Part shown: piece after piece, positions 1-64,000 of the stretch
Numbering within the stretch: the stretch's first letter is position 1
How the letters are laid out: the number at the start of each line of letters is the position of its first letter
Source of the DNA: a virus
Lineage: Duplodnaviria; Heunggongvirae; Uroviricota; Caudoviricetes
IMG/VR virus record: IMGVR_UViG_3300024348_000013
Coordinates: 46,677 to 110,676 of that record
Direction: 5' to 3' (one strand)
DNA length: 64,000 nucleotides
Notes under the pieces: generated by a model
What the model was told of the DNA's origin: nothing
Databases searched by the model: none
Seen by the model: only the letters and a program-made list of their open reading frames with translations
Position numbers and translations under genes: made by a program

Positions 1-1023
1 CCATTCACGTTTAGCTTCTTCAATTGGTAAATCATTGATAGTTTTATTTTCTTCAATTGATTGAGAAACTTCTGCTATTAAATTAACATATTCTTCTATT
101 TTAACTCCTTTTAGTTTCTTTTCTGAAAGGATATGTAAAATATCTCTACCTAATTCACCTTCTTGCTTTGTTAATAATTGCAAATTTAAATTACCATCAA
201 TAGGAGTCAGTTCTCTACTTAATCCAACAATCCTATCAGCCAAGTCGGTTGAATCAGTATTTAATCTACCTAATTCTTTTTCTAAATTCTTTAATTCAAC
301 TTTTTTATCTTTTAAATCATTTGCTTTATCAGCTAATTCAGTTGTAAAATCAGTTTTCTTAAAGTTCTTAATTAAGACAGATACTTCTTTGATATCTTCC
401 GTTGCTGTTTCATATAATTTATCGAATATATTCAATCCCATAAATTGTGCTAATAAATCCTTTCTTTCTGATTGGGATTTATCAATGAATAGGGCGTTGT
501 TACCTTGTAAAGATAATGCAGTTAATACAAAATCTTCGTATGTACCAACGTATTGTTCAATGATAGTATTGGTATCTCTCCTCTCTGTTCCGTTTAAAGA
601 AGTCCTATCATCACCATCTTGTCTCCAAAATTGAACATCTACTTTAACATTCTTTCCTTTGTTAATTGTCTTTGCGGTTCTTTCAATATGGTAATCTAAT
701 CCATCTATTTGGAAATGAAGATGACAAGCAAATTCCGATTTACGATTATTCATAATATTTTGAGCTTTGTAAGCTCTACTACTCTTATCGTATAAACAAA
801 ATGATATCGCATCAAATAGAGAAGATTTACCCGTTGCGTTTGGTGCAAATAATCCCATCAATCCACCTAATTTGGTAAAATCAATTTTATTCTTTTCACC
901 ATAACTAAACATGTTATCAAATTCAAAACGAATTGGTTTCCATTGAATATTTCGTTGAACATCTTCGTTTACAATTCTACTATTAATATCTCTATTAATA
1001 TTTTCTAATCTATCTAAATCTTC
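1..1023 (-). CDS. Rad50/SbcC-like ATPase (T4 gp46-like), N-terminal part; continues beyond window start
   Basis: Minus-frame translation gives ...WKPIRFEFDNMFSYGEKNKIDFTKLGGLMGLFAPNATGKSSLFDAISFCLYDKS, which contains a Walker A P-loop (NATGKSS) and aligns with the N-terminal strand region of gp46/SbcC. It is open to position 1 in the same frame (checked 601-960). The start codon is uncertain: the first ATG is at 912, inside the conserved first beta-strand, and no ATG/GTG/TTG lies between it and the stop at 1024-1026. Confidence 0.75.
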
Positions 1024-1056
1024 TTTATCTACAAACGGCATCATTCTCTCAACATA

Positions 1057-2052
1057 CTCATTTATAAGTGAGTTCTGATAATTGATATCGGAAATATCTT
1101 CAAAATCTAATTTATTTAATCTATTACCTGTTTTTGATTTAGCAAGGGAATCGGTTCTGATAATTGTGAAATCTTCAACACCATATTTCATTTTAATCTC
1201 AGCCATTACTCTTTTAGTATCGGCAGAATCAGTATTAGATAAACGAACTCTTAAACGAGGTTTTTTTGGCATATCCGTTACGATAGGAACTTTACCATTA
1301 TCAACATCCATAGTATAATATCCATAATCATTTTGAATATCAACTTCTTCGTACTTCATACTATCTAAATCCCAAACTAAGAATCCGTGCTTATCCAATG
1401 TTTCACCAAAGTTTTGTTGAATCAATGAACCGGCATAAACTACTTTACATCCTGCTGGTGAAATCATAGTTTGTCGTTTATGAATATCACCCAATAAGGC
1501 TAAATCATATCCATCAAACATATCAGGTGTAAAATGACGAGAAGATACTACATATCCAATATCCGTTTGAGAATTATCAACAGGTCCGTGAAACAATGCA
1601 ATCTTCTTATTACCAAATAGAGTTTCAGCTTTAGGCCAATTTGCTTTATCATCAAAAATACTAAATACACCAAAATCTACGCCACCGATGGAATAAACTT
1701 GTGTATCTCTCAAATATATAAAGTTTGGTAGATTTAGGGCTTCAACAATTGGAGTTAATACATCCAATCTATCGGAGTTGTTCATATTACAATCGTGATT
1801 ACCTGTAATAAGGATTGTTTCACACAATTTAGAACATTCCGTAAATAACCAACTAATCTCTCTAACTAATTCAGGAGATAGTTCTAATTTAGCATGGGCA
1901 ATATCACCTGCTAAATATATGATTGAATTATCCGTACCTCTTTTACGAATCTCATCAAACATTTTTTCAAAAACCTGTCTGTACTCATTATGTCTTTTTA
2001 CATTACGAATGTGTACGTCTGCGATGTGGTAAATCTTTTTTAATTTACTCAT
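1057..2052 (-). CDS. Mre11/SbcD-like metallophosphoesterase nuclease (T4 gp47-like), 331 aa
   Basis: This ORF is absent from the supplied track. It is open on the minus strand from the ATG at 2052 to the TGA at 1057-1059, verified codon by codon. The translation MSKLKKIYHIADVHIRNVKRHNEY...IYLAGDIAHAKL...ILITGNHDCN... carries the calcineurin-like phosphoesterase motifs D-x-H, GD and GNHD. Its ATG overlaps the primase stop (ATGA), as in the T4 gene 47/46 arrangement with the SbcC-like gene just downstream. Confidence 0.85.
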
Positions 2053-2990
2053 AAACTATTTATTTTATTTAATAACAATTCTTCCGATGAAAACTCTTTA
2101 GTTTTCTTTAGTTGTTCGTAGAATTTCTTGTATCCTATTTCCGATGCATCTTTATCTTCCATATACATCATTTTAACATTTATCCCTTGCTTCCTAAAAT
2201 ATTCTGCTGCTTTAAGGGCTTCATTAATTGCATCACTATCTAATGAAATTATAATATCACTAACTCCACTCATAAAGATTTTCTCAACCAAATTACGAGA
2301 TGGAAATTTACCTAATAATGGAATTGCATTTCTTTTAATTGTGATTGCATCAAATACACCCTCACATAATATAATTGGTTCGTTCCAATTAACTTGTGAT
2401 TCAAAACATATTATATTTTTACTGATTGGAGGATTTTTATATTTCATTTTATTCTCTGGGTAATACGAACGAGAAACAAAGTAATTTAATGAACCATCAG
2501 AATTGTATGATGGTATAATTATCCTTTGTCCGTACAATCCTTCTTTACAATATCCAATATTATATTTTATTATATCTTTTATACCTATTCCTCTTTGAGT
2601 AAGGTAATGTATTGCGTGTTTATATTCGGGATTAAACCCTTTAGGAGACTCACCAAGCGATATAAATTCTTTTGGTAACTGAATGTATACTTTTGTATCT
2701 GCATCCTCTAATTTAGGGTTATAATTGGAATCTCCGTATATCTCTCTAATAATAGAAATAGTCTTTCTATCGACATCTAATTTCTTTAATAAAGATGTTA
2801 ATTTCTTACCACCACTATTACAAGTCCAGCAATGCCATTTTTGAGTTTCGGTATTAACTTGGAGTTTTTGCTTAGAGTGATTACAAAATGGACAATAAAA
2901 GGCTAATTCATTACCCTTTAATATGGAGTAATTACCCAACGCATTAGATAGCGTTGTTATGACCGTATTTTTATCATTAACTTTCAACAC
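2049..2990 (-). CDS. DNA primase (zinc-finger plus TOPRIM, DnaG/gp61-like)
   Basis: N-terminal CPFCNHSK...CWTCNSGG zinc ribbon and TOPRIM-type acidic motifs (LCEGVFDAITI, ISLDSDAINEA). Confidence 0.8.
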   Translation of the reverse strand: MLKVNDKNTVITTLSNALGNYSILKGNELAFYCPFCNHSKQKLQVNTETQKWHCWTCNSGGKKLTSLLKKLDVDRKTISIIREIYGDSNYNPKLEDADTKVYIQLPKEFISLGESPKGFNPEYKHAIHYLTQRGIGIKDIIKYNIGYCKEGLYGQRIIIPSYNSDGSLNYFVSRSYYPENKMKYKNPPISKNIICFESQVNWNEPIILCEGVFDAITIKRNAIPLLGKFPSRNLVEKIFMSGVSDIIISLDSDAINEALKAAEYFRKQGINVKMMYMEDKDASEIGYKKFYEQLKKTKEFSSEELLLNKINSL

Positions 2991-3029
2991 ATATCAAATA
3001 TACAACAAATATTTGATATTACCAAATTT

Positions 3030-3446
3030 TTATGGTTCTAAAAACCAAGAATCCGGTATTTCCTTATCTGCGTACTTATAACCATTCTTATCACACCAAT
3101 CTGCGTATGTGGTTTTAGAGTTTTTTGTGATTTTGTTCTTAGAATTGGAGAAAACGAACCTAATATCAATTGTGGGGTTTTGAGCCTTAACTAACAAGTG
3201 TTTTTTTCTATCAGCCGCTACAAATCTACCCTTTGTCTCTACTCTAATACCATTTGGTAGTTTAAAGTCAGGACTATATGTATGATTTGATGCAGGAATT
3301 ATGTATGGAACTTTTTCAGTTTCATACTCTACTTTAATTCCTTTGGATTCTATTTGTTGGGAAATGGTTTGTTCTAAACCTGATTTAAATCCGTATTTCT
3401 TTGCAACCCAAGTTGGATTGTTCTTTTTTGTAACTTTTTTAGCCAT
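3030..3446 (-). CDS. T7 endonuclease I-like Holliday junction resolvase
   Basis: Near-colinear similarity to phage T7 gene 3 endonuclease I, including SGLEQTISQQIESKGIKVEYE...VPYIIPASNHTYSPDFKLPNGIRVETKG...DRKKHLLV (PD-(D/E)xK core) and a similar length of 138 aa. Confidence 0.85.
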   Translation of the reverse strand: MAKKVTKKNNPTWVAKKYGFKSGLEQTISQQIESKGIKVEYETEKVPYIIPASNHTYSPDFKLPNGIRVETKGRFVAADRKKHLLVKAQNPTIDIRFVFSNSKNKITKNSKTTYADWCDKNGYKYADKEIPDSWFLEP

Positions 3447-3455
3447 TAAGTTGGT

Positions 3456-3665
3456 TTATTTTTTAAATGTGTCTGAGTATTTTTTCTCATTCACTGCACC
3501 ACCTCTACCAGTTTTGAATTTTTCAGCAGTTAAAACTTGCTCATCTGCTTTTTTCAAATCATTTGTAGTATATGGAGTTTTTGCATTTACACCAGCATCA
3601 AAATTAATCTTATCAACACCTAATGCTGATTGTTGTGCTTTGTATAATTCTTCGATTGTTGCCAT
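3456..3665 (-). CDS. small hypothetical protein (69 aa)
   Basis: Compact ORF in the minus-strand gene series, beginning right after the intergenic space; no recognisable domain. Confidence 0.45.
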   Translation of the reverse strand: MATIEELYKAQQSALGVDKINFDAGVNAKTPYTTNDLKKADEQVLTAEKFKTGRGGAVNEKKYSDTFKK

Positions 3666-3699
3666 AATAATTGTTTTTTGTATTTAGTATAAATATAAG

Positions 3700-4926
3700 T
3701 TAAGTATCAAAACGTACAATAAAGTTTACAGTTAAATCTGGCATTGACTTTATTGGTTGTGGAAGTTTAGCAATTGCAACTAAATCACAATTATCATCGT
3801 ATAATCCGATTGTTGTAATCATAGGTGCTAAGAATGAACCAGTAGAATCTACTGAGCCACTTATATCATAGTGTTCAAATCCAGCTTTTTTATTACCAAT
3901 TGAACCACTAAATCTATAATCTAATATATCGCCTGTTTCTAATGTTGTTAATTTTTTAATATATTTAACACCTGGAGTTGTAGTTGTTTTATAAATTTTA
4001 CCATCTGAGCCTGATACAAATCCATTTTCTCTTCCAATCTCTACTACTGCCGTTGGATTTTGGGATACATTGAATTCATCATCATTTGCAATTAAAAGAT
4101 ACTCATGCTCATAAATTGTTTTTGTAGATTTAAATGATAATTCCCAATTTGTATTTAATTTTGCGGCTGCATCTCTAGTTAATACAATCAATCCTTGTGT
4201 GTAAAATATGTTACCAATTTTATCACTACCAGCTGCTCCTTCTAAAAATGGTATATTTTCTACAACCATAACACCCGTATTTATATTAAAACTCACTACG
4301 TTTAAGTTATAATTAGTTCCATTGTAAATTATATCAAATGTACCATCTGATAAATCGAATCCAACATATGGTATAGTATGAAATGTTCCAGAATATGCAT
4401 TTGAAGCTATATCTAAAAAATTTAAACTATGTTCTTGTAAATCAATTTTACCAAAAGTAATACTATCTCCACCTGCTCCAATTATATTTCCAAACTTATC
4501 ATCTATAAATGATGTAGTTACTCCATTTTTATCAATTAATAAAACAGACCCCTTTTTGATTCCTTCGCCTACATATATTTGTGGAATAGAAATTACTTTA
4601 GCCGAACCGCTTAGATATCTATCACGAGTAGATTCTTGTATATTATAATCAGATGATTTATCACCATATCTTACAAATGGATTATCTTCATGTCCATTAT
4701 AAAATTGAGCTCTTAGTTGTCCATATAATGAGTTTTTATTAATCGATAATCCACCATCAGTTGTTACACTATTTGATGTATAATTTCCATCTTCAGCTTC
4801 CAATAAAGCAATTTCAGATGAAGCCTGATTAAAATCCCATTGTTTATAGGCTTTAAATGGACGTATACTAATATCTGATTTTGGTATTCTTTTTAACATA
4901 TCACTAATAAATATCTTATTAAACAA
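3700..4926 (-). CDS. tail-fibre-like structural protein, paralog A
   Basis: Gly/Ser/Thr/Asn-rich 400-residue protein. Its C-terminal roughly 80 aa (..EFNVSQNP....IGLYDDNCDLVAIAKLPQPIKSM..) is paralogous to the C-terminus of the next gene. The track start at 4926 is TTG; the probable ATG start is 4899 (MLKRIPKSD). Confidence 0.6.
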   Translation of the reverse strand: MFNKIFISDMLKRIPKSDISIRPFKAYKQWDFNQASSEIALLEAEDGNYTSNSVTTDGGLSINKNSLYGQLRAQFYNGHEDNPFVRYGDKSSDYNIQESTRDRYLSGSAKVISIPQIYVGEGIKKGSVLLIDKNGVTTSFIDDKFGNIIGAGGDSITFGKIDLQEHSLNFLDIASNAYSGTFHTIPYVGFDLSDGTFDIIYNGTNYNLNVVSFNINTGVMVVENIPFLEGAAGSDKIGNIFYTQGLIVLTRDAAAKLNTNWELSFKSTKTIYEHEYLLIANDDEFNVSQNPTAVVEIGRENGFVSGSDGKIYKTTTTPGVKYIKKLTTLETGDILDYRFSGSIGNKKAGFEHYDISGSVDSTGSFLAPMITTIGLYDDNCDLVAIAKLPQPIKSMPDLTVNFIVRFDT

Positions 4927-4951
4927 AAACCCAACTTTTTAGGGTTGGGTT
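4921..4951 (-). terminator. rho-independent terminator between the two tail-fibre paralogs
   Basis: The minus strand shows AACCCAAC-loop-GTTGGGTT (8 bp perfect) followed by TTTTTGTTT. Confidence 0.55.
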
Positions 4952-4995
4952 CAATCTATGGTTTTAATCATAGATAGTTATTTGGCTATTCTCCT

Positions 4996-6255
4996 CTAAA
5001 AATCTAATTTAACCTTAATTGCCACTTCTTTATCAAATGATTTCTCAATTGGTTTAGAAGTTTTTGCTACTGCTAATAATTCATTAGAATCATCATATAA
5101 TCCTACACTTGTAATATACACATGCGGGTCTCTTTCAAATAATGATTGAACAAACTGACCAGTAGAACCGGTTACGAATGTTGGGTTGTTTGAGAAGTTA
5201 AATTCTCTATTGTTTGCTCTTACAAAATAATGAGATGTTGAAACGTTTTCAGTTCTTCTTACTTGGAAGTCAGCGCCACCTTGTAAAGAACGTAATAACA
5301 TTACTGAGCCAGAGTTTGCACTATATGTAGAACCACTTAAAGAAAGGTTATGATAAACACTTTTTTGTGAATCATATGCTGGTGCTAATTTGGTATCAAC
5401 CGAAGAAGATAATGCTGCTGGGTTTAATAAAATGATTCCCATATCTGGATAGAATAAACCCCATCCTTGTCCATTAGATGCCGTTGCACTATTTACTGAA
5501 GAAGTAGCTGCAGTTCCAATGTTTAATGAACCACTAACTAAATTATAAACTCTTCCTGCGGTTGTAACGTTTTCATCAGTTCCACCACTATCATCGATTA
5601 ACGTAATACTTCTTAATGAACCAGATAAATCAATTGATATATTACCTGGGTCTAATCTTTCTTTGTATCTAGCTCTATTGATATTGATTGCGTAGAATGA
5701 TGTCATATCAGCACCACCTGCCGTTGTACCACTATATATGCTAAAATACGGGTCAGCTGAATCTAATAATACGTTTTTATACTGATTATAAGTTGCTTTT
5801 GTTGGAGAAGTTGAATCATCATTTTGAGCCAATGTTGGTGAACCATATCCGAATGCATCGCCATAAGCAACTGAGAATTGAACCTGAGATGCATCAGATG
5901 ATGTTAATCCATTATAAACATCGATATAGTATTTACCACTTACAGATGTTACTTGTGCAGAAGATGTATATGTTGCGTTTACATCCAATGAACCTGTATC
6001 ACCACTCCATATTCCAGAAGTTACAATTTCAGTTCTATTAGTTACTTTATCAATAGCTCCGAACTTTTTATAAATACCATTTGTGATGGTAGTTATATCC
6101 GAGCTGATTTGTTCACCTTGACCTAAAAATTGGTTTACGATTCTAACTAATTCGTTAGTATCAACGGGAGTTCCTGCGGTGTTCGCTGCACCGGCTAAGT
6201 ATTGTGATAAATTACTTGCTAATAGGCTTCCTCTATTGTCTCTTATTAATGCCAT
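4996..6255 (-). CDS. tail-fibre-like structural protein, paralog B
   Basis: Ser/Thr/Gly-rich. The C-terminus REFNFSNNP...VGLYDDSNELLAVAKTSKPIEKS matches paralog A. Confidence 0.6.
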   Translation of the reverse strand: MALIRDNRGSLLASNLSQYLAGAANTAGTPVDTNELVRIVNQFLGQGEQISSDITTITNGIYKKFGAIDKVTNRTEIVTSGIWSGDTGSLDVNATYTSSAQVTSVSGKYYIDVYNGLTSSDASQVQFSVAYGDAFGYGSPTLAQNDDSTSPTKATYNQYKNVLLDSADPYFSIYSGTTAGGADMTSFYAININRARYKERLDPGNISIDLSGSLRSITLIDDSGGTDENVTTAGRVYNLVSGSLNIGTAATSSVNSATASNGQGWGLFYPDMGIILLNPAALSSSVDTKLAPAYDSQKSVYHNLSLSGSTYSANSGSVMLLRSLQGGADFQVRRTENVSTSHYFVRANNREFNFSNNPTFVTGSTGQFVQSLFERDPHVYITSVGLYDDSNELLAVAKTSKPIEKSFDKEVAIKVKLDF

Positions 6256-6263
6256 AGTTTAAA

Positions 6264-6887
6264 TTATTGAACGTATGTTACGGTTACTGGAATTGTTTGT
6301 GAACCACCTGTTTCGTTACCATAAACAGTTATAGTTGTTCTGATAGTTGAAGTTAAGGATGGGTTTGGAATAAATTTAAATGATAATCCTTTTGCAATTG
6401 CTGCAGTTGCAGATACATCATCTCCGATAAATACAGGCACTGTTCCTACATCAGATGTTACACCTTCTCCCACAATATCACCTGCTGTTTTATTAGAAAG
6501 GATAATTGTATATCCTAAGCTTCTATTTCCGGCTGGAGATGTTGTTGGTGATAATGAAACTTCACCACTTTTTTGATTTACTGCAATATTAGGAACACCA
6601 AATTCTACAACCGGAATACGAGTTGTGTTTTTTGGTAAAGTTACTAATTTGTATTTCATTACTTGTGTTTCATCAGGATTAGCTTCTAAAACTGGCATAT
6701 TTTTAATTGCCGCATCGTAGTAAGATGACCCTAATGGATGTGCCGGTTCGTATAAAGAGTAATCAATCTCATCATCTGCTAAAGCAAATTGAGTTATGTT
6801 TAAACCCTGTCCAGCTGCCAGTTTTTCTCTACCCTTTTTTGTAAGGATTGCATCGACTGTTAATTCTGTATTACTTAAATATCCCAT
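6264..6887 (-). CDS. structural protein (207 aa)
   Basis: Thr/Gly/Val-rich beta-type composition; lies inside the structural gene block. Confidence 0.5.
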   Translation of the reverse strand: MGYLSNTELTVDAILTKKGREKLAAGQGLNITQFALADDEIDYSLYEPAHPLGSSYYDAAIKNMPVLEANPDETQVMKYKLVTLPKNTTRIPVVEFGVPNIAVNQKSGEVSLSPTTSPAGNRSLGYTIILSNKTAGDIVGEGVTSDVGTVPVFIGDDVSATAAIAKGLSFKFIPNPSLTSTIRTTITVYGNETGGSQTIPVTVTYVQ

Positions 6888-6936
6888 AGTGTTGTATTAT
6901 ATCGTTTGTTAATAAATATAGTTTTTATAAAAATTA

Positions 6937-9900
6937 TTACTCAACTTCTAAAATTGGTTCAGAACTATCTCTACCAGTCTTATTAACTCTTAGAGTATTT
7001 GGATTAGATACAAATGTTTCAATAGGAGAACTACCATCTAAAGTAGTAGCTGCAGTGTTTTTTGAACCTCTAAAGAAACTATTTTCTAATCCTCTTGTTA
7101 AATCCGAAGTATTTCTATAATGTGTTGGTAAATATCCGTTTACTTTTGTTACTTCAACTATACTACCCGTTCCAGCGTTTATTACTTTGGAACCGGAATA
7201 TGGTTGTATATTTAATTTCGTTTCATAATAAATAGAAGATGTTATGTGGTATCCACCACGTGGGTCACCTTTTCCATTTATTACTATATTATACGCAACT
7301 ACATCTCTTTGTTTTTGTTCTTTAATTAAATCTACTTTAATTCTTTCCTTAACACGTCTACCATTTGTATCAAAGTATGTTCTAATAGCATGTCCATTTT
7401 CTGCATATACACCAAATCCTACATTTTCATAATCACTTTGTCCAACAAATGTGTTCGTATCATAAATATCAATCTCCGATAAAATAGTAGCTTCACCCAA
7501 CCCAGCATCTATTGTAACTTCATTTTGAAAAGATTCTGCTATTTGATTTAAATTATCATTTGGATTGATTAAACTATATAATTGATATGATTCTGCAAAT
7601 GTTTTATCTATTGAAGCAGTATATATTATACCATCATATTGATTATTTTCTCCAAATAAATTTTCAGATAAATTACCATCAATAATAGTTTCATATTGTT
7701 GATTTTCTGCTAAAAATATAGTTGTATCAGCAAAATGAATCGATGTTTCTTGTTGATATTCTTCTCCTGATGGTTTTTTATGAGGAACTTTACTTCTTTC
7801 CAAAAAGTGTGGTTCAATTAATAAACCCGTAGTAGCCTTAACTCTCGCTGGTAGCATTTTTTTAATATCATCAAACATTGATTTTTCATATAGTTTGATT
7901 AAATTAATATATGCGTAAATATCTCTACCATCAAATCTTTGGAAATAATAATTTCTTAAAGAATCTAATTTTGAATAGTTTGGTTTATAATCATCCGATG
8001 GGTCTCCAATGTAATCATCTATATTTAATCCACCAAATGATTTTGCAATATCCAAATTCAATTCCTTAGTAGGCGAGAAAAATAATCCCACTCTATTAGA
8101 ATCAGTTGGCGATTGGTCGAATGCTTTTTTAGTTGCTCTTTGTTTTACTGATAAATCAACGCCAACACTTCCACTTATTTTTGTTCCATCAAATGTATAT
8201 TGGTCTTCAAATCTAATTTTATTAGTTGAATATCTACTTGCACCGCCATCCGGTACTTCCATTACAATTGTTCTATCAATTGCTTCGAACTGATAAGGAT
8301 ATGATGTTATTGGTGTAAATCCACTAGCGCTTACATATAATAGTGGAGAACTATTTAATGAATATAATGGGATTAATGAACCACTTTCATAATCATTACG
8401 AGTTTTACCTGTTTGGAAATAAACGTTGGTATCAATATTAATCATTGATTGCGTTACTGCCAAATTCTTTGGATATTCAAAATCTAAACGGAAATATAAA
8501 TCCGATGTAGATGCCGAAATACTATTACCATTTACCATTTCAGGAAATGAAACGTGTTGATTGAATACATTAGTATCCAATTGCTCACTCCATAAACGGA
8601 ATTCATCCAATGAACCGGAATATTTTTCTCCAACTTTGATTTTACTTCCGTTATTCCAATTTGTATAATTAGATGAAGATACCGAATTACTGAATAAGGT
8701 TCTTTCTTTATCAGCTTGTCTAATATCTAATTGTAATCCATTAGAGCCACTACTTACAGATATACCAAAGAACTTATCATTGAATATTGGTAATAATGAT
8801 GATGAAATCGTATTTATTAAAGTGTTTGAACCTGAATATGTAAATTTAACCTGTCCGTATGTAGAATCGGTTGAGCCACTAAGATATACTCCCCAACTAC
8901 TTCCTGAAACTAATTGGTATTCTCTTGCATATGCTGGCTTTACAAACATTTCAATTGTGTTTGGAACTCTACTTTTATCGGTAATTTTCCAATCCATCTC
9001 TAAATAAGAACCACTATTCATTTTAAGAGCAGTTGTAACGTTATCCATTACTAATTTACTCTTAGTTTCATTGTTATTTATTTCCGGTCCACCAAATTCT
9101 AAAATTGAAAGATTTGATGCAGGGATACCATAACAACTTAATAAAGCGTATACACCTCTTCTAGTTCCTTTATGTTTTAATAAGTAAGGTAAATTATTTA
9201 CAATTCTTCTCCAAACTTCGTATGTTCTTTGTTTAGCTGGATTAGTTTCTTTGGTATTACCATTTGAGTCTAATCCAAATGTATATTCCCATAATTGTTC
9301 ATCAGCTGCAAGGTTCTTTGCATCCCAATTAAATGATTTTAATACATCAAATAATAATTTATCAGAAATACCATCTTTTGCTTTATATCCCAATCCTCTA
9401 CTTTTTTCAATAGATTTAGTATGATAATATATGTTATCAAAATGCTGCCCAACCATTGTAAAGAATAATAAATAACTTGCATTATTTTCATCGTTTACAA
9501 TATATTGTGGAATATTATTTTTAATAAAATTTGGATTGTTATTATCCCAAACTTCTGCTAATTCTATAATATTATTATACCAAGGAACTACACTGCCCGT
9601 ATCGGTAGATAATAATCTAACACTACCACTATATGGCCAAGTTATAGATGTACTATTATTTGTTGTATATAATGAAGATGATGTGTATAAGAATTTTTCA
9701 AATCCATCAAATGCATTTACTAATTGATTTTTTTTCAACTCTTGTCTTACTGCTTCTTGTGTAGATGCAATAGAACCACTATGTGCTTGTGATGCATTTG
9801 AAGCAGATATAGCCGTTTCGTAGGTTTCTATCAATTGTACTTTATATGCAAAATTATCTACTCTTTCTTTTGCTGAACTAAAGTGTACAAAATTATTCCA

Positions 9901-12228
9901 CAAATAAGTTGAACCACTTACATACTCTATATTTAATTCATCTGTATTATTCAAAGATGAACTTAAATATGTTGAAACTAATTGATTTGATGTGGTAGAC
10001 CCACTTAATATTAAATTATCTAAAGATTCATAGTTAGTAGATTGCCCACTAACAAAATCAACATCAATATTGAAATTAGGTCCTTTTATAGTAGGACAAC
10101 TTAAATTATCTTGTTCGCTTAATACAACCGTTTCAATAAGAGGATTACTCATTAATTTAGTAATCCAAAATGTTGAATTAGATGTTACATTAGCAGGTAG
10201 TGGTGAATATAATTTTAATATAGTAGATTCTACCACATCACCATCTTTAACAATTTCATTTCCTAAATCATCAGTAGATTTTTTAGATAATGTCCAATCA
10301 TCCTTTTCCCAAGATGATATTATAATTTGCTCATCATTTCCAAAATTGGCAAGATGTGTTAAATACTTACTATCTCTTTCAGGTTCTATAAATTTAAGAT
10401 TTCCAATAAAAGCATCGTAAATAGATTTTCTAATAATATCTTCATCCAGTCTAATTGTAGGATACGATATATTTGTAATAATAGTATATTCGTTTCCAAC
10501 TAATTCTTCTTCGCCACCTCTATTAAATGGTTTAAATATTAATGTTACAGTACTATTACCATTCCATTGAGAAAATCTATCGGCTAATTGCCTTAGGTTT
10601 ATATTAAAAGCACCATTGGGTGGTAAATTTTTAAATAATCCAATTCTACTATTATCTTTTGCTAATAATTCTACATCAATAGAACTTACTGCAAATGAAT
10701 TATATTGTACTTCATAATCAATTTGTAAATCAGAAAACGAAGGTACATCTATTGAATCTGGATAAATAATCTGAGTTATTGATGGAAAATCATTTATTGC
10801 AATAAAGTTTACTAATACTTCAACTCTATCACCCGTTCCAAATAAATCACTAACAGGTACTAAGTATATTTTTTTAGTACCATATTCACTTGCAAAATCT
10901 TTATTGAAAAATAAACTAATGTACCCTTGATTTGCAGATACTCTTAATGGATTATCAGCGTTTACATATGCGTATACATAATCAGCATTTGTTGTACTAA
11001 ATGTAACATTTACGACTTTATCTACATCGGATTCTTTTATTTCCGCATCGTATTTAAAATTAGATACACTTATTTCTGGCTTAGCTACTTTAACATCTTT
11101 TTCTAAAATAGCAGCAACTACAATTCCACCCGATAATTCAGATGATTGTATTTTGAAAAACTGACCTACTTTATTCCAAGAAGAAAAATCAGTTGAATTT
11201 CTTTCTCCATTACCACGAGATGTGTAATATATAGAACTATATGTGTATCCTTCTGGTAATTCTCCCTTTACTTCTAAATTTACATAACTATTTTTTAATA
11301 GTTCAGAATTTATTACCTTATCATTGGTATTGGCATTTTTTAATAGTATAGTTGAACCATCTACTATATTTAAACTGTTATCAACTATTTCATATTTTAA
11401 AGATAATATATCTCCTAATTCTGATTGGAAGTTGGAAGCAAATGCTATTTCATACGCAATATTCGTTGGGGGAAGTAGGTCTATTGGATTACCATCACCA
11501 ACACTTATTGGTTTAAATTTAAAACGTAAATCAATAACACCACTTGTAGATGGTAAAGAACGTTCAGTACCAATTGTATATCCACCACCTATATTTAACT
11601 CATACTCTCTTACTAAAATATTTTCAGCGTATCTAATATCATTTCTAGTAGGTTCTACGCTAGTTTTGATTCTAGACGTATATTGAAAGTTATAATTCCA
11701 ATTATAATTGTTATTGTAACTAAATCCATTATTGTTGTTAAACCCATTGCCAAAATTACTATTATTAAAATATCCGTAATTATAATCGTTAGAATTATAT
11801 GTTGGGTAAAAATAATCTTGATAATTTACAGTAGGAGCTGGTTCGTTAAGTGGTTCTTTATATGTTTTTTCTACCGATACAACAAAGTAGTTAGTAGTTG
11901 TTTTACCATTAACGTTAGCTTTATATGTTCTACTACTTCCAAATTGTAATGCCGGTGAAAATATTACATCGCTTGATACACCTATTCCAACATTAACATC
12001 ATCTTGTAAAAATTCAGCAGCTTCATCTGATATTAAAGCTATTTTTAATCTATTATTATCAGAATCTAAGTACGATGGTGGTACGAATGTAGGATTTGGT
12101 GTTGTAGGTGGAACGTATGAACTACCACCTCCGCCGCCTCCGCCACCATCTATAAATGACGTATACTCACCATTACCATCGTATGGTCGGTTCATATTCA
12201 TTTCATCTCTATTATTTACTGATTGCAC
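6937..12228 (-). CDS. giant tail fibre / distal tail structural protein (1763 aa)
   Basis: 5.3 kb uninterrupted ORF with a poly-Gly tract near the N-terminus (GGGGGGGGSS) and Asn/Ser/Thr/Tyr-rich repeats typical of fibres. The track start is GTG; an alternative ATG gives MNMNRPYDG. Confidence 0.7.
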   Translation of the reverse strand: MQSVNNRDEMNMNRPYDGNGEYTSFIDGGGGGGGGSSYVPPTTPNPTFVPPSYLDSDNNRLKIALISDEAAEFLQDDVNVGIGVSSDVIFSPALQFGSSRTYKANVNGKTTTNYFVVSVEKTYKEPLNEPAPTVNYQDYFYPTYNSNDYNYGYFNNSNFGNGFNNNNGFSYNNNYNWNYNFQYTSRIKTSVEPTRNDIRYAENILVREYELNIGGGYTIGTERSLPSTSGVIDLRFKFKPISVGDGNPIDLLPPTNIAYEIAFASNFQSELGDILSLKYEIVDNSLNIVDGSTILLKNANTNDKVINSELLKNSYVNLEVKGELPEGYTYSSIYYTSRGNGERNSTDFSSWNKVGQFFKIQSSELSGGIVVAAILEKDVKVAKPEISVSNFKYDAEIKESDVDKVVNVTFSTTNADYVYAYVNADNPLRVSANQGYISLFFNKDFASEYGTKKIYLVPVSDLFGTGDRVEVLVNFIAINDFPSITQIIYPDSIDVPSFSDLQIDYEVQYNSFAVSSIDVELLAKDNSRIGLFKNLPPNGAFNINLRQLADRFSQWNGNSTVTLIFKPFNRGGEEELVGNEYTIITNISYPTIRLDEDIIRKSIYDAFIGNLKFIEPERDSKYLTHLANFGNDEQIIISSWEKDDWTLSKKSTDDLGNEIVKDGDVVESTILKLYSPLPANVTSNSTFWITKLMSNPLIETVVLSEQDNLSCPTIKGPNFNIDVDFVSGQSTNYESLDNLILSGSTTSNQLVSTYLSSSLNNTDELNIEYVSGSTYLWNNFVHFSSAKERVDNFAYKVQLIETYETAISASNASQAHSGSIASTQEAVRQELKKNQLVNAFDGFEKFLYTSSSLYTTNNSTSITWPYSGSVRLLSTDTGSVVPWYNNIIELAEVWDNNNPNFIKNNIPQYIVNDENNASYLLFFTMVGQHFDNIYYHTKSIEKSRGLGYKAKDGISDKLLFDVLKSFNWDAKNLAADEQLWEYTFGLDSNGNTKETNPAKQRTYEVWRRIVNNLPYLLKHKGTRRGVYALLSCYGIPASNLSILEFGGPEINNNETKSKLVMDNVTTALKMNSGSYLEMDWKITDKSRVPNTIEMFVKPAYAREYQLVSGSSWGVYLSGSTDSTYGQVKFTYSGSNTLINTISSSLLPIFNDKFFGISVSSGSNGLQLDIRQADKERTLFSNSVSSSNYTNWNNGSKIKVGEKYSGSLDEFRLWSEQLDTNVFNQHVSFPEMVNGNSISASTSDLYFRLDFEYPKNLAVTQSMINIDTNVYFQTGKTRNDYESGSLIPLYSLNSSPLLYVSASGFTPITSYPYQFEAIDRTIVMEVPDGGASRYSTNKIRFEDQYTFDGTKISGSVGVDLSVKQRATKKAFDQSPTDSNRVGLFFSPTKELNLDIAKSFGGLNIDDYIGDPSDDYKPNYSKLDSLRNYYFQRFDGRDIYAYINLIKLYEKSMFDDIKKMLPARVKATTGLLIEPHFLERSKVPHKKPSGEEYQQETSIHFADTTIFLAENQQYETIIDGNLSENLFGENNQYDGIIYTASIDKTFAESYQLYSLINPNDNLNQIAESFQNEVTIDAGLGEATILSEIDIYDTNTFVGQSDYENVGFGVYAENGHAIRTYFDTNGRRVKERIKVDLIKEQKQRDVVAYNIVINGKGDPRGGYHITSSIYYETKLNIQPYSGSKVINAGTGSIVEVTKVNGYLPTHYRNTSDLTRGLENSFFRGSKNTAATTLDGSSPIETFVSNPNTLRVNKTGRDSSEPILEVE

Positions 12229-12390
12229 GTGTGTCTTTTAGTTATAAATATTTTAATATTATTTTATTGGAAAGCTTGTAGCTGTGTATCGTTCCCACGA
12301 TTATCATCATTTCCACCATACCCATATCTATCTCTATCCCTATCAATAAATTCTCTACCACCTCCGCCGCCTCCGCCGCCTCCGCCGCCA
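12127..12390. repeat. pair of (GGN)n trinucleotide tracts (plus-strand CCTCCGCCG repeats) flanking a gene junction
   Basis: Tract 1 is 12127-12156 and tract 2 is 12358-12390. They encode poly-Gly at the N-terminus of the 1763-aa protein and the C-terminus of the 440-aa protein. Confidence 0.7.
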
Positions 12391-13586
12391 TATGATGGGG
12401 GAGCTGGTTCAACTGATTCAGTTGGAGGCATTTTAATAACAACAGGCTCAGCTGGTGTTATAGTAATTGGTGGTTCTGGAACCGGCAATGGCTTTATAAC
12501 ATCAACAGGTGGCTCTTCTCTAGGAGGTGGAGGTAGTATTGGTGTATCTTGTATTTTTTCAACATCATCAAATGTTGCACTAATATTTTGAGGATTATAT
12601 ACATTTCTCTTAATAGTAGTGGGTGTACCAAATGCTTCTAAGTTATTTTTAATTTCTTTTCTTATTTCAGTTATAGCAAACTCTTTTGGTAATGATTTTA
12701 CTGTAATATTTCTTCTCTTTAAAAATGAAGAATTTGCATCAATACATTCGAATAAAATTGTTTGAATTTCATTTGTTAATCTTTCAAAATCATATTGCTC
12801 ACAAGCTTCAAATCTAATACTTGAATTTTGTCCAAAATTAGATTCTTTTATATTATAGTTTTTATTATTAAGATAATATGTTACAGACGTTTTAAAATCT
12901 TCATATATCTTTTTTCTAAAATTATCAAATCTACTTAATCCAAAATCTTTTTTAAGTACACTAAAAAAATCATTTCCAAATTTAGAACTCAATGCTGTAT
13001 CTATTGATTCTAAAAATGTTCCTTCAAATGAATTTAATGAATCTAATATACTTTTTTTATAGTATTTAAAATCTCTTCTTAAATTACCTAAATTACTAAA
13101 TTCATTATTGGTTTTATTATTAATTGTAGCATTCTTTGTTTTTAAAGGTAATATACGAATCTCTTCTCTTGATGGGGAAATTTCATGTATCCAAACTTTT
13201 TCTAAATCATTTTCTGAACCTACTCTATATCTAACAAAGTTCATATTGATTTTAAGAATACCATTTGTAAATCCTAAATCATTAAGAAGTTTTTCTGCAT
13301 CAATTGCAAGTTCTTTTTGTCCACCTGCATTTGTTACATTATACATATAATTTTTAATATCACCCGTTTTGATATAAGCAACATTGTTACCTGTTTTATT
13401 TGGTAATAATAAATTATTTACATCATATATAGATACTTCCATTACATCGTATCTACATTCACCGAAATCAGCTTCCTCTATTTCATTTTTTGATACAATA
13501 AATAAATCATCCGCTTGAAGAAATTGTCCTTCATTAGTGGAGTTTGAATTTATACCATCAAAGTTTGTATATTTCTTTATAGCCAT
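12264..13586 (-). CDS. structural protein with Pro-rich and poly-Gly C-terminus
   Basis: The C-terminus reads PPPREEPPVDVIKPLPVPEPPITITPAEP...SYGGGGGGGGGGGREFIDRDRDRYGYGG. Confidence 0.6.
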   Translation of the reverse strand: MAIKKYTNFDGINSNSTNEGQFLQADDLFIVSKNEIEEADFGECRYDVMEVSIYDVNNLLLPNKTGNNVAYIKTGDIKNYMYNVTNAGGQKELAIDAEKLLNDLGFTNGILKINMNFVRYRVGSENDLEKVWIHEISPSREEIRILPLKTKNATINNKTNNEFSNLGNLRRDFKYYKKSILDSLNSFEGTFLESIDTALSSKFGNDFFSVLKKDFGLSRFDNFRKKIYEDFKTSVTYYLNNKNYNIKESNFGQNSSIRFEACEQYDFERLTNEIQTILFECIDANSSFLKRRNITVKSLPKEFAITEIRKEIKNNLEAFGTPTTIKRNVYNPQNISATFDDVEKIQDTPILPPPPREEPPVDVIKPLPVPEPPITITPAEPVVIKMPPTESVEPAPPSYGGGGGGGGGGGREFIDRDRDRYGYGGNDDNRGNDTQLQAFQ

Positions 13587-13588
13587 TA

Positions 13589-14740
13589 TTATTCGTTTTT
13601 CTCGTAATTATTTGGATGGTTTTTTACTAAATCCGCTGGATAAGATTTTTTATCGGTTTTTCCATCAGCCATAGTTACAACCACTTCAACATTACCGCCT
13701 TTATATCTAGCATCACCCGTAAACTTTTTCTTGTTTGGTTTTGAATCTAATCCACCAGTTTGTGATGTTGATATTATTAAATTAATATCTTTAGATTGTC
13801 CTGCTGCGATTGTAAAATCGGTTTCAGCTGCCGATAGCCAATTTATATTAGGAGGATTAGTTATTTTTATACTAACTTTTATATCTTTTTTATCATTATT
13901 AATAATATTGATAGCCTCACCATTAGCCCAACGTTTATCGGTATTATTTGCATTTATTTTACCAACTATCGCCGTATCGTTTTTAGCATTTTTAGTTTTA
14001 ATTTTAACTAATACATTTCCAGCTAATACATCTGCTCCACTTGCAATTGCTTGTGATTGTGTACCTTGCTGAATTGCCTGTTGTTGTTGAACTGCTCCCA
14101 ATTGAGATTGTAAACCTTCAATGATTGAGTTTAATGAATCAATTTGTTTAATTAGAGCCTCAATTTGTGCTTTAAACCCCTGATTTTGTGATTGTAAAGA
14201 TGCTCTTAAAATAGATTCTTCAACTGATTTTTGTACAGCTGATTGAATTTGGTTTGAGAAATCTTGTATAGTTCCAGTTAAAGTACTTATCTGATTACTC
14301 AATGCATCATTAACTTGCTCAACTGCAAGTTTATTATTTATTTCAGTTTGAACTTCTGCTTCTAATCCGGCAACTTCTGAGGTTAATGTTTCTACTTTTT
14401 TAGTTAAATCTTCTACTTGCTTTGTTAAATCTGCATTAGTTACAACTTGTTCATCGTATAATGACTTTGGAACTAATTCTTTATTTGGTACAGGTATAGA
14501 TGGTTTTAATTCTTTAACTTCAACATCAATTGCTTTTAATAACTCTACATTATCGATTTTTGTTTTGGTTAATGGCTTGAATACCAACGATGATGCTACG
14601 TTTTGTTCATCAATTATTGTAACCCCATATTCATTTTTTGAAACAGCCGCAGAACCTGATATCCTTAGAATCGATTCTAAATCTTCTTTACGTTTATCAG
14701 CTAACTTTTGTGCAATTGTTTCTAAAGGTGTTAATGCCAT
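13589..14740 (-). CDS. coiled-coil fibrous protein (whisker/fibritin-like)
   Basis: Long heptad-like Gln/Leu/Glu-rich central segment followed by a beta-rich C-terminal domain. Confidence 0.55.
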   Translation of the reverse strand: MALTPLETIAQKLADKRKEDLESILRISGSAAVSKNEYGVTIIDEQNVASSLVFKPLTKTKIDNVELLKAIDVEVKELKPSIPVPNKELVPKSLYDEQVVTNADLTKQVEDLTKKVETLTSEVAGLEAEVQTEINNKLAVEQVNDALSNQISTLTGTIQDFSNQIQSAVQKSVEESILRASLQSQNQGFKAQIEALIKQIDSLNSIIEGLQSQLGAVQQQQAIQQGTQSQAIASGADVLAGNVLVKIKTKNAKNDTAIVGKINANNTDKRWANGEAINIINNDKKDIKVSIKITNPPNINWLSAAETDFTIAAGQSKDINLIISTSQTGGLDSKPNKKKFTGDARYKGGNVEVVVTMADGKTDKKSYPADLVKNHPNNYEKNE

Positions 14741-15807
14741 TATTCTACTATTTCAAATATTAATTTATCATCAATTAGTGTTGTTATTCCACCTTCGACT
14801 ATTTTTAGTTTTATTTCATACATCCTATTAGCCGGTAATGTATTTAAGTTCATATTAAAATAATTAGAAGTACTATCACAACTAATTTTAGTATATGTTC
14901 CAAATGGATATATTACTTCGCCAGTAACATAATCTTCCAATTGATAATAAGTAGTAGTTGGTAAGTATTTATTTTGGTCTAATTCATATATTGTTCCAAA
15001 TGATTTTAATGGAAACATATCTCTACCCTTAACTCTTAATTTAATTAAACTATCTTTTTGGTAGTTTGTTTTTAAATTAGTAAATACTACTTTATAACCT
15101 TCTTCAGCTGAACCCGTTACAGGTGCTAAACTTCCTGTTGCTACTATTGAATCATTCCAAACTATTTCTAATTTAGGTTCGTATATTGTATTTGTTTCTT
15201 TTGAAAAGAATTTAAGTACACCATAATCATTTGAGTCAATTGATGCTGATGTGTGGTGATGTAATATAAACCCATTATTTGGTAAAGAACCACTAACCCA
15301 TAAATTTATAATACTCGTAACATCCATTCTCACATCATCTGGCTCATTACTAAATGATTGAGATGCCATAGATGCCGTATACCAAGTACCGCCACCCCCA
15401 TTTGAAATTGAACCCGTATCAGAACCACTTACATATGAATTTGGTATTGCAACGTAATCCATCCATTTATCAGTTCCATTTTTATAATACCAACTGACTC
15501 CATTTGATGTTATATTATCAAATTTTGTACCAGTTCCCATATTCCAACTTTGAGAAACCGCGTTTGCATATATTGTATATTCTAATGGAATTTCTTCTGA
15601 GTTTGCTGATTTAATATTTAAATAAGCTTTCCATCCACTACCTGTTTCTAAATTAGAAACATCGAACTTTATTAAACTTCTAGCTACATCGATAGTAGAC
15701 CCATAATAAAGTTTACCAACTTCTAATAGTTCATCTCTACCTGTATTTTGTTCAGGTTGTTGAAGATATATGCTCGCGTCAAATGATGATGTATAAAATT
15801 TATGCAT
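14740..15807 (-). CDS. baseplate/tail structural protein
   Basis: Start overlaps the stop of the preceding gene; Ser/Gly/Thr-rich; sits between the J-like baseplate gene and the fibrous proteins. Confidence 0.5.
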   Translation of the reverse strand: MHKFYTSSFDASIYLQQPEQNTGRDELLEVGKLYYGSTIDVARSLIKFDVSNLETGSGWKAYLNIKSANSEEIPLEYTIYANAVSQSWNMGTGTKFDNITSNGVSWYYKNGTDKWMDYVAIPNSYVSGSDTGSISNGGGGTWYTASMASQSFSNEPDDVRMDVTSIINLWVSGSLPNNGFILHHHTSASIDSNDYGVLKFFSKETNTIYEPKLEIVWNDSIVATGSLAPVTGSAEEGYKVVFTNLKTNYQKDSLIKLRVKGRDMFPLKSFGTIYELDQNKYLPTTTYYQLEDYVTGEVIYPFGTYTKISCDSTSNYFNMNLNTLPANRMYEIKLKIVEGGITTLIDDKLIFEIVE

Positions 15808-17825
15808 TATAAAGCCCTCCCTTTTATGTCTTTGTTAGGATATTTAACTTCGAAGATACAAGGGTCTAAGGAAGGGTAGACAATCTTTCCTTTGGTTGCT
15901 TGCTCTATATTATATTTGTTTGGAGAATAATTACCATCACCACCACATAGATTTGAAATCTTTACAGATGGTACACTCATTACTCCTTCTACGTTTGCAA
16001 GAATTAATTCCATTTCTGAAATATTTATTGGTTTATTAAATGTCCAATTATCTATATCAAAATAGTTTTGCATTTCTAATAAACATTTACTTAATACTTC
16101 CCTTTTGTTATAATTTGAATAACAAATTATTTCAAAATCAACTGCAATGTTTACAATGAATCCATCAATCATATTGACTGCATCAGTAATCATTCTATAT
16201 TCACCTAAATAAGTTTTAAGATTTTGTTTTACCGCTGGATTTAATTGAGTTAGCTTGTTATTACCATCGTATCCAAGCATATACATATTGATAGCAAATG
16301 GATTATTTACTTCAGATACATTTGATTTTTTCTGAGAAAGGTATTTAACTAATTCTTTTTGAATGTCTGCTTTTGATTTATCTTTCATACCATCTACTAA
16401 TCCAACAAATTCTGCTATATTATTAGGACTTGCTAAAATAGATGATGGGGAATTATTATCAATTTCACCGTCAGGAGAAACATATACCTTTGCAACACTA
16501 CCATATCTTGCTGGCATACTTAATGCTCTTACAATATAATCCTGTCTTGTTACTGCTCTGTTTTGAGAACCAAATGTTGATAATGCATTCTGTCTTATTT
16601 CTTCAATTGATTCCGCGCCTCTACCACCTACTGCAGATTCTAAGTTTTCAACTGCTATTGATTTTTTCATTGTTTCATACAACGTTTCATCTAATACAGA
16701 TAATAAATCTTCTTCAAATTCTATTCTATTGATTGTAGTTAAATCTCCCATATTTACATTCGACGTAATTCCACCGCCTGTTAAATACTTTACAATTAAT
16801 GTACTACCGGCTGCTGGAGCTATTCCAAATGTATTTGTTTTTAAAAAGTTAGATGGGTCAATACCCTGATTTAATCTTTGTACCGAATTGGCTAAACCAA
16901 GTCCTACATTTTTGGTGTTTGGCAAAATAGTTTCATCCGGCATAGTAACATCTCCATTTCCAAATTGTAAATTCATTGTATTATCTGAATTTACTTTTAC
17001 CGAAAATCTTCTTGGTACTTTTTGTACTTCTAAGATATATGGTACATCATTTGAATATGAATTTAAATCACTATTAGATTCTATGTTAGAATTTTCTACA
17101 AATATTGTTTCTTGTGCCAAATATGGAACTTCATAATATTTGTTATTTCCATCTGTTACCGATGTTATTTGTATTACATTTGTATCAGGCAATGTTATAT
17201 ATGGATAATCGCCTGTGGGAACTGATAAATTAATTTCCGATTCTCTGGCTGATATTGCTTTTACTTTTTTGGTTATTAAATAAAATGTAGGAGCTCCAGT
17301 AGTAGTATCTCTACTATGTACATCAATTTCTCTACTACCAGAATTTGCAAAATCAACTGCATCTATTGTTCTAAATGTAACACTACCATTTGTAGTAGAT
17401 GTTATTTCCATACCATCTTTTATTTTTAAATAATAACTATCATCTGGTTCGTATCCACTACCTCCACCTATATTTTTAGATGGTACTAATTGATAAACAG
17501 TCATGGTAGTAACCGCAGGAGCTGTTACCTTTGGTTTATATCCCATTGCTTGTGCCAATGCTACTACGTTTTTACGTTCAGTAGCATGTGATAACATTGA
17601 TTCTTTTAATTGGGTATCTTGATAAAATGAAAGTACATCTCCAATATATGATGCCATTTCAATAAACACCATACCAGGTGAAGCTTCATTAAAATCCGAA
17701 TATGTGTTTGGAAAATATGTTTTAGCATATTGGATTAGATTATCTCTTAAAGAATCAAAATCCTTACCAACATAATTTATATTCTTAGAATTTCCCCAAG
17801 ATTTTTTTATACTCTTTACTGCCAT
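15807..17825 (-). CDS. baseplate J-like wedge protein (T4 gp6 / P2 gpJ family)
   Basis: The N-terminal region FDSLRDNLIQYAKTYFPNTYSDFNEASPGMVFIEMASYIGDVLSFYQD matches the baseplate-J signature. The protein is 672 aa and lies next to a gp25-like gene. Confidence 0.65.
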   Translation of the reverse strand: MAVKSIKKSWGNSKNINYVGKDFDSLRDNLIQYAKTYFPNTYSDFNEASPGMVFIEMASYIGDVLSFYQDTQLKESMLSHATERKNVVALAQAMGYKPKVTAPAVTTMTVYQLVPSKNIGGGSGYEPDDSYYLKIKDGMEITSTTNGSVTFRTIDAVDFANSGSREIDVHSRDTTTGAPTFYLITKKVKAISARESEINLSVPTGDYPYITLPDTNVIQITSVTDGNNKYYEVPYLAQETIFVENSNIESNSDLNSYSNDVPYILEVQKVPRRFSVKVNSDNTMNLQFGNGDVTMPDETILPNTKNVGLGLANSVQRLNQGIDPSNFLKTNTFGIAPAAGSTLIVKYLTGGGITSNVNMGDLTTINRIEFEEDLLSVLDETLYETMKKSIAVENLESAVGGRGAESIEEIRQNALSTFGSQNRAVTRQDYIVRALSMPARYGSVAKVYVSPDGEIDNNSPSSILASPNNIAEFVGLVDGMKDKSKADIQKELVKYLSQKKSNVSEVNNPFAINMYMLGYDGNNKLTQLNPAVKQNLKTYLGEYRMITDAVNMIDGFIVNIAVDFEIICYSNYNKREVLSKCLLEMQNYFDIDNWTFNKPINISEMELILANVEGVMSVPSVKISNLCGGDGNYSPNKYNIEQATKGKIVYPSLDPCIFEVKYPNKDIKGRAL

Positions 17826-17827
17826 TA

Positions 17828-18265
17828 TTAGTTATTTACATTTATTGTTACCGATTCGGATAAATTTCTATTTGATTTTAATGAAAAATTAATTTCTACT
17901 CCGAATTTATTTGCATCTTTATATTCATCATTGTAATCTACAATGATTTCATTTATTTCTAAATAAGGTAACCAAATATTAACTGCTTCACTAATTACAC
18001 GTTCTACTTCGTAATCAATTTCACCATCTACAATTTGTTCAAAAAGTATTTTCCAAATATCACAACCAAATTCGGGTTGAGCTACTCTCTCTCCTTTTTT
18101 TGTTAAAATCAAATTAGTTAAGTTAGATTTTGCTTGTGTTAATGTTGTAAAATTTGTAGCAAATACACCACCTGCATTGGAAGTTTCGTTTATACCAATA
18201 CCCAATACTTTATAGTCATTTACTGCTAAATCCGTTACATTAACTTTACCTAACTCTATTGCCAT
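17828..18265 (-). CDS. baseplate wedge protein gp25/GpW-like
   Basis: GERVAQPEFGCDIWKILFE matches the GpW/gp25 core motif; 145 aa, the typical size. Confidence 0.7.
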   Translation of the reverse strand: MAIELGKVNVTDLAVNDYKVLGIGINETSNAGGVFATNFTTLTQAKSNLTNLILTKKGERVAQPEFGCDIWKILFEQIVDGEIDYEVERVISEAVNIWLPYLEINEIIVDYNDEYKDANKFGVEINFSLKSNRNLSESVTINVNN

Positions 18266-18762
18266 TATTTAAATCTCTTTACTAATTCTGAATAATCTCT
18301 TGTCAATGCTTTTATTGTAGCATCTTGTAAACCATCGCCGGTTGATTCAAAATTTGGAGTACCAGCTGGTACGTTTACATCTCTGTAATCTAATGTTTCC
18401 CACTCATCTGCATCTACTCTTAATTCCGGTTTAATCATATCCAATACACTACTTACTGATTGAGCTCCTTCTTTACGTTGTTCTGATGTAAATGGTTGAG
18501 TCATATTCAAAATCTCATTTATCATTGGGTCTTTTGTAAATTCTTTTTGTGTTCTTTGTGGTTGTTGTACAGTTTGTTGTCTTTTAACCGGCGTAGGGGT
18601 AACGTCTGTCATCTCTCTCAATGATGGAGTAGATGGTTTTTTTTGTGAGTTTAATGTAACCGCACCAGATTTAATTAATTTAATTAATTCTTCTTTAACT
18701 TGCGTTTTTACTTCATTCTTAACCACTTCCTTAATTAGTGATACTAAAATGTCTGATTTCAT
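18265..18762 (-). CDS. hypothetical baseplate-associated protein
   Basis: Translationally coupled (ATGA-style overlap) within the baseplate block. Confidence 0.45.
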   Translation of the reverse strand: MKSDILVSLIKEVVKNEVKTQVKEELIKLIKSGAVTLNSQKKPSTPSLREMTDVTPTPVKRQQTVQQPQRTQKEFTKDPMINEILNMTQPFTSEQRKEGAQSVSSVLDMIKPELRVDADEWETLDYRDVNVPAGTPNFESTGDGLQDATIKALTRDYSELVKRFK

Positions 18763-18816
18763 AAAATTATTGTTCTGTTTGTTAATAAATATTGAAAGAT
18801 AAAATTAATACAATGA

Positions 18817-20049
18817 CTATCCCATTATAGTATAGCCCGACCAATTTAATACCGCAGGAGCGGGTGGAGCAGGTGGTGGGTATTGTGACATTACTGCTAA
18901 TGTACCTCCGGCTCCCATCAAATGTAATTTAGCTACATTTACAAATGGATTAATTAACATATTTGTTCCAAAACTAAATACAATGGTTGGTGGAATAAAA
19001 TGTATATTTGGTATTTTTGGTATTTTATCTTTAATTAAATCATATGCCATAGCCAATAGTTCTTCTTTTGTTGGCGTTGCATCATCTATCATTTTTTGTA
19101 ATTCTTCTTTGGTAGGTATTGTTGGTATACTAATACCTGGTAGTTGTATATCCGGCACTACTCCATCTATTGTATCTTTTACAAATTTCTTTATTTCCTC
19201 TTTGGTTGGTTTTGGGTTTGGAATACTATTGGCCAATTCTACTGCCGTAGTAACTGCTGCTATTATGGGTGCCAATATCGTTGCTTCAATTGGTATTATT
19301 AATTGTTTTTTTAATTCTTCAACTGCTACTTCAATTAATTTATTTTTAGCTTTTTCAATTATATCTTTCTTTTTAGGTAGTTCTGGAAATGGAAATTTAA
19401 TAGATTTTTTTATTTGTGAGCCAATTGATGGTTTCTTCTTTTTAGCTTGTTTAACTTTTTGAATAATTGTTTTTCCAGCTTTAATTGCAGGATGTTGAGC
19501 TATCTTTATATCAACGGGTTCTTTTTTTAATATTTTTTGAACAGTTTCATAAACATTTACAGCTCCGATTGGTGGTATATCAATAGTTTGTTCTTTTAAT
19601 TTATCTTCAATTGCTTTTAAAGCCTCAACTTCAGCTTTATGGAGTGCTGCTGAAATTGCCATTGGGATTGGATTTGGTCCTATGTTCATAATAGTTCCGG
19701 GTGCAGGTGGAGTTGAAGGCCAGCCTCCTGGTTTTAATAGGGGGTTTGGTATTGGTGCCATTTCAGCTCCTAACCAATATGCATCAAATGCTGCTGGGTA
19801 TATTTCTGCTAAAAAATTGAAATTCTCATCTCCATTATCTTGTCCTTTTTTAAGTGCGGTTTTAATAGCATCTATCATACCTTGAACATTTCCATTCATA
19901 ACAGGTACACCATATAACATATCTCCACCTCTTTGTATACAACTATGATATTCATTTGCGTAGAATTCAGCAAATGCATCCATATCTTTTCCAAATTGAA
20001 AAGACACCATAGATTTTAAAACATTAACTTTAAATAGTGTCCAAGACAT
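18817..20049 (-). CDS. hypothetical structural protein (Pro/Lys/Ile-rich, 410 aa)
   Basis: Long ORF in the baseplate block with PxxP-rich segments. Confidence 0.5.
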   Translation of the reverse strand: MSWTLFKVNVLKSMVSFQFGKDMDAFAEFYANEYHSCIQRGGDMLYGVPVMNGNVQGMIDAIKTALKKGQDNGDENFNFLAEIYPAAFDAYWLGAEMAPIPNPLLKPGGWPSTPPAPGTIMNIGPNPIPMAISAALHKAEVEALKAIEDKLKEQTIDIPPIGAVNVYETVQKILKKEPVDIKIAQHPAIKAGKTIIQKVKQAKKKKPSIGSQIKKSIKFPFPELPKKKDIIEKAKNKLIEVAVEELKKQLIIPIEATILAPIIAAVTTAVELANSIPNPKPTKEEIKKFVKDTIDGVVPDIQLPGISIPTIPTKEELQKMIDDATPTKEELLAMAYDLIKDKIPKIPNIHFIPPTIVFSFGTNMLINPFVNVAKLHLMGAGGTLAVMSQYPPPAPPAPAVLNWSGYTIMG

Positions 20050-21269
20050 TATGATTTACTTAAAAAGTTTTTAGCTGATAATAAGGTTTTTAATTTACCT
20101 TTGATTGACATAAATGCCGCTACGTTTGTTGGACCGGGTGCAGTTGGTCCTACTGGAGTTGCATATACTTGCTTTGTTATCTCATCTATCAACTCACCCA
20201 TTATTTTAACCAATTCACCACCTAATACCATTTTTTGTACGGCTGCACCGGCATCTCCTTCGCCTTTATCTTTACCCAAATAAATTTTACCACCACTATC
20301 TGAATTTAAAAATATTTTATTATTACCTTTAGAATGTAATGTTATATTTTTATTAGTGTGTACATATACATCTTTTTCAGCATCTACTGTAAATGTGCCA
20401 TCTGTAATAATTCCCGTATTTTTTTTACCAAATATTATAAATTCATTTGCTTTAGCTGATAATATAATTCTATCAGAATTTACAAATAATTGGTCACCTG
20501 TTAATTTATCAGATGTAGGATATTCTTTAAAAGCATCTTTTGTTTTTTTAATAGTTTCTTTAAATGGAACTTTGACTTTACCAGATGTTAAGTAAATCGA
20601 TGTACCATCTTCATTGATATCTTCTTCTATTAATTCGCCAATTGGCTTTTCATCTAATTTTGGATTTTGTTTATTTCGTATGAATATAGATGGAGATGAT
20701 GTCTTATCATCTTCGGTTAAAAATAATTCACTAAAACGAATTGTATTTCCAACTCTACCTTGTAGTATTGTATCTCCTACTTTTGGTTTTAAAAATTTAA
20801 CCTTTTCGTTTACTTTATATTTTGATTTTTCCGAATCTTGTTTTGCTTTAGTTTGATTAGGCGTACCTGTTTCTTTACTTTCTTTATAATCTTTTGAATT
20901 ACTACCGCCGGAAGCTGGTGCTATGCTTCTTTCTTTACCTGCCATTGAAGTTTTATAATCTTCTCTGTAATTTGGGTATTGCGTATTTGTATATGGTAAC
21001 CAAAAACATTCAGTTCCACTTATTATTATAAGAACTGTTTCACCAATGATTGGGTATGTTACATTATTTTTATCAAATGGAAATGCATAATTTTCTTTTA
21101 AAATAGGAGTAGCTCTTTGGAATTCAATAGCACCTAAAAATCTTGCATCTTTTTTATCAAACTTTTTGTTCTCATTATAAAACGTTACAAAATCCGCATC
21201 AGTTTTTAACTCTAAAAAATCTTCTGATTTTAGAAATACTTTTGTTACGGTTGCTAAAAATGATTCCAT
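20049..21269 (-). CDS. baseplate hub/spike-like protein
   Basis: 406 aa; the C-terminal Gly-rich segment GGKIYLGKDKGEGDAGAAVQKMVLGG resembles spike/hub beta-structure. The assignment is tentative. Confidence 0.45.
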   Translation of the reverse strand: MESFLATVTKVFLKSEDFLELKTDADFVTFYNENKKFDKKDARFLGAIEFQRATPILKENYAFPFDKNNVTYPIIGETVLIIISGTECFWLPYTNTQYPNYREDYKTSMAGKERSIAPASGGSNSKDYKESKETGTPNQTKAKQDSEKSKYKVNEKVKFLKPKVGDTILQGRVGNTIRFSELFLTEDDKTSSPSIFIRNKQNPKLDEKPIGELIEEDINEDGTSIYLTSGKVKVPFKETIKKTKDAFKEYPTSDKLTGDQLFVNSDRIILSAKANEFIIFGKKNTGIITDGTFTVDAEKDVYVHTNKNITLHSKGNNKIFLNSDSGGKIYLGKDKGEGDAGAAVQKMVLGGELVKIMGELIDEITKQVYATPVGPTAPGPTNVAAFMSIKGKLKTLLSAKNFLSKS

Positions 21270-21673
21270 TATAATTTAGTTTTAATTTCTTCAATTTCTA
21301 TTTCTAAATCACCCATCTTTTCTTTTGTTTTTTCTTCAACTGCATTTATAGTATCTTCCATATCTTGTAGTAATTGTGCTTTTTCACTCTCACTCAACCA
21401 ACCATCTTCTCCGATGCCTTTAGCTTCTGCAGCTGCTAATCGTTGTCCGATTGTTGCAAGTTTAATTAAGTGGTCATCGTTTTTAACGGATACCTCTATT
21501 AAATCTTTTATAATAGGAGCAATAACAGTAGCTTCTCCTACGTTACGGATAAGTTTTCTTAATGATTCAATTAACTCCGAAATGTTTTTTTTCTTTGTTT
21601 GTTGATTATCGTATATATCCTTAAATAATGATGATAAGTTTTTACCATCAAATAATTGAAATTCTGATGCCAT
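21269..21673 (-). CDS. small coiled-coil protein
   Basis: 134 aa, highly charged and helical. A TATAAATA box lies 6 nt upstream on the minus strand. Confidence 0.5.
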   Translation of the reverse strand: MASEFQLFDGKNLSSLFKDIYDNQQTKKKNISELIESLRKLIRNVGEATVIAPIIKDLIEVSVKNDDHLIKLATIGQRLAAAEAKGIGEDGWLSESEKAQLLQDMEDTINAVEEKTKEKMGDLEIEIEEIKTKL

Positions 21674-21696
21674 ATTGTGTATTTATATACTAATAA

Positions 21697-23406
21697 TTAT
21701 TTACTTATTAAAAACTTCCCCAAAACTAAGTAATTCATATCACAATTATTGAATGTCCAAATTGCTTTTTGTGGGTCATTTGTCATTGTATGGTCTTTTA
21801 AATTGAATGATGTATTCAATAAAATGGGTGTTCCTGTCAATTTTTCAAACTCTTTAAGTAACTCATAGTAAAGTGGGTTATCTTCTTTTTTTAGGGTTTG
21901 TATTCTGGCTGAGTTATCAACGTGTGTTACTGATGGTATATTTACACTATCTTTAACTTGTACTACTTGATTCATATATGGAACATCTTCTTCCGATGCA
22001 AAGTATTTTTGATAATCTTCAATTGTTACCGATGGAGCAAATGGTCTAAACATTTCTCTCTTTTTGACAACCTTATTAATCCTATCTCTTACATCTGGCA
22101 AATGTGGATTAGCTAATATAGAACGATTACCCAATGCTCTTGCACCAAATTCAGTTCTACCTTGAAACCACCCAACTATATTACCTTCGTTGATTAACCT
22201 TGCAACTTCTTTACACAATACTTGCGGTGTTTCATACATTACAATTGCATTACCTCTAACTCTTTTTTGTAATATAATTTTAAGTAATTCAGGGTTAGTC
22301 CATTCCTCACCTAAATATGGAGATTGATTATCTCCACCTTTTACTTTTGGATTACCAAATGTTTGATGATAATGATATAAACATGCACCAATAGCAGAAC
22401 CACTATCGGATGGTGCAAATGGTATCCATACATTTTTAATTGATGTATATTTTTTTATCTTACCATTAGCAGTTCCATTATATGCACATCCACCTCCTAA
22501 TACTAAATTATCACATTCCCAAATATTAATAACTCTATTTATAATAAAATACAACATAGATTCATACCATCGTTGTAATGATGCTGCTAAATCTTTATGA
22601 TGTTGTTCTATTGGTTCATCTTTGAAACGTGGAGGAAAGCCAATCAAATCAATAAGTTTTTGATTAAACATATCCGTTTCCGATGTTTTATATGTAAAGT
22701 ATTTCTGATTTATCTTTATAATATCAATATCATCTCCTATGTGTGCAATTTTGTCAAATATACTATGATATGTTTGACTTTCACCATAAGGTGCTAATCC
22801 CATAACTTTATACTCTCCTTCATTTGGTTTAAATCCTAAATATGCAGTAAATGCTGAATAAACTAATCCTAATGAGTGTGGGAAATGTAGTGTTTGAATT
22901 TTATGAAATCCATTTTCATCACACATTGCAGCGTATATTGTATGAGATTCGCCTACACCATCTACTGATAAACCAATTGCTTTATCAAATGGTGATGTGT
23001 AATACGATAGTGCTAAATGGGAGTGGTGGTGTAATGTATATAAAATTTCACCGGTATACCCAATTGATTCCAATATTCCTTCTAAGTTACCTTCGGTTTC
23101 GTTCCATCTTTTAATAAAACGTCTCCACTTAGGAAAAAATGATTTTAATGGCCAATATTTACTTCCAATGGTTTGTTTAACTCTTTCAAATTTATCTTTT
23201 GGATTTTCATACCAACACACCATATCAACTTCATCAATTGTTATGTTTGCGTATTCTAAACACCATTGGATTGCTTTAAACGGAAAAGAACTATCATGCT
23301 TTTCGCCGGATAGTTTCTCTTCTTCAATTGCACATATTACTTTACCATCTATAACTAATGCTGCTGCTGAATCGTGATAGAAAGCTGATAGTCCTAATTG
23401 TATCAT
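21697..23406 (-). CDS. carbamoyltransferase (NodU/CmcH family)
   Basis: The N-terminus MIQLGLSAFYHDSAAALVIDGKVICAIEEEKLSGEKHDSSFP is the hallmark of NodU/CmcH O-carbamoyltransferases. The 569 aa length is consistent with the Kae1-like plus YrdC-like two-domain architecture. Confidence 0.85.
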   Translation of the reverse strand: MIQLGLSAFYHDSAAALVIDGKVICAIEEEKLSGEKHDSSFPFKAIQWCLEYANITIDEVDMVCWYENPKDKFERVKQTIGSKYWPLKSFFPKWRRFIKRWNETEGNLEGILESIGYTGEILYTLHHHSHLALSYYTSPFDKAIGLSVDGVGESHTIYAAMCDENGFHKIQTLHFPHSLGLVYSAFTAYLGFKPNEGEYKVMGLAPYGESQTYHSIFDKIAHIGDDIDIIKINQKYFTYKTSETDMFNQKLIDLIGFPPRFKDEPIEQHHKDLAASLQRWYESMLYFIINRVINIWECDNLVLGGGCAYNGTANGKIKKYTSIKNVWIPFAPSDSGSAIGACLYHYHQTFGNPKVKGGDNQSPYLGEEWTNPELLKIILQKRVRGNAIVMYETPQVLCKEVARLINEGNIVGWFQGRTEFGARALGNRSILANPHLPDVRDRINKVVKKREMFRPFAPSVTIEDYQKYFASEEDVPYMNQVVQVKDSVNIPSVTHVDNSARIQTLKKEDNPLYYELLKEFEKLTGTPILLNTSFNLKDHTMTNDPQKAIWTFNNCDMNYLVLGKFLISK

Positions 23407-23408
23407 AT

Positions 23409-24149
23409 TTAAATTTTTATATCACCATCTCTATCGTATTCATTATATAAATCCATTTGTCTTTCTTTCATTTTATTGACAACTTTTGTTATATAATGTG
23501 TAGGATGGCCTGTCATTTCTCTAATAAGTAGATATAATGATTTTTTATTAAATGATTCAATATACTCTGCTCTACGGAATAGTTCTAATACCGCATCTGC
23601 TATTTGCATATCTCTTCTTTTTGGAAAATAGTTTTCTAAATGTTTATCCCAATATTGTAACATTCTTACATTGAATGTTCTATGTTCATCATTTCTAACT
23701 TCTTCTCTAAAATTATTTTCAGTATCAAATGATGCGGGTAATGCCGATAAGATATCAGTTTCTTTATATCTTTTGTAATTTGCGTTATTATTTAAAATAA
23801 GATAATTTCTGGCAACAATTGTAAAATATGAAAAGGCTTTACCTTTACCATTTTTATACATATGAATCTTTTCTACCATAAATGCAACAACCTCAGCCAT
23901 TACATCTCTCGGGTCATCATCGAAGTAACTAAATTTCCATTTATTATAAACTATTTCAGCAAGTTTATCAAATGCTGATGCAATCCTTTCTCTATATAAT
24001 TTATCTTTTATATATTGGTCAGTCGTGATATTATATTCTATAATAGCATCTTCAGTATCTTTTGTAAAATACTGTCTATTTGGAGCTCTTTTTCTTTTTG
24101 GTTTATTTGGGTCAGCTTTTACTGATTTAGCTGATTTAGTTACTGCCAT
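23409..24149 (-). CDS. gp55-like late-transcription sigma factor
   Basis: The segment GKGKAFSYFTIVARNYLILNNNANYKRYKE resembles the T4 gp55 region [24 protein letters not shown], with a basic N-terminus. It sits downstream (in transcription order) of the enzyme cluster and immediately upstream of the carbamoyltransferase, coiled-coil and baseplate genes. Confidence 0.55.
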   Translation of the reverse strand: MAVTKSAKSVKADPNKPKRKRAPNRQYFTKDTEDAIIEYNITTDQYIKDKLYRERIASAFDKLAEIVYNKWKFSYFDDDPRDVMAEVVAFMVEKIHMYKNGKGKAFSYFTIVARNYLILNNNANYKRYKETDILSALPASFDTENNFREEVRNDEHRTFNVRMLQYWDKHLENYFPKRRDMQIADAVLELFRRAEYIESFNKKSLYLLIREMTGHPTHYITKVVNKMKERQMDLYNEYDRDGDIKI

Positions 24150-24152
24150 AAT

Positions 24153-24392
24153 TTAAATTTGTTTGAATCTTTCGATGGTTTCTTTTATTTGATAAAATAT
24201 AGAACCTACCTCATCGTCCTTCTCAAACATTTCACGAGAATCTATTTCTCTTAGTGCTTCCAGTAATGCGTTATTTCTTTGTTGTTCTTGTCCTATGAAA
24301 TCTTCATATCTTTCTAACTTATTAAGAAGATTCCATATACTATATCCAGCAATTGCTAAAAATATAGATAAAATTATTATTATTATTTCCAT
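24153..24392 (-). CDS. small membrane protein
   Basis: N-terminal transmembrane helix IIIILSIFLAIAGYSIW followed by a charged tail. Confidence 0.45.
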   Translation of the reverse strand: MEIIIIILSIFLAIAGYSIWNLLNKLERYEDFIGQEQQRNNALLEALREIDSREMFEKDDEVGSIFYQIKETIERFKQI

Positions 24393-24393
24393 A

Positions 24394-25029
24394 TTATACT
24401 ATTTCGTATCCTTGTAAAAAATATTTGTTTGCATGTTTGTATTTAACCTCTTCCATATCACCGGTTGGAGATTTCATTACAATCTTTTCGTTTCTACCAT
24501 AATCCTTTCTCTTTGTAACCGTTGTTGAATATACTCTATCCTTTATGGTGGCGCCATCCAAATGGTCAATCTCATGTTGTACTACTACTGTTTTCATAGT
24601 TTCGGGAGAGATTTGTTCATTTTGTTTATCACCTTCTGCGTTAATTTCAAAACGTATTTCACCTAAGTTATCGGTTTGAACTACAACATACGTTGCTCTA
24701 ATTGTTCTTACAGGCTTTTCCATTGTTGATGGAATCGATAAACATCCTTCAAAAAATAAAAACCCATCTTTAGAACGTTCTGTAATGAAAGGGTTTAATA
24801 AGAATATATCTTCTTCACCAAATTTAATTAAACAAGCTCTTTTTTTGATTCCTAATTGAGTTGCTGAAATTCCAATACCACCATATTTTACTAAAGCCTC
24901 TTCTAATGTAGCTCGTAATTCATCAGCTTCTTTTTGTGTAAATTCTGATTTAGGAATCGGGGTTTTTAAATATTCTCTAAATTCATTGGATATTAATCCT
25001 TGTCGATTTTTGTCTGTTATTAATTTCAT
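24394..25029 (-). CDS. def: peptide deformylase
   Basis: All three PDF motifs are present: GIGISATQLG, EGCLS and HEIDHLDG. Confidence 0.85.
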   Translation of the reverse strand: MKLITDKNRQGLISNEFREYLKTPIPKSEFTQKEADELRATLEEALVKYGGIGISATQLGIKKRACLIKFGEEDIFLLNPFITERSKDGFLFFEGCLSIPSTMEKPVRTIRATYVVVQTDNLGEIRFEINAEGDKQNEQISPETMKTVVVQHEIDHLDGATIKDRVYSTTVTKRKDYGRNEKIVMKSPTGDMEEVKYKHANKYFLQGYEIV

Positions 25030-25030
25030 A

Positions 25031-25240
25031 TTATTTTTTTAATCCGTATTTTATCCATTTATACCAAACTCTTTCGTGAATATAGTATTGTATGGGTTTA
25101 TAAATCAATTCTGCTACTCCAAATGCTGCTCCAACTTTAATTGAACCACTTATCAACCACATTAATAAGAATCCAATTAGGGTACTTAAAATACGATATG
25201 AGATGGTTTTAGCAATGTGTCTCTTACGTTCTACTATCAT
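25031..25240 (-). CDS. DUF2061-like small membrane protein
   Basis: KTISYRILSTLIGFLLMW...YYIHERVW resembles the DUF2061 family. Confidence 0.45.
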   Translation of the reverse strand: MIVERKRHIAKTISYRILSTLIGFLLMWLISGSIKVGAAFGVAELIYKPIQYYIHERVWYKWIKYGLKK

Positions 25241-25617
25241 TATCCTTTGGTTTTATCATAGGTAATAGAGCCATCCGGTGTCATGTGGCCGGTTCTAATA
25301 GCAGTTCCACTAATTACTGCTACATCAGTTGGTGGTTCGTGATATATTACATCATACCCCACTCCTCTACCATAGTTTACTGATTCAATATCAGGAATAA
25401 TACTAATTAGGATTTTATCTATGTTTTTTTGAAAGAATGGTTCTTCCATTAAATCCATCATTACTTTGAATGCTGATTTGGGGTTGTTCTCATCTTCGGG
25501 TACATCTCTAATTGCTACCCAAACGTTTTTACCTTGAGTTAGTTGTTGGTTTATTAACCATTCGTGTCCTTTGTGCCAATTTTGCCATCTTCCGATGTAC
25601 ATTGCGTATTTTTTCAT
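25240..25617 (-). CDS. nucleotidyltransferase of the NadM/NMNAT-cytidylyltransferase family
   Basis: YIGRWQNWHKGH carries the (H/T)xGH motif of the archaeal-type NMN adenylyltransferase GRFQPFHKGH. The C-terminal ISGTAIRTGHM matches the ISxTxIR motif. Confidence 0.65.
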   Translation of the reverse strand: MKKYAMYIGRWQNWHKGHEWLINQQLTQGKNVWVAIRDVPEDENNPKSAFKVMMDLMEEPFFQKNIDKILISIIPDIESVNYGRGVGYDVIYHEPPTDVAVISGTAIRTGHMTPDGSITYDKTKG

Positions 25618-26495
25618 ATTTCTAATTTTTCTTTTAATTGTGGTATTAAATTTTGGGTAAGTGCATCATGTCCTTTTGGTGAAAAATGGCCATCATTGCA
25701 ATATCCTTCTTCTTTTAATGTTTTTACTTTATTTGGATATTCCCAATTTATATTCCAAAACTCTATTTTTTCTATTAATGTTATTCTTTTTGGAAAGCGT
25801 ACATCAACTTGCTCCCACATTCGGCTTGGATTCATTCCATTGATTCCCGTCATATAATCTTCGGATTTTAAATATGGCCAGATTTCTTTGTATTCATTTA
25901 ATACTGGTCCATTTATAAAATTAAATGGTAAAAATTTAATTCCTTTTGATTCTATAAATCCTTTATATTCATACAAATACATTAAAAATTTTGCAATATA
26001 ATAATCAAAATCAAAATGATTTAAAAAATAATACATTGATATCTCATTATTTTCTTCTAATGTTTGAAAATTATAATTTAAAAAATCAATTCTATTTTTA
26101 TTATCATTTGTAGTATCTAATATTTCAACTCTATTAAAAGCTGGTAACTGATAACAAAATACTGCTTTAGTAAAATCAATAGTATCTTCATTATTAATGA
26201 TGAATGAAGTTACTTTTCTAAATTGAGATTCTATTCCTTTACCAGGAATAGAAAGATTGTATGTATTTTCAAACCCCATTTCTTTTCCAATTTGATTGGG
26301 GTATGCTCTAGCTGCTACATCTCTCATAGCATCTTTAACTGATATTACATTTGGAAAATCTTTATAGCATTTTGGATTACACCATTCAACTGGTTTTGTA
26401 TATAAATCTTCCGTTTCTTCATGATTGTTTTCATCAAACATACCACTACCATATGAATGAGAGCAACCAGACCATATTAAGGTTTTATATTTCAT
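25614..26495 (-). CDS. SGNH/GDSL-like hydrolase, paralog 1
   Basis: N-terminal block I variant WSGCSHSYGSG (Cys in place of the GDS aspartate) and block V DGHFSPKGH. Confidence 0.5.
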   Translation of the reverse strand: MKYKTLIWSGCSHSYGSGMFDENNHEETEDLYTKPVEWCNPKCYKDFPNVISVKDAMRDVAARAYPNQIGKEMGFENTYNLSIPGKGIESQFRKVTSFIINNEDTIDFTKAVFCYQLPAFNRVEILDTTNDNKNRIDFLNYNFQTLEENNEISMYYFLNHFDFDYYIAKFLMYLYEYKGFIESKGIKFLPFNFINGPVLNEYKEIWPYLKSEDYMTGINGMNPSRMWEQVDVRFPKRITLIEKIEFWNINWEYPNKVKTLKEEGYCNDGHFSPKGHDALTQNLIPQLKEKLEI

Positions 26496-27387
26496 ATAAT
26501 TTAATAAATGGTAATATTGCTAATTCTTTTGCTTTTGCTTCAACCATAATATCCACATCCAATTCGTATGTATTGGGGAGGGATTTAATATACAATGAGT
26601 GAGCTTGTGGCTTTTCTTTTGGGTTATTTTCATGCAATGCTTTTGATTCTGAATAATGTACAACGGGTGTAATTCCTTCGGGCCAAGTTGTGGCTGCTAA
26701 TTTAAGAGCTGCTTCTTCGGATAAATCGCCTGTACAAAATTGATGGTGATGATAATCGAAAACAATTGGTATTCCAATTGCATTATGTATATACATTAAG
26801 TCTTTAACCGAATACATAGATGCCTTATCATCATTCTCTATTGTAAGTCGTTTTTGAACCGATTTAGAGAGTCTTTGGAAGTTTTTGATGAATCTATCCA
26901 TTGCAGATTTTTTATCTCCGTAGACACCATTACAATGGATATTAATCTTATTATAAGGAGTTTTAGATAACCCCATCATATCGAATATCTTACCATGTAA
27001 TTCTAAATCTGCAATTGCAGCCGATACTACACTTTCTTTTGGCGAAACCAATACAACAAATGGACCAGGATGGGATGTTATACGGATATTATGAAATTTT
27101 GCGAAATCACCTGCTTTCTTTAACTCACTTTTAATTTCTTTATAATCTTTTAATTGAGTTAAATCTAAATTATCACCCCATGGGATAAGTGCAGATGATA
27201 AACGAAAGAAATAGATTCCATTCATTCGATTCCACTCTAAAATTTTGATAATATCTTTGGCGTTAAGTAATGCCAACTCCGAAACATAATCCAAGCCTTT
27301 GGCATTGAACGTTTTCTTCACCATTGAACGATTTGTGGTAACTTTCTTACCCATCGTCATATTAATACATGCATATCCTATATTCAT
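26485..27387 (-). CDS. uvsE: UV DNA damage endonuclease (UvdE/Uve1 family)
   Basis: MNIGYACINMTMGKK...FRLSSALIPWG...HYHHHQ pattern of the TIM-barrel UVDE family; 300 aa. Confidence 0.8.
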   Translation of the reverse strand: MNIGYACINMTMGKKVTTNRSMVKKTFNAKGLDYVSELALLNAKDIIKILEWNRMNGIYFFRLSSALIPWGDNLDLTQLKDYKEIKSELKKAGDFAKFHNIRITSHPGPFVVLVSPKESVVSAAIADLELHGKIFDMMGLSKTPYNKINIHCNGVYGDKKSAMDRFIKNFQRLSKSVQKRLTIENDDKASMYSVKDLMYIHNAIGIPIVFDYHHHQFCTGDLSEEAALKLAATTWPEGITPVVHYSESKALHENNPKEKPQAHSLYIKSLPNTYELDVDIMVEAKAKELAILPFIKLYEI

Positions 27388-27391
27388 ATAT

Positions 27392-27423
27392 CAAATATAA
27401 GAAAATTATTTTAAATTACCAAA
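27392..27423 (-). promoter_or_regulatory. Bacteroidetes-type promoter abutting the UvdE start (leaderless)
   Basis: Minus strand: TTTG-N20-TATATTTG; the -7 box ends 5 nt before the ATG at 27387. Confidence 0.5.
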
Positions 27424-27427
27424 CTTT

Positions 27428-28507
27428 TTAATAAGTTTTTGTATTTTCTAATTCTGTTCTGATTTGTGAGAGTTCTTTTACTGAGCCTTTTTTTGTATTA
27501 ATCCAATATTGAACGGCTTTTGGATTATTTATCCATAAATTCTTTTTATTCCACGGAAAATCAGGATGCATATATTCTTCCCATTGTAAATTGGGCGATT
27601 CTTCTTGTTCTTGTTGAATATTCTCCACATTAACCGAAATTTCTTCTTCTAATGGTGGAATTTTTCCACTATCTCCATAAATTTCGTAATTTTTTTCCAT
27701 TAACTCATCTAAATTATCATATAACCCCAATTTTTGGTCATTTTCCATCATTTCGGTTAAAATCTCTCTTTGCTTTTTCTTTTTATCTTCGATTAAACCA
27801 TTAAATGCGATGATTAGAGCAACTGCAAGTGGGTCAAATACAATTACAATCAAAAATATAAAGAATTTTACAACATTTTTCAATTCCATACCAAATGCTT
27901 CGGCAACAAAACGGAATCCACCAACTTCTTTTTCTAAATCTAAGTTTTTTATCTTAATTTCGTTGATTTTTTCAGTTTCTTTAGCATTTTCGGTTTGTAA
28001 AATGGAAATTTTATTGTTAATTTTACCAATTTCTTTATCTCTGTTATCAATAGAACGAAGTAAGCGTGAATTTACCTTACCACCATCTATAATTTTACCC
28101 TGGTTGGTGTTAAATTCAGTAATTTGCGTGGAAAGTTGCTCAATTTGAATAGTATTTTGGTCAATTTTAGTTTGGTGAACTGCAATTTCTCTATCCACTT
28201 GTTGTAATTGTAGGGATTGCGCCTGAAACGCGTTTGAAAGATATCCAAAAATACCTGCGGAAGTGATTACCATCAATAATGCAACGGCTGATGTTAAATA
28301 CCATTTGTTAAATCCTCCAATTTCATCCCATTTTTGTTTGAGATATGTTGCAGCAACTAATTTAGCTAACTCCAAAGAGCTAGCCATTACCATAACGGAT
28401 ATAGATGCCCCCGCAAAGAGAACACCTAAACCTGTTACGGAGAAATAAGCTGCACAACCCGCTATTATAATAGCAGATAATCCTACTAATACTTTTAGCC
28501 AATTCAT
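27428..28507 (-). CDS. membrane protein with coiled-coil segments
   Basis: Four predicted transmembrane segments flanking a Gln/Ile-rich coiled coil. Confidence 0.5.
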   Translation of the reverse strand: MNWLKVLVGLSAIIIAGCAAYFSVTGLGVLFAGASISVMVMASSLELAKLVAATYLKQKWDEIGGFNKWYLTSAVALLMVITSAGIFGYLSNAFQAQSLQLQQVDREIAVHQTKIDQNTIQIEQLSTQITEFNTNQGKIIDGGKVNSRLLRSIDNRDKEIGKINNKISILQTENAKETEKINEIKIKNLDLEKEVGGFRFVAEAFGMELKNVVKFFIFLIVIVFDPLAVALIIAFNGLIEDKKKKQREILTEMMENDQKLGLYDNLDELMEKNYEIYGDSGKIPPLEEEISVNVENIQQEQEESPNLQWEEYMHPDFPWNKKNLWINNPKAVQYWINTKKGSVKELSQIRTELENTKTY

Positions 28508-28509
28508 AG

Positions 28510-28725
28510 TTATCTTTCTAAATTTACTAATTCATTGATTCTATCAATAACTTTTTTAGTATCTTCAATTACTTGAAGAACTTGATTGTTTGGCAATTGC
28601 ATTGCACCATTAGCAACTGCTTCAATAACTCTAATTTTTCCAACTAGAACATCAATCTGTCCTATTACTTTTTGTTTGTATATCATATTTATAAATATTT
28701 TAAAATAAAAAAAGGTAGAAGTCAT
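28510..28725 (-). CDS. small hypothetical protein
   Basis: 71-aa ORF directly after the terminator hairpin. Confidence 0.4.
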   Translation of the reverse strand: MTSTFFYFKIFINMIYKQKVIGQIDVLVGKIRVIEAVANGAMQLPNNQVLQVIEDTKKVIDRINELVNLER

Positions 28726-28738
28726 TACAACCTCTACC
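28701..28738 (-). terminator. rho-independent terminator after Hsp20 gene
   Basis: The minus strand shows stem AGGTAGAGG/CTTCTACCT (one mismatch) with a 9-nt loop, followed by TTTTTTTATTTT. Confidence 0.6.
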
Positions 28739-28764
28739 TTTGTAAGATACGAAAAATAACTGAA

Positions 28765-29151
28765 TTAACCAACTTTAATGGTTAATTTTTTTGGTTTAGA
28801 TTCCTCTTTCTTTTCAAGTGTAATTAGAAGAATTCCGTTTTTAATCTCTGCTTTAGCGTTTCTACCATCATAATTTTTACCAATAGAGATTCTCTCATCA
28901 ATATCAGAAATTAATTGATTAAAAGGATTTTCCTTATCCTCTTGATTCTTTTTTGCTAAGATTTCAATCTTGTCCTCAAAGCAGTTAATTTCAACATTTT
29001 TTGGTTCATGTCCCAATATGTTCAAAGACATAATTGCTGTATCATCTTTAAATTGTACTGCAAATTTGGTAGGAACATACGTTACTCTCGTTTTAGGTTG
29101 TTCAATTGGAAAAAATTCATCGAACAACTTGTTTAATTCATACGAAATCAT
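28765..29151 (-). CDS. small heat-shock protein (Hsp20/alpha-crystallin)
   Basis: AEIKNGILLITLEKK is the conserved A-x-x-x-nGvL-x-I/V C-terminal ACD motif; 128 aa. Confidence 0.8.
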   Translation of the reverse strand: MISYELNKLFDEFFPIEQPKTRVTYVPTKFAVQFKDDTAIMSLNILGHEPKNVEINCFEDKIEILAKKNQEDKENPFNQLISDIDERISIGKNYDGRNAKAEIKNGILLITLEKKEESKPKKLTIKVG

Positions 29152-29207
29152 AATAAAATAATTTTAACTTAAATAATGTCAGATATAGTTCAATTACTAT
29201 ACCATCC

Positions 29208-29255
29208 CTCACTTTGTTACAATGTTATGACAAATTTACACTCACTTTGTTACAA
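29208..29255. repeat. direct repeat CTCACTTTGTTACAA x2 (33-bp spacing) upstream of Hsp20 gene
   Basis: Exact 15-mer duplicated; shares the TGTTACA core with the iterons. Confidence 0.55.
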
Positions 29256-29271
29256 ATCGGAAATCCTGTCA

Positions 29272-29919
29272 TTAAATATTATTATCTTGTGATTCTATTA
29301 CCGTACTCATATGGTCGGCCCAATGCATGATGTAAGGAATTTTATATTTCATTCTCTTACTAATATCAAATACTTTTAAATATTTGGCATTATCTTCATC
29401 ATATAATCCATCAGTAAGTTTCATTCCAAAATATTCTGCTTCTGAAACAGTGATGTTATATTGCTGTAATAGAAACATAGTCCTATCAGTATGAGTCATA
29501 TGTGATAAATCTGGATTTGCTGTATATACCTTACCTTGATTCTTAATGTGCCAATCGGATGGGTTTGGCATATAGTATGGATTTCCCTTAGTTCCTAATT
29601 TACCTAAGTCGTGATGTAATGCACAAAATATTAATTCTTCATCGGTAAAGTCTGGCTTGCCACCCATTTGAATAAATAGCTCCTTAACTTTAAGTGCGTT
29701 TTTACATACATTGAAAATATGGTCTATGTAACCACCTGTATAGCAGTTATGATATCCTACGTTTCCACTAGCTGGTGATATTGCAAGATTTACTCCTAAT
29801 TCATTTTCTGAATACATGAATAAGAGTTTCTCTAATCTTTCTCCTGTGAAATACTTGTTAATGATGGCAATGAACTTGTCATAGCTTTGTTTCAATTCTT
29901 GTTCTGTCTTTTGTTTCAT
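29272..29919 (-). CDS. HD-domain phosphohydrolase
   Basis: H...HHDLGK HD motif with a downstream D. Confidence 0.65.
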   Translation of the reverse strand: MKQKTEQELKQSYDKFIAIINKYFTGERLEKLLFMYSENELGVNLAISPASGNVGYHNCYTGGYIDHIFNVCKNALKVKELFIQMGGKPDFTDEELIFCALHHDLGKLGTKGNPYYMPNPSDWHIKNQGKVYTANPDLSHMTHTDRTMFLLQQYNITVSEAEYFGMKLTDGLYDEDNAKYLKVFDISKRMKYKIPYIMHWADHMSTVIESQDNNI

Positions 29920-29997
29920 TCTTTTAGATTTTAATTGTTTTATTTATTTTATATTCTTTTTTAGTGCTGTCAAGTATAATACTATAAAAAGATACCT

Positions 29998-30029
29998 CAA
30001 ATATACAACAAATTTTTTAATTTTCCAAA
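29998..30029 (-). promoter_or_regulatory. Bacteroidetes-type promoter upstream of HD hydrolase gene
   Basis: Minus strand: TTTGGAAAATTAAAAAATTTGTTGTATATTTG. Confidence 0.5.
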
Positions 30030-30040
30030 TATTTGAGCGT

Positions 30041-30361
30041 TTATTTTAAAAATAATTCTTTTTTAGTCAAAATCTTATATAAAATCTCCACTTCTTCTTC
30101 CGTAGTAAGTTCAGGCAAATCTTCTTCAAATAAACGCATAGTGTATATGGATTTGCCAGTATCATCGGTAAATTCATCGGATGCAGAACTAAAAATAGTT
30201 GGCATATATTCTAATTGTTGAATTTCATCTTCATTCAAATCAACTAACGGAATAACAAAATAATGGTAATTTCCTTCAATTTCATCGGTAGCATCAATCT
30301 TGTGACACTTCCATTTATTAAAACTGGCTTCGGTAATTGGGGTTTCGGGTACTATAATCAT
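30041..30361 (-). CDS. hypothetical acidic protein
   Basis: 106-aa ORF between promoter-bearing spacers. Confidence 0.4.
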   Translation of the reverse strand: MIIVPETPITEASFNKWKCHKIDATDEIEGNYHYFVIPLVDLNEDEIQQLEYMPTIFSSASDEFTDDTGKSIYTMRLFEEDLPELTTEEEVEILYKILTKKELFLK

Positions 30362-30408
30362 AGTAACAAATATAGTAAAAATTTGTTACATTACCAAACT
30401 AAATCCAT

Positions 30409-31155
30409 TTATTTATATAAATAATTGTATATTTTTTTAGCGTATTGCTTATTGGTATTCGGTCCTGGGTGAAAACCATCTATGCCGTAATCTATGAATG
30501 GGTAATAATCTCCATCAAATCTATTATCATCATTGTAATCATTAGTTGCATACCAACCATTCCAAAGCCAATTACATTTTTTTGATTCTAAAAAATATTT
30601 AATCAACATATGATTTTTATACCAATTAATAAAATTATTTGATTTATTTAATAGAGTAAGATGTGCATTATGTTCATTTATACCAATCATATCTTCTTTA
30701 AAATATCCCCAACTTTTGTGATGAAATGGTTCTATACCACCTTCATTTGTATAAAACTCTCGTCTATGTGATTCGGTATACATAATTAAAACCAAATCAG
30801 GTTTTATTATATCGTAATATGCCATTAAACAACGGGTGATATAATCATTACTTCTACCACCACATCCGAAATTTAAATCAACTCCATTTGGTATTAATTT
30901 ACAGAATTCATGTGGCCACGTTTCGTTATCATTTACACCAACTCCCTCAGTAATAGAACAACCAATTGACATTACTTTAAATCCTTTTTTATTTATACTA
31001 TCTCCTCTAAATCCTAATTCATTATATGTGTAAGTACATTCACCTGTTTTATCTGAACCAGACCCATTATATTTTTGATTAACTCTTTCACTTAAATTGT
31101 TTCTAAACGATGAAATTTCAAACCCATCAGGATTCCAATATTTTAAACTATCCAT
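30409..31155 (-). CDS. SGNH/GDSL-like hydrolase, paralog 2
   Basis: SIGCSITEGVG block I variant and GIDGFHPGPN block V. Confidence 0.5.
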   Translation of the reverse strand: MDSLKYWNPDGFEISSFRNNLSERVNQKYNGSGSDKTGECTYTYNELGFRGDSINKKGFKVMSIGCSITEGVGVNDNETWPHEFCKLIPNGVDLNFGCGGRSNDYITRCLMAYYDIIKPDLVLIMYTESHRREFYTNEGGIEPFHHKSWGYFKEDMIGINEHNAHLTLLNKSNNFINWYKNHMLIKYFLESKKCNWLWNGWYATNDYNDDNRFDGDYYPFIDYGIDGFHPGPNTNKQYAKKIYNYLYK

Positions 31156-31656
31156 TTAAATAATTGATTTTGAATTAAATTTAATATTTGTATTTTTTAA
31201 AAACCATATTAATGAATAGCGATTACCTTTTGTAATTTTTGTTACTTCGTGCTTTATACTTACGGGAAATATATAGGAATTACCGGCGGATTTATCTAAT
31301 GTAATATTTTTGTCAGTTGGATATAATAAAAAATCCCCACCATCAAAATTATCATTTAATAAAACTCCTACGGAAAACACCCTAGAATCCATATTATCAT
31401 CGTGAATGCCAAAATAATCATTTGGCTCGTATATGTGGAAATGTAATTCCGGTCGTATCTCTATTATAGATATGCCTGTTTTTATTTCAAAAAAGTTTTT
31501 TAATTTTTCGAATATCCAATTAGTATCCGTATCTTTTAATATTAATAAAGATTTATAGTTTCTATCATCCGAATTCCAATATCGGTTGTCTGTTTTTATT
31601 AAATCAATAATAGTATTACATTCATCTATTGTAAATATGCTTTGTTGGTAAATCAT
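31156..31656 (-). CDS. 2OG-Fe(II) oxygenase (prolyl-4-hydroxylase-like)
   Basis: HFHIYEPNDYFGIHDD (HxD), a distal H in SIKHEV and RYS; this is the double-stranded beta-helix facial triad pattern. Confidence 0.7.
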   Translation of the reverse strand: MIYQQSIFTIDECNTIIDLIKTDNRYWNSDDRNYKSLLILKDTDTNWIFEKLKNFFEIKTGISIIEIRPELHFHIYEPNDYFGIHDDNMDSRVFSVGVLLNDNFDGGDFLLYPTDKNITLDKSAGNSYIFPVSIKHEVTKITKGNRYSLIWFLKNTNIKFNSKSII

Positions 31657-32246
31657 ATTACTGAATTTATCTTTACTCTATATTTTTTTGAATTATCTAA
31701 AAATTTATTATAATAGATTTCATTATAATTAGAACCTATTGCTTTTAAAAATTCTAACATATTTTCTTTTGTTGAGTAAATATCTTCGTAATAAAACACT
31801 TTAGTATTTTTATCTTTAGCTAATGTGTGGAATTGTTCTTTCCAAAATAACATATGTTTTAATTCTTCATCTATAAATTTATTATGTTTTTTATCACTAT
31901 AAACATATGAAGTATGCCAGGTATTGGTTGTTAAAGAATGTGAAAGACTTTCCAATTGCTCTTTTATATTTTTTCTATCTAAAAAAACAATTTTATCAAA
32001 TGATTTATAATAAATTTCATTTATTTCATTAATAGATATATTTTTTAAGTCAGGCGGTAATTGGTCGTATATGTGTTTTACAAATACATTTTCATATTGA
32101 ATTATATGATTGTATGTAAAATATCCTTCTCTACCATTTTTATTAAATGGTTCACTAAATGTTTTGATATCTGGGTTTGAGTATTTATAATACTCTATTA
32201 TAGAAGTTGAGCCAGTTCTTGGAAAACATATCAACAATATTTTCAT
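31653..32246 (-). CDS. sulfotransferase
   Basis: 5-prime PAPS loop ICFPRTGSTS (PKSGTT-type) and a 3-prime PB-like FLDRKNIKEQLESLSHS (RxxxxxxS). Confidence 0.6.
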   Translation of the reverse strand: MKILLICFPRTGSTSIIEYYKYSNPDIKTFSEPFNKNGREGYFTYNHIIQYENVFVKHIYDQLPPDLKNISINEINEIYYKSFDKIVFLDRKNIKEQLESLSHSLTTNTWHTSYVYSDKKHNKFIDEELKHMLFWKEQFHTLAKDKNTKVFYYEDIYSTKENMLEFLKAIGSNYNEIYYNKFLDNSKKYRVKINSVI

Positions 32247-32249
32247 AAA

Positions 32250-32885
32250 CTATATGAGATTGGAAGAATCGGATTTTGCATTGAATAGTACATTGCCAGC
32301 TAATACAATTCTATCATTTGTTGAATTTGGATTCACTTCAGGTCTATGCCATAATGTTCCACCAAATATGTATAAATACCCAGCTTCAGGCATTATCATA
32401 ATAGAATCGGTTTGTTCATCATCCCCTCTTTCATTTAAAAAAATAAGCTTTCCTTCATTTCCTTCACAATTGTTTGGAACATCTACATAATATGTCCAAG
32501 TAAACGATGTAGTTAATGTTGGTAGTTCATAACTAAATTTAGAATGTTGATGATATTGGGAATCTGGATTAGATGCGGTGGATATAAAAATCCAACTATT
32601 TTGATACCCACTAATTACTTCTTTATTAGATATAGAAGTATATACGTCTTTTACTATATTATAGCATTTATCTTTTATTTCAAATATACTTTTACTATTT
32701 GAAAGGTTTGTACTAAATTGTATACCAGGCGAACCCATTTCTTTTGGGTTAAATGGTATATCGCCAACCAAAAATTTTCTATCAATATCTATATCTTCTA
32801 ATAACTTAGAAGTATCAATTCCATCGATTTTTATTTTATAAATTTTATGATGTTTAAAATTTATAATTTCATAACTGTTTAACAT
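32250..32885 (-). CDS. 2OG-Fe(II) oxygenase, Oxy_5-like (marine phage family)
   Basis: YHQHS...GKLIFLNERGDD...AGYLYIFGGTLWHRPEVNPNSTNDRIVLAGNVLF matches the PF13759-type pattern (H.H...G.L.F.DPR...H.V.PN...RISI.FN). Confidence 0.6.
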   Translation of the reverse strand: MLNSYEIINFKHHKIYKIKIDGIDTSKLLEDIDIDRKFLVGDIPFNPKEMGSPGIQFSTNLSNSKSIFEIKDKCYNIVKDVYTSISNKEVISGYQNSWIFISTASNPDSQYHQHSKFSYELPTLTTSFTWTYYVDVPNNCEGNEGKLIFLNERGDDEQTDSIMIMPEAGYLYIFGGTLWHRPEVNPNSTNDRIVLAGNVLFNAKSDSSNLI

Positions 32886-33061
32886 ATGGAATTTTTTTAA
32901 CTTAGGTGTTTAGCTTTTATAGCAGATATAATAGATACTACTTTTGCTAATAGTGTAGTTTTATCGGTTTCGTTTGATACTTTCTTTACAAAAGCCGTTT
33001 TTTCAGCCATTGCATATTTTTTATTTTTATTTACTTCGCTCATAATATTTTTTATTTTTTT

Positions 33062-34711
33062 TTAATTTTTTGCACCTCCACCACAAATTTGCGCGTCACA
33101 ACAGTATGGACATGTAGAGTAGTAACTATAAGTACCGCACTGAAATGACCCTTCAGCACAACATACGCCACTACTATAAGCATAACCGTTATAGGAGTAC
33201 CCATTACATGGTGAACCACAATACCAATATGAATAGTTACAACAATTATTCTGACACTGCTGCGCTGGGTTATGTTGTATCAACGCATATATAGGAGAAA
33301 TAGATTGTTCTTCCATTGTAAGATACAAATCCGATTCTTCTACATCCAATTTATAAATAGTTTCTTTATTGTAACTGTATTGTATGGAACTTATCGTTTT
33401 TATTTCTAATTCATTTGTTGTTGTATTTACTACAATTATATTATCATTTACACCCAATCCTCTAAAATTTATGAATCTAAACAATTCACTTGGGTCGGTA
33501 GATACCTTAGCAATAACAGTTGAACTATCTACATCGGAAAATATAGTACCATCATTTAATGTTATTTCCTTTAACCAAAATGTAACTCCTTCAAATGATT
33601 CTATATTAGTTACATTTGTATTTATTATTGAGCTTCCAATTGTTACATCATCAACAGATGCACTATATAATGGCATTTCATTATCACTCCATCCTAAATT
33701 GTTTAATTGTACAGACTTCAGAGTATCACCCAATACTATATCATTTATATTTTTGAGAAAGCCATCTCCATCTAAAATTTTTGAATCGGCATCTACTTTA
33801 TAATTTTTAAATTTATTCGTATTAAGTCTATCCACTACTTTTTGTAGATAGATAGGTCTTTCCCAATATTGTAATTCGTTATTACTATCAAAATCTGCAG
33901 CTGCAGATAATATAGTACTATTTGTATGTACATATGGTGAAAATAAATTCATTACCTCCAAATTAGAACCATATATCATATCAACACTCCTATAAGTTTG
34001 AAGTTTGTTATTATACAAATCATTCTCATTTATTATATACTCTTGTAAAAGTGTATTAAATGGTAACGAACTTTTTAAATTAGAAAGCTCTTCGGCTGTA
34101 TTTATTTTATATATTTTTGGATATTGTTCATAATTAGTTGTTGGATATCTTTCTTTAACAATAAAATTAGGATACTCCCCATTATCTCTAATAACTTCAC
34201 CTATACTATCAATTCCCAATGTATCATTTACAAAATACGTCTTTGGTATAGAATTTACATCCGCATCATACATTAATTTTAAAAATTCAAAATTATCTTT
34301 AGCGTAAGTATCATCAATTAATGCGGTTGAATCATATGCATTTCTAAGAATTAATTTATTAGATGCATCTTCTATAAATGGAATCGTTGTTGCTGTAGCT
34401 TCTACATTATGTATTGTAAGTGAAACCGTAGAACTGCCAGAATAATATTCACTCAATATGGTATTAAATGCTTTAGGAACACTGGATTCAGCCATTTCTA
34501 CATCGATGACGGTATCATTCAATCCCATTGATTGATTTATAAATTCTATAACTTCAATACCATTTGATACCACAAACTGATTAAATGCTTCAATATCAAA
34601 ATAATTATTAATATCCCCAACAACATTTCCTACATTTGTATTTAATTCCAATATTTTAAAGCTACCATCTGTATCTTTTAGTAAATCCGTTGCTACTATT
34701 ACTGCCTTCAT
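33062..34711 (-). CDS. large hypothetical protein with extreme Cys/Tyr/Ser/Gly-rich C-terminal tail
   Basis: 549 aa. The last roughly 65 residues contain 16 Cys (CQNNCCNYSYWYCGSPCNGYSYNGYAYSSGVCCAEGSFQCGTYSYYSTCPYCCDAQICGGG). Confidence 0.5.
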   Translation of the reverse strand: MKAVIVATDLLKDTDGSFKILELNTNVGNVVGDINNYFDIEAFNQFVVSNGIEVIEFINQSMGLNDTVIDVEMAESSVPKAFNTILSEYYSGSSTVSLTIHNVEATATTIPFIEDASNKLILRNAYDSTALIDDTYAKDNFEFLKLMYDADVNSIPKTYFVNDTLGIDSIGEVIRDNGEYPNFIVKERYPTTNYEQYPKIYKINTAEELSNLKSSLPFNTLLQEYIINENDLYNNKLQTYRSVDMIYGSNLEVMNLFSPYVHTNSTILSAAADFDSNNELQYWERPIYLQKVVDRLNTNKFKNYKVDADSKILDGDGFLKNINDIVLGDTLKSVQLNNLGWSDNEMPLYSASVDDVTIGSSIINTNVTNIESFEGVTFWLKEITLNDGTIFSDVDSSTVIAKVSTDPSELFRFINFRGLGVNDNIIVVNTTTNELEIKTISSIQYSYNKETIYKLDVEESDLYLTMEEQSISPIYALIQHNPAQQCQNNCCNYSYWYCGSPCNGYSYNGYAYSSGVCCAEGSFQCGTYSYYSTCPYCCDAQICGGGAKN

Positions 34712-34749
34712 ATACGTTCTTTATTGTTTCCTATAAATATAAACTTTTA

Positions 34750-35019
34750 TTAAATAATTGATTTTTGAGTTTTACTTTTAAAATAATCTTTTTCTACTTC
34801 CAACCATTTATTTAAAGGACAAGCATCATTTTCCATTGTGAATATCTTTTTACTAAGTGGACACCCACATTGAGTACAAACTACAATATTAAGCGTAGTT
34901 CCTTTTTTATCACACGAATCGCATATATCCATTCGTTTTTCAGCCAACTCCGCTTGTATTGGGGTTGGGTTAGCTGCAGTAATCCAAGCTTTTGCTATTT
35001 TTTTAAGATTAATTCCCAT
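34750..35019 (-). CDS. zinc-ribbon protein (CxxC...CxxCxC...C)
   Basis: DICDSCDKK...CTQCGCPLSKK...DACPL. Confidence 0.5.
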   Translation of the reverse strand: MGINLKKIAKAWITAANPTPIQAELAEKRMDICDSCDKKGTTLNIVVCTQCGCPLSKKIFTMENDACPLNKWLEVEKDYFKSKTQKSII

Positions 35020-35024
35020 ATTAA

Positions 35025-35327
35025 CTATAATTTATTATATATTTTTTGAATTCTTGCACACTCTTCATAAATCTCTAATCCACTTAACCTAACTAATAAC
35101 CAATCCGCCATACGTTTGAATTCACTTCTGTGTATAGTTATATAGACTGGCAGTTTTTTGTATTTAATCAGAATTATTTCTTTACATTTTTTATTAGATT
35201 TCCAATTATCTAATTTATCAACTAACTCTGATAAATTTTCTGGCGTTAGATGGACACGATTTAAGTGTTCATCCCAATCTAATGAAATCCATCCACTTTC
35301 TAACTTCTTTAAAACACTTATATCCAT
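35025..35327 (-). CDS. hypothetical protein
   Basis: 100-aa ORF, translationally coupled in the cluster. Confidence 0.4.
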   Translation of the reverse strand: MDISVLKKLESGWISLDWDEHLNRVHLTPENLSELVDKLDNWKSNKKCKEIILIKYKKLPVYITIHRSEFKRMADWLLVRLSGLEIYEECARIQKIYNKL

Positions 35328-35375
35328 ATATAATTACAAATGTACAAATAATTATCCAATTTACCAAATGTTACA

Positions 35376-36086
35376 CTATAAACTTTTATTCATAGTTCTA
35401 ATTAATTCCATAAATCCTAGCTGATATTTTTTAAAAGAATATATGTGAATATATGAATTAATAGTGTTCATTGGGAGTGAATTCCATCCTTTGTTATCCG
35501 ATATTAGTTTTAATAAGGCTTGCTCCAACGTCAAATACGCATATTTTATCTCAACCCCACCATAGTTCTTATAATAAAAGTTTTTAATCGAATAAAAAGA
35601 ATCTACATATTTTTTCATTTTCAATGGGTCTTTAAATCCTATTATACCGGTATTATATGCTCCATTCCATTTAGAATTCCATTCTGGTAATATATCACCC
35701 ACTCCCCAATTCGATAACGCATTAATTGAATCTATATATCCTATTTCAGAAGTATCCGCAAAATCATATAACACATCATATTCTTTTGGAAATACCAATG
35801 GTTCTGCTATAAAGATATCACCATCCATATGAATAAACTCACCCGTTTCATTTTTAAATACTTCAAACTTTGGCTCATCCCACAAATATGGTATAGTATC
35901 CTTTTTTAAAAATTTAACTTCATCAACTAAATGACCTAATTCATTAGCTCCTCTTTCATCTGTATATAATGTAATTGGATGAAATCTTCTAGCCATCTTA
36001 ATTGAGCATTGATAAATATCCAATATTTTTTGTATATAGGTTTCATCATTAATTCGTGTTGTTGATAACGATTGAATTATTTTCAT
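35376..36086 (-). CDS. hypothetical protein, possible nucleotide-sugar transferase fold (DxD-like HMDGD)
   Basis: 236 aa. IHMDGDIFI acidic motif. Its leader contains an extreme G/C-rich tract. Confidence 0.4.
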   Translation of the reverse strand: MKIIQSLSTTRINDETYIQKILDIYQCSIKMARRFHPITLYTDERGANELGHLVDEVKFLKKDTIPYLWDEPKFEVFKNETGEFIHMDGDIFIAEPLVFPKEYDVLYDFADTSEIGYIDSINALSNWGVGDILPEWNSKWNGAYNTGIIGFKDPLKMKKYVDSFYSIKNFYYKNYGGVEIKYAYLTLEQALLKLISDNKGWNSLPMNTINSYIHIYSFKKYQLGFMELIRTMNKSL

Positions 36087-36099
36087 AACTTAAATTTTA

Positions 36100-36118
36100 G
36101 GGGGAGGGGGTTGGGGGG
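36100..36118. other. G-rich tract GGGGGAGGGGGTTGGGGGG (C-rich in the mRNA sense) in leader of gene 35376..36086
   Basis: A unique GC-pure 19-mer in a roughly 30% GC genome. Confidence 0.6.
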
Positions 36119-36141
36119 ACGAGTCGTTTTTAAAGAAATTT

Positions 36142-36732
36142 TTATATCTCTATTGATAGTTGCATTAATTTTGGAACTCCGCTTTGACACTTTTGATAAT
36201 AATGTAAATCTTTCATAGCATATTTCATTAATACATCCCATTCTTCTCTATACTTACTCTCAACTATTTCATAAACTTCTTCTTTACTTTTCCATTTTTC
36301 ATTGTAATGGCCAAAGTTATAATCATCAACATAAAATGGTTGGTGGTATCCTTTAGTATCCATTGTATAACTTAAACGAGAAAGTTCAACGAATTCAAAC
36401 GAATACCCACTTTGACACCAATATTCGTATATCCTATAATACAATTCCCTATCATACTTATCACCACTATTTTGTTCAATTAAACTATTTAAAGCCAGTT
36501 TCATTTCAATTGGATTATCGATATGAGGCAAACATTCGGTATGTAACGCAATTTGTAAATGTTCAATCGGATTTCGAATAACAAACCATTCCAACTCCAT
36601 AAAAGGATTATCTATCTCATAACTTAACTCATTGATATTACTATGTACAATATCCATATTTAATTTAGCAAGATATCTACTTCCACAATTTAGAGGAGCA
36701 GCCAACCATTTATCATATACTTCTATCACCAT
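36142..36732 (-). CDS. hypothetical protein, paralog of next gene (P-loop-like AAPLNCGSRYL)
   Basis: N-terminus MVIEVYDKWLAAPLNCGSRYL versus MDISIYHKKWIVPAKCGSRYL; shared HxxL...NP(I/L)xHLxxALHT core. Possible sulfotransferase-like PAPS loop (PKCG-type). Confidence 0.45.
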   Translation of the reverse strand: MVIEVYDKWLAAPLNCGSRYLAKLNMDIVHSNINELSYEIDNPFMELEWFVIRNPIEHLQIALHTECLPHIDNPIEMKLALNSLIEQNSGDKYDRELYYRIYEYWCQSGYSFEFVELSRLSYTMDTKGYHQPFYVDDYNFGHYNEKWKSKEEVYEIVESKYREEWDVLMKYAMKDLHYYQKCQSGVPKLMQLSIEI

Positions 36733-36740
36733 AGTATTAA

Positions 36741-37439
36741 TTATATTAATTTCCTTTTTCTTTTCTTAATTTTTGGTAACCCAACGTTTTCGGTAATCCT
36801 ATTCGCCCATTTAACATCTAACTCATATCGCTCCCATATACGTTTCCATATTGAAGGATATTCCGTTTTGACCCAATTAATTATTTCACCGCGGGATGGT
36901 TCGCCGGCCTTCTCAAAGTTATATTCGGATGGAACGTATTCCAACTCAAATCCAGATTCGTTTAGGAGTTCGGTTAAACCTTCAATTGGAACAACCTTAA
37001 TATCAGGTCGCTTTTGTAATAGCATATATAAATTGTAATACAAATGTGGAGACCAATGGCCAGTTCCATCTTTAGTATACTTCAATAGTATTTCTTCCAA
37101 ATGTAGATTTCCTTTAACAAGTCCAATAGCACGAGTGGGTTCATCTAAATGCCCCCACAAATCCGTATGTAATGCCGAAAGTAGGTGTGATAGTGGATTT
37201 CTTAATACTATATGCGTTATAGGTAATACCCAAAATTGAAATATGTTATGGGATTGAGCGGCTATCTTTGTATGGGGAGAATTCAATATAGTATTACGCC
37301 ATATATCCATTTGCTTTGCGGTACTTATACCACTAAACCCAACGTTATCTTGTTCGGTAACTCCAAATGCTTTATCCAAATATCTACTACCACATTTGGC
37401 AGGAACAATCCATTTTTTATGGTATATACTTATATCCAC
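36741..37439 (-). CDS. hypothetical protein, paralog of 36142..36732
   Basis: See the paralog; 232 aa. Confidence 0.45.
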   Translation of the reverse strand: MDISIYHKKWIVPAKCGSRYLDKAFGVTEQDNVGFSGISTAKQMDIWRNTILNSPHTKIAAQSHNIFQFWVLPITHIVLRNPLSHLLSALHTDLWGHLDEPTRAIGLVKGNLHLEEILLKYTKDGTGHWSPHLYYNLYMLLQKRPDIKVVPIEGLTELLNESGFELEYVPSEYNFEKAGEPSRGEIINWVKTEYPSIWKRIWERYELDVKWANRITENVGLPKIKKRKRKLI

Positions 37440-37586
37440 TATATCCTCCTTTTTTTACGATTACGGACTCTCCACAACCAAATGGGATAGAAACCCATCC
37501 AATATAGAGATAAGCAAATCCCGACGAGGATAAGCATGGGTAGTATACATACTATGATAGATATGTTTATCAGTATATTGAAAAAC

Positions 37587-37865
37587 TTATGGATGTGTGA
37601 TACTATGTAATGCATGATATGAGTTCCAGATTCCTATTATTCCGACAATGAGCCAAAAAATATTTAGTATGATGTAAGCCCGATTACTTCTCTCCCAAGC
37701 GGCCCAAGTAAGTATCATCGCATCTATGGTGTTTATTATCCACATAGTAAGTAGAGGAGTATCCTTTCCTAAGATAGCCAACATACCGAAAGAGAATATC
37801 CTCATTATAACCCCTATGTTCTCAAACCATTTAACTGTAGATTCCTCCAATAACTTTAGTTTCAT
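37587..37865 (-). CDS. small membrane protein
   Basis: Three hydrophobic helices. Confidence 0.45.
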   Translation of the reverse strand: MKLKLLEESTVKWFENIGVIMRIFSFGMLAILGKDTPLLTMWIINTIDAMILTWAAWERSNRAYIILNIFWLIVGIIGIWNSYHALHSITHP

Positions 37866-37908
37866 ATGATATAACGTTTATACTAATATATACTGAGAAA
37901 AATCAAAA

Positions 37909-39264
37909 TTATAGGGTTACTCCCTTTTGTGCTTCTATCTCTACTATCTGCTCTGCTAATGATAACAACTCTGCCTTTCTATCTCTATTGAGAGCATCGT
38001 ATTCTATTTTCTTCTTACCACCACCATAGTATTCTGCATAGAGCTCTTTTCTTTTTCTAACCTCACCACCAAATACATTAGAAGGTGGGTATTCCTTTGG
38101 ATGTATCTTTGCTTTATTTAATACCGTTGGTAACCATTCTATATTGATGTTTACTTCCTTATTTCCCTTTATTACATTAAGTATAGATTGTTGTACCGTC
38201 TTAGTCTTAAAGAAACTTCTTACCTTCTTAGTTCCACCTTTAGGGTTTTTTAGAGAATCCTTTTCCGCAGGAGTAAACCTATACGCATTCCACTTAGCGA
38301 TTATCTCATCATATGTCTTATTTCGGGCATCCAATTCACCTTGAAGTTTCTTTTCGGATTCTTCAATTGCTTTTGCTGCTCCTTCCGCAATCTTAGCCAA
38401 TTCTGCTTGTGTTTTGGCTGCTGGAGTATCTTCGTTTCCTACCTTCTTATATTGTTTAATTACTACTGACTTCTCACCTCTTTTCTTTTCATCATCCATA
38501 TCCTCTACATTTGCTACTTTGGTGAATGAGAATGAGTTGGTTGCACTTATTGGATTCTTACCATTATAGAATATTTCCTTAATAGAATTAAAATCATCTC
38601 TAAGTACCCCTAATCTTTGTGATGTTCCGCTGGTGAATGCATCTAACTTAGCTTTATCTAAACTACCATCTTCTTGTGCCGTTTGTACTTTAAGTTGTTC
38701 AATTGAATAATCTCCCGTCAATCCCAAATCCCATATAGAGAATGTATCTGCCGGTCTGGTCCCTTTTTCTTTTAGAGTATAATTGATTTGTTCTAATAAA
38801 CCCTTTGGTATACCATTAACCTTTTCCGTTTCATATCCATAATCCACACTCTTAACTGCTGCGAATCTATTATTTGCATCCCTACTTTCACCCAACGTAC
38901 CCAATGCTTCAGTATTTACTTCTATAATAGGAATTGTCTTTCCCATTGGAGTTTTATTCACTTCACCATTTTGAACAACTGCGTAATGTGGGTTGTTATT
39001 ATCATTAATTCTCTTTAGAGTTACAGGCGATATTAAATAACTTCCCAATATCTTTACTACAATACCTTCTACTTCTAATAGTGGAATGAAATCAAATGGA
39101 GTTCCTTCATTAAGAATAAGTGGTTTAACATCAGGACTTGCTGATATAACCCAATTCTTAGGTGAGGTAGATTTTCCACCATTTGCCATCATAGTAATAA
39201 ACGGAGTAGGAGATTGTGTTACCTTATACCTATCTGCGTTTTGTGTTAGTTGTTGTATTTCCAT
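37909..39264 (-). CDS. hypothetical protein (451 aa, Lys/Glu-rich C-terminal half)
   Basis: Long ORF, last large gene before the GC-shifted island. Confidence 0.5.
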   Translation of the reverse strand: MEIQQLTQNADRYKVTQSPTPFITMMANGGKSTSPKNWVISASPDVKPLILNEGTPFDFIPLLEVEGIVVKILGSYLISPVTLKRINDNNNPHYAVVQNGEVNKTPMGKTIPIIEVNTEALGTLGESRDANNRFAAVKSVDYGYETEKVNGIPKGLLEQINYTLKEKGTRPADTFSIWDLGLTGDYSIEQLKVQTAQEDGSLDKAKLDAFTSGTSQRLGVLRDDFNSIKEIFYNGKNPISATNSFSFTKVANVEDMDDEKKRGEKSVVIKQYKKVGNEDTPAAKTQAELAKIAEGAAKAIEESEKKLQGELDARNKTYDEIIAKWNAYRFTPAEKDSLKNPKGGTKKVRSFFKTKTVQQSILNVIKGNKEVNINIEWLPTVLNKAKIHPKEYPPSNVFGGEVRKRKELYAEYYGGGKKKIEYDALNRDRKAELLSLAEQIVEIEAQKGVTL

Positions 39265-39547
39265 TGGTATCTTTCCAAGCTTTTTTATATATAGTTAATT
39301 CTTTAATTCTGGGATGTTTCTTTTGATTCAATCGATATATCTCTCTTTGTAAATGTTGATACTTGCCATCTTCTATGGCGATAGATATAATCTCATTAAT
39401 ACTTAGTTCGTCAGATGCGTTTTTAAACACCTTTGGTTCATATTCATCCTTTTCATCTGATAACTTCTTATAACCTAAAACATTTGCTACCCCTACCGAA
39501 ACACCGAAATCTTCCGATACTTTCTCGTAAATCTCTTGTCTTAACAT
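39230..39547 (-). CDS. hypothetical protein
   Basis: 105-aa ORF preceded by a terminator and an iteron locus. Confidence 0.4.
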   Translation of the reverse strand: MLRQEIYEKVSEDFGVSVGVANVLGYKKLSDEKDEYEPKVFKNASDELSINEIISIAIEDGKYQHLQREIYRLNQKKHPRIKELTIYKKAWKDTNGNTTTNTKRR

Positions 39548-39647
39548 ATCATTGTTTTTATACTAATAAATATCCCTTAATAAAATAAATTCAGTTAATT
39601 CTTAGTTTAGTGTATCACACTACCTATCAAAATACCTTCCCATAGCG

Positions 39648-39690
39648 AAAAAACCGGGCTCGGTATTTAAGCGGACCCGACCCGTTTTTT
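39648..39690. terminator. bidirectional rho-independent terminator
   Basis: A6 run, then GC stem CCGGGCTCGG...CCGACCCG, then T6 run; functional on either strand. Confidence 0.6.
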
Positions 39691-39699
39691 GTCACGCAG

Positions 39700-39800
39700 G
39701 ATTTTCTTAGTTACATGATATTCAGTTGCCTCGTTACATGTTGTTACATATCGTGAGTCGAGTTCACATTTGTTACATATTGTTACATATTACATTTGTG
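39700..39800. repeat. iteron array, locus 1 (GTTACAT / TTGTTACATAT units, about 6 copies)
   Basis: agttacatgata..cgttacatgttgttacatatcg..tttgttacatattgttacatattacatttgtgaac; ends GTGAACTCCGGCTGGGAGCAAGCA. Confidence 0.6.
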
Positions 39801-39882
39801 AACTCCGGCTGGGAGCAAGCACAAAAAAGCCGATGAGCTATTACACTCACCGGCCTAAACTATGAAAAATGAAACCCTAATC

Positions 39883-40092
39883 TTAATACTTACGTGCTAC
39901 CCACTTAGGATAGTTACCATACTGCGCCATTAGCTCAGTTGCTCTACTATCTCGTCTCTCTATCCTACTACCTATGTTCATACTACGACACCACTCTTGA
40001 AATTCAATAAGTGATTGTGTCTCCTCTCTCTCCTTCTCTATACTATGTATCCTATCTATATCTTTATATGCTGTTACTATACTGTTATTCAT
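39883..40092 (-). CDS. hypothetical protein (69 aa)
   Basis: ORF in the higher-GC island. Confidence 0.4.
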   Translation of the reverse strand: MNNSIVTAYKDIDRIHSIEKEREETQSLIEFQEWCRSMNIGSRIERRDSRATELMAQYGNYPKWVARKY

Positions 40093-40290
40093 ACTCTTGC
40101 TGTTTTTATTTTATTTAATATTGTCCGAATTGTTATAAAGAATTTCCCTCCAACTCGCTATAAGCCACAACGTCGTAATTACACGTAGGGACCAATGCCA
40201 TTGAAAGGGATACCATTGCCCTGCTATCAAGCTCATAAGCATATACACTAATCCCGTTGCTACTATTAATGCTATAAATTGTTTCATATA

Positions 40291-40521
40291 CTATGCTTGT
40301 GCGATAGGTGGATTTAATGTAAGAGCTTCTTGTAGGTATACATCCTCACTCACTTGCGCCTCCACTACTGCTTTATCGAATTGCTTCAATAGGGATATGG
40401 CGTGCTTCACTTCCATAAGCTCATCTGCACATGCCCACTTCGGCTTACCGTCCCTTAACCCTCTCAGTTTTTTCATTAATACTACTTCTGCGTGTTCTAA
40501 TACTTCTATTGCTTTGCTCAT
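40291..40521 (-). CDS. hypothetical protein (76 aa)
   Basis: ORF in the higher-GC island; overlaps the next gene start. Confidence 0.35.
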   Translation of the reverse strand: MSKAIEVLEHAEVVLMKKLRGLRDGKPKWACADELMEVKHAISLLKQFDKAVVEAQVSEDVYLQEALTLNPPIAQA

Positions 40522-40927
40522 TTGTTTTTTTATTTAGTCGTTTGTTTATATGTGCCCAACATACGGGCGTTAATTCTCTCTCTGCTTTGCGGGCTGCTTT
40601 CTCATACGGGTTACTACGGTACGTGCCATCAAATTTATAGTACCTAGTCAATATAGGTTGTAATTGATGTTGCCATTCATGCACACACGTTTCAATTAGC
40701 TCTTTGATTGTATCTATATTGCCCCAATATATGTGTAACTCATTATCGTCCGCATCGTACTCACCACATAGACCGTCATCGTATCCTTTACGAATAGTCC
40801 ATACTGGCTGATACTTTTTACGGCGATTCACTCCCATATTGGACCGGCACCATCGTAGAGCCATATTAGCTATACTAACCGTCTTAGCCCTACCCAAAGT
40901 CTTTGTCTTCGTTTCGAGCTTAATCAT
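40445..40927 (-). CDS. hypothetical protein with HExxH motif (possible zinc metallopeptidase/SprT-like)
   Basis: ELIETCVHEWQHQLQP. Confidence 0.45.
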   Translation of the reverse strand: MIKLETKTKTLGRAKTVSIANMALRWCRSNMGVNRRKKYQPVWTIRKGYDDGLCGEYDADDNELHIYWGNIDTIKELIETCVHEWQHQLQPILTRYYKFDGTYRSNPYEKAARKAERELTPVCWAHINKRLNKKTNEQSNRSIRTRRSSINEKTERVKGR

Positions 40928-40955
40928 TTTTATTTCATTTGGTTTATAAAAAATA

Positions 40956-40984
40956 AAGGATAGCGGTCTCTAGCCACTATCCTT
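40956..40984 (-). terminator. hairpin terminator downstream of tRNA
   Basis: Perfect 8-bp stem AAGGATAG/CTATCCTT with a 13-nt loop, followed on the minus strand by TATTTTTTAT. Confidence 0.5.
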
Positions 40985-41062
40985 AGAATGTCGGTGCTTG
41001 CTTTGTAAAGTAATCGGAGAATAACCATTTCTGAGTAACTAGAGATGCTACCAACATATTAG

Positions 41063-41147
41063 AGCGGCGGGATGGAGTCGAACCACCTCATCTGAATTGG
41101 AATATCCAGTGTGCAATACTTTCGTATAACCATTACACCTCCACCGC
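41063..41147 (-). tRNA. tRNA-like gene, type II (long variable arm), anticodon unresolved
   Basis: The minus strand reads GCGGTGG-AG-GTGT-AATGGTT-ATAC...GGTGG-TTCGACT-CCATC-CCGCCGC-T. It has a 7-bp acceptor stem, a D-arm with a GG loop and a canonical T-arm with TTCGA loop, but the anticodon arm does not fold canonically by hand. Confidence 0.45.
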
Positions 41148-41223
41148 AAATAAGTGTTAGCTAATATAACTTAGAGGAATTTTGAGAATAACCACTATGA
41201 AACACGCTAACACTTTACGTTTA

Positions 41224-41529
41224 CTACTTAGTAGCCGTTGTAGTATCTACTGCTACTGCAGTTGTACTATCCACGCTTACTACTGTAGAATCAGTTGCTA
41301 CTGCTTCAGTTTTAGGTGAGCCACAAGCTGCCATACCGATTGCGATAACCAATGACATTGCACCTACCTTAGCGGTTGATAAAATCGTTGATAATCTCTT
41401 AGCGTTATATAATGCTCTAGTTGTGTAGAAATCACGCTTTTGTTCACTTTGAGTTGTTGCCGCCTCATTTAGGTTGTTTACTAATTCAGTTACCTGATAA
41501 TTCACCTTCGTACTAATTTTCTTAGCCAT
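41224..41529 (-). CDS. small membrane/lipoprotein-like protein
   Basis: Transmembrane helix followed by AACGSP and a Thr/Val-rich tail. Confidence 0.45.
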   Translation of the reverse strand: MAKKISTKVNYQVTELVNNLNEAATTQSEQKRDFYTTRALYNAKRLSTILSTAKVGAMSLVIAIGMAACGSPKTEAVATDSTVVSVDSTTAVAVDTTTATK

Positions 41530-41577
41530 GTTGTTTGTTTTTGTTTGTTTTAAAATTTATTGTTTGTTTGTTATACT

Positions 41578-41609
41578 CAAATATACGACAATTATTTCAT
41601 ATTGCCAAA
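41578..41609 (-). promoter_or_regulatory. Bacteroidetes-type promoter (TTTG-N20-TATATTTG)
   Basis: Minus strand: TTTGGCAATATGAAATAATTGTCGTATATTTG. Confidence 0.6.
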
Positions 41610-41625
41610 TTTATTTCACTTTATT

Positions 41626-42075
41626 TTACCACGATGAGCTATAATAGTACTCACCATTCTCATCAGCCAGAGCCTCATTCAGTATTTGGATAGTGTTATC
41701 AATACCATCGTAATACCATTCATCGTATTCGGTCCCACCAAAAAAGAACCCACTAGCCGTAGGTAGTATTGCCTCAGCTGCTGCCGGCTGATTTTTTACA
41801 GCCTTACATAGAGCAAGTAACTCTTTGAGCTTCTCTCGTTCTACATAGTACTCACCACAGTCATCAATACCATTTTGTACATTCTGAACGAACCAACGGT
41901 GAATGTTATTTTGTTTACGCCAATACCCAGCATCCTCAATAACGTATTTTACCTTACGTCCATCGATACTTGCCGGCTTACCAGCTTTCGTAACAGTCAC
42001 TTCGTAATTGTTATCGCCGTTATGCTCCCAATATTGAACATACGTTTTTTTGTTTAGATACATGTCTAATCCCAT
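41626..42075 (-). CDS. hypothetical protein (149 aa)
   Basis: ORF with Trp/Tyr-rich termini. Confidence 0.45.
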   Translation of the reverse strand: MGLDMYLNKKTYVQYWEHNGDNNYEVTVTKAGKPASIDGRKVKYVIEDAGYWRKQNNIHRWFVQNVQNGIDDCGEYYVEREKLKELLALCKAVKNQPAAAEAILPTASGFFFGGTEYDEWYYDGIDNTIQILNEALADENGEYYYSSSW

Positions 42076-42096
42076 AGTAGTAGTTTTATAGTTTAA

Positions 42097-42453
42097 TTAT
42101 TTAGAATTCAAATAAGATTTGATAATCGATGGAGTCGTGTCACCCATACGTTCAGCCAACTCAACGCCGGCAATTGCATCTTTGTGTGCACTAGCTACTC
42201 CTTTAACGTGCTGATAGCCAGATACCTTCAAAGCCTTAGCCTGAATCTTGCCGGTCTCACACCTTTCGATAAATTTAGTTACACTAGCCTCGTCCACAAA
42301 CACACGCGGTTTGTCGATGTTCTTACCCGTCACTTCATATATCTCATATAGGGAGCGGACACCTCCAAGGGTTAAATACTTATTACGTTGGATTACGTTG
42401 TAACCACGTTTGAACCCTTTTAATTTTTTAGCAGATTTTGATACTTTACTCAT
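42097..42453 (-). CDS. hypothetical protein (118 aa)
   Basis: Preceded by a conserved promoter. Confidence 0.5.
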   Translation of the reverse strand: MSKVSKSAKKLKGFKRGYNVIQRNKYLTLGGVRSLYEIYEVTGKNIDKPRVFVDEASVTKFIERCETGKIQAKALKVSGYQHVKGVASAHKDAIAGVELAERMGDTTPSIIKSYLNSK

Positions 42454-42498
42454 AGTTTAAATTTTAGTGTTTATTAATATATCTCTCTCTTTACTTCA

Positions 42499-42530
42499 TA
42501 AAGATACGCAATTTTTCGCACATTGCCAAA
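42499..42530 (-). promoter_or_regulatory. Bacteroidetes-type promoter (TTTG-N20-TATCTTTA)
   Basis: Minus strand: TTTGGCAATGTGCGAAAAATTGCGTATCTTTATG; near-identical to the 43874 and 60449 copies. Confidence 0.6.
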
Positions 42531-42620
42531 CTTTTTAGCAATTATTTTTGAAAAAAGTCGTAACTCATTGATACTCAGTTAGTTAGGTATGTAACGATTT
42601 TATTACATATAACCCGTTGA

Positions 42621-42923
42621 TTACCAAGTAGTGTCAATGTAGGTAGGGGACCCGTCCCATAACTTACCATTAAGATACCATTCGCCCTTCTTTTGATTGA
42701 TTCTGACGAACTGAAAACCATTCAGTCGTTCTTTTGTAGTATTACTATCCCAGCCGGCGTTACTAATCCACGTACGTCCGTCCTCATATCGGGCAGCAAT
42801 CTTATTACCAAATAGTTTTAGGTAGTATATAGTACCCTCACGTACTACTTCGGTATTAGATTTCTTAAAAGGGATTCCTAATTCGAATGCGCTGATTGCT
42901 TCGGTTGTTATTTTTCTACTCAT
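42621..42923 (-). CDS. hypothetical protein (100 aa)
   Basis: Follows the GIY-YIG gene. Confidence 0.45.
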   Translation of the reverse strand: MSRKITTEAISAFELGIPFKKSNTEVVREGTIYYLKLFGNKIAARYEDGRTWISNAGWDSNTTKERLNGFQFVRINQKKGEWYLNGKLWDGSPTYIDTTW

Positions 42924-42924
42924 G

Positions 42925-43239
42925 TTAGTGTGTTGAATTTAGTTTATAATTGTATTTCTTTAGATATTCCGTTTCGATTTGATGTGCCAGAGCTTTACCC
43001 CTTACGACCTCCACAACTGAAACTTCATATACATCTGGTCCGTATTTTCGCATATCATTGTAAAGGGACCAATCTTTGTTTTCTTTACGTGCTCTACTGC
43101 AGTGCTTTTGAAATCTTAGCTTAGCAGAATAGTTGAAAGCTCTCCCAACTGCGGCAGTAATACCGATATACGATTTATTGTTTGTAGTATTAAGTATTTC
43201 ATATATAATGTGATTTCTATCTGAGCGTTTTTTTCTCAT
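42925..43239 (-). CDS. GIY-YIG nuclease (free-standing homing-endonuclease-like, 104 aa)
   Basis: HIIYEILNTTNNKSYIGITAA (GIY...YIG), conserved R and H, and E in IETEYLKKYN. Confidence 0.7.
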   Translation of the reverse strand: MRKKRSDRNHIIYEILNTTNNKSYIGITAAVGRAFNYSAKLRFQKHCSRARKENKDWSLYNDMRKYGPDVYEVSVVEVVRGKALAHQIETEYLKKYNYKLNSTH

Positions 43240-43275
43240 TGTTTATAATTTATTTATAGTCAGAATAACCTATAT

Positions 43276-43311
43276 GCTGGAGGCCGTTTCATCGCCCGTA
43301 TACCCTCCAGC
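43276..43311. other. perfect 8-bp GC-rich hairpin (GCTGGAGG/CCTCCAGC, 20-nt loop)
   Basis: Inverted repeat in the spacer between the GIY-YIG gene and the upstream gene. Confidence 0.5.
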
Positions 43312-43471
43312 TTCTCTTCATGCGATTTTAATATAGGTTATTTAGATGATTTAAAATAATGTTCGAAAATTGTTTTGATAAATACATACCCAACTAATGA
43401 TATAGCTGATATGATAATGGCTTCGCCAATTGTTATATACTGACCCATAGTAGTTTAATTTAATTTAGTGA

Positions 43472-43831
43472 TTAGAATTTTTGTAATAAGATGTTAATCG
43501 CCTTAGTACTGAAACCGAAAACGTTTTTCAACTCACGTTTCAAAGCCGGCTCATTTACATACTTACCATTCTTAACTGAATAATCAGAAAATATACGAGA
43601 TAAGGTAATTGATTCACGACGAAACATTCCGATATACTGAACGATTTCTTTGTACTGCTTTTTAGTACGATACGGTAGGTAGTGATTACGTCCTAAAAAG
43701 TCCGTAAAGGTAACCATCGGCGTACCGGCTTTATATACTCGCGGTTTGTTAGCCGGAATATTAATGATATCAGCCGTAGCTTCTAAACTAACTGATGAAT
43801 AACGTGGGTTAAATTCTTTTGTGTAACTCAT
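43472..43831 (-). CDS. hypothetical protein (119 aa)
   Basis: Preceded by a conserved promoter and a 0.6 kb repeat-rich leader. Confidence 0.5.
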   Translation of the reverse strand: MSYTKEFNPRYSSVSLEATADIINIPANKPRVYKAGTPMVTFTDFLGRNHYLPYRTKKQYKEIVQYIGMFRRESITLSRIFSDYSVKNGKYVNEPALKRELKNVFGFSTKAINILLQKF

Positions 43832-43873
43832 AATGATTTTTTTTAATGTGATATATTCTCTTTACTTACATAG

Positions 43874-43905
43874 TAAAGATACGCAATTCTGCTGACATAT
43901 ACAAG
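43874..43905 (-). promoter_or_regulatory. Bacteroidetes-type promoter (CTTG-N20-TATCTTTA)
   Basis: Minus strand: CTTGTATATGTCAGCAGAATTGCGTATCTTTAC. Confidence 0.55.
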
Positions 43906-43940
43906 TCTTTTAGCAATTATTTTTAAAAGTTTTTTGCTGA

Positions 43941-44300
43941 GTATCAACCAGTTACGAATTCTTTTTTTTATCACATATAACCCACTCTGAATCAGATAGT
44001 TATAACTCACTGGAAATCAACCAGTTACGTCAGCGGACTTAACATAATATCCGTTATATAGATTTTTCCACGTAACCCATTGAGGACCAATACGTTAGCG
44101 ACTTAACATAATATATTATATAAGACATTCCTAACTCATTGATTATCATAGCTTAATGTATACTTTAAATAAAAATGCGTAACGTGTTGATACTCAATAA
44201 GTTATATATGTTTGATTAAAGTTATAATCCACTTCAACTTAAACGGGCTAACGTGTTGATTTATAACCGGTTATGGTTATCATATTGACTATCAACGAGT
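43941..44300. repeat. cluster of short direct/inverted repeats (ATCAACCAGTTACG x2, CGACTTAACATAATAT x2, TAACGTGTTGAT x2)
   Basis: Read directly in the non-coding 43.9-44.4 kb stretch. Confidence 0.6.
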
Positions 44301-44394
44301 TAGCAGTTTTGAATTAAAGTAAAGATTTTTCAGGAAAGTTTTTGTCTGTGCGGCGCACCGTCTTATTCAGTTTGCTCCTATCCACGATTTGGAT

Positions 44395-44475
44395 TCGATT
44401 CACGCGTGATTCACACCGTTACATATTGTTACATATTTTCCTACGGTGATTCATATTGTTACATATGTGAACACG
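44395..44475. repeat. iteron array, locus 2 (TTGTTACATAT x3 plus GATTCA variants)
   Basis: ccgttacatattgttacatatttt...gattcatattgttacatatgtgaacacgcc, followed by gggaggaagcaaa; homologous to locus 1 including the flanks. Confidence 0.6.
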
Positions 44476-44773
44476 CCTGTTTACAATTGTAATTTTTTTT
44501 TTCGGGAGGAAGCAAATGGGTGGGATACAACTTAATTCATTGATACACTTATATAGTGTTTTATGTTTATTGTAGTGTGTAAGTATGTTAATGTTTATAT
44601 TGACATGGTTATAACTTTTACCACTCTTTAACACATTTTACCACTTATACCCACCTGATATAAAGGATTTACTTATTTTGATACATAATGCGTTTACACA
44701 CACTCATGCCATTTACACCCGTTTGTATTGTGTATTCCGATATACGATATGAAGTGTTTTTCTTTTACTTAGT

Positions 44774-44935
44774 TGTAAAGAAAAGATACCAACCAGTCAA
44801 TAGAAACTTATAACCAAAGTAAAGTATCACTCCCATAAAGGTGCACATTACTACCTTAGCAAGTACGATACCGATTTTACCGGCTAATTCCATATAACGT
44901 TTCATAATCCATTTTTTAATATTCATAAAGATTTC
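44774..44935 (-). CDS. small membrane peptide (about 53 aa)
   Basis: MNIKKWIMKRYMELAGKIGIVLAKVVMCTFMGVILYFGYKFLL..; AAGGAAA upstream. Below the ORF-track size cutoff. Confidence 0.35.
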
Positions 44936-45161
44936 CTTTGTTTAATTATATATAACGATTTTGATTTTTATCACTATCGATTTCTATTCCTTCGATATAT
45001 CAGTATTAGTGTATATCCCAGAGTCACCATTAGTACTATCATACGTTAGAATTTACCCCATTGTGATTTATCCCTATTCTCTTCAGCTATCTTAACCCCT
45101 AACCATAACTCCCTAAGTATCTTAACTAATTCACCTAGTGGATTGTTTCCTATTTTCTTAT

Positions 45162-45335
45162 TCATACTATCTTATTTATTAATTCCCTTAAAAGTACATC
45201 CCAGTCCTTATAACTATCCCATACTATCCTTTCGTATTCTTTTAGTACGGATTCTCTTTGCTCATTCGTTAGGGTTATATTCAGTTCCACTTCTATTTCC
45301 TTAATATCTTCTGGGTTTACATTATCTTTATACAT
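45162..45335 (-). CDS. small hypothetical protein (57 aa)
   Basis: MYKDNVNPEDIKEIEVELNITLTNEQRESVLKEYERIVWDSYKDWDVLLRELINKIV; ATGA overlap with a following 39-aa ORF. Confidence 0.35.
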   Translation of the reverse strand: MYKDNVNPEDIKEIEVELNITLTNEQRESVLKEYERIVWDSYKDWDVLLRELINKIV

Positions 45336-45545
45336 ACTGGCATACTTATTATTCCTTGCTGAATTATTTTTATCTTATTTGTCAGAATCGGTTTTCGTTT
45401 CGATTACTAAGTATGGGTATCGTTCATCCCCTTTTGTTATAAAACGAAGTTCACCCGATTCGACTAATTCATTTGCTATTTCGATTCCCTTCGTCTCCGC
45501 AATCAATTGTATTGTTTCACCTAAATATATCTGCTTCATTCTCTA

Positions 45546-45887
45546 TTATTTATTACTATGTTTACGAATCCATTTATACATAAAATCTATATCACGTTTA
45601 TCACTACTATCCACACTTGCCGACTCTTCAAGCTTAGGGGACGCACTATCAATAAAATTTTCCTTAATCGACTCACCCCCAGCCCCCGCCCCTTTCAGTT
45701 CGTTTAGGTATTCGTTAAACATATCCTCATTTGAATAGTGAAAGTATTTTTCTGCATTTTCTGGCGTATCATTTTCATGCATCCACTTTATAAAATTTGC
45801 CGTTTCATTACTCTTATCTATACTTTGAATATAGGTAGTTCCATCCTCTAAGGGAAACCTTTTATTTAATTGCTCTTCTCTGTTCAT
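45546..45887 (-). CDS. hypothetical protein (113 aa)
   Basis: Minus ORF preferred over the antisense 45379..45738. Confidence 0.45.
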   Translation of the reverse strand: MNREEQLNKRFPLEDGTTYIQSIDKSNETANFIKWMHENDTPENAEKYFHYSNEDMFNEYLNELKGAGAGGESIKENFIDSASPKLEESASVDSSDKRDIDFMYKWIRKHSNK

Positions 45888-46089
45888 AGTTATTTTTATA
45901 AAACCAATATAAGTGCATTAAGATTACCGATGTGTTAATTACTAATATAGGATAATCCATTTTCAATAACGCATATACTATCCATACTACTGATGCTATC
46001 GAATTTATTAATCTTAGCTTCCACATATCCTTTACAGCAAATGATACCAATGTACCTGCTGTTGCTATCCATCCAATTGCTTCAATCAT
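45862..46089 (-). CDS. small membrane protein
   Basis: Two transmembrane helices. Confidence 0.4.
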   Translation of the reverse strand: MIEAIGWIATAGTLVSFAVKDMWKLRLINSIASVVWIVYALLKMDYPILVINTSVILMHLYWFYKNNYEQRRAIK

Positions 46090-46228
46090 ATTATTTATTT
46101 CGATTCTTATATTCTTTTACTATTTCTATTATTGCATATAGTGTCAATCCTGTTGATACTATTACTGCTATTGTTGATATTATTTTCATATTACAATATA
46201 CGTTTTTTATTTCAATTTACCAAATTAT

Positions 46229-46489
46229 TTAATCAATCATTTCACTTGGCATTGTCCACATGTGAATTGGTGTCCTATCGCCCATATATGCTCTTAGGAT
46301 ATTAAATTCAACCCATTCAGCAGCGGTTTCCCAATCCCACTTATTATCACGCATTAAAAGGATTTCCATTTGGTGAATATCATATACAGGTATACCCTCT
46401 TCTGTTATACCAATGATTGCTTCATCTAATCCATCCCAAAGTATTGCCTGCGGGTCGATATCTAATATCCGTTTACGTTTATTTTCCAT
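46229..46489 (-). CDS. hypothetical protein (86 aa)
   Basis: ORF. Confidence 0.4.
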   Translation of the reverse strand: MENKRKRILDIDPQAILWDGLDEAIIGITEEGIPVYDIHQMEILLMRDNKWDWETAAEWVEFNILRAYMGDRTPIHMWTMPSEMID

Positions 46490-46491
46490 AA

Positions 46492-46776
46492 TTAATTTAT
46501 TCCTATTCTACATTCGATACCATCTTCGCTTTCAAATACCCATTCGGTATAATTAAATCCACCTATATCGCCCTTAATTTCTTTTACAAATCTAAATCTT
46601 CTAAATCCGTTTGTATTATAATTGTAAATAAAGAATTCACCTTTCATTGTAGGGAATGCTTCAGGATGAAAACTACCATCTGGCATATATGCTACTAAAT
46701 TATACGCATCAGCGTAAAATGTATTAATATCTTTATTCCATTTAAATTGTTGTATATCGTATTCTATATTTTTCAT
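46492..46776 (-). CDS. hypothetical protein (94 aa)
   Basis: ORF. Confidence 0.4.
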   Translation of the reverse strand: MKNIEYDIQQFKWNKDINTFYADAYNLVAYMPDGSFHPEAFPTMKGEFFIYNYNTNGFRRFRFVKEIKGDIGGFNYTEWVFESEDGIECRIGIN

Positions 46777-46777
46777 A

Positions 46778-47347
46778 CTATCTTTTTAAATCCCTTTTAA
46801 TATCCTCTTTTACTTTTTCCAAATATACTAACCTTTCATTTTGTGAAACAAATGGTACACTCCAAAATTGGCGAGTCTTTGTTTTAAACCAACCGAATAC
46901 AAATGAATAAACACCCATCACTAATCTTAGCTTAACCGAATTGAAATACATTGTTAATACCGGTAATGCAGGTGCTCCATGTGTAAGGTATGTTCTAACT
47001 TTTTTATCACTCAATAAAGGTGTCGGATATCCATACACTTTTGTAACGGGTGTAAACTTATATGCAAACCCCGGCGTAAATATTTGGTCAAAGAATGCCT
47101 CCATTATCGGCGTACATCTAAACCACCAAACAGGGGATATAATATAAATCCTATCTGCCCATGTTATTAACTCTTTATACTTTTTGATTTTATCTTTTGT
47201 AAATTCAAATGTTATATTTTCTTTGTATAAATCTATTATACACGTTTCCTCTTTATTTTGTTTTAAAGTTGCTTCAATAGTTTTCATTATACCATTGTAG
47301 CAGAAACTCTTTTTATCAGGGTGTCCTATTATAATTAAGTTTTTCAT
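46778..47347 (-). CDS. flavodoxin-like NAD(P)H-dependent oxidoreductase (NQO/azoreductase fold)
   Basis: MKNLIIIGHPDKKSF...ADRIYIISPVWWFRCTPIMEAFFDQIF is the Flavodoxin_2 pattern. Confidence 0.6.
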   Translation of the reverse strand: MKNLIIIGHPDKKSFCYNGIMKTIEATLKQNKEETCIIDLYKENITFEFTKDKIKKYKELITWADRIYIISPVWWFRCTPIMEAFFDQIFTPGFAYKFTPVTKVYGYPTPLLSDKKVRTYLTHGAPALPVLTMYFNSVKLRLVMGVYSFVFGWFKTKTRQFWSVPFVSQNERLVYLEKVKEDIKRDLKR

Positions 47348-47352
47348 ATCAT

Positions 47353-47835
47353 TTAGTTTATTAATGGCTTATTACTCATTATCAATTGCTCCATCATTGC
47401 TATCAATTTCATTGGCTCACTTATCCATTCCTTTTGAATTAATACGCTATCATTTTGTGGATGTGTTAATGCTAAAGTAAAATAATTATTACCAACACTT
47501 GTATCTGGATTTCTATGTAAATCAAATACATAATGTTGCTTACCTACTATTCCTTTGAATTCATATACATTCCCAAATACTCCAATTTCTTCAGCTGAAA
47601 ATAATTGTATCATTGATTTATTTTTAACTGATAATGTTAGTATTTTATTAAGATTTTTAATTGTGATTCGATTATCTTGTATATCCAAAATATCTAATAA
47701 ACTTTTTGGTGGCATATTTGTTTTATCATTTTTAAGTTGCTCTATTAATACACATTGTAAATGGTCTGTATCTACTAAATATTCACTATCAATCCATTTA
47801 GTATCTTTGCCGCAATATTGACAAGTCCAATTCAT
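47353..47835 (-). CDS. hypothetical protein (160 aa)
   Basis: ORF, ATGA-coupled. Confidence 0.45.
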   Translation of the reverse strand: MNWTCQYCGKDTKWIDSEYLVDTDHLQCVLIEQLKNDKTNMPPKSLLDILDIQDNRITIKNLNKILTLSVKNKSMIQLFSAEEIGVFGNVYEFKGIVGKQHYVFDLHRNPDTSVGNNYFTLALTHPQNDSVLIQKEWISEPMKLIAMMEQLIMSNKPLIN

Positions 47836-48047
47836 TACTTTTTTTTCTTTTTTCGTTTGCTAGGTATTGTTAATGTTATACCTATCCCACTTTCACTAGC
47901 CCAATTTAAATCATACGATACATATCCATACAATTCAATCTTACCTTTCTTTATTAAACTCTTTTGATAATAAACCATTTGAGATGTAGTATCAGTTACT
48001 TGCGCTGATACTGATACTGGAAATAATAAAACTAATAACCATTTCAT
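47835..48047 (-). CDS. small secreted protein
   Basis: Signal peptide MKWLLVLLFPVSVSAQ. Confidence 0.4.
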   Translation of the reverse strand: MKWLLVLLFPVSVSAQVTDTTSQMVYYQKSLIKKGKIELYGYVSYDLNWASESGIGITLTIPSKRKKKKK

Positions 48048-48049
48048 TT

Positions 48050-48394
48050 TTAAAAAGGATTTGATGAAGTTAATCTCATACCTAATACCTTATCAATCAT
48101 TTCCTCAAATGTTTGTCTGAAAATTGAAATAGATGCCATACAAACTTTATCTATTGTATGTATTGTAGAACGATTTTCGTCATCCCTCAAAATAATACTA
48201 AAATCACCGTCATTTTTCCATTTATGGGCAGGTGTTAATACATTCAATTCCCACTTTGGTTTTTGTGGTAAGTTTAAATTCAATATAGTTGCTTCATACA
48301 TCGTTTCATCTGCATTATGTATTGGATTAACAATTGTATAACCTTTGTATGTATATCCACTTATTTTTTCCCAACCTTTAATTTTCATATTCAA
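48050..48394 (-). CDS. hypothetical protein (114 aa)
   Basis: ORF. Confidence 0.45.
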   Translation of the reverse strand: MNMKIKGWEKISGYTYKGYTIVNPIHNADETMYEATILNLNLPQKPKWELNVLTPAHKWKNDGDFSIILRDDENRSTIHTIDKVCMASISIFRQTFEEMIDKVLGMRLTSSNPF

Positions 48395-48396
48395 AA

Positions 48397-48588
48397 TTAT
48401 TTATGGTCATCGAAAAAAACATGCTTTTTACGAGCCAGCTCTTCTTCGATTATACGTTTCTTATTAGTTAATTGATTGATTTTAAATGCACGTCCCATTT
48501 TACCAATCCAATTTTGCGCTTTAAACTCAGTCCACTTTTTTAGTTCTGCGTTTGTTTGTTTTAATTCCTTTTTTAATGCCATTGTCAT
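48397..48588 (-). CDS. small hypothetical protein
   Basis: ORF; competing overlap with 48527..48772. Confidence 0.35.
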   Translation of the reverse strand: MTMALKKELKQTNAELKKWTEFKAQNWIGKMGRAFKINQLTNKKRIIEEELARKKHVFFDDHK

Positions 48589-48753
48589 ATCCTTGTTGTA
48601 TTGTGAAATAATAATTCCATTTTAACCAGCTAATTGCTATTCCAAATGCCGGTGTTAATACTCCTGATTCTAAAAAATAATATTTACTATACCATGCTTT
48701 TAAAAATGGTAATATGTTTATTACCTGTTTGTTTTTGTTCAAAGTGTTATTTT

Positions 48754-48966
48754 CTATAAACCATTTTCCCATAATCCTGAATTTTGTTTTGTTTTTAAAA
48801 TTGTTTCGTCTTGTGCTTTTACTTTAGCTCCATACATCATACGAACAATCATACCCAATTCCTCATCGGTTGTATTATCATCCATTATAATTTCTTTACG
48901 GATGCTTAGAGTTTCTTTTGCTTCCTCAGCCCATCCTATTATTTGTTTAGCGAATCCTTTATCCAT
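48754..48966 (-). CDS. small hypothetical protein
   Basis: ORF. Confidence 0.35.
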   Translation of the reverse strand: MDKGFAKQIIGWAEEAKETLSIRKEIIMDDNTTDEELGMIVRMMYGAKVKAQDETILKTKQNSGLWENGL

Positions 48967-48973
48967 AATTTAT

Positions 48974-49513
48974 TTATATATCGGTTGGTAATATTGTTGT
49001 TTTATGCCCTTCATCTCCAAAGATACGAAAACTTTTTACAATTCCCAAATCTGTTATTGTCACTGCTTCTATTTCAATACCCCACTTAACTACATATTCT
49101 TTAACTTCATTTGTTATTTGTGAATTTACATCCACTAATCCAGGCCAAGTTGTCATTTCAACTACGTCCCTAATTATACCTTGCGTTGTATCTATTAACA
49201 CATCATTAGCGTGCATTACACTTAATAAATAAGTTTGTATATTACTTACTCTATATCTGATAATTGCTTTTAATACAATACTTTCCTCGTCCAATGTTGT
49301 CAAAGTTTGTGATGGTAAATTAACCGATTGTGTAATAACAGGACATTCAATTACCGAATCAAAAAATGGTATCTTAAAATGAATACCACCGGATAAGTTT
49401 TTAATCCATTTTCCGTATCGTAATTGTACTGCCGCATTCCATTGCTCTATAATAACAAATGGTAACATATCCCTACCAAACCTAACTAATAAATCCACTA
49501 ACTTATCTAACAT
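48974..49513 (-). CDS. SPFH/band-7 domain protein
   Basis: IIEQWNAAVQLRYGKW...GIHFKIPFFDSV...QTLTTLDEESIVLKAIIRYRV..; stomatin/prohibitin-like fold. Confidence 0.6.
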   Translation of the reverse strand: MLDKLVDLLVRFGRDMLPFVIIEQWNAAVQLRYGKWIKNLSGGIHFKIPFFDSVIECPVITQSVNLPSQTLTTLDEESIVLKAIIRYRVSNIQTYLLSVMHANDVLIDTTQGIIRDVVEMTTWPGLVDVNSQITNEVKEYVVKWGIEIEAVTITDLGIVKSFRIFGDEGHKTTILPTDI

Positions 49514-49518
49514 ATCTT

Positions 49519-50034
49519 TTATTTTTTATCTATTAATCTACCGTATCCTCTAATCATTTGTTTGTATCGTGGTTCTTCTATACTACTAATCTTTACACCT
49601 TCATATCGATTTGCTGCGTGTATAAAATAACTATTACCAATAAAAACTCCCGTATGCCAGCCAGATGGTGATGCTTTACTTCTGAAAAATACCAAATCAC
49701 CTATCATCAAACTATCTTTTTTTAAACGTTGGGTTTGCTCCCATTGTTTATATGCCACCTCACCTAACACTTTATTATAAACATCTTTGTATAAACGTTT
49801 ATTAAATTGTGAACAATCAATTCCTCGTTCACTATTTCCGCCTAATTTATATGGTTTACCTATCCAATATAACATAAACTTATTTAATATCGTATCCGGT
49901 GTTAGAATTTCATCACTTATTGCCGGCAGTTTGAAATCAGTATATGGGTTTTTAGTTTGAGAATAACTTAATATCGGTAGTAATACTACTAATATTAGAA
50001 TAAATCTAAACTTTTTACTATTTAATTGTTTCAC
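49519..50034 (-). CDS. NlpC/P60 (C40) peptidase with signal peptide, probable endolysin
   Basis: YKLGGNSERGIDCSQF (catalytic Cys), GDLVFF, HTGVFIG (His) and FIHA; N-terminal signal sequence. Confidence 0.75.
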   Translation of the reverse strand: MKQLNSKKFRFILILVVLLPILSYSQTKNPYTDFKLPAISDEILTPDTILNKFMLYWIGKPYKLGGNSERGIDCSQFNKRLYKDVYNKVLGEVAYKQWEQTQRLKKDSLMIGDLVFFRSKASPSGWHTGVFIGNSYFIHAANRYEGVKISSIEEPRYKQMIRGYGRLIDKK

Positions 50035-50209
50035 TTAATTACCCCCATACCAGATACATTTACCATTGTATATGCAAATCTAGCTTCCTCTAATCTTTTA
50101 ATAAATTCTTTGTTCTCTAATTTGTGTGCATCCCACAAAGAAGATACTCTTAATTCCCTAGCCCATTGATTGAACCCATTGTCTGTATTACCTATTCTCT
50201 TAGCCATAA

Positions 50210-50506
50210 TTAATTAATTATAATATATTGTGAATGTTTGTATAAATTCTTTTCTAAATTATCTTGCTCCCAATTCAAAATGATTTGCTCAGCTTCTTTT
50301 TGAGTTTTTAGTGGGTATTGTCCCGATTGCCAAATTTTTATTGGTAACCTACCAATTGAATTAATTCTAAGCCATACCTTTTGCTGAGGTTGGTATAAAC
50401 GTTCACCACGTTCCACCCAAGTTTCAATACGATATTTTGGTTTAGAATATACTTGTAATGATACCACTCCCAATAGCATTACTAATAATATTTTTAACTT
50501 TTTCAT
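50210..50506 (-). CDS. small secreted protein
   Basis: MKKLKILLVMLLGVVSLQVYS signal peptide. The ATG at 50506 is preferred over the TTG at 50512; the promoter abuts the start, so the mRNA is likely leaderless. Confidence 0.5.
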   Translation of the reverse strand: MKKLKILLVMLLGVVSLQVYSKPKYRIETWVERGERLYQPQQKVWLRINSIGRLPIKIWQSGQYPLKTQKEAEQIILNWEQDNLEKNLYKHSQYIIIN

Positions 50507-50509
50507 ACT

Positions 50510-50541
50510 CAAATATACGAAAAATATCCGATATTACCAAA
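50510..50541 (-). promoter_or_regulatory. Bacteroidetes-type promoter (TTTG-N20-TATATTTG)
   Basis: Minus strand: TTTGGTAATATCGGATATTTTTCGTATATTTG. Confidence 0.55.
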
Positions 50542-50690
50542 TAAAAAAGGGATAATCTTTACAGAATATCCCTTTATGTAGGTATAATATATGAGTTCTT
50601 TATGATTTTTTTCTATAATTTCCCTTTTTTTGTTGCTCTTTGATTGTTTGCTTTGCCATTCGTTTACGATTAGCATCTTTTTTCTCTCTT

Positions 50691-51020
50691 TTATTCATGT
50701 TGTTTATTTTTAAGTAAATAGTTAATATATAAAATTATTTCAATAATTCCAAATCCAAAGAATAATAAAGCTAACCAATAAGTGTTCACTTCAAATTTTT
50801 CTGAACACATCCACATCGTATTGGCTATTAACCACCATAATATTATTTTATTCTCACGAAGAGATTTACCAGCGGTCATCATACACATCCACAATGATAT
50901 CAATATGGCAGGTATCGCTAACATTAAACTTATTACTGGCAAATTACACATCCACATAAAATCTTTTAATAACCATAATGGATAATGTAAATCGGATATT
51001 AATTTTTGCTTGTTAGTCAT
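50691..51020 (-). CDS. membrane protein (109 aa)
   Basis: Three hydrophobic helices. Confidence 0.45.
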   Translation of the reverse strand: MTNKQKLISDLHYPLWLLKDFMWMCNLPVISLMLAIPAILISLWMCMMTAGKSLRENKIILWWLIANTMWMCSEKFEVNTYWLALLFFGFGIIEIILYINYLLKNKQHE

Positions 51021-51021
51021 A

Positions 51022-51693
51022 CTAATAACTATTAATCCTATTAGTTAAATAAGTTGCTAAATATTGATGCCCAGTATTATTTAAATGGTTATCGTTAAAT
51101 TTTTCAATGGGCCCTAAATCGGTAATTCTTAATTTTTTTTCTACCATTTTTTGGTACAAAGAGTATGTATCTTCAAATTGAATAAAATTATTTCTATTGT
51201 AAAAACTTTTTGAAAATAAATTCATATCGAAATCATATCCAAATGAAATAAATGGTATATTCCTATAATGTAACCAGTTTGATATAAAATCTACTTGCTT
51301 TTCAAATTCTAATACTGATGTTTTACGTGAATAAAAATATTTTAACCATTGTCTATAAAATTCAACAATAGGTTTATCATCTATATCATTTTCATTTACT
51401 TCAGTTCTGCACATTGATATAAATCTATCTTCATTCATATCACTATACATCCCTAATCTATTAAAAAATGTATATTGTATTACATATATGGAATGATTAT
51501 TTAAATCTTTTTTAGATGCAAGATATACATCATTTATAATGTGTTGATTTGACTTGCCGGTAACGGCGTGGGAAATGTGCGGTATTCCCGTATTTTTTGT
51601 AATTAAATTCCTATGAGACTCAAATTCGTGCCCAGTTAGACTTGTTTCCACTTCGGTAAATGAGCACCCAAAAAACTGTAACTTATTTATCAT
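51022..51693 (-). CDS. SGNH/GDSL-like hydrolase, paralog 3
   Basis: FFGCSFTEVETS block I variant and DNHLNNTGH block V. Confidence 0.5.
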   Translation of the reverse strand: MINKLQFFGCSFTEVETSLTGHEFESHRNLITKNTGIPHISHAVTGKSNQHIINDVYLASKKDLNNHSIYVIQYTFFNRLGMYSDMNEDRFISMCRTEVNENDIDDKPIVEFYRQWLKYFYSRKTSVLEFEKQVDFISNWLHYRNIPFISFGYDFDMNLFSKSFYNRNNFIQFEDTYSLYQKMVEKKLRITDLGPIEKFNDNHLNNTGHQYLATYLTNRINSY

Positions 51694-51710
51694 TTAAGAT
51701 AATTTAATTA

Positions 51711-52031
51711 CTATTCAGCAGGAGTTTCAGCCGGAGTTTCTATTACTTGATGTTCTAAGCCAGTTGCTATCATGCCATCAGGTCCACATTCCCAAACGAT
51801 TGGTAAATTACCGTGAATTTCTTTTTGAGCTAACTTATCAGCTTCCAAAGCATCCCAATGCGTAAACTTAGCTAATTCAGCTTCAGTTACATATTTTTTA
51901 GTAAATGTACCATTTTGTGCAACTAAGATAGGAAACTGTCCAGCTCCAACTTGAGCCATTTCAGCTTCAGAAAAATCACCCGCTTGATACGCATTTACGT
52001 TTAGATTGCCTGTGTATACTACTTCTTCCAT
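51711..52031 (-). CDS. hypothetical protein
   Basis: Likely true start at MEEVVYTGNLNV; the track N-terminus is translated AT-rich spacer. Confidence 0.4.
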   Translation of the reverse strand: MEEVVYTGNLNVNAYQAGDFSEAEMAQVGAGQFPILVAQNGTFTKKYVTEAELAKFTHWDALEADKLAQKEIHGNLPIVWECGPDGMIATGLEHQVIETPAETPAE

Positions 52032-52259
52032 TTTTTTTGATTTTAATTTGTTTCTAATATAAATATAAAATAATTTAAGAAATAACTTCAGCTTCTTGTA
52101 TTTTTTCACAAAATAACAATAAACCATCTTTTCTCAAAACTATATCACATTCTAATAACTCACGTAATTCTTGCGTTTTACCTGGCTTTACTCTTTGCTC
52201 AGAATATATTTCAATAATTAAATATAAATTATCATTATGTCTTATAAATTCTTTACGTT

Positions 52260-52601
52260 TCATTTCCAAAATATTTGTATTCCTAAAATCCCACAAGCCA
52301 AAATTAAACAAATAAATGTTTTTAAATTAATAGCTTCATTGAATAAAAAGAAACTCATTAGGCCAAACACAATAATACCAATTCCAAATCCTATAAGACG
52401 AGATGGCCAAATATCACCATTGAACTCATATACAAATGCTTCTACTGATTTTATATATAACCAGCTGATTGGTATTGCCATACCCAATATAATAATTGGA
52501 TATCTTTCATACCAATTATATTTTATATTTCCCTGTAATTGCAAAAAGGTGAGTACTTGTGCTATGAATCCATACACAAATCCCAAAAGTAACTTATTCA
52601 T
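52260..52601 (-). CDS. membrane protein (113 aa)
   Basis: Four hydrophobic segments. Confidence 0.45.
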   Translation of the reverse strand: MNKLLLGFVYGFIAQVLTFLQLQGNIKYNWYERYPIIILGMAIPISWLYIKSVEAFVYEFNGDIWPSRLIGFGIGIIVFGLMSFFLFNEAINLKTFICLILACGILGIQIFWK

Positions 52602-52614
52602 TTTTTTATTTTAT

Positions 52615-52851
52615 TTAGTAATCGTCATCGTCCATATCAAACGAATCACCTCTAGCATCATCTTCATAGATTTCATCTTCTATTAGTGCAAGTGATTCGT
52701 AAATATCATCTAATAACGGATGGTAAGTGCCATCTTTATCAATCTGCTTTAGATTGCTTTTTATTCCGTCTATTAATTTTAATATCTCGTCTTTCATTTT
52801 TTTGGTTTTCAATAAGTATAAACAAATTTCTAATTTTAGCACATTGTTCAT
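52615..52851 (-). CDS. small acidic protein
   Basis: ORF with a DDDDY tail. Confidence 0.35.
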   Translation of the reverse strand: MNNVLKLEICLYLLKTKKMKDEILKLIDGIKSNLKQIDKDGTYHPLLDDIYESLALIEDEIYEDDARGDSFDMDDDDY

Positions 52852-53097
52852 ATTCTTCTATTGAAAGAAAATATTCCATTGCCTTATTCAATGTCAATTC
52901 TACATTATCTTGCTTAATTATGAACACTATATTATCAGCTAAATTAGATACCAATATAGCTTGAACTAATTCCAATCGTTCATTAATCAGCTTCTCCGAA
53001 TATCTAACTAATTCCGAATATATAACATACCGATTATCTTTTAGCCAATTGCTTAAAGATTGATTACCCAAATCAATATGTAATATAATAGGTTGCA

Positions 53098-53901
53098 TTA
53101 GTATTGATAAAAGTTTTCATTATATTCAATATCAAACAATTCAATATAGTTTGCTGTTAAATATTTTTCCGGAATATCCTTAGTTAAAGAATATTGTACT
53201 AACATATTTATTTCATTATCGGAAAATGTATAAGTATTTCTATAAGTTTGTGCAATATCATTGGGTGAATAAAATCCACTCCTATGCCAACCAAATGATT
53301 CAGTTGTATTATCAAACCCTTCAAATGAAGCAAATTTACGAGCAATAGTATCATCCGGCCATTTTATTTTAAATGGTGTATTTTTATCAGCCATCCATTC
53401 ATTATCAAAAAATGATGAATAAAACCCATCTTCAGCTCCACTACCAAATGTATCAGTACATTCTGACATCTTTAGCATCATTTCAGTATTTCTTAACGAA
53501 AATCCTCCATTATGTACTGAATGCCCACCACCAATATATGGATAATTAAAGAATTCATTATTCCAAGAACCAAAAAATAATGGAAATCCATCCCATTGTA
53601 CAATTAAATACCAATCAGTTTTAATTAAAAATGGTAATCGTTTTATTAAAAAATTTGAATACCAAGATATTCCCTGACCTTCTTTGTTATCCCAATCAAA
53701 TGGCCATAGAGTATCAAATCTCTCATCTAATATATGTTTATTTTTATTGAATGGGTTTATAGATAAAATATCCCCAAAATTAATTCCATTTAATAAGAAT
53801 GGAAATAAACGAGACATTGCTGCTAATCTAATATTATTTTTAGATGTATAATCCCGAGCCGAGTCGATTGTAACTAACGTAACATTTTCTAAATTAATCA
53901 T
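53098..53901 (-). CDS. hypothetical protein (267 aa, Trp/Phe-rich)
   Basis: ORF, ATGA-coupled to the upstream gene. Confidence 0.45.
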   Translation of the reverse strand: MINLENVTLVTIDSARDYTSKNNIRLAAMSRLFPFLLNGINFGDILSINPFNKNKHILDERFDTLWPFDWDNKEGQGISWYSNFLIKRLPFLIKTDWYLIVQWDGFPLFFGSWNNEFFNYPYIGGGHSVHNGGFSLRNTEMMLKMSECTDTFGSGAEDGFYSSFFDNEWMADKNTPFKIKWPDDTIARKFASFEGFDNTTESFGWHRSGFYSPNDIAQTYRNTYTFSDNEINMLVQYSLTKDIPEKYLTANYIELFDIEYNENFYQY

Positions 53902-54134
53902 TTATATTTATTTAAACGTTTCGTAAGCCAGATATAAACCCCAAAGAATAACCCCGCTATACAATACAAAACGAAGTTCGCTTTCCATAAACTTCCTGTC
54001 AGTAATATTAGGGAATATTGCACGGCATCGAATCCAAAGGGATTGAAGAATAGTGCCAGCATCAATGCCATATCTTTGTATAACATTATTCTGTTTTCCT
54101 TGCTTTTCAGCTTGTTGATTGTTTTTACTATCAC
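53898..54134 (-). CDS. small membrane protein
   Basis: Hydrophobic frame preferred over the overlapping 53908..54144 frame. Confidence 0.4.
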   Translation of the reverse strand: MIVKTINKLKSKENRIMLYKDMALMLALFFNPFGFDAVQYSLILLTGSLWKANFVLYCIAGLFFGVYIWLTKRLNKYK

Positions 54135-54369
54135 CCTCGTCCATTAAATATTTAATTTCGTTTACAATATATAACCTTTACAATAAGTATTAATTGGATT
54201 TGATATTTTCCAATTCAATAGCTTTTTGTTCTATAAATTCTATCACCTCACTACTCCCAATTAAACATTCGTATTTTGAATAGATTCTAATAAATTCATC
54301 TAATCCAAGAGATTCAAATTCTCTTTGAATTTGCTCCATATCAGGTACATGGCAGTGGTGATATCCCAT

Positions 54370-54900
54370 TTATTTAAGTTTCTTTTTATATTTTTCAGCA
54401 GCTTTCTTTAAGGCTTCATTGGGTTCAACCCCTTCAAACAAATCATCATCTTCCGGTGTATCACCCCATTCAAAACTACTATCGGTTACTATTCTTGCAC
54501 CATAATCATCAAATTCAGCTTCATCTTCATCGGTTGCTCTATAATGTAATCCTTCGTTTCCGTTTTGTCCTATAACATCCATTCTTTCGTTTGCCTGATT
54601 TTCATCCCATTTCACTTTGTTATGAAATACTACATCCGCTAATTCATCCGTTTGCCATTCAGTTAATTGTTCTTTCAAATCTTCGGCATCGGTTTCTCTA
54701 TATTCATCTGCTCTATCTACTATCCAATTTTTCCAAGCTGATTGATGATATCCTAATCCAACACAAATAGTTTGAAATGCTTCAAACAATTCATCGATAT
54801 CAGTATCACTATGGTCTATTTCAACTGAAACCTTTGTACCATATTGTTGTGCAGTAATAATTGTTGGTTTTATAAAATCTGCTATTCCGTTATTTTTCAT
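54370..54900 (-). CDS. acidic hypothetical protein
   Basis: Asp/Glu-rich. The start is trimmed to the internal Met to give an ATGA junction with the upstream gene. Confidence 0.4.
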   Translation of the reverse strand: MKNNGIADFIKPTIITAQQYGTKVSVEIDHSDTDIDELFEAFQTICVGLGYHQSAWKNWIVDRADEYRETDAEDLKEQLTEWQTDELADVVFHNKVKWDENQANERMDVIGQNGNEGLHYRATDEDEAEFDDYGARIVTDSSFEWGDTPEDDDLFEGVEPNEALKKAAEKYKKKLK

Positions 54901-56306
54901 ATAAGTTCTGTTGTTTGTGTTAAATTTCTTAATATTTTTGCACAATCGTTAATAAATAATTTATCTTTTGAATAATTTAAAAACAAGTTCTGATTATGAT
55001 GTAGTATATCTATTACATTTTTAGAAAACGTATCTTTCTCTTCTTTTGTTTTATTACTAAACTTTTCAACTTCATCTAATATCATTTTTAAACGAGTAAA
55101 GTCATCATTTTCTAAATCATAACTCTCATCTATAAACGGATGAAATGTTTGAAATCCTAATCCTTTTAAATATTCTAATGATTTTGCTGGACCCATTAAA
55201 ATAAATGGATGCGAATGTCCAATTGGTTTCCAAATCTTTTCACTCAAGTAGCCAGCTGGAAATTCTACATAAACATCTTCTTCCTCTCGTCTTTGAAAAA
55301 AGATAGATTCTGAAACCAAACTTATATATGAATCCAAATACATATCTTTATTTTCAAATCCATATCCTGCAATTTTAGTTAAATCTTCTATGTCTAATAC
55401 TTTGGATTCATTTTTAATTAAATTAGCAAATTCAATATTATCATCGTGTTCCAAAAATGCATCAACTACATTTTGATGGTATAACCTATTATCCCAAGAT
55501 ACTAAATTATTATCTAATCCTAATCTATGCAATTTACTCATTGCCATCAATCTATGTAATTTCCAATGTCTACATAAAAATAGAAAATCTTTTTTATCTT
55601 TACCTATACTACCAACAAATTCTGCATGAGTTGCTATTGAACTACGTTTTTTTTCTATCTTACCAATTTGTGGTTCATGACTGTTGTCACCCCAATACGA
55701 AAAATTTGGATTATTTATTGTATTATTGAATTCTTGTGATTTTGAAACATATGCAAGATTGAAATCAAATACATTATAATTGACTCCCATCTTTTCAAGG
55801 TTTCTTTTTAATTTAAAGTCCTGAAATATTAAAAATACTTTCTCATCGGGTATTTCATTTTCCCGCGTAAAATTAATAATCTTTTGAAAGTTTGGTTTAG
55901 TCATACCTAACCCACCATCAATGATATAGTTAATTAATAAATTACCATTACCTGTCTTAATTTCATTCAGAGCTACCTTTGACATATTCTTTAATGCTAA
56001 TTCATTATAGAATGGATGGTTACCAAAAAATGATTCAATAGAGCCAAATGGTTCTACTATATAATACCATGGCCTGATTTCTTTGTTATTTATAATTTCA
56101 TAAATTGATTTCTTATCAACATATTGATTCCAAAAATTACTATTGTAAATATGCCAATCATTATTCCAACGTTTTTGATATCCCTCTCCACACATTGAGA
56201 AATCAAAATCAGATGCATTATGAATGGTATTTAAAAATTTTGGATGTAGACAATTTGGCATTTCGCCATTATAAGTCATTATATCATATCCGAACAATAT
56301 TTTCAT
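54897..56306 (-). CDS. hypothetical protein (469 aa)
   Basis: Long ORF with no recognisable motif. Confidence 0.5.
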   Translation of the reverse strand: MKILFGYDIMTYNGEMPNCLHPKFLNTIHNASDFDFSMCGEGYQKRWNNDWHIYNSNFWNQYVDKKSIYEIINNKEIRPWYYIVEPFGSIESFFGNHPFYNELALKNMSKVALNEIKTGNGNLLINYIIDGGLGMTKPNFQKIINFTRENEIPDEKVFLIFQDFKLKRNLEKMGVNYNVFDFNLAYVSKSQEFNNTINNPNFSYWGDNSHEPQIGKIEKKRSSIATHAEFVGSIGKDKKDFLFLCRHWKLHRLMAMSKLHRLGLDNNLVSWDNRLYHQNVVDAFLEHDDNIEFANLIKNESKVLDIEDLTKIAGYGFENKDMYLDSYISLVSESIFFQRREEEDVYVEFPAGYLSEKIWKPIGHSHPFILMGPAKSLEYLKGLGFQTFHPFIDESYDLENDDFTRLKMILDEVEKFSNKTKEEKDTFSKNVIDILHHNQNLFLNYSKDKLFINDCAKILRNLTQTTELI

Positions 56307-56629
56307 AGATTATTAAAATTGAAGTTTTTGTTATTTGAATATAATATCTCACCATCTGGGTTTACACTCATATCAAGTGCACCCTGTTCAACTAAATCCA
56401 TTATAGTAGTGCTTATGTTTACTTCCATTGTATCATTACACACCTTTAAAAATTCAGTATCCGTTAGAAACATGTTATCTTCTTGCTCCCACTTTCTTTG
56501 CATTGCAGTTTGAAAATTGCGTTTTAATTCCAATCTTTCAATAAAAACATTTTCTTCAAAAAATCCATGCTCATCCAACGTATCAATTATTTGATTTGAT
56601 ACTTCAACGATTTCATTAAGTATATCCAT
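56303..56629 (-). CDS. hypothetical protein
   Basis: ORF, coupled. Confidence 0.4.
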   Translation of the reverse strand: MDILNEIVEVSNQIIDTLDEHGFFEENVFIERLELKRNFQTAMQRKWEQEDNMFLTDTEFLKVCNDTMEVNISTTIMDLVEQGALDMSVNPDGEILYSNNKNFNFNNL

Positions 56630-56921
56630 TTTGTTTTTTTAATAACTCATCCAATTCCAATTGTTCTTCAATTGTTGGCGTATAAGTTGATTTATAATAT
56701 TCGTCATCGTATTCCATATCCTCTGGAAATATAGAATGTGGTTTATCACGATGTATGTCATCCGAAAATATAACTTTTTTACTATCTTCGGTACTTCTCC
56801 ATTGCCAATATTGTTCGTTCATTTGTTCTTGAGCAAGATATTGTTCGTAGATATAATCTTCATCTCCACTACCGGATACTGCTTGCTGTTGGTCCAAATA
56901 TAGTTCTTTCATTTTACCCAT
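56616..56921 (-). CDS. hypothetical acidic protein
   Basis: ORF downstream of the promoter at 56944-56974. Confidence 0.4.
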   Translation of the reverse strand: MGKMKELYLDQQQAVSGSGDEDYIYEQYLAQEQMNEQYWQWRSTEDSKKVIFSDDIHRDKPHSIFPEDMEYDDEYYKSTYTPTIEEQLELDELLKKQNGYT

Positions 56922-56943
56922 AATAATAGTTATTTAATTTATA

Positions 56944-56974
56944 CAAATATACAATAATTTTTTCTTATTTCAAA
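56944..56974 (-). promoter_or_regulatory. Bacteroidetes-type promoter (TTTG-N19-TATATTTG)
   Basis: Minus strand: TTTGAAATAAGAAAAAATTATTGTATATTTG. Confidence 0.5.
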
Positions 56975-57480
56975 ATAATTCTTTCAGTTTTTATAACCTT
57001 ACCAATTCTGGCAACAATAGTCATCGTATCACCCCTCATATTCCACATAGGTGCTATGACTGTATTGATACTACCATCTGCTGAATTATAACATACTCCA
57101 TTTATTGTAGGTACTTGTGCTGCTTTAAGATTCACTACCTTAATACTATCAACTATCTGCCATCCCAATCCTCTCCATGTCCTTCTATATATAGTTCCTA
57201 TTGTCTCTCCTTGCTTCAATACCCAATAGTGTGAACTTTCCCATTCTACCTTCTCACGTGGTTCATTTGGTATGTTTCCGTTCACCCTGATTGAACCCGA
57301 TATTGTATGAATGTTTTGTGTTTCAGTAGAATACATAGTAAAATAAGAATACCCATTTGCATCTTTCGGCAAACGGGTATCTATATTCAATTCGATATTC
57401 TTATTAGGACTGAACCAATCATCTTTACTGCACCCTACCATTAAAAACGATAATGTACAAATTAATGTTAGTATTCTCAT
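56965..57480 (-). CDS. lipoprotein
   Basis: MRILTLICTLSFLMVGCSKDD is a lipobox-type signal. Confidence 0.5.
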   Translation of the reverse strand: MRILTLICTLSFLMVGCSKDDWFSPNKNIELNIDTRLPKDANGYSYFTMYSTETQNIHTISGSIRVNGNIPNEPREKVEWESSHYWVLKQGETIGTIYRRTWRGLGWQIVDSIKVVNLKAAQVPTINGVCYNSADGSINTVIAPMWNMRGDTMTIVARIGKVIKTERIILK

Positions 57481-57481
57481 T

Positions 57482-57757
57482 TTATTTCACTTCGATTACT
57501 TTGGTAAAATTAAAACTTCTCCATCCCTGATTCTCAATATCCCATACAGTAATATTGTCAGATTCAACCGGCTGTCCATTCTCATCCAACTTTACAACCT
57601 TATCGGTTTTAGGATGAAACTCTTCCGGAATATCACTTGTTTTCTTTGTACAAACGATGAACCTCTCAGTTCCATCTGCTTTTGTGAAACGTAATTGTAC
57701 GATTTCAGTTTGTAACTTTTCTACTAATTCTTGCTTTGTAATTTGTAACGTGCTCAT
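57482..57757 (-). CDS. hypothetical protein
   Basis: ORF. Confidence 0.4.
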   Translation of the reverse strand: MSTLQITKQELVEKLQTEIVQLRFTKADGTERFIVCTKKTSDIPEEFHPKTDKVVKLDENGQPVESDNITVWDIENQGWRSFNFTKVIEVK

Positions 57758-57780
57758 ATCTATTTTGTTTTTAGGTTTTA

Positions 57781-58125
57781 TTAATAATCATATTCGTTTA
57801 AGAAACAATTTTGTTTACACATTGTCAATAAGAAAATGTTGTTTCTACAATCGGTATCTGCTCTACTAAGTGCCAGATATAAGTCGTTAGCAATTACGGC
57901 TTCAACGAAACCACCACCTGCGTAAGAACTCTTATCACGGGTACACATAATCGAAACCATAATATCCAAAATATGTTCACTTACATTTGTGAATCCATAC
58001 TCAATAGCGAATTTAGTAGCTCGCTCTCTACATTTTTCTCTAACATCCATAACTTTATTTTCTATATTATTTTGCTTTTCCCACATTATTTCATTTGGGT
58101 CTATATCATTGTTGTAAATTGCCAT
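57781..58125 (-). CDS. hypothetical protein
   Basis: ORF. Confidence 0.4.
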   Translation of the reverse strand: MAIYNNDIDPNEIMWEKQNNIENKVMDVREKCRERATKFAIEYGFTNVSEHILDIMVSIMCTRDKSSYAGGGFVEAVIANDLYLALSRADTDCRNNIFLLTMCKQNCFLNEYDY

Positions 58126-58143
58126 ATACTTTGTTTTTTATTT

Positions 58144-58551
58144 TTAATATTCATCTTCGTAATCCGTTTCATCGTAGAAATAACCCTGATAATCACAACT
58201 ATCAGGTCCAGCCATTTCATATACCCAACCATCAGCCATTTCAATTAAGTTAGGATAGTAAACACCTTCGGTGCCTACGCCACTACCATTATCTTTGAAT
58301 GCTGTACTAATACCAAATCCCCTAGCTTCATCGGTATATGTATCACCTGTTGAATCGGATGTAAATCCATTCATTTCAGCAAGTAACTCATAGTAATCTT
58401 TACCACCAAATACACCATACCCATCGTATTGTGTTTCAGTCCATACATTGCCTTTGTTATCAATCATTTGTACTCTAAACGTTTTAGTATTAGAGTAAGT
58501 GTTAGCGATACTTCTATCTGTATCTTGTGTTTTCCAACTGAAAAATCCCAT
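58144..58551 (-). CDS. hypothetical protein
   Basis: ORF, Gly/Tyr/Asp-rich. Confidence 0.4.
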   Translation of the reverse strand: MGFFSWKTQDTDRSIANTYSNTKTFRVQMIDNKGNVWTETQYDGYGVFGGKDYYELLAEMNGFTSDSTGDTYTDEARGFGISTAFKDNGSGVGTEGVYYPNLIEMADGWVYEMAGPDSCDYQGYFYDETDYEDEY

Positions 58552-58569
58552 AGTTTTAAATTTTAAATT

Positions 58570-58779
58570 TTAATAATCCGATTCTAAATATTCACCCGCG
58601 TTTAAATAATCATAGTATTTATCCCTACGATATGGATAATTGTTTTCATAACAATCATCACAATAATATCCTGTTGGAATGCCATATGAATCACTTCTTA
58701 ATTCAACATATGCTTTTTCCGTTTCCGTTGTATTAGAACAATCTCTACCCTTACAACAAATTGTATTTTCGTTATACAT
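58570..58779 (-). CDS. small Cys-rich protein
   Basis: CCKGRDC...YYCDDCY. Confidence 0.35.
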   Translation of the reverse strand: MYNENTICCKGRDCSNTTETEKAYVELRSDSYGIPTGYYCDDCYENNYPYRRDKYYDYLNAGEYLESDY

Positions 58780-59107
58780 TTTTTATTTCTTTTATATGTT
58801 TACAATCTTTACCTCTACCAAATCCATGCGCCGGACAACTACAATTCCAAATCCCACCATCGTTTACAACTTTATAGGTATTTCCTTTACTACCTTTAAC
58901 TTTGTACTCTTTTTTCACTTCGACTTTTTGTTCCCAACTCTTTGGCATTCCGTATGTAATCTTATCCCACATACTTTCTAATTCTGCCCAGCTATAACTT
59001 CTATCTACCTTAATCCAACCCTCACCGGTGCCTGTTGTAACAATATACCATTGTTTACTCGTAGGCCCCTGAAATGATATCGGAGGTAAAAACGATTTGA
59101 TTCTCAT
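58772..59107 (-). CDS. SWIM-type zinc-finger protein
   Basis: CSCPAHGFGRGKDCKHI. Confidence 0.4.
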   Translation of the reverse strand: MRIKSFLPPISFQGPTSKQWYIVTTGTGEGWIKVDRSYSWAELESMWDKITYGMPKSWEQKVEVKKEYKVKGSKGNTYKVVNDGGIWNCSCPAHGFGRGKDCKHIKEIKNV

Positions 59108-59125
59108 AAATTTTTGTTTAATTGT

Positions 59126-59485
59126 TTACAATCCCTGCTCTCTACGCAAGTCGTAATCTTCTTTTTCAATCTCCGAATATTCAACCACTTTTAAATAAGG
59201 GGCGAACTTCGTTTCATAGTAACCTCTAAGGTTAGCCATATCAATCAATGAATCGATGAATGACTTACGAACATAAGTCATATCGGATGAGCCAAATCCC
59301 TGGTCAGAATCCCAGTCAGAATAATCTTCGGCTACATCATTAAGAGCTTCATACACCGCATCGGCGTAAGTGATAACTCTTTTTGAATATTTCCCTTCAA
59401 CAGGGAAAGTGTTTTTGATTACATCAAATCCTTCGATTAACGAAGCTGATGCTAATACTGAATTAAGGTTAAATGGTAGTGACAT
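59126..59485 (-). CDS. hypothetical protein
   Basis: ORF with a weaker promoter-like box at 59530-59560. Confidence 0.45.
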   Translation of the reverse strand: MSLPFNLNSVLASASLIEGFDVIKNTFPVEGKYSKRVITYADAVYEALNDVAEDYSDWDSDQGFGSSDMTYVRKSFIDSLIDMANLRGYYETKFAPYLKVVEYSEIEKEDYDLRREQGL

Positions 59486-59572
59486 AGTGTGTAGTTTTAA
59501 AGTTTAAGTTTTATCGTTTTATTACATAGTAAATATACGCAAAATAACTGAGAAATCCAAGAGAAATCGTAA

Positions 59573-59773
59573 TTATTTTCGTTTATAAAATAGTAATTCT
59601 AATACCAAAAGAGAATAGAATATAGGTACATTCAACATGCAATTTTTCATTAATGATAATTGCCATAAGAAACTATGCCTTTCATCACTACCTTCTCTGG
59701 CCATTTTGTTATCAACCGATACCGCTATCGGAAATGATAATACCAGCCACAAAGTTAATATAGTTTGTATCAT
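59573..59773 (-). CDS. small membrane protein
   Basis: Two transmembrane helices. Confidence 0.35.
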   Translation of the reverse strand: MIQTILTLWLVLSFPIAVSVDNKMAREGSDERHSFLWQLSLMKNCMLNVPIFYSLLVLELLFYKRK

Positions 59774-59776
59774 AAT

Positions 59777-60403
59777 TTATTTAGTATTACTTCTAATCCA
59801 TTTGATAAAATCATTTTCAACAACCACCCAATTTGATGGATTAGCTAATCTAACTTCATAATTACCATTAGACATTTTAGATAGGTAACGACGAGTAGGT
59901 CGATTCTTATATGGTATAGTCAAACTTTTCAATATATGTGAGAAACTATTTGAACCGAATTCCTTTCTATAAAAATTCTGCATTTCGGTATATGTAGCAT
60001 CTCCTTGTAATTGTACAAAGTCTAAAATAGATTGTGTAACACCTTTGGGTTTATACTCCGATGTGAAAGGATTAGTGATAGGAAAGCTTGTAGTCATATG
60101 TGAAGCTTCATACCTTTGTTCATCTTGCTGTAACGTAGAAAGAAAATCCTCATCGGCTTCTTCGTTACTTACATAGTGAGGAAATGAATCTTCCGATAAA
60201 CGATTTTCCAACCATTCTTCTTTTTCGGATAATTCATCTTCTTTGTATTCATCTGCTTTTTCGTTAGTAAATTTTCTATTCAATTCCTCACAAATCTTAT
60301 CCAATAAAGAAGCGTTTAATTCTTTATCACATAACATACCTTTAGTGGCGGTAGTACCCAACGAATAAATGAGCTCGTTTAACTCTTTAATAGTGAAATT
60401 CAT
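59777..60403 (-). CDS. hypothetical protein (208 aa)
   Basis: Downstream of a conserved promoter. Confidence 0.5.
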   Translation of the reverse strand: MNFTIKELNELIYSLGTTATKGMLCDKELNASLLDKICEELNRKFTNEKADEYKEDELSEKEEWLENRLSEDSFPHYVSNEEADEDFLSTLQQDEQRYEASHMTTSFPITNPFTSEYKPKGVTQSILDFVQLQGDATYTEMQNFYRKEFGSNSFSHILKSLTIPYKNRPTRRYLSKMSNGNYEVRLANPSNWVVVENDFIKWIRSNTK

Positions 60404-60448
60404 ATTAGTTTAAATTTTAAGTTTTAAAGTTTATCTTTTTTTACTATG

Positions 60449-60480
60449 TAAATATACGCAATTTTCTCCATATTGCCAAA
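60449..60480 (-). promoter_or_regulatory. Bacteroidetes-type promoter (TTTG-N20-TATATTTA)
   Basis: Minus strand: TTTGGCAATATGGAGAAAATTGCGTATATTTACA. Confidence 0.6.
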
Positions 60481-60600
60481 TATTTCATCAGTTATTTTTG
60501 AGATTTTTATGTTATTTATACCCTATTTAGGGGGTCAGAACCCCTCAGGGAACCCCAAATTTCGATTCAAATACCCCAATAAGGTCAGTAATCCACCCGA

Positions 60601-60670
60601 CATATTATAGCGGTTTATATACATAACTCATTGAAACCCAATAAGTTATAACTCATTGATAATCAACGGG
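60601..60670. repeat. direct repeats ATAACTCATTGA x2 and GGTT(T)ATA(TA)CATAACT x2
   Basis: Read directly; same family as the 42549 and 44138 motifs. Confidence 0.5.
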
Positions 60671-61009
60671 TTATACATAACTAGCTTTACCATGCTCTTT
60701 GAGTAAATATTTCAATTGACCTACCATATTATCTTTATCAGCTATCCAATCGGCGGTAACACATACATCGGTTCTTTGTGAATCGAATATAAAAAAGTAA
60801 GCCGTTTCACGAGGCTGAGTAGATGAATATTGTGGTATGCCGATTCGTTCTAACATAATATCACATTTATCTTTTTTAACACCATCAACCCACTTTTCTA
60901 AATTTATTATGTATGTATCGTTGTGCACCCCTTCGTAGATATACTTAACTGTCCAATCATCGACCAAATCCTTATGATTTAATTTGTGATAGTTTTCTAT
61001 TGTTAGCAT
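60671..61009 (-). CDS. hypothetical protein
   Basis: ORF. Confidence 0.45.
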   Translation of the reverse strand: MLTIENYHKLNHKDLVDDWTVKYIYEGVHNDTYIINLEKWVDGVKKDKCDIMLERIGIPQYSSTQPRETAYFFIFDSQRTDVCVTADWIADKDNMVGQLKYLLKEHGKASYV

Positions 61010-61012
61010 GTT

Positions 61013-61210
61013 TTATCTTTTAAATTCAATTTTAGTTAATAGCATCATCGGAACGATTACCCACGCTAATAACATTGATGGGAAAATCTTAGCAATAACT
61101 TCCATTAAAGTAAAATCTTCTTTATCTTCAAATCTAGATGGGTTTTTGATTAACCAATATACTCCATAGATTGTTGTTAATATCCAATACCCAATTAATA
61201 TATTTATCAT
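61013..61210 (-). CDS. small membrane protein
   Basis: Two transmembrane helices. Confidence 0.4.
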   Translation of the reverse strand: MINILIGYWILTTIYGVYWLIKNPSRFEDKEDFTLMEVIAKIFPSMLLAWVIVPMMLLTKIEFKR

Positions 61211-61221
61211 AGTTTAAGTTT

Positions 61222-61383
61222 TAAAGTTCTTCAATAATTCCTAATATCTCAGCTACTATAAAGAAAGAACCAGCTGGAATTAATAACCCGTTACATAATG
61301 CGATACCTGCTACAATTCGTAGTATTGATTTAACGATACTAATTCGAAAGTGCCAATTTGTTTTTGATTCTTTTACTTGCATA
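61222..61383 (-). CDS. small membrane peptide (54 aa)
   Basis: MQVKESKTNWHFRISIVKSILRIVAGIALCNGLLIPAGSFFIVAEILGIIEEL; below the track cutoff. Confidence 0.35.
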
Positions 61384-61546
61384 TTATTTTATTTTTTTAT
61401 CGTATTGTTTTGTAATTGTGATTGATTGTAATTCGGTATTACTTTTTGCTATATTCATAACAGTCGAATAACTTAATCCCTTAATTGTAATCTTATCACC
61501 TGATTGCGATACTATTTCAATATCGTGCATTGTTTTATAATTCATA

Positions 61547-61858
61547 TTAATTGTGTTTCATTCCTTTACATACTCCATACCCCTGTCTCTGCGATAACTT
61601 ATATAAACGTTCCGCATCTTCCATTGGCATGATTTGTATTTCATTACCCGTTTTATGATTAGCGATTGCTACACCACCTACTCTTTGTACTGAACTACAA
61701 TTAACACAACTTCTGTAACCATATTTCACTACTCGTAAAACTGGCATATCACCACCACATTTAACACATTGTGTCATTTCTAATTTTACTTTCACTCCTT
61801 TCATATTATTATAATTCAAAGTTATCAAAATTGATTGAATTGCTTTTAAGGATATCAC
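61547..61858 (-). CDS. TraR/DksA-type C4 zinc-finger protein
   Basis: CVKCGGDMP...CVNCSS. Confidence 0.5.
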   Translation of the reverse strand: MISLKAIQSILITLNYNNMKGVKVKLEMTQCVKCGGDMPVLRVVKYGYRSCVNCSSVQRVGGVAIANHKTGNEIQIMPMEDAERLYKLSQRQGYGVCKGMKHN

Positions 61859-62099
61859 GCTCCCTATCGTATTGTTCAGCCTCAGCAGCTTCTAAGGCTT
61901 TGTTGATAGAGTCTACTCTAACCTGTCTACCCCACTTACCCATATTGTTTACGGGCTTAAACTCATTTTTCCAATAGTTTAATTCTTCTTTAAGTTTTTC
62001 TACTTTTTTCATATGTTTATATTTTAGTTTAAATAAATTAATTCCAATCCTTTGGGAAGTCCTACTAATACTTCCATTGCTATGTTTGTACTGAACATA

Positions 62100-62963
62100 T
62101 TATCTATCATTGTTTAATGTGAACAATTTCTTTTTCTTTTTCACTACGGGCGCAACTACATCATACACACTAAACTTACTATCCTTTGGTATAATGAATG
62201 CGTTATTAGCCGTATCGATTTTGTTACGAACAAACTTAAACTTCAATCCCACAATCACACCCTGCTCATCTAAGTATCTCATATCATACGCATCACCATC
62301 AATTACTTTGTAACCCATAAATGATATTGGTAATACCTTACCTTCAAATACCATAGCTACCCTACCTTTGTTTTTATTTAACAACTCCAATGATTGTAAC
62401 ATATTGTGTCCACTAAACGAATAAGTCAAATCGTAGTTAGGATAGAATTGTAATAACCCAAATCTCTTAGCTACCTTTGTATAATCATAGAATTGAACAT
62501 CATCAAATAATTCAAATAATACCATACCATTGTGTTGGAAACGGGTAGGTTCAATATCACTCGTACCATTTAAACGAACTGAAAACCTATAACCTAACTC
62601 ATCAGCTTTAGATTTAGCTTTCTCAATTTCAGTTACCAACCAACTCATAAAGAACTCTCTATGCTCAAAGAACAATTTAGTCTTTTTGATACGAGCTTTG
62701 TTGATAGCGTTCTTTTTAACGTCAATACGATTGTGACCTGATTCAGTCAAACACGCCGTTCTACATTCTTCGGTACTCATAGGACACACATTGTATCCAC
62801 TTAACGATGCCGGAGCAAGATACAAAATGTAAGTCATTTCGTTATACTTTAATCCTTTGGCGATTTTTGATGAAGATGCCACACTTCCTAAATAAGATAA
62901 ACCTGTTATCTTTTTAGCGTTACCCATTGTTGTAAATTTCATTGTAGTAGTTTTATTATTCAT
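62100..62963 (-). CDS. hypothetical protein (287 aa)
   Basis: Long ORF. Confidence 0.5.
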   Translation of the reverse strand: MNNKTTTMKFTTMGNAKKITGLSYLGSVASSSKIAKGLKYNEMTYILYLAPASLSGYNVCPMSTEECRTACLTESGHNRIDVKKNAINKARIKKTKLFFEHREFFMSWLVTEIEKAKSKADELGYRFSVRLNGTSDIEPTRFQHNGMVLFELFDDVQFYDYTKVAKRFGLLQFYPNYDLTYSFSGHNMLQSLELLNKNKGRVAMVFEGKVLPISFMGYKVIDGDAYDMRYLDEQGVIVGLKFKFVRNKIDTANNAFIIPKDSKFSVYDVVAPVVKKKKKLFTLNNDR

Positions 62964-62986
62964 AATAGTAGTTTTTATAGTTTAAA

Positions 62987-63373
62987 TTATTTAATGATAG
63001 TTGAATGTTCACAACTACCCGTCCTCATAGTGAACCAACTCCAATCTTCGTCAGAAACGAATCTATCCCAATTCGTACCTTTCACCATACAACGTTTAAC
63101 CCAATCGAACTTACATACATCGATTTCTTTTAAACATCTACGAACTGATGAATAGTAAGATGATGGATTACATTGTTTAGGATTATCACCTAACATCTTA
63201 ACCATTATACCCGTCCACATAGGAGCTGGGTTTGTGTTCATTTCAAACACTAATAAATCATATACCCTAATAAGGTACATTTTGTTTTGTGAATCATATC
63301 CGATTTTTGAATCGAATAAATCATAATCGAAGTTTACTTTACTCATATATGTATTTTTTGTTATATTACTCAT
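62987..63373 (-). CDS. hypothetical protein (128 aa)
   Basis: Downstream of a conserved promoter. Confidence 0.5.
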   Translation of the reverse strand: MSNITKNTYMSKVNFDYDLFDSKIGYDSQNKMYLIRVYDLLVFEMNTNPAPMWTGIMVKMLGDNPKQCNPSSYYSSVRRCLKEIDVCKFDWVKRCMVKGTNWDRFVSDEDWSWFTMRTGSCEHSTIIK

Positions 63374-63390
63374 TTTCTGCCTTTATTACA

Positions 63391-63422
63391 TAAAGATACA
63401 ACAATATTGGGACATGGCCAAA
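63391..63422 (-). promoter_or_regulatory. Bacteroidetes-type promoter (TTTG-N20-TATCTTTA)
   Basis: Minus strand: TTTGGCCATGTCCCAATATTGTTGTATCTTTATG. Confidence 0.6.
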
Positions 63423-63442
63423 TACTAAGGAAAGAATGTTTA

Positions 63443-63545
63443 TTGATAATCAACCAGTTAGCCAGAGTAGGTTGGGGACACTAGCTAACTGGTTGATACT
63501 CAATAAACTTTTTTTATATTGATTACCAACCAGTTATGAAATATG
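63443..63545. repeat. palindromic operator-like repeat (TCAACCAGTTAGC ... GCTAACTGGTTGA) plus a third half-site
   Basis: aatcaaccagttagc-N22-gctaactggttgatactcaataa ... ttgattaccaaccagttatg. Confidence 0.6.
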
Positions 63546-63598
63546 CCTAAAAATAGTGTTTTTTGAGGTACATATTACAAAAAATGTATATGTTTAAA

Positions 63599-63979
63599 CT
63601 AAAATAAGTGCGATAATCCCCTTGTATTGCTTCTTTTTAATTGAATATCTATTTCTGATTTTGTAGTACCTTCCTTCACTTGCTTTTTATACCACATATA
63701 TAAATCTTCCAATGTACCTTTACCTCTCTGTCTTTCTAATGATTTTTCCCACAAGTCCTTACCGAATTCTTTTTTCAATTCCATTTGTAATTTCCATAAA
63801 GTCATTTGCTCACTCTTAGCGGCTTCTATTTCCAATTTAATGGCTTTGATACGTTTCATCCTCCCAGCTTCTATCGCCGCTTCCTGACGATTCTTTTCAT
63901 CCGTACCACCATAATTCTTATAAGCCTGGTCATAGGCTTCTTTAGAGGATGCTCTTTGGGAAGCAGCTTCATTAAACAT
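63599..63979 (-). CDS. hypothetical coiled-coil protein
   Basis: 126-aa ORF. Confidence 0.45.
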   Translation of the reverse strand: MFNEAASQRASSKEAYDQAYKNYGGTDEKNRQEAAIEAGRMKRIKAIKLEIEAAKSEQMTLWKLQMELKKEFGKDLWEKSLERQRGKGTLEDLYMWYKKQVKEGTTKSEIDIQLKRSNTRGLSHLF

Positions 63980-64000
63980 ATAAGAATAATTAAAGTCACC

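Follow-up and report, generated by a model that had tools for sequence, protein, structure and literature searches.

A putative precursor of a self-excising Cys-rich peptide, with facultative tailoring enzymes alongside, in a phage locus

What joins the sulfotransferase, hydroxylase and esterase-like genes found around a Cys-rich protein in this uncultivated marine phage, and on what might they act? The genes lie at positions 29272–37439 of the window, by which we mean the whole stretch of DNA analysed (64 kb), and a sequence-only reading had taken them for a pathway that hydroxylates, sulfates and (de)acylates a glycan or a Cys-rich substrate. The region holds 13 ORFs, all on the minus strand and with gaps of -4 to 121 nt. 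The ORFs reported by that reading are present and most of its enzyme calls stand, and a 48-aa ORF (32897–33043) had been overlooked. Since essentially every long ORF of the window lies on the minus strand, co-orientation within the region is a weak argument. Our preferred reading, to which we give a probability of about 40%, is that the 549-aa protein is a self-excising precursor of a Cys-rich peptide with facultative tailoring enzymes alongside. The locus would then consist of two layers: a conserved three-gene core (zinc ribbon, 549-aa precursor and 48-aa protein) and a changeable tailoring island between this core and the HD/Hsp20 backbone genes.

The 549-aa protein had been described only by its Cys-rich tail, and the fusion of an ATP-grasp-like with a Hint (hedgehog/intein) domain had gone unseen. 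Its family comprises at least 399 clusters, nearly throughout from viral contigs, has no match among the Pfam, PHROGs and NCBIfam models, and is described in no paper that we found. Residues 1–300 (33812–34711) form an ATP-grasp-like domain of the circularly permuted GspS/YgiC-like kind, which would act as a carboxylate-amine ligase; E22-x-N24, K186 and R241 are kept in 237–239 of 240 family members. This domain was compared with GspS/YgiC/YjfC, circularly permuted ATP-grasp amidoligases, eukaryotic glutathione synthetase and Cp1B of E-64 biosynthesis (PMC12568646). No significant sequence similarity was detected, and the hhalign alignment with YgiC yielded one non-significant segment that places D9...K19..E22-x-N24 on residues 101–124. 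The domain is set apart from the enzymes compared by its fusion with Hint and a Cys-rich tail.

The middle domain (residues 301–481; 33269–33811) has a Hint fold and ends in H480-N481. Aligned to canonical Hints of the same family, it lacks Cys1 and TxxH and keeps the block G His-Asn, and the residue following N481 is Pro (P482). It differs from inteins, bacterial intein-like (BIL) domains and hedgehog Hog domains in that position 1 is not Cys/Ser, block B has no TxxH and a +1 Cys/Ser/Thr nucleophile is missing. This excludes splicing and N-terminal thioester chemistry, and C-terminal Asn cyclisation is, judging by these residues, at most what the domain could still do. N481 is conserved in essentially all tail-bearing family members, while the penultimate His is replaced by Ser in some members and the His-Asn pair is gone in two of eight nearly tail-less ones (P0283 and P0289). 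Self-cleavage probably sets the Cys tail free: a Hint domain that lost its N-terminal thioester machinery and retained the C-terminal His-Asn would cyclise Asn481, cut the N481-P482 bond and free a tail of 68 residues.

This hypervariable tail (residues 482–549; 33065–33268), the putative released peptide, contains 12 Cys, 11 Tyr and 8 Ser. The Cys had previously been counted as 16; the 12 all lie at residues 486–543, with none elsewhere in the protein. The tail diverges faster than the enzyme part (57–66% identity where the latter has 80–89%), an even number of Cys (6, 8, 10 or 12) is found in 143 of 149 plain tails, and 114 of the 149 have a Lys within the last three residues. Together, faster evolution, confinement of all Cys, even Cys count and C-terminal Lys suggest that the tail behaves as a separate cargo. 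Once freed, it would fold with about six disulfides and a conserved C-x(2-5)-K at its end. Against this reading, the predicted model of the tail has a pLDDT <50, and the 549-aa protein has no signal peptide, while disulfides form poorly in the cytoplasm.

Among relatives, self-cleaving modules surround the Cys segment in three independent architectures: Hint alone, Hint plus S74, and Hint-1 plus Hint-2. About 30 family members carry a C-terminal Peptidase_S74 chaperone, absent from the window's own protein, whose cleavage motif (S-D-x-x-L-K-x-N-I) begins directly after C-x3-K; in some others, Hint-1 and a canonical Cys1-bearing Hint-2 flank a 27–29-aa peptide with six Cys. The former resemble the endosialidase-type intramolecular chaperone in its C-terminal position and cleavage motif, and differ in that the chaperone follows a Cys-rich segment and not a trimeric beta-helix. 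A further parallel is found in the pretoxin-HINT (PT-HINT) domains of bacterial polymorphic toxins, reportedly described by Zhang, Aravind and colleagues in 2012. As in PT-HINT proteins, Hint lies directly upstream of a hypervariable C-terminal cargo, thought to be released by autoproteolysis, and a small gene lies directly downstream; the piece released here would likewise be a variable cargo. In contrast to PT-HINT proteins, the phage-encoded family has an ATP-grasp-like enzyme instead of an N-terminal secretion/trafficking domain, a Hint without Cys1 and TxxH, a cargo that is mostly a 25–85-aa Cys-rich peptide and not a toxin enzyme domain, and a downstream 48-aa gene that is conserved and does not co-vary with the cargo; the 549-aa protein does not match Pfam PT-HINT.

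The 89-aa zinc-ribbon protein (34750–35019; phrog_13558, 3e-11; DUF6171, sub-threshold) is an obligate partner of the Cys-tail protein, the two genes being adjacent in 50 of 50 loci. Six Cys (C33, C36, C48, C51, C53 and C67) are invariant in eight divergent homologs, which upholds the zinc-ribbon call. The basic 48-aa protein is kept directly downstream of the Cys-tail gene; it was detected in 43/50 loci, and its E-x-NKN and K-x-KH motifs are invariant in nine homologs.

In this phage the island would comprise a PAPS-type sulfotransferase, two 2OG-Fe(II) hydroxylases, an SGNH esterase/acyltransferase, a DUF6734 protein and a paralog pair, whose enzymes would modify the freed peptide or a glycan that it carries. 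The PAPS-type sulfotransferase proposed earlier (197 aa; 31653–32246) is confirmed by fold and motifs. Its AF2 model (pLDDT 89.1, pTM 0.86) retrieved sulfotransferases at all of Foldseek ranks 1–19 in the PDB, including Stf0 (1tex, 1.8e-5), SULTs and TPST2. The 5'-PSB reads P-R-T-G-S-T and the 3'-PB is R91...S100; R10, G12, P33, D84, R91, S100 and Y153-E154-D155 are invariant, S13 and T14 nearly so. It shares this P-loop-like fold and both motifs with Stf0, NodH, CurM-type and tyrosylprotein sulfotransferases, and differs from them in being only 197 aa long. The protein falls under the cut-off of every Pfam and NCBIfam sulfotransferase model, and no homolog was found among 50,697 GenBank phage records.

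Both 2OG-Fe(II) oxygenases were recovered as called. The P4H/PKHD-like enzyme (166 aa; 31156–31656) matches PF13640 (2OG-FeII_Oxy_3) above cut-off (3.8e-10) and phrog_61 (2.4e-17), carries an H85-x-D87 motif and has homologs in 26 of 50 related loci, with up to six copies each, and the Oxy_5/TIGR02466-like enzyme (211 aa; 32250–32885) matches phrog_81 (1.7e-14) and, sub-threshold, PF13759 (6e-4), with homologs in 13/50. Three SGNH-like paralogs had been proposed, and the 248-aa protein with GCS in block I (30409–31155) is indeed an SGNH/GDSL hydrolase: across 18 homologs S67, N103 and H229 never vary and the conservation of G100 is 90% or more, while its profile matches the PDB entries of a GDSL protein (4rsh, 6.8e-6) and, over the full length, of rhamnogalacturonan acetylesterase (1deo, 1.7e-5). 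It is the only SGNH gene inside the region, and the paralogy of the others did not hold, as the two further GCS...DxxH proteins (25614–26495 and 51022–51693) are SGNH-like by motif alone, lack a Pfam match and show no mutual BLAST similarity. The proteins noted for a PKCG loop are true paralogs (BLASTP 3e-11), one, PAR, of 232 aa (36741–37439) and one of 196 aa (36142–36732), although the loop fits no family and family searches with them returned none; P13, G17, R19, R80 and P82 are invariant in PAR, which has homologs in 14/50 loci. The supposed DxD-like transferase turned out to be a DUF6734 protein with a DGD motif (236 aa; 35376–36086; PF20508 8.3e-9, above cut-off), with no PDB relative and no homolog in the related loci.

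Homologs of the sulfotransferase, 2OG and SGNH proteins recur beside the core across 28–100% core-protein identity, and adjoin Cys-tail homologs even on phage contigs where the Cys-tail protein is 28–45% identical. In loci seeded with the sulfotransferase, the Cys-tail protein is present in 52/79 and within 10 kb in 22 of the 27 with full flanks, and HD (23/79), Hsp20 (22/79) and carbamoyltransferase (21/79) are all rarer; APS-kinase-like genes are confined to sulfotransferase-positive loci (5/5, in a set seeded with the Cys-tail protein). This recurrence and linkage make some shared logic, including sulfation, plausible. Nine loci (L036–L044) have the zinc-ribbon, Cys-tail and 48-aa genes but lack all of the enzymes over a distance of 10 kb, and the tailoring enzymes are therefore not required for the core. 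Of the pathway first proposed, the sulfotransferase, the two 2OG oxygenases and one SGNH hydrolase are real, and these families recur beside the Cys-tail gene in related phages, while their presence is optional and the gene content too variable for a fixed pathway. The genes between the Cys-tail and HD genes change in almost every lineage. The HD protein (215 aa; 29272–29919), with HHD at residues 102–104, is probably a phosphohydrolase, as previously called (phrog_28876, 9.1e-10; Pfam HD sub-threshold, 0.17). Its gene adjoins Hsp20 in L007 and L009 (67–83% identity) and, since it occurs together with Hsp20 in most related loci, is likely a phage backbone gene that bounds the island.

Comparable gene sets were described by Iyer et al. 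2010 (PMC2938197), namely cyanophage tandem dioxygenase arrays and bacterial clusters in which 2OG oxygenases stand together with sulfotransferases and PAPS synthetases and whose substrates are peptides or proteins of the tail-collar type. Common to those systems and ours are tandem unrelated 2OG oxygenases in marine phages and predicted peptide hydroxylation and sulfation with PAPS supply; in contrast, the present arrays are anchored to the three-gene core, and neither an ATP-grasp-Hint-Cys-tail protein nor the present sulfotransferase family is reported there.

A possible but doubtful alternative is that the sulfotransferase, SGNH, 2OG and DUF6734 proteins, with a carbamoyltransferase encoded elsewhere in the window (21697–23406), decorate a polysaccharide or glycoconjugate of the host envelope or virion, the Cys-tail protein being a syntenic neighbour or a sugar-acid amidator. 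The nearest relatives of the sulfotransferase, Stf0 and NodH, act on sugars; its best structural match is the trehalose sulfotransferase Stf0, and the only PDB profile matches, both weak, are the LPS sulfotransferase NodH and CurM. The full-length match to rhamnogalacturonan acetylesterase points the same way, whereas peptide hydroxylation is the typical role of P4H-like 2OG enzymes (general knowledge; PMC2938197). Next to the core, related islands hold GT7-LamG fusions, UDP-glucose dehydrogenase, GT4-methyltransferase, epimerases/dehydratases and NolO-like carbamoyltransferase, yet between 29 and 37.5 kb in the window we recognised neither a glycosyltransferase nor a sugar-nucleotide gene. 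Moreover, the sulfotransferase keeps company with the Cys-tail gene more often than with carbamoyltransferase, and the conserved three-gene core would be left unexplained.

It is unlikely that the region is a mosaic of accessory genes with no common substrate, a hypervariable region of a T4-like marine phage in which dense packing on one strand gives the look of a cluster. The entire window is co-oriented and tightly packed, its GC minimum falls here (26–28%), there is no enrichment of promoter-like or terminator-like sites, cyanophages are on record with arrays of unrelated dioxygenases (PMC2938197), and the core also occurs without the changing island. However, what reappears next to the core across deep divergence is the same five or six enzyme families and no random assortment of genes, APS kinase occurs solely alongside the sulfotransferase in the core-seeded set, and one PAR homolog is fused to an SGNH-like domain (L013, 8616–10004).

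A further, improbable reading makes the 549-aa protein a virion fibre or adhesin with a disulfide-rich receptor-binding tip, a purely structural Hint and enzymes modifying virion proteins. S74 chaperones are typical of tail fibres and spikes, receptor-binding tips typically have hypervariable C-termini, and giant fibre-like genes lie 0.7–2.2 kb downstream in L008, L010 and L012. However, the protein matches no PHROG tail-fibre/structural family and, in Pfam, neither a repeat nor a fibre family, its N-terminal catalytic-type residues are nearly invariant, as for an enzyme, its gene is surrounded in this window by accessory genes and is separated by about 15 kb from the baseplate genes, and tandem canonical Hint variants and 25-aa tails do not fit a fibre.

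Two further points weigh against the preferred reading: in a tiny sample, tail composition did not differ between loci with and without the sulfotransferase, and linkage inside one broad phage lineage may mirror inherited gene order and not function. Two small proteins belong to no Pfam or PHROGs family: an acidic one of 106 aa (30041–30361), present in a subset of loci, and one of 100 aa (35025–35327), which some lineages keep upstream of the zinc ribbon.

The region at 29272-37439 comprises 13 minus-strand ORFs with intergenic gaps of -4 to 121 nt, one of which, a 48-aa ORF (32897-33043), was absent from the gene list of the sequence-only reading. That reading described the genes as co-oriented and tightly coupled; the 13 same-strand ORFs bear this out, but co-orientation is uninformative in this genome. 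Linkage was assessed in a forward set of 50 loci seeded with the 549-aa protein (33065-34711; 28-100% identity, not dereplicated). The zinc ribbon gene (34750-35019) adjoins the 549-aa gene in 50/50 loci and the 48-aa gene was detected in 43/50, so these three genes form a conserved core. Sulfotransferase genes occur in 17/50 loci, P4H-like 2OG oxygenases in 26/50 (up to six copies), Oxy_5-like 2OG oxygenases in 13/50, SGNH-like genes in 27/50, the family of the paralog pair in 14/50 and APS-kinase-like genes in 5/50. All five loci with an APS kinase are sulfotransferase-positive (hypergeometric ~0.003, kinship of the loci being ignored). On three of the related contigs the APS-kinase-like genes (PF01583; L008 8738-9169, L011 8352-8783, L012 8584-9024) encode 143-146 aa and lie 0.8-1.8 kb upstream of the core, with the sulfotransferase present; neither an APS kinase nor any Walker-A ORF was found in the window itself. 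In a reverse set of 79 loci seeded with the sulfotransferase alone, the 549-aa family was found in 52 loci (22/27 among those with full flanks), P4H-like genes in 65 and APS-kinase-like genes in 20; the HD gene was present in only 23 and Hsp20 in only 22. The island enzymes, a set that varies by lineage, are flanked by the core on one side and by the HD/Hsp20 genes on the other, and nine loci from another genomic background (L036-L044) carry the core without any of the enzymes. The enzyme families and the APS kinase are thus linked to the core recurrently but facultatively.

The 549-aa family is large, with at least 399 clusters at 50% identity in a library of representative proteins (E up to 0.001). 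The protein and its profile matched nothing in PDB, Pfam, NCBIfam or PHROGs, save S74 in long relatives, and tblastn against 50,697 GenBank phages returned none. A search of 185,579 prokaryotic species genomes gave just two matches, so that the family is virtually missing there; both matches are on contigs, of 3.7 kb and 5 kb (L014 and L015), which were assigned to a Pelagibacterales and a Methanobacteriota MAG and are probably mis-binned viral DNA. Judged by these searches, the family is confined to uncultivated viruses and is fitted by no Pfam, PHROGs or NCBIfam model. In the N-terminal, putative ATP-grasp part (residues 1-300), 237-239 of 240 members share the residues K186, E22-x-N24 and R241, whose catalytic (ATP/Mg) roles were assigned by eye and from a non-significant hhalign segment, the comparison with E. 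coli YgiC giving E 0.35 and a single aligned segment, the E-x-N motif. Residues 128-171 (34199-34330) are among the most conserved of the family, with invariant A130, L131, D133, Y136, D139, N140, F143-L146 and D149 within DSTALIDDTYAKDNFEFLKLMYD..., yet they are modeled with pLDDT <50, and they may form a mobile lid or an interface.

Residues 301-481 show the Hint beta-fold. The Hint of the family was aligned with the canonical Hints found in chains of its distant relatives; the Cys1 nucleophile and TxxH are absent, while the terminal His-Asn is kept. The block A position is an unconserved V/H/K/N/S and the TxxH of block B has become S-D-V-D; in block G, H480 is found in 215/240 and N481 in 227/240 members, most exceptions being alignment artefacts. 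Across the 240 members, Asn481 is essentially universal wherever there is a tail, and two of eight nearly tailless members are without His-Asn. The residue at +1 is Pro in the window's protein and variable in other members, and the first Cys stands at +5. An intein can be ruled out because Cys1, TxxH and a +1 Cys/Ser/Thr nucleophile are all missing; to judge from its motifs, the degenerate Hint could at most cleave at its own C-terminus. Among distant members of the family (P0306, P0320, P0342, P0352 and P0238), some carry one to three additional canonical Hint/BIL domains (Cys1, TxxH, HN) after the degenerate one, and these tandem Hints are joined by linkers of only 0-5 residues (...HN running into CF.AGT), with almost no exteins.

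The C-terminal tail had been credited with 16 Cys; the count is 12, and these are the sole Cys of the protein. The tail diverges faster than the enzyme part of the same protein (identity 57-66% vs 80-89%). Cys counts were compared in 149 simple tails: 143 are even (6, 8, 10 or 12), two are odd and four tails have no Cys at all, a pattern that points to fully paired cysteines. A Lys is found among the last three residues of 114/149 tails. In about 30 members a self-cleaving Peptidase_S74 chaperone is appended, with its cleavage motif directly after C-x3-K, so that the mature C-terminus would equal that of the short forms. In four members the degenerate Hint is followed by a 6-Cys peptide of 27-29 residues and then by a canonical Hint that has Cys1; other members have tandem Hints or a large unrelated domain in place of the tail. 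Across lineages, the modules that border the Cys segment have their scissile bonds on the side turned towards it, which is the main argument that it would be released. The idea of Tyr sulfation was dropped: the Tyr, Ser and Thr content of tails gave no signal when sulfotransferase-positive loci were compared with negative ones, the latter being only four. In two related loci, B12-binding radical SAM enzymes of 578 and 599 aa (L009 8205-9941, L013 5782-7581) lie immediately, or about 2.4 kb, upstream of a long, S74-bearing Cys-tail gene.

As a single sequence, the 197-aa protein (31653-32246) has no database match. Its AF2 model, built from a 30-sequence alignment (pLDDT 89.1, pTM 0.86), has the sulfotransferase alpha/beta fold: in Foldseek against PDB, ranks 1-19 are all sulfotransferases, including several SULTs and TPST2, with Stf0 as best match (E 1.8e-5, TMq 0.60), and nucleotide kinases rank only below them. 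The 5'-phosphosulfate-binding loop (K/R-x-G-S/T-T) is present after strand 1 as P9-R10-T11-G12-S13-T14, with R10 and G12 invariant and S13/T14 at least 90% conserved among 30 homologs. The 3'-phosphate-binding Arg at a strand end and Ser in the next helix correspond to R91 and S100, both invariant in the family. The only PDB matches of the profile are the NodH and CurM sulfotransferases, each weak, the NodH alignment spanning the R91/S100 motif. With the window's protein no curated sulfotransferase HMM reaches its cut-off, and 4/25 homologs match Stf0, Sulfotransfer_1 or Sulfotransfer_3 (E 0.002-0.015); tblastn against the 50,697 GenBank phages gave none. Fold and both PAPS-binding motifs agree with the initial call of a PAPS-type sulfotransferase, and the co-occurring APS-kinase-like genes lend indirect support to a putative sulfuryl transfer from PAPS to an acceptor.

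The 166-aa 2OG oxygenase (31156-31656) scores 41 bits with PF13640 (2OG-FeII_Oxy_3; cut-off 27) and has the H-x-D motif as H85-D-D87, whereas the Oxy_5-like identity of the 211-aa protein (32250-32885) is sub-threshold in Pfam (PF13759, 20.6 bits vs cut-off 27) and comes from phrog_81, '2OG-Fe(II) oxygenase' (1.7e-14). The 248-aa protein (30409-31155) keeps the signature Ser, Gly, Asn and His of SGNH blocks I, II, III and V; across 18 homologs S67, N103 and H229 never vary, and G100 reaches at least 90% conservation. Its single-sequence Pfam match is sub-threshold, and its profile aligns with solved SGNH structures (GDSL and rhamnogalacturonan acetylesterase; E 6.8e-6 and 1.7e-5), evidence that identifies it as a true SGNH hydrolase. 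It was one of three presumed SGNH paralogs; the two others lie outside the region (25614-26495, 293 aa; 51022-51693, 223 aa), share the GCS...D-x-x-H motifs only, and have no Pfam match and no BLAST similarity to the 248-aa gene. Paralogy was dropped, as BLASTP found no similarity among the three. The two proteins with a PKCG-like loop (36142-36732 and 36741-37439) are a real pair (BLASTP 3e-11) with the motifs P-x-K-C-G-S-R and R-N-P...S-A-L, but no tool ties them to sulfotransferases or to anything else: phmmer and profile searches against PDB, Pfam, NCBIfam and PHROGs were negative, hhalign against the sulfotransferase family gave E 0.36, and no relation is detectable beyond the two motifs. 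In L013, a 462-aa protein (8616-10004) fuses this family to an SGNH-like/DUF6071 domain, a fusion which hints that the two families may act together. The supposed "DxD" transferase (35376-36086) proved to be a DUF6734 protein, with noise only against PDB. The call of an HD phosphohydrolase (29272-29919, 215 aa) rests on phrog_28876, 'metal-dependent phosphohydrolase' (9.1e-10), and on HHD at residues 102-104, Pfam HD giving E 0.17; since the gene co-occurs with Hsp20 and itself looks like a backbone gene, its membership in a pathway is unlikely.

As a modification system the region is partly borne out: a sulfotransferase, one 2OG oxygenase and an SGNH hydrolase are real, a second 2OG oxygenase is probable, and all four families recur near the core; against this, the enzymes are facultative and the core exists without them. 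We give a probability of about one in four to the reading in which marine jumbo phages encode a new class of ribosomal peptide: a disulfide-rich tail of 25-85 residues, carried by its own ATP-grasp ligase, would be excised by the Hint and then tailored by enzymes for use in conflict. In the favoured, narrower reading, itself somewhat less likely than not, cyclisation of Asn481 would free the 68-residue tail peptide, which would form about six disulfides; the putative ATP-grasp domain would ligate something to, or through, the peptide, and the neighbouring enzymes would sulfate, hydroxylate or (de)acylate it. In the bolder reading, some lineages would also excise the peptide with a second Hint or with an S74 protease at the C-terminus, and the tailoring enzymes, including a phage-encoded PAPS supply, would change rapidly between phages. 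Its use would lie in conflicts of the phage with its host or with other phages, where the hypervariable peptide could act, for instance, as a toxin or inhibitor, or as an exclusion or adhesion factor. The Pro at +1 counts against release, and the 549-aa protein is without a signal peptide. Tailoring of a peptide is further questioned because the sulfotransferase and the SGNH hydrolase have carbohydrate-acting enzymes as their nearest relatives, and by plain glycan genes in related islands, and a required tailoring by the cores found without enzymes. These points therefore leave weight to two other explanations. That the island tailors a glycan, as those relatives and glycan genes would suggest, is possible, though somewhat less probable than the favoured reading. 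That it is a mosaic of unrelated genes would suit the facultative enzymes and sits less easily with their recurrent linkage to the core, and we consider it rather unlikely. A structural fibre, in which the 549-aa protein with its Cys-rich tail would be part of the virion, is less likely still.

The tail arrangement of the peptide reading is like that of the pretoxin-Hint domains of polymorphic toxins, with Hint-mediated release of variable cargo. RiPP systems have a short leader-core precursor and dedicated enzymes shown to act on it; here, in contrast, an enzyme fusion of 549 aa takes the place of the "precursor", and the modifying enzymes are tied to it by gene neighbourhood only. In our literature search on phage sulfotransferases, the DUF names and the ATP-grasp-Hint(-Cys-tail) fusion, whose coverage was incomplete, only Iyer et al. 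2010 (PMC2938197) was relevant. These authors described cyanophage arrays of tandem dioxygenases, as well as bacterial clusters in which 2OG oxygenases occur together with sulfotransferases, PAPS synthetases and substrates of the peptide or tail-collar type, so that peptide hydroxylation and sulfation are not new as a general idea. The finding combines known kinds: Hint-released cargo, ATP-grasp ligases and peptide or glycan tailoring. If the peptide reading is true, phages would be a source of self-excising, enzyme-tailored, disulfide-rich peptides, joining Hint cargo release, ATP-grasp ligation and peptide sulfation/hydroxylation in a combination that we did not find described; the dioxygenase arrays of marine phages would for the first time become open to functional study, and there would be a first example of phage sulfation served by an APS kinase of the pathway itself. 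On a conservative reading too, a large protein family is now described at the level of folds and can be tested clearly and cheaply by biochemistry. Possible tools are the compact sulfotransferase of 197 aa and the Hint, which apparently can cleave at its C-terminus only.

The window is AT-rich (about 30% GC), with long ORFs nearly all on the minus strand, and GC dips to 26-28% in the island (30000-36000) vs 30-35% in the flanks. Rfam and tRNA scans gave no matches, and a promoter/terminator scan no excess over shuffles. A baseplate wedge gene (phrog_219), a NolO-like carbamoyltransferase, UvdE and Hsp20 mark it as phage DNA, and contig L004, which matches the window, further carries a peptide deformylase and a Kyano_Gp96 gene. 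No near-identical or similar DNA was found among the 50,697 GenBank phages; by baseplate protein, the nearest cultured relatives are Microcystis phage Mel-JY01 and Flavobacterium phage immuto (~40% identity). The same genome segment is found again in many metagenomes, and viral contigs bearing relatives reach 318 kb. Elsewhere, the window encodes a DnaG-type primase (2049-2990), a DUF5672 protein (53098-53901), a 469-aa protein with a sub-threshold Tox-HDC match (54897-56306) and a GP88-family protein (62100-62963). Besides the pair at 36142-37439, its only paralogs are two neighbouring proteins of 408 and 419 aa (3700-4926 and 4996-6255), weakly related through their C-terminal parts (BLASTP 4e-6). 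The carbamoyltransferase (21697-23406) is a 569-aa NolO/NodU-like protein (phrog_1601, 2.5e-119), and in related phages its gene directly adjoins the zinc ribbon and Cys-tail genes, inside glycan-gene clusters.

Follow-up and report, generated by a model that had tools for sequence, protein, structure and literature searches.

Paired non-coding repeat cassettes in a family of uncultured phages as candidate clusters of protein-binding sites

Comparison with described repeat clusters

In satellite phage P4 (ori/crr) and in the iteron plasmids P1 (incC/incA), R6K, and pSC101, one short repeat occurs in two clusters separated by a few kb, the second of which serves the initiator of the first as an auxiliary or control site. 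In these iteron systems, repeat specificity differs between related replicons, a known initiator gene adjoins the iterons, and DnaA boxes and an AT-rich region are usually present. The 11-bp iterons of ParR/parC, the heptad arrays of the omega protein, and the MetJ boxes are operator arrays of small cooperative repressors.

The window, which is the whole 64,000-nt stretch analysed here, carried two loci (A and B) with a common short repeat. Like the P4 and plasmid iterons, they formed two clusters a few kb apart, one of them at a putative origin; unlike those, the loci yielded no initiator gene, DnaA boxes, or AT-rich region. The short units about one helical turn apart, varying in number and orientation between sites, resembled the ParR/parC, omega, and MetJ arrays; unlike in those systems, no ribbon-helix-helix or other DNA-binding gene and no partition system were recognised near the arrays.

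[quoted passage not shown] As in oriE, a large lytic myovirus carried the repeats in non-coding DNA, and syntenic regions of close relatives retained them (PMC3016281); in contrast to oriE, the units were 10–11 nt long, occurred at two loci, and varied with lineage, and the origin here is putative. Downstream of the promoter, the T4 R-loop origins oriF and oriG have an unwinding element that is A+T-rich and shows no sequence specificity (PMC3016281). The relatives of the window phage were similar in that a promoter is directed into a non-coding element from which no protein is made, the region being a local point of transcriptional divergence (PMC3016281); however, this element was conserved in sequence and no AT-richer than the genome, and the window clade lacked the canonical promoter.

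The loci also resembled the PeSLs of T4-type phages, which are short composite regulatory cassettes in intergenic, small-gene-rich regions with mosaic exchange among relatives (PMC2839356, PMC4122927). PeSLs, however, occur many times per genome and combine an early promoter with a stem-loop, whereas the two copies here were built around phased direct repeats. The cassettes were rejected as PeSLs proper, of which many copies marking indel boundaries would be expected; there were two copies, and locus A was inside a continuous alignment.

Anatomy of the two loci

All genes of the window were on the minus strand, on which the 10-base repeat unit reads YATGTAACA. The preliminary description had reported arrays of a repeated 11-mer, which was borne out: TTGTTACATAT occurred five times against 0.22 expected in 64 kb, and none of 100 shuffles reached five. 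Every exact copy was on the plus strand within two intergenic loci with common flanks, and the 64 kb contained no further exact copy. The features of locus A were as follows.

39700–39821, minus strand: locus A cassette, reading TGCTTGCTCCC, GAGTTCACA-loop-TGTGAACTC, two ATGTAAC unit pairs, GGCAACTGAATA, and one more unit
39741–39790, plus strand: three exact copies of TTGTTACATAT (starts 39741, 39770, and 39780), with GTTACAT cores at 39743, 39772, and 39782 and extra cores at 39710 and 39733
39760–39805, no strand assigned: inverted repeat with arms GAGTTCACA and TGTGAACTC on either side of one unit pair
39769–39798, plus strand: TTTG-N18-TACATTTG, a promoter-like arrangement, in part putative, antisense to all genes
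39819–39856, minus strand: T1, terminator of the upstream gene (12-bp stem and T run)
39648–39684, minus strand: T2, terminator-like hairpin with U run, closing locus A

The features of locus B and its surroundings were as follows.

44364–44514, minus strand: locus B cassette, reading TTTGCTTCCTCCC, A10, the palindrome TTACAATTGTAA, GTTCACA, ATGTAAC units alternating with GAATCAC units, and GGAGCAAACTGAATA
44418–44466, plus strand: locus B units, with exact copies of TTGTTACATAT at 44426 and 44456, GTTACAT cores at 44418, 44428, and 44458, and a degenerate GATTCAT at 44448
44481–44502, no strand assigned: palindrome TTACAATTGTAA and ten-T run (minus strand, A), separating the array from the conserved block
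44517–44705, no strand assigned: conserved non-coding block of 189 nt, adjoining locus B
43832–44764, no strand assigned: longest stretch between genes in the window, 933 nt, in which locus B and the block lie together with six ATCAANNNGTTA sites and the next gene's promoter

The units had the same orientation on one strand only, were mostly paired at 10 nt, and were accompanied by a GTTCACA/TGTGAAC inverted repeat; degenerate units near the cores were GTTCACAT and TTACAT in locus A, and GATTCAT and two GATTCAC in locus B. At 10–11 nt, they were shorter than classical iterons of 17–22 bp. The description of the arrays as tandem needs qualifying, as the pairs were 29–39 nt from each other. Lag-10 autocorrelation over each whole locus was not clearly above shuffles.

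The conserved flanks first described beyond the repeats were found at both loci, namely GTGAACTC (39798–39805) followed by GGGAGCAAGCA (39811–39821) in locus A, and GTGAACAC (44467–44474) followed by GGGAGGAAGCA (44504–44514) in locus B. The homology also continued on the opposite side, where locus A had TATTCAGTTGCC and locus B had TATTCAGTTTGCTCC. Local alignment of A with B gave a score of 41 (shuffle 95% level 22, shuffle maximum 29), and BLAST within the window revealed no third copy of the cassette.

The block beside locus B contained four GTG(G/T)(G/T)WA units (44654, 44644, 44634, and 44624) spaced by exactly 10 nt, TATCAAAATA-like units, and a near-invariant ACATACTTACACACTACAATAAA, and terminated in ATCCCACC. 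It was found again at 31 metagenome loci with synteny preserved. The ATCAANNNGTTA motif family (13 sites against 1.7 expected) was clearly promoter-associated and distinct from the array unit.

Synteny and turnover in related phages

The relatives (L numbers) were uncultured phages from fresh water and estuaries, members of one large family whose promoters are of the Bacteroidota type, and the host of the phage is probably a member of the Bacteroidota. The preliminary description had made its reading depend on conservation of the two loci in related phages. Both loci were syntenic non-coding regions across the family, whereas the repeats within them were labile, being lost, reduced, or replaced. 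Iterons were absent from locus B of L013 and L010, only vestiges of the locus A arrays were left in the more distant L010 and L011, and other lineages had different repeats at the same positions. The left flanks also differed by lineage (TGCTTGCTCCC/TGCTTCCTCCC in the window; TGCTCGTCATCC/GGCCTCGTCCC in L009 and L013). The GAGTTCACA / TGTGAACTC inverted repeat was intact in close relatives, disrupted in L013, and missing in L010 and L011; the palindrome TTACAATTGTAA and its run were kept in the window clade, other lineages having a different short GC element with an A/T run.

Comparison of the sequences indicated that the two loci change together across lineages. Locus B of L009 and L018 was built on the locus A architecture, and in the distant L037/L032 lineage both loci carried another common repeat set (score 26–32 against a shuffle maximum of 24–25). 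In L003, whose shared proteins were only 32–60% identical, the equivalent of locus B had the same ATGTAAC pair with CAAATGTAAAC, oriented alike with respect to a block-like element.

This turnover bears on whether the repeats are neutral. The cassettes could be PeSL-like copies of a composite terminator/promoter type, with repeats that arose by slippage, were homogenised by gene conversion, and matter as exchange points, if at all; PeSLs combine terminator and promoter in a small unit through which indels arise in hyperplastic regions (PMC4122927). Consistent with such an origin, the arrays were mosaic among genomes more than 90% identical, in which unit number and spelling varied and L038 joined an L009-like half to a window-like half. 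The blastn alignment of the window with L009 was interrupted at the variable part of locus B (flanks 90–97% identical), and L013 and L010 lost the arrays and kept the locus. However, the alignment with L009 ran unbroken through locus A at 95% identity, and the two copies in 64 kb contrast with the many of PeSLs. Moreover, among 27 distinct units from six genomes, the T-A-T before GTAAC and the A after it were constant, and the outer positions varied; recent slippage alone is disfavoured, since the core was held while its flanks drifted. The same pair also stood at the same place in the distant L003. Neutral exchange cassettes are considered unlikely; if the repeats were neutral, the finding would be an ordinary one.

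Clustered sites for one putative DNA-binding protein, in a control region, fit this pattern better. This reading rests on the defined core with free flanks, the 10-nt phasing, the two co-evolving non-coding loci, and the recurrence of the pair in L003. The two loci would be paralogous cassettes, in which the YATGTAACA cores, paired one helical turn apart, and the GTTCACA/TGTGAAC inverted repeats would be sites for one sequence-specific protein; the repeats would act as a lineage-variable specificity module between conserved flanks rather than as a conserved core. Such interchangeable modules would be a compact case of specificity swapping, which drives incompatibility or immunity between related phages.

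Transcription signals and a putative origin

Primary-sigma promoters of the Bacteroidota have a -7 box, TAnnTTTG, and a -33 TTTG about 19–21 nt upstream. Ten coding-strand promoters in the window matched this consensus, with a spacing of 20 nt in all ten. On the strand opposite to every gene, 18 distinct relatives had a canonical TTTGGCAAT-N13-TTCGTATCTT promoter that lay 159–228 nt from the block and was aimed at it. The window clade lacked a canonical opposite-strand promoter at locus B and had -7-like boxes instead: plus-strand TACATTTG in locus A (39791–39798; -33 off consensus, spacing 18 nt) and TACAATTG in locus B (44482–44489; no -33 element).

These boxes raise the possibility that the arrays are operators of a phage repressor or activator with no role in replication, the bound protein setting the antisense -7-like promoters (TACATTTG in A, TACAATTG in B) or insulating or timing read-through between gene modules. 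In agreement with pure transcription control, CAAATGTA (plus-strand TACATTTG) fitted the -7 consensus and was, within the window clade, conserved more strongly than any other element of the two loci, and the canonical promoter at 35368 used the same box. Single TGTAACA sites overlapped the -33 region of two canonical promoters (the one at 30398 being conserved in L009 and L013), the promoter-associated ATCAANNNGTTA family was also present in the intergenic region of locus B, and locus A lay between T1 and T2, where the next block of genes starts. However, the plus-strand boxes lacked a proper -33 element, the spacing was 18 nt against 20 nt in the ten canonical promoters, locus A of L037/L032 had no such box, and no regulator gene was found among the neighbours. 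Operators would also leave the conserved block beside locus B unexplained. A purely transcriptional role is rated somewhat unlikely.

The terminators bear on a further possibility, that the stretch of locus A from T1 to T2 and the region of locus B each encode a small non-coding RNA, in which the repeats would function. T1 had the form of an intrinsic terminator, and a terminator was present at its position in all relatives; in L011 both arms had changed bases in such a way that the stem was maintained, and at this position the L037 lineage had a different hairpin and T run. The 5' arm of T2 (GGTCGGGTCCG) was kept family-wide, with a variable 3' arm and pairing register. This bracketing of locus A on the coding strand would suit RNA genes, as would the canonical promoter of the 18 relatives, which would transcribe the locus B repeats and the block, and locus A of L032, which resembled the reverse complement of its own locus B, block junction included. 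On the other side, Rfam gave no family in the window, the loci included, or in seven relatives, and no recognisable coding-strand promoter occurred between T1 and T2. RNAalifold gave weak structures for the block (-4.5 and -7.4 kcal/mol) with no covariation on either strand; for the 3' part of locus A it gave four pairs, none of them with a compensatory change. The lineage-dependent disruption and loss of the GAGTTCACA/TGTGAACTC helix also argues against RNA genes, which are considered very unlikely.

Binding sites for one protein remain the preferred reading, held tentatively and with a chance judged slightly below even, in which the control region would likely serve replication initiation, with A as an auxiliary. 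The main non-coding region of the family, to which locus B belongs, comprises, read on the minus strand, the upstream terminator, the 189-nt block, the A/T tract, the variable repeats, and, in most lineages, the opposite-strand promoter, which would fire through the repeats into the block. A protein bound to the arrays would control events at the locus B region, most likely transcript-assisted initiation of replication, and locus A, 4.7 kb away, would be a second, auxiliary site for it.

The preliminary description had proposed a replication origin or regulator-binding loci. Clusters of sites for a regulator or initiator proved the best reading, whereas support for an origin was circumstantial and attached to the surroundings of locus B, not to the repeats: the conserved block with phased repeats, the A/T tract, and the opposite-strand promoter in relatives make an origin there, or in the adjoining block, plausible. 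As at iteron origins, the arrays consisted of same-orientation, phased direct repeats in non-coding DNA. DnaA boxes (TTWTNCACA) were depleted in the window (5 against 12.9 expected) and absent from both loci; when up to one mismatch was allowed, 26 related regions together had 11 boxes, roughly double the window background, with none in most regions and no clear or consistent enrichment, and a perfect box occurred in L003 only. No AT-rich unwinding element was seen (block 71% AT against about 70% for the window, with just one 10-nt A/T run). The cumulative GC skew had no inflection and was monotonic because all genes are on one strand. Neighbouring ORFs in the window included no initiator (Rep) gene, and neither Pfam nor PHROGs matched any of them to a Rep, HTH, or other DNA-binding family. 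The adjacent fast-evolving 119-aa protein gave a weak model (pLDDT 63) with no fold match, and its two alleles did not track array presence. The points that count against the preferred reading are the lack of a recognised binding protein, arrays dispensable at locus B in L013 and L010 and nearly absent at locus A in L010 and L011, the absent origin hallmarks, the canonical promoter missing in the window clade, the presence of two loci only, and lag-10 autocorrelation not beyond shuffles.

In a more speculative and improbable extension, freshwater Bacteroidota myoviruses would share a family-wide origin, in which the opposite-strand promoter delivers a primer or R-loop transcript into the phased block. 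It would be gated by a swappable iteron module, for example the ATGTAAC arrays, giving co-infecting relatives their separate replicon specificities, and the second module 4.7 kb away would be an enhancer or handcuffing partner; this would be a hybrid of the T4 oriF/oriG, T4 oriE, and P4 ori/crr logic. Should a phage protein bind the arrays, or the block be the origin, there would be a way to approach regulation or replication in an uncultured phage family that is both large and abundant. As a second independent system with phased repeats beside a transcribed non-coding element, it could help in understanding the T4 oriE iterons (PMC3016281).

A repeat upstream of the Hsp20 gene had been thought related to the array unit. 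Two copies of CTCACTTTGTTACAA were present (29208 and 29241), but the relatedness was unsupported, since only TGTAACAA was in common with the unit and one copy was TGTAAT in relatives; this repeat looks like a separate operator.

Repeat units at the two loci

The exact 11-mer TTGTTACATAT was found five times in the 64-kb window, always on the plus strand. The mean of dinucleotide shuffles gave an expectation of 0.22, and none of 100 shuffles reached five copies. The copies and the flanks of the two repeat cassettes, locus A (39700–39821) and locus B (44364–44514), were located as follows.

Exact repeat copies and flanks
39741, 39770 and 39780, plus strand: exact TTGTTACATAT, locus A
44426 and 44456, plus strand: exact TTGTTACATAT, locus B
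39798–39821: locus A flank, GTGAACTC then GGGAGCAAGCA
44467–44514: locus B flank, GTGAACAC then GGGAGGAAGCA

With one mismatch allowed, the count in the window was unremarkable, so what stands out is that exact copies cluster. GTTACAT, the 7-nt core, occurred five times in locus A and three times in locus B, with degenerate copies adjoining, which bore out the clustering reported in the preliminary description. The units were mainly pairs at 10-nt spacing, and autocorrelation at lag 10 across each whole locus did not exceed that of shuffles; the term "array" is to be used with this qualification. On the coding strand the unit was ATATGTAACAA. Comparison of 27 distinct units showed a preference for T-A-T before GTAAC and for A after it, the outer positions being free. 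The near-palindrome GTTTACAAATGTAAAC was the most conserved stretch of both loci in the window clade (the window's own lineage).

The conserved flanks described earlier were both present, and the homology between the loci reached the other side as well (TATTCAGTTGCC and TATTCAGTTTGCTCC). Local alignment of locus A with locus B gave a score of 41 (shuffle maximum 29), and no third copy of the cassette was found within the window. The most likely function, proposed tentatively, is that a putative sequence-specific protein binds the clustered units at two co-evolving control cassettes.

ORFs of any length in the window were all on the minus strand, and the GC content was about 30%. The genes included those of a gp6-like baseplate wedge protein, a primase, Hsp20, a carbamoyltransferase, and many small proteins without assigned function. 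Ten intergenic coding-strand sites directly upstream of genes carried TTTGGYAAT-N-TAtaTTTG, which fits the Bacteroidota primary-sigma consensus, and Shine-Dalgarno sequences were missing at the start codons of the window; from these features, the host probably belongs to the Bacteroidota. Neither DNA nor protein comparison with the phage collection turned up a cultured relative, and none was found in GTDB genomes.

The GC content was 0.35–0.39 at 38000–44000 and about 0.30 elsewhere. The segment between the loci held a tRNA-like gene, a GIY-YIG homing-endonuclease-like gene (42925–43239), and the gene of a 160-aa HExxH-motif protein (40445–40927). The tRNA-like sequence (41063–41147, minus strand) reached 38 bits in a permissive search with Rfam RF00005, whose gathering score is 29, and was missed by ARAGORN and by the whole-window gathering search; its length of 85 nt may reflect a long variable arm or an insertion.

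Turnover of the repeats among relatives

The 451-aa protein encoded near locus A had more than 100 metagenomic homologues, and contigs carrying three of these were taken for comparison. In addition, a search with a 22-mer taken from non-coding sequence next to locus B yielded 31 metagenome loci, most of them from freshwater and estuaries. Gene order near both loci was kept even at protein identities of 30–75%.

At locus A, four to six GTAAC-core units were present in the window and in relatives L009, L013, L018, L036, and L038, while L010 and L011/L012 (451-aa protein 79% identical) had just two or three, at 16-nt spacing. Locus-B arrays were present in the window, L009, L018, L028, L035, L036, L038, L040, and L043; L013 and L010 had none, TTTACAAATGTATAC alone being left there. 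Arrays were mosaic between genomes that were elsewhere more than 90% identical. Recombination-prone or neutral cassettes, an explanation that bears on this mosaicism, were considered quite unlikely. Imperfect inverted repeats (TTTGCTTCCTCCC and GGATAGGAGCAAA) flank locus B; a MITE-like nature was rejected, as the L009/L013 type lacked such a partner.

In other lineages the corresponding position carried short repeats of wholly different sequence, such as GTGAGT/TGCGCA in L029, L030, L032, and L037. In this lineage, the repeats of the locus-A equivalent resembled the lineage's own locus B when reverse-complemented, with within-lineage scores of 26–32 against a shuffle maximum of 24–25 and cross-lineage scores of 14–17. 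The locus-A equivalents of L037 (abs 8468–8700) and L032 (abs 6647–6850) had 8-nt CACTNNAC repeats between conserved flanks, and their likeness to the locus-B reverse complement included the block junction (GGTCGGAT vs GGTGGGAT). At its locus-B equivalent, the 164-kb viral contig L003, with four proteins in common with the window (32–60% identity), carried the same ATGTAACAATATGTAAC pair and CAAATGTAAAC, oriented alike relative to a block-like element. By these patterns, the repeats behave as a module that can be exchanged while the flanks on either side are conserved, and both loci tend to share the module.

A 19-mer scan of viral contigs returned eight loci (about six hits expected by chance in AT-rich DNA, by our estimate), and only L001 (same contig as L009) and L003 were related to the window. 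Tandem TTGTTACATATTGTTACATAT was also found in L002/L007, L004, L005, L006, and L008, which had no detectable proteins in common with the window; further TTGTTAC-like copies lay nearby in L002/L007, L005, and L006. These occurrences could reflect chance in AT-rich DNA or a widespread site.

The conserved block and the origin reading

A by-product of more interest was a conserved block with an opposite-strand promoter and an exchangeable repeat module. The 189-nt non-coding block (44517–44705) was kept in all 31 metagenome loci at 65–97% identity, with long invariant runs. It contained four GTG(G/T)(G/T)WA units at a spacing of exactly 10 nt and an almost invariant ACATACTTACACACTACAATAAA, and ended in ATCCCACC. 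In every lineage the order was block, A/T run, and the lineage's own repeats. An ORF across the block was rejected, being interrupted in the window and broken by indels in the alignment of relatives. Since RNAalifold gave almost no common structure for either strand, Rfam gave no match, and ORFs were not conserved, we read the block as a putative DNA-level element. No known RNA family or structured RNA was found at the loci either (Rfam; RNAalifold), and an RNA-level function of the loci appears improbable.

A canonical Bacteroidota-type promoter, TTTGGCAAT-N13-TTCGTATCTT, was found 159–228 nt from the block in 18 distinct relatives (L015, L019–L025, L027, L029, L030, L032–L034, L037, L041, L042, and L044). 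It lay on the strand opposite all genes, aimed through the lineage-specific repeats into the block. This promoter was missing from the window clade, where the opposite strand had just -7-like boxes.

The -7-like boxes of the opposite strand
39791–39798, plus strand: TACATTTG, with TTTG upstream at 18-nt spacing
44482–44489, plus strand: TACAATTG

Predicted plus-strand starts would fall near 39805 and 44495, and in relatives about 10 nt past TATCTTAA. Primer or ncRNA models would call for a plus-strand transcript of 350–450 nt across the block. In locus B, a short ORF on the plus strand following GGGAGGAAGCAAATG was rejected, having 19 codons and, in L009, a stop after four.

Replicons with two iteron clusters exist, for example P4 ori/crr, and the paired loci A and B recall such replicons. 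The arrangement at locus B recalls T4 oriF/oriG, with a promoter and a downstream element, and T4 oriE, whose evenly spaced direct repeats have an undefined role (PMC3016281).

A host DnaA reading was prompted by degenerate (T/C)(G/T)AT(T/C)CAC(A/G) 9-mers in locus B and by a perfect TTATCCACA in L003; it was rejected, as the consensus was depleted in the window and absent from both loci. The relaxed consensus TTWTNCACA gave 5 matches in the whole window against 12.9 expected, all 100 shuffles having at least 5, and DnaA boxes showed no clear or consistent enrichment across 26 related regions. No AT-rich element was found, the block having 71% AT, equal to the genome mean; GC skew showed no inflection in the window, and no initiator or DNA-binding gene was recognisable near the loci.

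Just downstream of the 933-nt intergenic region that contains locus B, far longer than any other in the window, a 119-aa protein is encoded (43472–43831, minus strand), with homologues of 119–140 aa in L020–L044. It evolves much faster than its neighbours (30–38% vs about 70% identity) and has two distinct C-terminal alleles within the window clade; its structure model was weak, with no family or fold match. It was rejected as a specificity partner, as the alleles did not track array presence.

Of the earlier proposal of a candidate replication origin or regulator-binding loci, the binding-site-like character of the 27 units was retained, but DnaA boxes, an AT-rich element, a skew signal, and an initiator gene were not found. 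Within the binding reading, it is plausible, if doubtful, that the locus-B region has a part in replication.

Promoter-associated motifs

Single TGTAACA sites at 30384–30390 and 35369–35375 overlapped the -33 region of the canonical promoters TTTGGTAATGTAACAAAT and TGTAACATTTGGTAAAT, respectively; the former site was kept in L009 and L013. Locus A lies between terminator T1 of a 69-aa gene (39819–39856, minus strand) and a second hairpin with a U run, T2 (39648–39684, minus strand), and the 105-aa and 451-aa genes about 200 nt downstream have their own proximal promoter-like motif. Pure transcription control by the arrays was judged unlikely. NtcA (GTA-N8-TAC) and Pho-box readings of the repeats were rejected by inspection for misfit of spacing, and a MotA-box reading of TGCTT because TGCTT was not kept in L009 or L013.

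Upstream of hsp20 (28765–29151, minus strand), TTGTAACAAAGTGAG occurred twice on the coding strand, 33 nt apart (29208–29255, plus-strand coordinates), flanking the -7-like box TAAATTTG. The repeat claimed there was thus present in two copies, but its kinship to the units was not supported, TGTAAC being lost from the second copy in L009 and L013 (TGTAAT). The TTGTAACAAAGTGAG repeats probably form an operator of their own at the hsp20 promoter, distinct from the locus A and B units.

The motif ATCAANNNGTTA occurred 13 times in the window against 1.7 expected, in both orientations. Six of the 13 sites were within the locus-B intergenic region, as companions of one coding-strand promoter class.

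Positions of ATCAANNNGTTA sites, both orientations
36625: ATCAANNNGTTA
42561–42621: ATCAANNNGTTA
43943–44302: ATCAANNNGTTA
60649–60673: ATCAANNNGTTA
63449–63497: ATCAANNNGTTA

The copies clustered upstream of ATTGCG-TATMTTTA promoters, and the motif, kept in distant relatives, matched the E. coli IHF consensus WATCAANNNNTTR. A 72-nt promoter-containing cassette was duplicated upstream of two genes (42482–42553 and 43857–43928, 76% identity), each copy being preceded by a ATCAANNNGTTA site; it is reminiscent of PeSLs, the mobile regulatory cassettes found in T4-type phages. Another motif, ATATTTATTA(G/A), lay 10–25 nt before several start codons (39547, 4926, 18762, and 6887). The genes concerned lie in the half of the window with the lower coordinates, where its largest ORFs are located, and the motif may represent a promoter element of the late class.

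Follow-up and report, generated by a model that had tools for sequence, protein, structure and literature searches.

The closest known relatives of the element analysed here are the sites of E. coli IHF, found at origins, at att sites and ahead of phage and cellular promoters. IHF is a heterodimer whose site is asymmetric, one arm carrying an A-tract and the other the consensus WATCAR-N4-TTR; the two DNA kinks lie 9 bp apart with WATCAR between them, and the protein covers ~35 bp when fully wrapped. IHF sites also occur embedded in the REP/BIME repeats of E. coli, where they are known as RIP/RIB elements. The SPO1 protein TF1 is a phage-encoded homodimer of the HU family that binds specific sites and prefers hydroxymethyluracil DNA, an existing example of a homodimeric type II DNA-binding protein with a sequence preference. 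TF1 has been named as HU-like in the literature (PMC6606824), and PeSL (promoter-early stem-loop) cassettes have been described in T4-like phages (PMC2839356, PMC4122927). Lastly, the MarR-family regulator FabT of streptococci binds a 17-bp operator, ANTTTGATTATCAAATT, at a few places per genome.

The window (the whole stretch of DNA analysed, 64 kb of the ~240-kb genome of a Bacteroidota phage) holds 15 copies of a 25-bp palindrome in four spacers, at 42.56, 43.93-44.30, 60.62 and 63.44-63.54 kb (Table 1). Its consensus is TAAC-N3-TTGA-N3-TCAA-N3-GTTA, with half-site TAACTYRTTGAT, and extends with two-fold symmetry to TAAC-N3-TTGAT-W-ATCAA-N3-GTTA. An earlier note on this DNA had reported a repeated operator-like motif, which is real and larger than first described. 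Its core, TCAACCAGTTA(C/G), has four exact copies (+ strand 43944-43955, 44017-44028 and 63450-63461; - strand 63485-63496), within ~6 nt of the positions originally given, and none in 100 shuffles; the 13-bp inverted pair split by 22 nt was correctly described. A further copy claimed at 63531 is present as CCAACCAGTTA, with one mismatch, inside palindrome 63512-63536, and the degenerate copies near 42555, 44290 and 60650 correspond to real palindromes at 42561, 44278 and 60649. Of the accompanying repeats, AACTCATTGAT, found four times against 0.08 expected, simply represents the opposite palindrome half, and GACTTAACATAATAT occurs twice, at 44036 and 44100. In first-order Markov simulations the frequency is well above the composition-matched expectation, with eight palindromes scoring >=14/16 against 0.1 expected, all of them intergenic, and 12 scoring >=13/16 against 1.2; the four spacers hold every palindrome at this lower threshold except one.

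Table 1. Coordinates of palindromes and TATCTTTA-class promoters in the window.
Feature	Position	Strand	Details
Palindrome	42561..42585		15/16, TAACTCATTGATACTCAGTTAGTTA; centre 67 nt upstream of -7 box, promoter 42499-42529
Palindrome	42610..42634		13/16; distal partner, 49 bp from 42561; overlaps stop codon of gene 42621-42923
Eight-palindrome cluster	43930..44302		Starts 43930, 43978, 44003, 44073, 44132, 44180 (16/16), 44249, 44278; centres 61-409 nt upstream of -7 box, promoter 43874-43904
Two abutting palindromes	60624..60673		60624, 15/16; 60649, 16/16; directly past stop of gene 60671-61009; 180 and 205 nt upstream of -7 box, promoter 60449-60479
Three palindromes	63436..63536		Starts 63436, 63486, 63512; centres 50, 100 and 126 nt upstream of -7 box, promoter 63391-63421; 63436 and 63486 face each other, giving an inverted repeat with 38-nt arms
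Bacteroidota-type sigma-A promoter	42499..42529	-	TTGGCAATGTGCGAAAAATTGCGTATCTTTA; -33 TTG, -7 TATCTTTA; 53 nt ahead of ATG of gene 42097-42453
TATCTTTA-class promoter	43874..43904	-	50 nt ahead of ATG of gene 43472-43831
TATCTTTA-class promoter	60449..60479	-	53 nt ahead of ATG of gene 59777-60403
TATCTTTA-class promoter, more diverged	63391..63421	-	25 nt ahead of ATG of gene 62987-63373
TATCTTTA-class promoter	59530..59560	-	No palindrome upstream; internal negative case

The palindrome is tied to one class of promoter at a constrained upstream distance. Within the window it accompanies only the long-leader TATCTTTA class (-7 box as defined for Bacteroidota promoters in PMC9723704), at four of five or six such promoters; in the structural region of the window, no credible copy goes with any short-leader promoter. 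The earlier note's placement of all sites upstream of conserved promoters is nearly right, but the promoter at 59537 has no site and the 60.6-kb pair is ~180-205 nt upstream of its promoter instead of next to it. The centre of the nearest palindrome lies at about -57 to -79 from the transcription start at three of the four loci in the window and at most sampled phage promoters; in roughly three quarters of 98 non-redundant phage promoters the proximal centre is 45-70 nt from the -7 box. Viewed from the palindromes, phage -7 boxes pile up on a single side, at distances of 50-69 and 90-109 nt. The distance classes (45/50/56/61/67) follow no clean 10.5-bp phase. Paired palindromes are spaced 25-30 or 48-50 bp apart. 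The palindromes lie upstream of the -33 element, and as they overlap neither the -33 nor the -7 element, simple repression by occlusion is unlikely.

Palindrome positions are conserved in relatives: where the anchor protein is >=75% identical, palindromes are kept 170-450 nt upstream of it, and in L300 (61% protein identity) both clusters are kept with N3 changed and cores unchanged. At <=59% anchor identity the motif is absent, and no palindrome occurs in the first 50 kb of Flavobacterium phage immuto, which is one of the closest cultured relatives found.

Beyond these relatives, at least four unrelated lineages of phages contain the identical 25-bp palindrome; crAss-like, Lak, Riemerella, Tenacibaculum and Bacteroides phages have copies. 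Near the palindromes, three or more of the phage groups have no protein family in common. GenBank phage BLAST matches are mostly to Bacteroidota phages (Riemerella 19, Prevotella Lak 15, with others in crAss-like phages, Bacteroides BI-TP1 and Tenacibaculum Larrie); those inspected in crAss-like, Riemerella, Tenacibaculum and Bacteroides phages lie in unannotated spacers, and the Lak records carry no annotation. The same cassette is found in a small Bacteroidota-type phage (L063) and in L075, which has 47% GC and sigma-70-like promoters. At least 120 exact matches are bacterial, overwhelmingly from Bacteroidota, and in the genomes of Bacteroidota and Fibrobacterota the palindrome lies in ordinary DNA between genes (92 of 96 classifiable bacterial copies are intergenic). 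A further 47 palindromes were counted in 624 kb of bacterial sequence against ~0 expected, and one Microscillaceae MAG has 75 in 150 kb, about one per 2 kb. Chromosomal copies occupy spacers next to gyrA, mnmE and ribonucleotide reductase genes, and some bacterial copies have extended palindromic flanks. Palindromes also lie upstream of plasmid-type Rep and integrase genes and beside a tRNA-like 3' end. In bacteria the distance from palindrome to promoter is not fixed, and the role at promoters may therefore be specific to phages.

That bacterial chromosomes and unrelated phages of Bacteroidota have the same palindrome makes it probable that these are docking sites of a conserved host DNA-bending protein rather than of a private phage repressor; the lack of promoter overlap, and of any recognisable DNA-binding domain among the 102 window proteins, also makes a host factor the likelier binder. 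We put at about an even chance the fuller reading, in which the palindrome would be the site of a dimeric cellular protein conserved in Bacteroidota/FCB, most probably a homodimeric architectural protein of the IHF/HU family. Each half-site reproduces WATCAANNNNTTR (WATCAA-N4-TTR), the consensus of E. coli IHF, with the central W as the point of reflection, and both match the full 13-nt consensus in register at 9/9 specified positions; the dyad falls exactly on W if the kinks are taken to lie at positions 28/29 and 37/38, where Rice et al. reportedly placed them in 1996. As at E. coli IHF sites, copies are found upstream of strong phage promoters and dispersed through extragenic chromosomal DNA, and the crAssphage palindrome beside iterons upstream of RepL, the Rep and integrase genes and the tRNA-like 3' end would all be contexts typical of IHF. 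Unlike the asymmetric site of the E. coli heterodimer, however, the palindrome is perfectly two-fold, which implies a homodimer; it also has an extra conserved C/G (TAAC/GTTA), its copies often abut at 25-30 bp, and its hosts are Bacteroidota/FCB, for which the literature searched yielded no IHF-type consensus, symmetric or not. Given a ~35-bp wrap, two neighbours spaced at 25 bp would have no room for full wrapping of each. Also weighing against this reading are the unphased distance classes, the lack of palindromes in the first 50 kb of phage immuto and the variable distance to promoters in bacteria. Bacteroides does possess a chromosomal host factor of this family, BHFa, which is a plausible example of such a protein.

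Other known systems share parts of this picture. Like RIP/RIB elements, the palindrome is a high-copy extragenic element, here with a putative architectural-protein site, as in the Microscillaceae MAG, and its extended flanks in some bacteria are also reminiscent of them; REP families are species-specific, whereas a phylum and its phages share this core. The proposed homodimer of HU/IHF fold acting in early phage transcription would resemble TF1, but TF1 is phage-encoded, whilst the window has no HU/IHF gene and only 2 of ~300 loci have one, and the palindromes also occupy bacterial chromosomes. The identity of the binder, its encoding by the host, the bending and the effect on transcription are inferred. 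The phage places one to eight copies, usually paired, past the end of one gene and ahead of the following host-type sigma-A promoter, where binding would sharply bend the upstream DNA and so boost or insulate the promoter with no phage protein needed; the genes behind these promoters are the small ones of the presumed early region. At 43.9-44.3 kb, the cluster of eight may in addition serve a replication or regulatory hub.

A host protein outside the IHF/HU family, such as a global helix-turn-helix or winged-helix dimer (MarR/FabT-like, Crp-like or Bacteroidota-specific) whose operator the phage copied, coupling early transcription to host physiology, is a rather unlikely alternative. The central 11 bp, TTGATTATCAA, are identical to the FabT operator core, compact dimers would fit on abutting 25-bp sites more easily than IHF with its 35-bp wrap, and 10 of 486 bacterial site-orientations have a -7 box 10-19 nt past the centre, an operator-like overlap. 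Yet FabT sites belong to Firmicutes and are tied to fatty-acid synthesis genes, whereas the outer TAAC/GTTA conserved here extends beyond their 17 bp, a specific regulator would not typically have sites in the very high numbers seen in some genomes, no regulon-like common neighbour gene emerged across 120 bacterial loci, and both half-sites match the IHF consensus in register. Unlikely, too, is the network of phage repressor or activator sites proposed in the earlier note, timing early genes, with regulator gene(s) and sites spreading horizontally among Bacteroidota phages and mobile elements. What stands of that proposal is a palindromic, protein-type motif that is conserved and linked to one promoter class; a private phage operator is at odds with the chromosomal spacers, the Microscillaceae density and the four or more unrelated phage lineages, which share no protein family within ~7 kb of the sites, as well as with the free -33/-7 elements and the 0/102 DNA-binding domains. 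Such operators would nevertheless fit paired palindromes upstream of a single promoter class, their absence from the more distant relatives and the bare promoter at 59537, which differential regulation would predict; a novel DNA-binding protein could hide among the early-region proteins, most of which have no known fold, and the rest of the ~240-kb genome leaves room for a phage-encoded binder.

It is distinctly improbable that the palindromes are the stem-loop or terminator half of a PeSL-like mobile unit, ending upstream transcripts and offering homology for small-gene shuffling next to an early promoter. PeSLs are known from T4-like phages, and this T4-like/jumbo myovirus similarly has repeated composite units (cassettes of ~78 nt, 63-76% identical) upstream of small variable genes, with palindromes between a gene end and the following promoter; the downstream gene differs among relatives (128 aa in the window, 58 aa in L008, none in L001), and the 63436/63486 pair folds into a hairpin of -39.8 kcal/mol. 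Most single palindromes, however, are weak folds (-0.6 to -10.9 kcal/mol) lacking U-runs, L075 has separate canonical terminators ahead of its palindromes, and a structural hairpin does not explain why specific bases are kept across phyla-level host diversity, in unrelated phages and host genomes alike. Complementarity at the symmetric variable positions does not exceed chance (116, 84 and 212 distinct phage sites), with no compensatory pairing, which argues that the palindrome is a protein-binding-type motif and not a hairpin. Least probable of all, and very improbable in our view, is a replication origin at the 43.9-44.3 kb cluster, with palindromes as initiator or accessory sites and other copies secondary. 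The non-coding region around the cluster, ~930 nt long, does contain further repeats and, over ~240 nt, an AT-rich block that is ~95% identical in L300, and palindromes elsewhere adjoin the crAssphage iterons and lie upstream of plasmid-type Rep genes; against this, the cluster has no initiator gene in view next to it, the window shows no evident GC-skew switch, and a constrained distance plainly links most phage loci, and the three remaining loci of the window, to promoters. As for the candidate binders named in the earlier note, the only HExxH-type family among the window proteins is peptide deformylase, which at a guess is its 'HExxH protein'.

The repeated string reported in the earlier note, TCAACCAGTTA(C/G), is a real feature of the window, with four exact copies and none in any of the shuffled sequences used as a composition control; a 20-mer is also present in three window copies when up to three mismatches are allowed. 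The strings that had been listed separately are present, but when the spacers are read through, TCAACCAGTTA, AACTCATTGAT and TTGATACTCAATAAGTTATA prove to be fragments of a single larger 25-bp palindrome, TAAC-N3-TTGA-N3-TCAA-N3-GTTA, with the half-site consensus TAAC-T-Y-R-TTGA-T (TAACTCATTGATAATCAACGGGTTA is an example with all 16 fixed positions matched). Scored as matches at these 16 positions, eight window palindromes reach at least 14/16 against 0.1 expected in first-order Markov simulations, and 12 reach at least 13/16 against 1.2 expected, frequencies well above the composition-matched expectation. Counting weaker, clearly related copies brings the total to 15 sites, all held in four spacers of a region in which every gene lies on the minus strand. 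Throughout the first 42 kb, home to genes for the baseplate and for other structural or enzymatic functions, there is no site except one chance-level 13/16 match. Genes of the window's first 39 kb include a UvdE UV-endonuclease, phage endonuclease I, peptide deformylase, Hsp20, 2OG-Fe(II) oxygenases, a carbamoyltransferase and a DnaG-like primase, alongside the baseplate genes. Site number appears to grow by local duplication or insertion, as suggested by the related locus L300, in which the stretch carrying sites 43978, 44003 and 44073 is missing. Exact 15-nt direct repeats, GACTTAACATAATAT, lie either side of site 44073.

Coordinates of palindrome sites, promoters and accompanying features in the window and in other loci
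Feature	Locus	Position	Strand
Exact copies of TCAACCAGTTA(C/G)	window	43944, 44017, 63450 (+), 63485-63496 (-)	
Palindromes, 42.5-kb spacer	window	42561, 42610	
Palindromes, 43.9-kb spacer	window	43930, 43978, 44003, 44073, 44132, 44180, 44249, 44278	
Palindromes, 60.6-kb spacer	window	60624, 60649	
Palindromes, 63.4-kb spacer	window	63436, 63486, 63512	
Class 1 promoters, -7 box starts	window	63398, 60456, 59537, 43881, 42506, 41585	
Class 2 promoters, examples	window	3002, 27399, 30374, 35344	
Enzyme and baseplate genes	window	1-39000	
GIY-YIG homing-endonuclease-like gene (104 aa)	window	42925-43239	-
15-nt direct repeats	window	44036-44050, 44100-44114	
Second short-repeat set	window	44380-44470	
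Conserved non-coding block	window	44467-44706	-
Counterpart of the block	L300	3225-3465	
Anchor protein	window	62100-62963	
IHF-beta-like protein	L072	10996-11526	
IHF-beta-like protein	L171	5400-5930	
Direct repeats of CTCCTATTTGCAACT	L075	600-690	
Palindrome and repeats upstream of RepL	L298 (BK010471.1)	~95,980-96,090	
Palindrome by apparent tRNA/tmRNA	L190	4929-5030	

Two promoter classes occur in the window, both fitting the Bacteroidota sigma-A pattern of a -33 TTG and a -7 box, TAnnTTTG, over -12 to -5 (PMC9723704). Class 1 (...TTGCGTATCTTTA) has a leader of ~50 nt before the start codon and belongs to the small-ORF region; class 2 (TTGGTAAT...TATATTTG) lies 12–17 nt ahead of start codons, mainly in the structural region. 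The proposed link between motif and promoters holds for one of these classes: palindromes accompany class 1 only, at four of its six promoters, with proximal centres 50, 61 and 67 nt upstream of the -7 box, but 180 nt away at the 60.6-kb locus. When 177 phage loci were pooled, Bacteroidota-type -7 boxes piled up 50–69 and 90–109 nt to one side of the sites, with the other side almost empty. Collapsing similar sequences left 98 phage promoters, in about three quarters of which the proximal centre falls 45–70 nt from the -7 box, or about -57 to -82 relative to the transcription start, with preferred distances of 45, 50, 56, 61 and 66–67 nt. These centres lie beyond the -33 element, and operators overlapping or abutting core promoter elements are not what is seen. 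Successive phage sites are spaced at 25–30 or 48–50 bp and lie in the space that separates a gene's end from the promoter that follows. Helical phasing of the site-promoter distance was considered and rejected, as the distance classes recur every 5–6 bp and the best-fitting period is 11.5–12 rather than 10.5.

If the palindrome had a hairpin role, the variable triplets of its two arms would have to co-vary. No such co-variation is seen: in a set of 116 distinct sites, drawn from the window and relatives, pairs 5-21, 6-20 and 7-19 are Watson-Crick complementary no more often than in column shuffles, none of the sites has a perfect 11-bp stem, and a further 212 phage sites, taken as an independent second sample, likewise show no co-variation. 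Folded as RNA, single window sites reach only -0.6 to -10.9 kcal/mol, and the hairpin reading is therefore rejected. An intrinsic terminator, recognised by a G+C-rich hairpin followed by a U-run, fares no better, with stems of single sites that are AT-rich and weak, no U-run after the palindrome at single window sites and, in the phage locus L075, canonical terminators placed ahead of the palindromes as separate elements. The exception is the 63436/63486 pair, in which two good half-sites lie face to face, allowing a stem-loop of -39.8 kcal/mol. Conserved bases combined with free spacers thus point to a predicted two-fold symmetric protein-binding site. A CRISPR-like array was rejected on its irregular spacing and too-short spacers, and a structured RNA or tRNA on searches of the whole window with Rfam (gathering threshold) and ARAGORN, both of which came back empty.

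Two known repeat systems invite comparison with this architecture. The promoter-early stem-loop (PeSL) cassettes of T4-like phages are repeated units with a host-type early promoter, matched in the window by four 78-nt copies of 63–76% identity with -33 and -7 elements; PeSL cassettes, however, have a stable stem-loop or terminator just upstream of the promoter, which the window lacks except at the 63436/63486 pair. The gene directly after the 63.4-kb cassette varies (128 aa in the window, 58 aa in the relative L008 and absent from the relative L001), recalling at this one locus the PeSL-mediated shuffling of T4-like phages. REP/BIME elements are high-copy, hairpin-forming, species-specific and linked to a RAYT transposase; the palindrome reaches high copy number in one bacterial metagenome-assembled genome (MAG), and its core is not species-specific.

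Conservation was followed in relatives of the window phage, whose GC content is ~30% and whose IMG/VR relatives are contigs of 220–310 kb. By its baseplate wedge protein (~40% identical), Flavobacterium phage immuto, Microcystis phage Mel-JY01 and others are among the closest cultured relatives; the tested 42–46-kb stretch has no DNA similarity to GenBank phages, and the first 50 kb of immuto contain no palindrome. With the protein encoded at 62100-62963 of the window as anchor, all relatives at least 75% identical, except for a handful of loci that are short or truncated, carry sites 170–450 nt upstream of the anchor gene, such that motif position is conserved as well as motif frequency raised; relatives in which the anchor is at most 59% identical are without sites. 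At L300, where the homologue of a 119-aa protein has 61% identity, both the 43.9-kb and the 42.5-kb clusters are kept, their cores intact and their N3 triplets altered.

Beyond these relatives, an exact-pattern scan of IMG/VR found the palindrome in at least 120 stretches from contigs of 26–52% GC. Clustering of the ORFs around sites resolved at least three phage groups, one of small phages that have genes for terminase and HNH proteins, one marked by a family-B DNA polymerase and one formed by the relatives of the window, and no protein family near the sites was common to them. One small phage (L063) has four cassettes of a palindrome pair, ~40 nt, TTTGG and TCGTATCTTTAT; L075, of 47% GC, has four units comprising a terminator, two palindromes 48 bp apart and a sigma-70-like promoter. 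In L075, three to four direct repeats of CTCCTATTTGCAACT between palindrome pair and promoter form a second candidate binding-site array in this unrelated phage. GenBank BLAST with two palindrome variants as queries matched mostly phages of Bacteroidota hosts, including 19 Riemerella phages, 15 records of Prevotella Lak megaphages (at 9–13 places each), crAss-like phages, the Bacteroides phages BI-TP1 and LoVEphage, and Tenacibaculum Larrie; the Lak records are unannotated, and the checkable matches lie almost all in unannotated spacers. Larrie has two 15/16 sites, 55 bp apart, between two genes; in the Riemerella phage RAP44 a weaker 12/16 copy adjoins the integrase gene. In p-crAssphage (Carjivirus communis) one 15/16 palindrome is followed by two ~25-nt direct repeats, TATACCATACATGGAATAGATTTCG, palindrome and repeats alike lying in the divergent spacer upstream of RepL, which is likely an origin or regulatory region.

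The exact pattern recurs in bacterial chromosomes, with at least 120 matches in species-representative genomes. Among the matches listed, nearly all are Bacteroidota (Cytophagales, Saprospiraceae, Bacteroidales, Flavobacteriales, Chitinophagales and Sphingobacteriales), those from outside the phylum being Fibrobacteraceae, NPL-UPA2 and a few Verrucomicrobiota or Lentisphaerota. Within the same listed matches, 92 of 96 classifiable sites are intergenic, divergent spacers outnumber convergent ones (24 versus 12), and neighbours include gyrA, mnmE, ribonucleotide reductase, integrase and plasmid-type Rep genes, with no recurring gene family of the kind that marks a regulon or autoregulation. In addition to the matches that seeded the search, 47 more sites were found in 624 kb against ~0 expected. 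The Microscillaceae MAG Prado074 (JALONJ01; L181-L255) has 75 sites in 150 kb, or about one per 2 kb, some of them inside longer repeated elements. A fixed distance to -7 boxes is not seen for bacterial sites, unlike those of phages, and some have extended palindromic flanks whose complementarity (z = 3.8–5.6) is possibly inflated by repeat families. In the NPL-UPA2 MAG JAJOKU01 (L178-L286) the palindrome lies 2–6 nt from the ends of numerous contigs, implying a high-copy repeat at which assembly breaks off. A perfect palindrome in Chryseobacterium sp. R2A-55 lies ~10 nt from an apparent tRNA/tmRNA 3' end on the opposite strand; given that putative identity, its position would fit the boundary of an integrated element.

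Operators of a phage repressor, as in the model of the earlier note, would be expected to keep to the phage and its close relatives; the motif is instead distributed across unrelated phages and bacterial chromosomes. Chromosomal occurrence also means that a protein encoded only by this phage cannot explain the bacterial sites, and that a conserved cellular protein can. A scan of 102 window proteins (64 kb of genome) found no recognisable DNA-binding domain (HTH, HU or RHH) and no cognate phage protein by the sites, nor was there a family beside them common to the phage groups, and genes flanking the sites include no DNA-binding protein by Pfam and PHROGs. Neither phmmer nor regex searches found an HU/IHF homologue in the window, and only two of ~300 fetched loci have one. 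In these two palindrome-bearing phage contigs, L072 and L171, an IHF-beta-like protein (E = 5e-14) is encoded at a distance of 2.7 kb from a site; it is atypical, having an insertion as well as a long acidic tail, and on account of that tail neither was taken as a query. Of HExxH-type families the window holds peptide deformylase alone, which we guess to be the 'HExxH protein' that had been suggested for binding assays. Between the 42.5- and 43.9-kb cassettes sits a GIY-YIG homing-endonuclease-like gene, adjoining a Kyano_Gp96-family gene.

The palindrome itself suggests where a cellular binder might be sought. The IHF consensus is WATCAR-N4-TTR, and the half-site W-ATCAA-N4-TTA fits it at all nine specified positions: palindrome positions 13–18 read W-A-T-C-A-A, mirrored on the other strand, with A or T at position 13 in 92% of 126 sites, and positions 23–25, 4 nt after WATCAR, read T-T-A (77–90%), with the mirror TAA at positions 1–3. 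In the IHF-H' complex, two kinks spaced 9 bp apart bracket WATCAR, one of them inside the consensus, with TTR out in the flank; TTR is centred on position 44 (H'44A), which therefore places WATCAA at positions 33–38. Rice and colleagues, in 1996, reportedly located the kinks at 28/29 and 37/38. With the kink steps so placed, the dyad, which in the palindrome is the W of position 13, would then fall on W33, fitting a WATCAR between the kinks and making TTGAT-W-ATCAA exactly the IHF site symmetrised two-fold, such as a homodimeric IHF/HU-family protein would be expected to bind. Escherichia coli IHF sites share the WATCAR core and the TTR 4 nt downstream, but are asymmetric, with the consensus in one arm, an A-tract in the other and an alpha/beta heterodimer as binder; the two-fold symmetric palindrome would therefore work like a symmetrised IHF site rather than one of the E. 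coli regulon type. Bacteroides has a chromosomal IHF/HU-family host factor, BHFa, which is used by CTnDOT, and the contexts of the palindrome, upstream of strong phage promoters, beside iterons and Rep genes and beside integrases, are those classically associated with IHF. Against an IHF-like binder, fully wrapped IHF spans 35 bp, which is hard to square with sites abutting at 25 bp, and the central 11 bp are equally the FabT/MarR operator core. On balance, the most likely binder is a host dimer of the IHF/HU type.

The earlier note's interpretation is thus half sustained: a regulatory protein-binding network upstream of one promoter class is predicted here too, but probably one that a host factor serves and that is common to the phylum. 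Such a dimer would bind each palindrome and bend the DNA upstream of host-type promoters, and the bent DNA may promote RNA polymerase recruitment or shield the promoter from read-through. Palindrome promoters might then be active in the absence of any phage protein, which would suit an early class. Host architectural-protein sites upstream of phage promoters, as the palindromes may prove to be, are a known kind of arrangement; in the searchable literature the palindrome was not found described for Bacteroidota or for phages infecting them, and the motif strings appear there only in papers on IHF sites and FabT operators. It is quite possible, if somewhat short of probable, that Bacteroidota and the wider FCB group have a so far undescribed sequence-specific architectural system, with a homodimeric IHF-like or other binder and a 25-bp symmetric site in a few to thousands of copies per genome, which unrelated phages (jumbo myoviruses, crAss-like phages, Lak megaphages and those of Riemerella and Tenacibaculum) have independently adopted as an upstream module of early promoters, origins and att sites.

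How transcription is controlled and the nucleoid organised is poorly understood in Bacteroidota and likewise in their phages, including the crAss-like phages and Lak megaphages of the gut, and a single 25-bp element that is shared by early-type promoters of several phage lineages and by host chromosomes provides a handle on the binding protein. The palindrome could guide the annotation of early promoters in uncultured phages of Bacteroidota, and possibly that of their origins and att sites, could act as a sequence signature predicting Bacteroidota or FCB hosts, and could aid the design of stronger or insulated promoters for Bacteroidota genetics. Cultured phage-host pairs that carry the site, those of Tenacibaculum phage Larrie, Bacteroides phage BI-TP1 and Riemerella phage RAP44, make the question tractable now.

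The eight-site cluster of the 43.9-kb spacer lies by a highly conserved non-coding block and may double as a replication or regulatory hub. This block of ~240 nt is ~95% identical to its counterpart in L300, the adjacent protein being only 61% identical, and includes an AT-rich stretch as well as repeats of the AGTGGTAAAA type; in an exact 24-mer search only two IMG/VR contigs contained it. As an RNA it was rejected on a folding z-score of only -1.07; candidate roles are those of an origin or of a cis-regulatory block, and it may equally be a segment exchanged in recent times. Between the palindrome cluster and the block lies a second set of short repeats, ATGTAACAATATG (two to three copies) and GTGAATCAC/GTGATTCAC, in part kept in L300.
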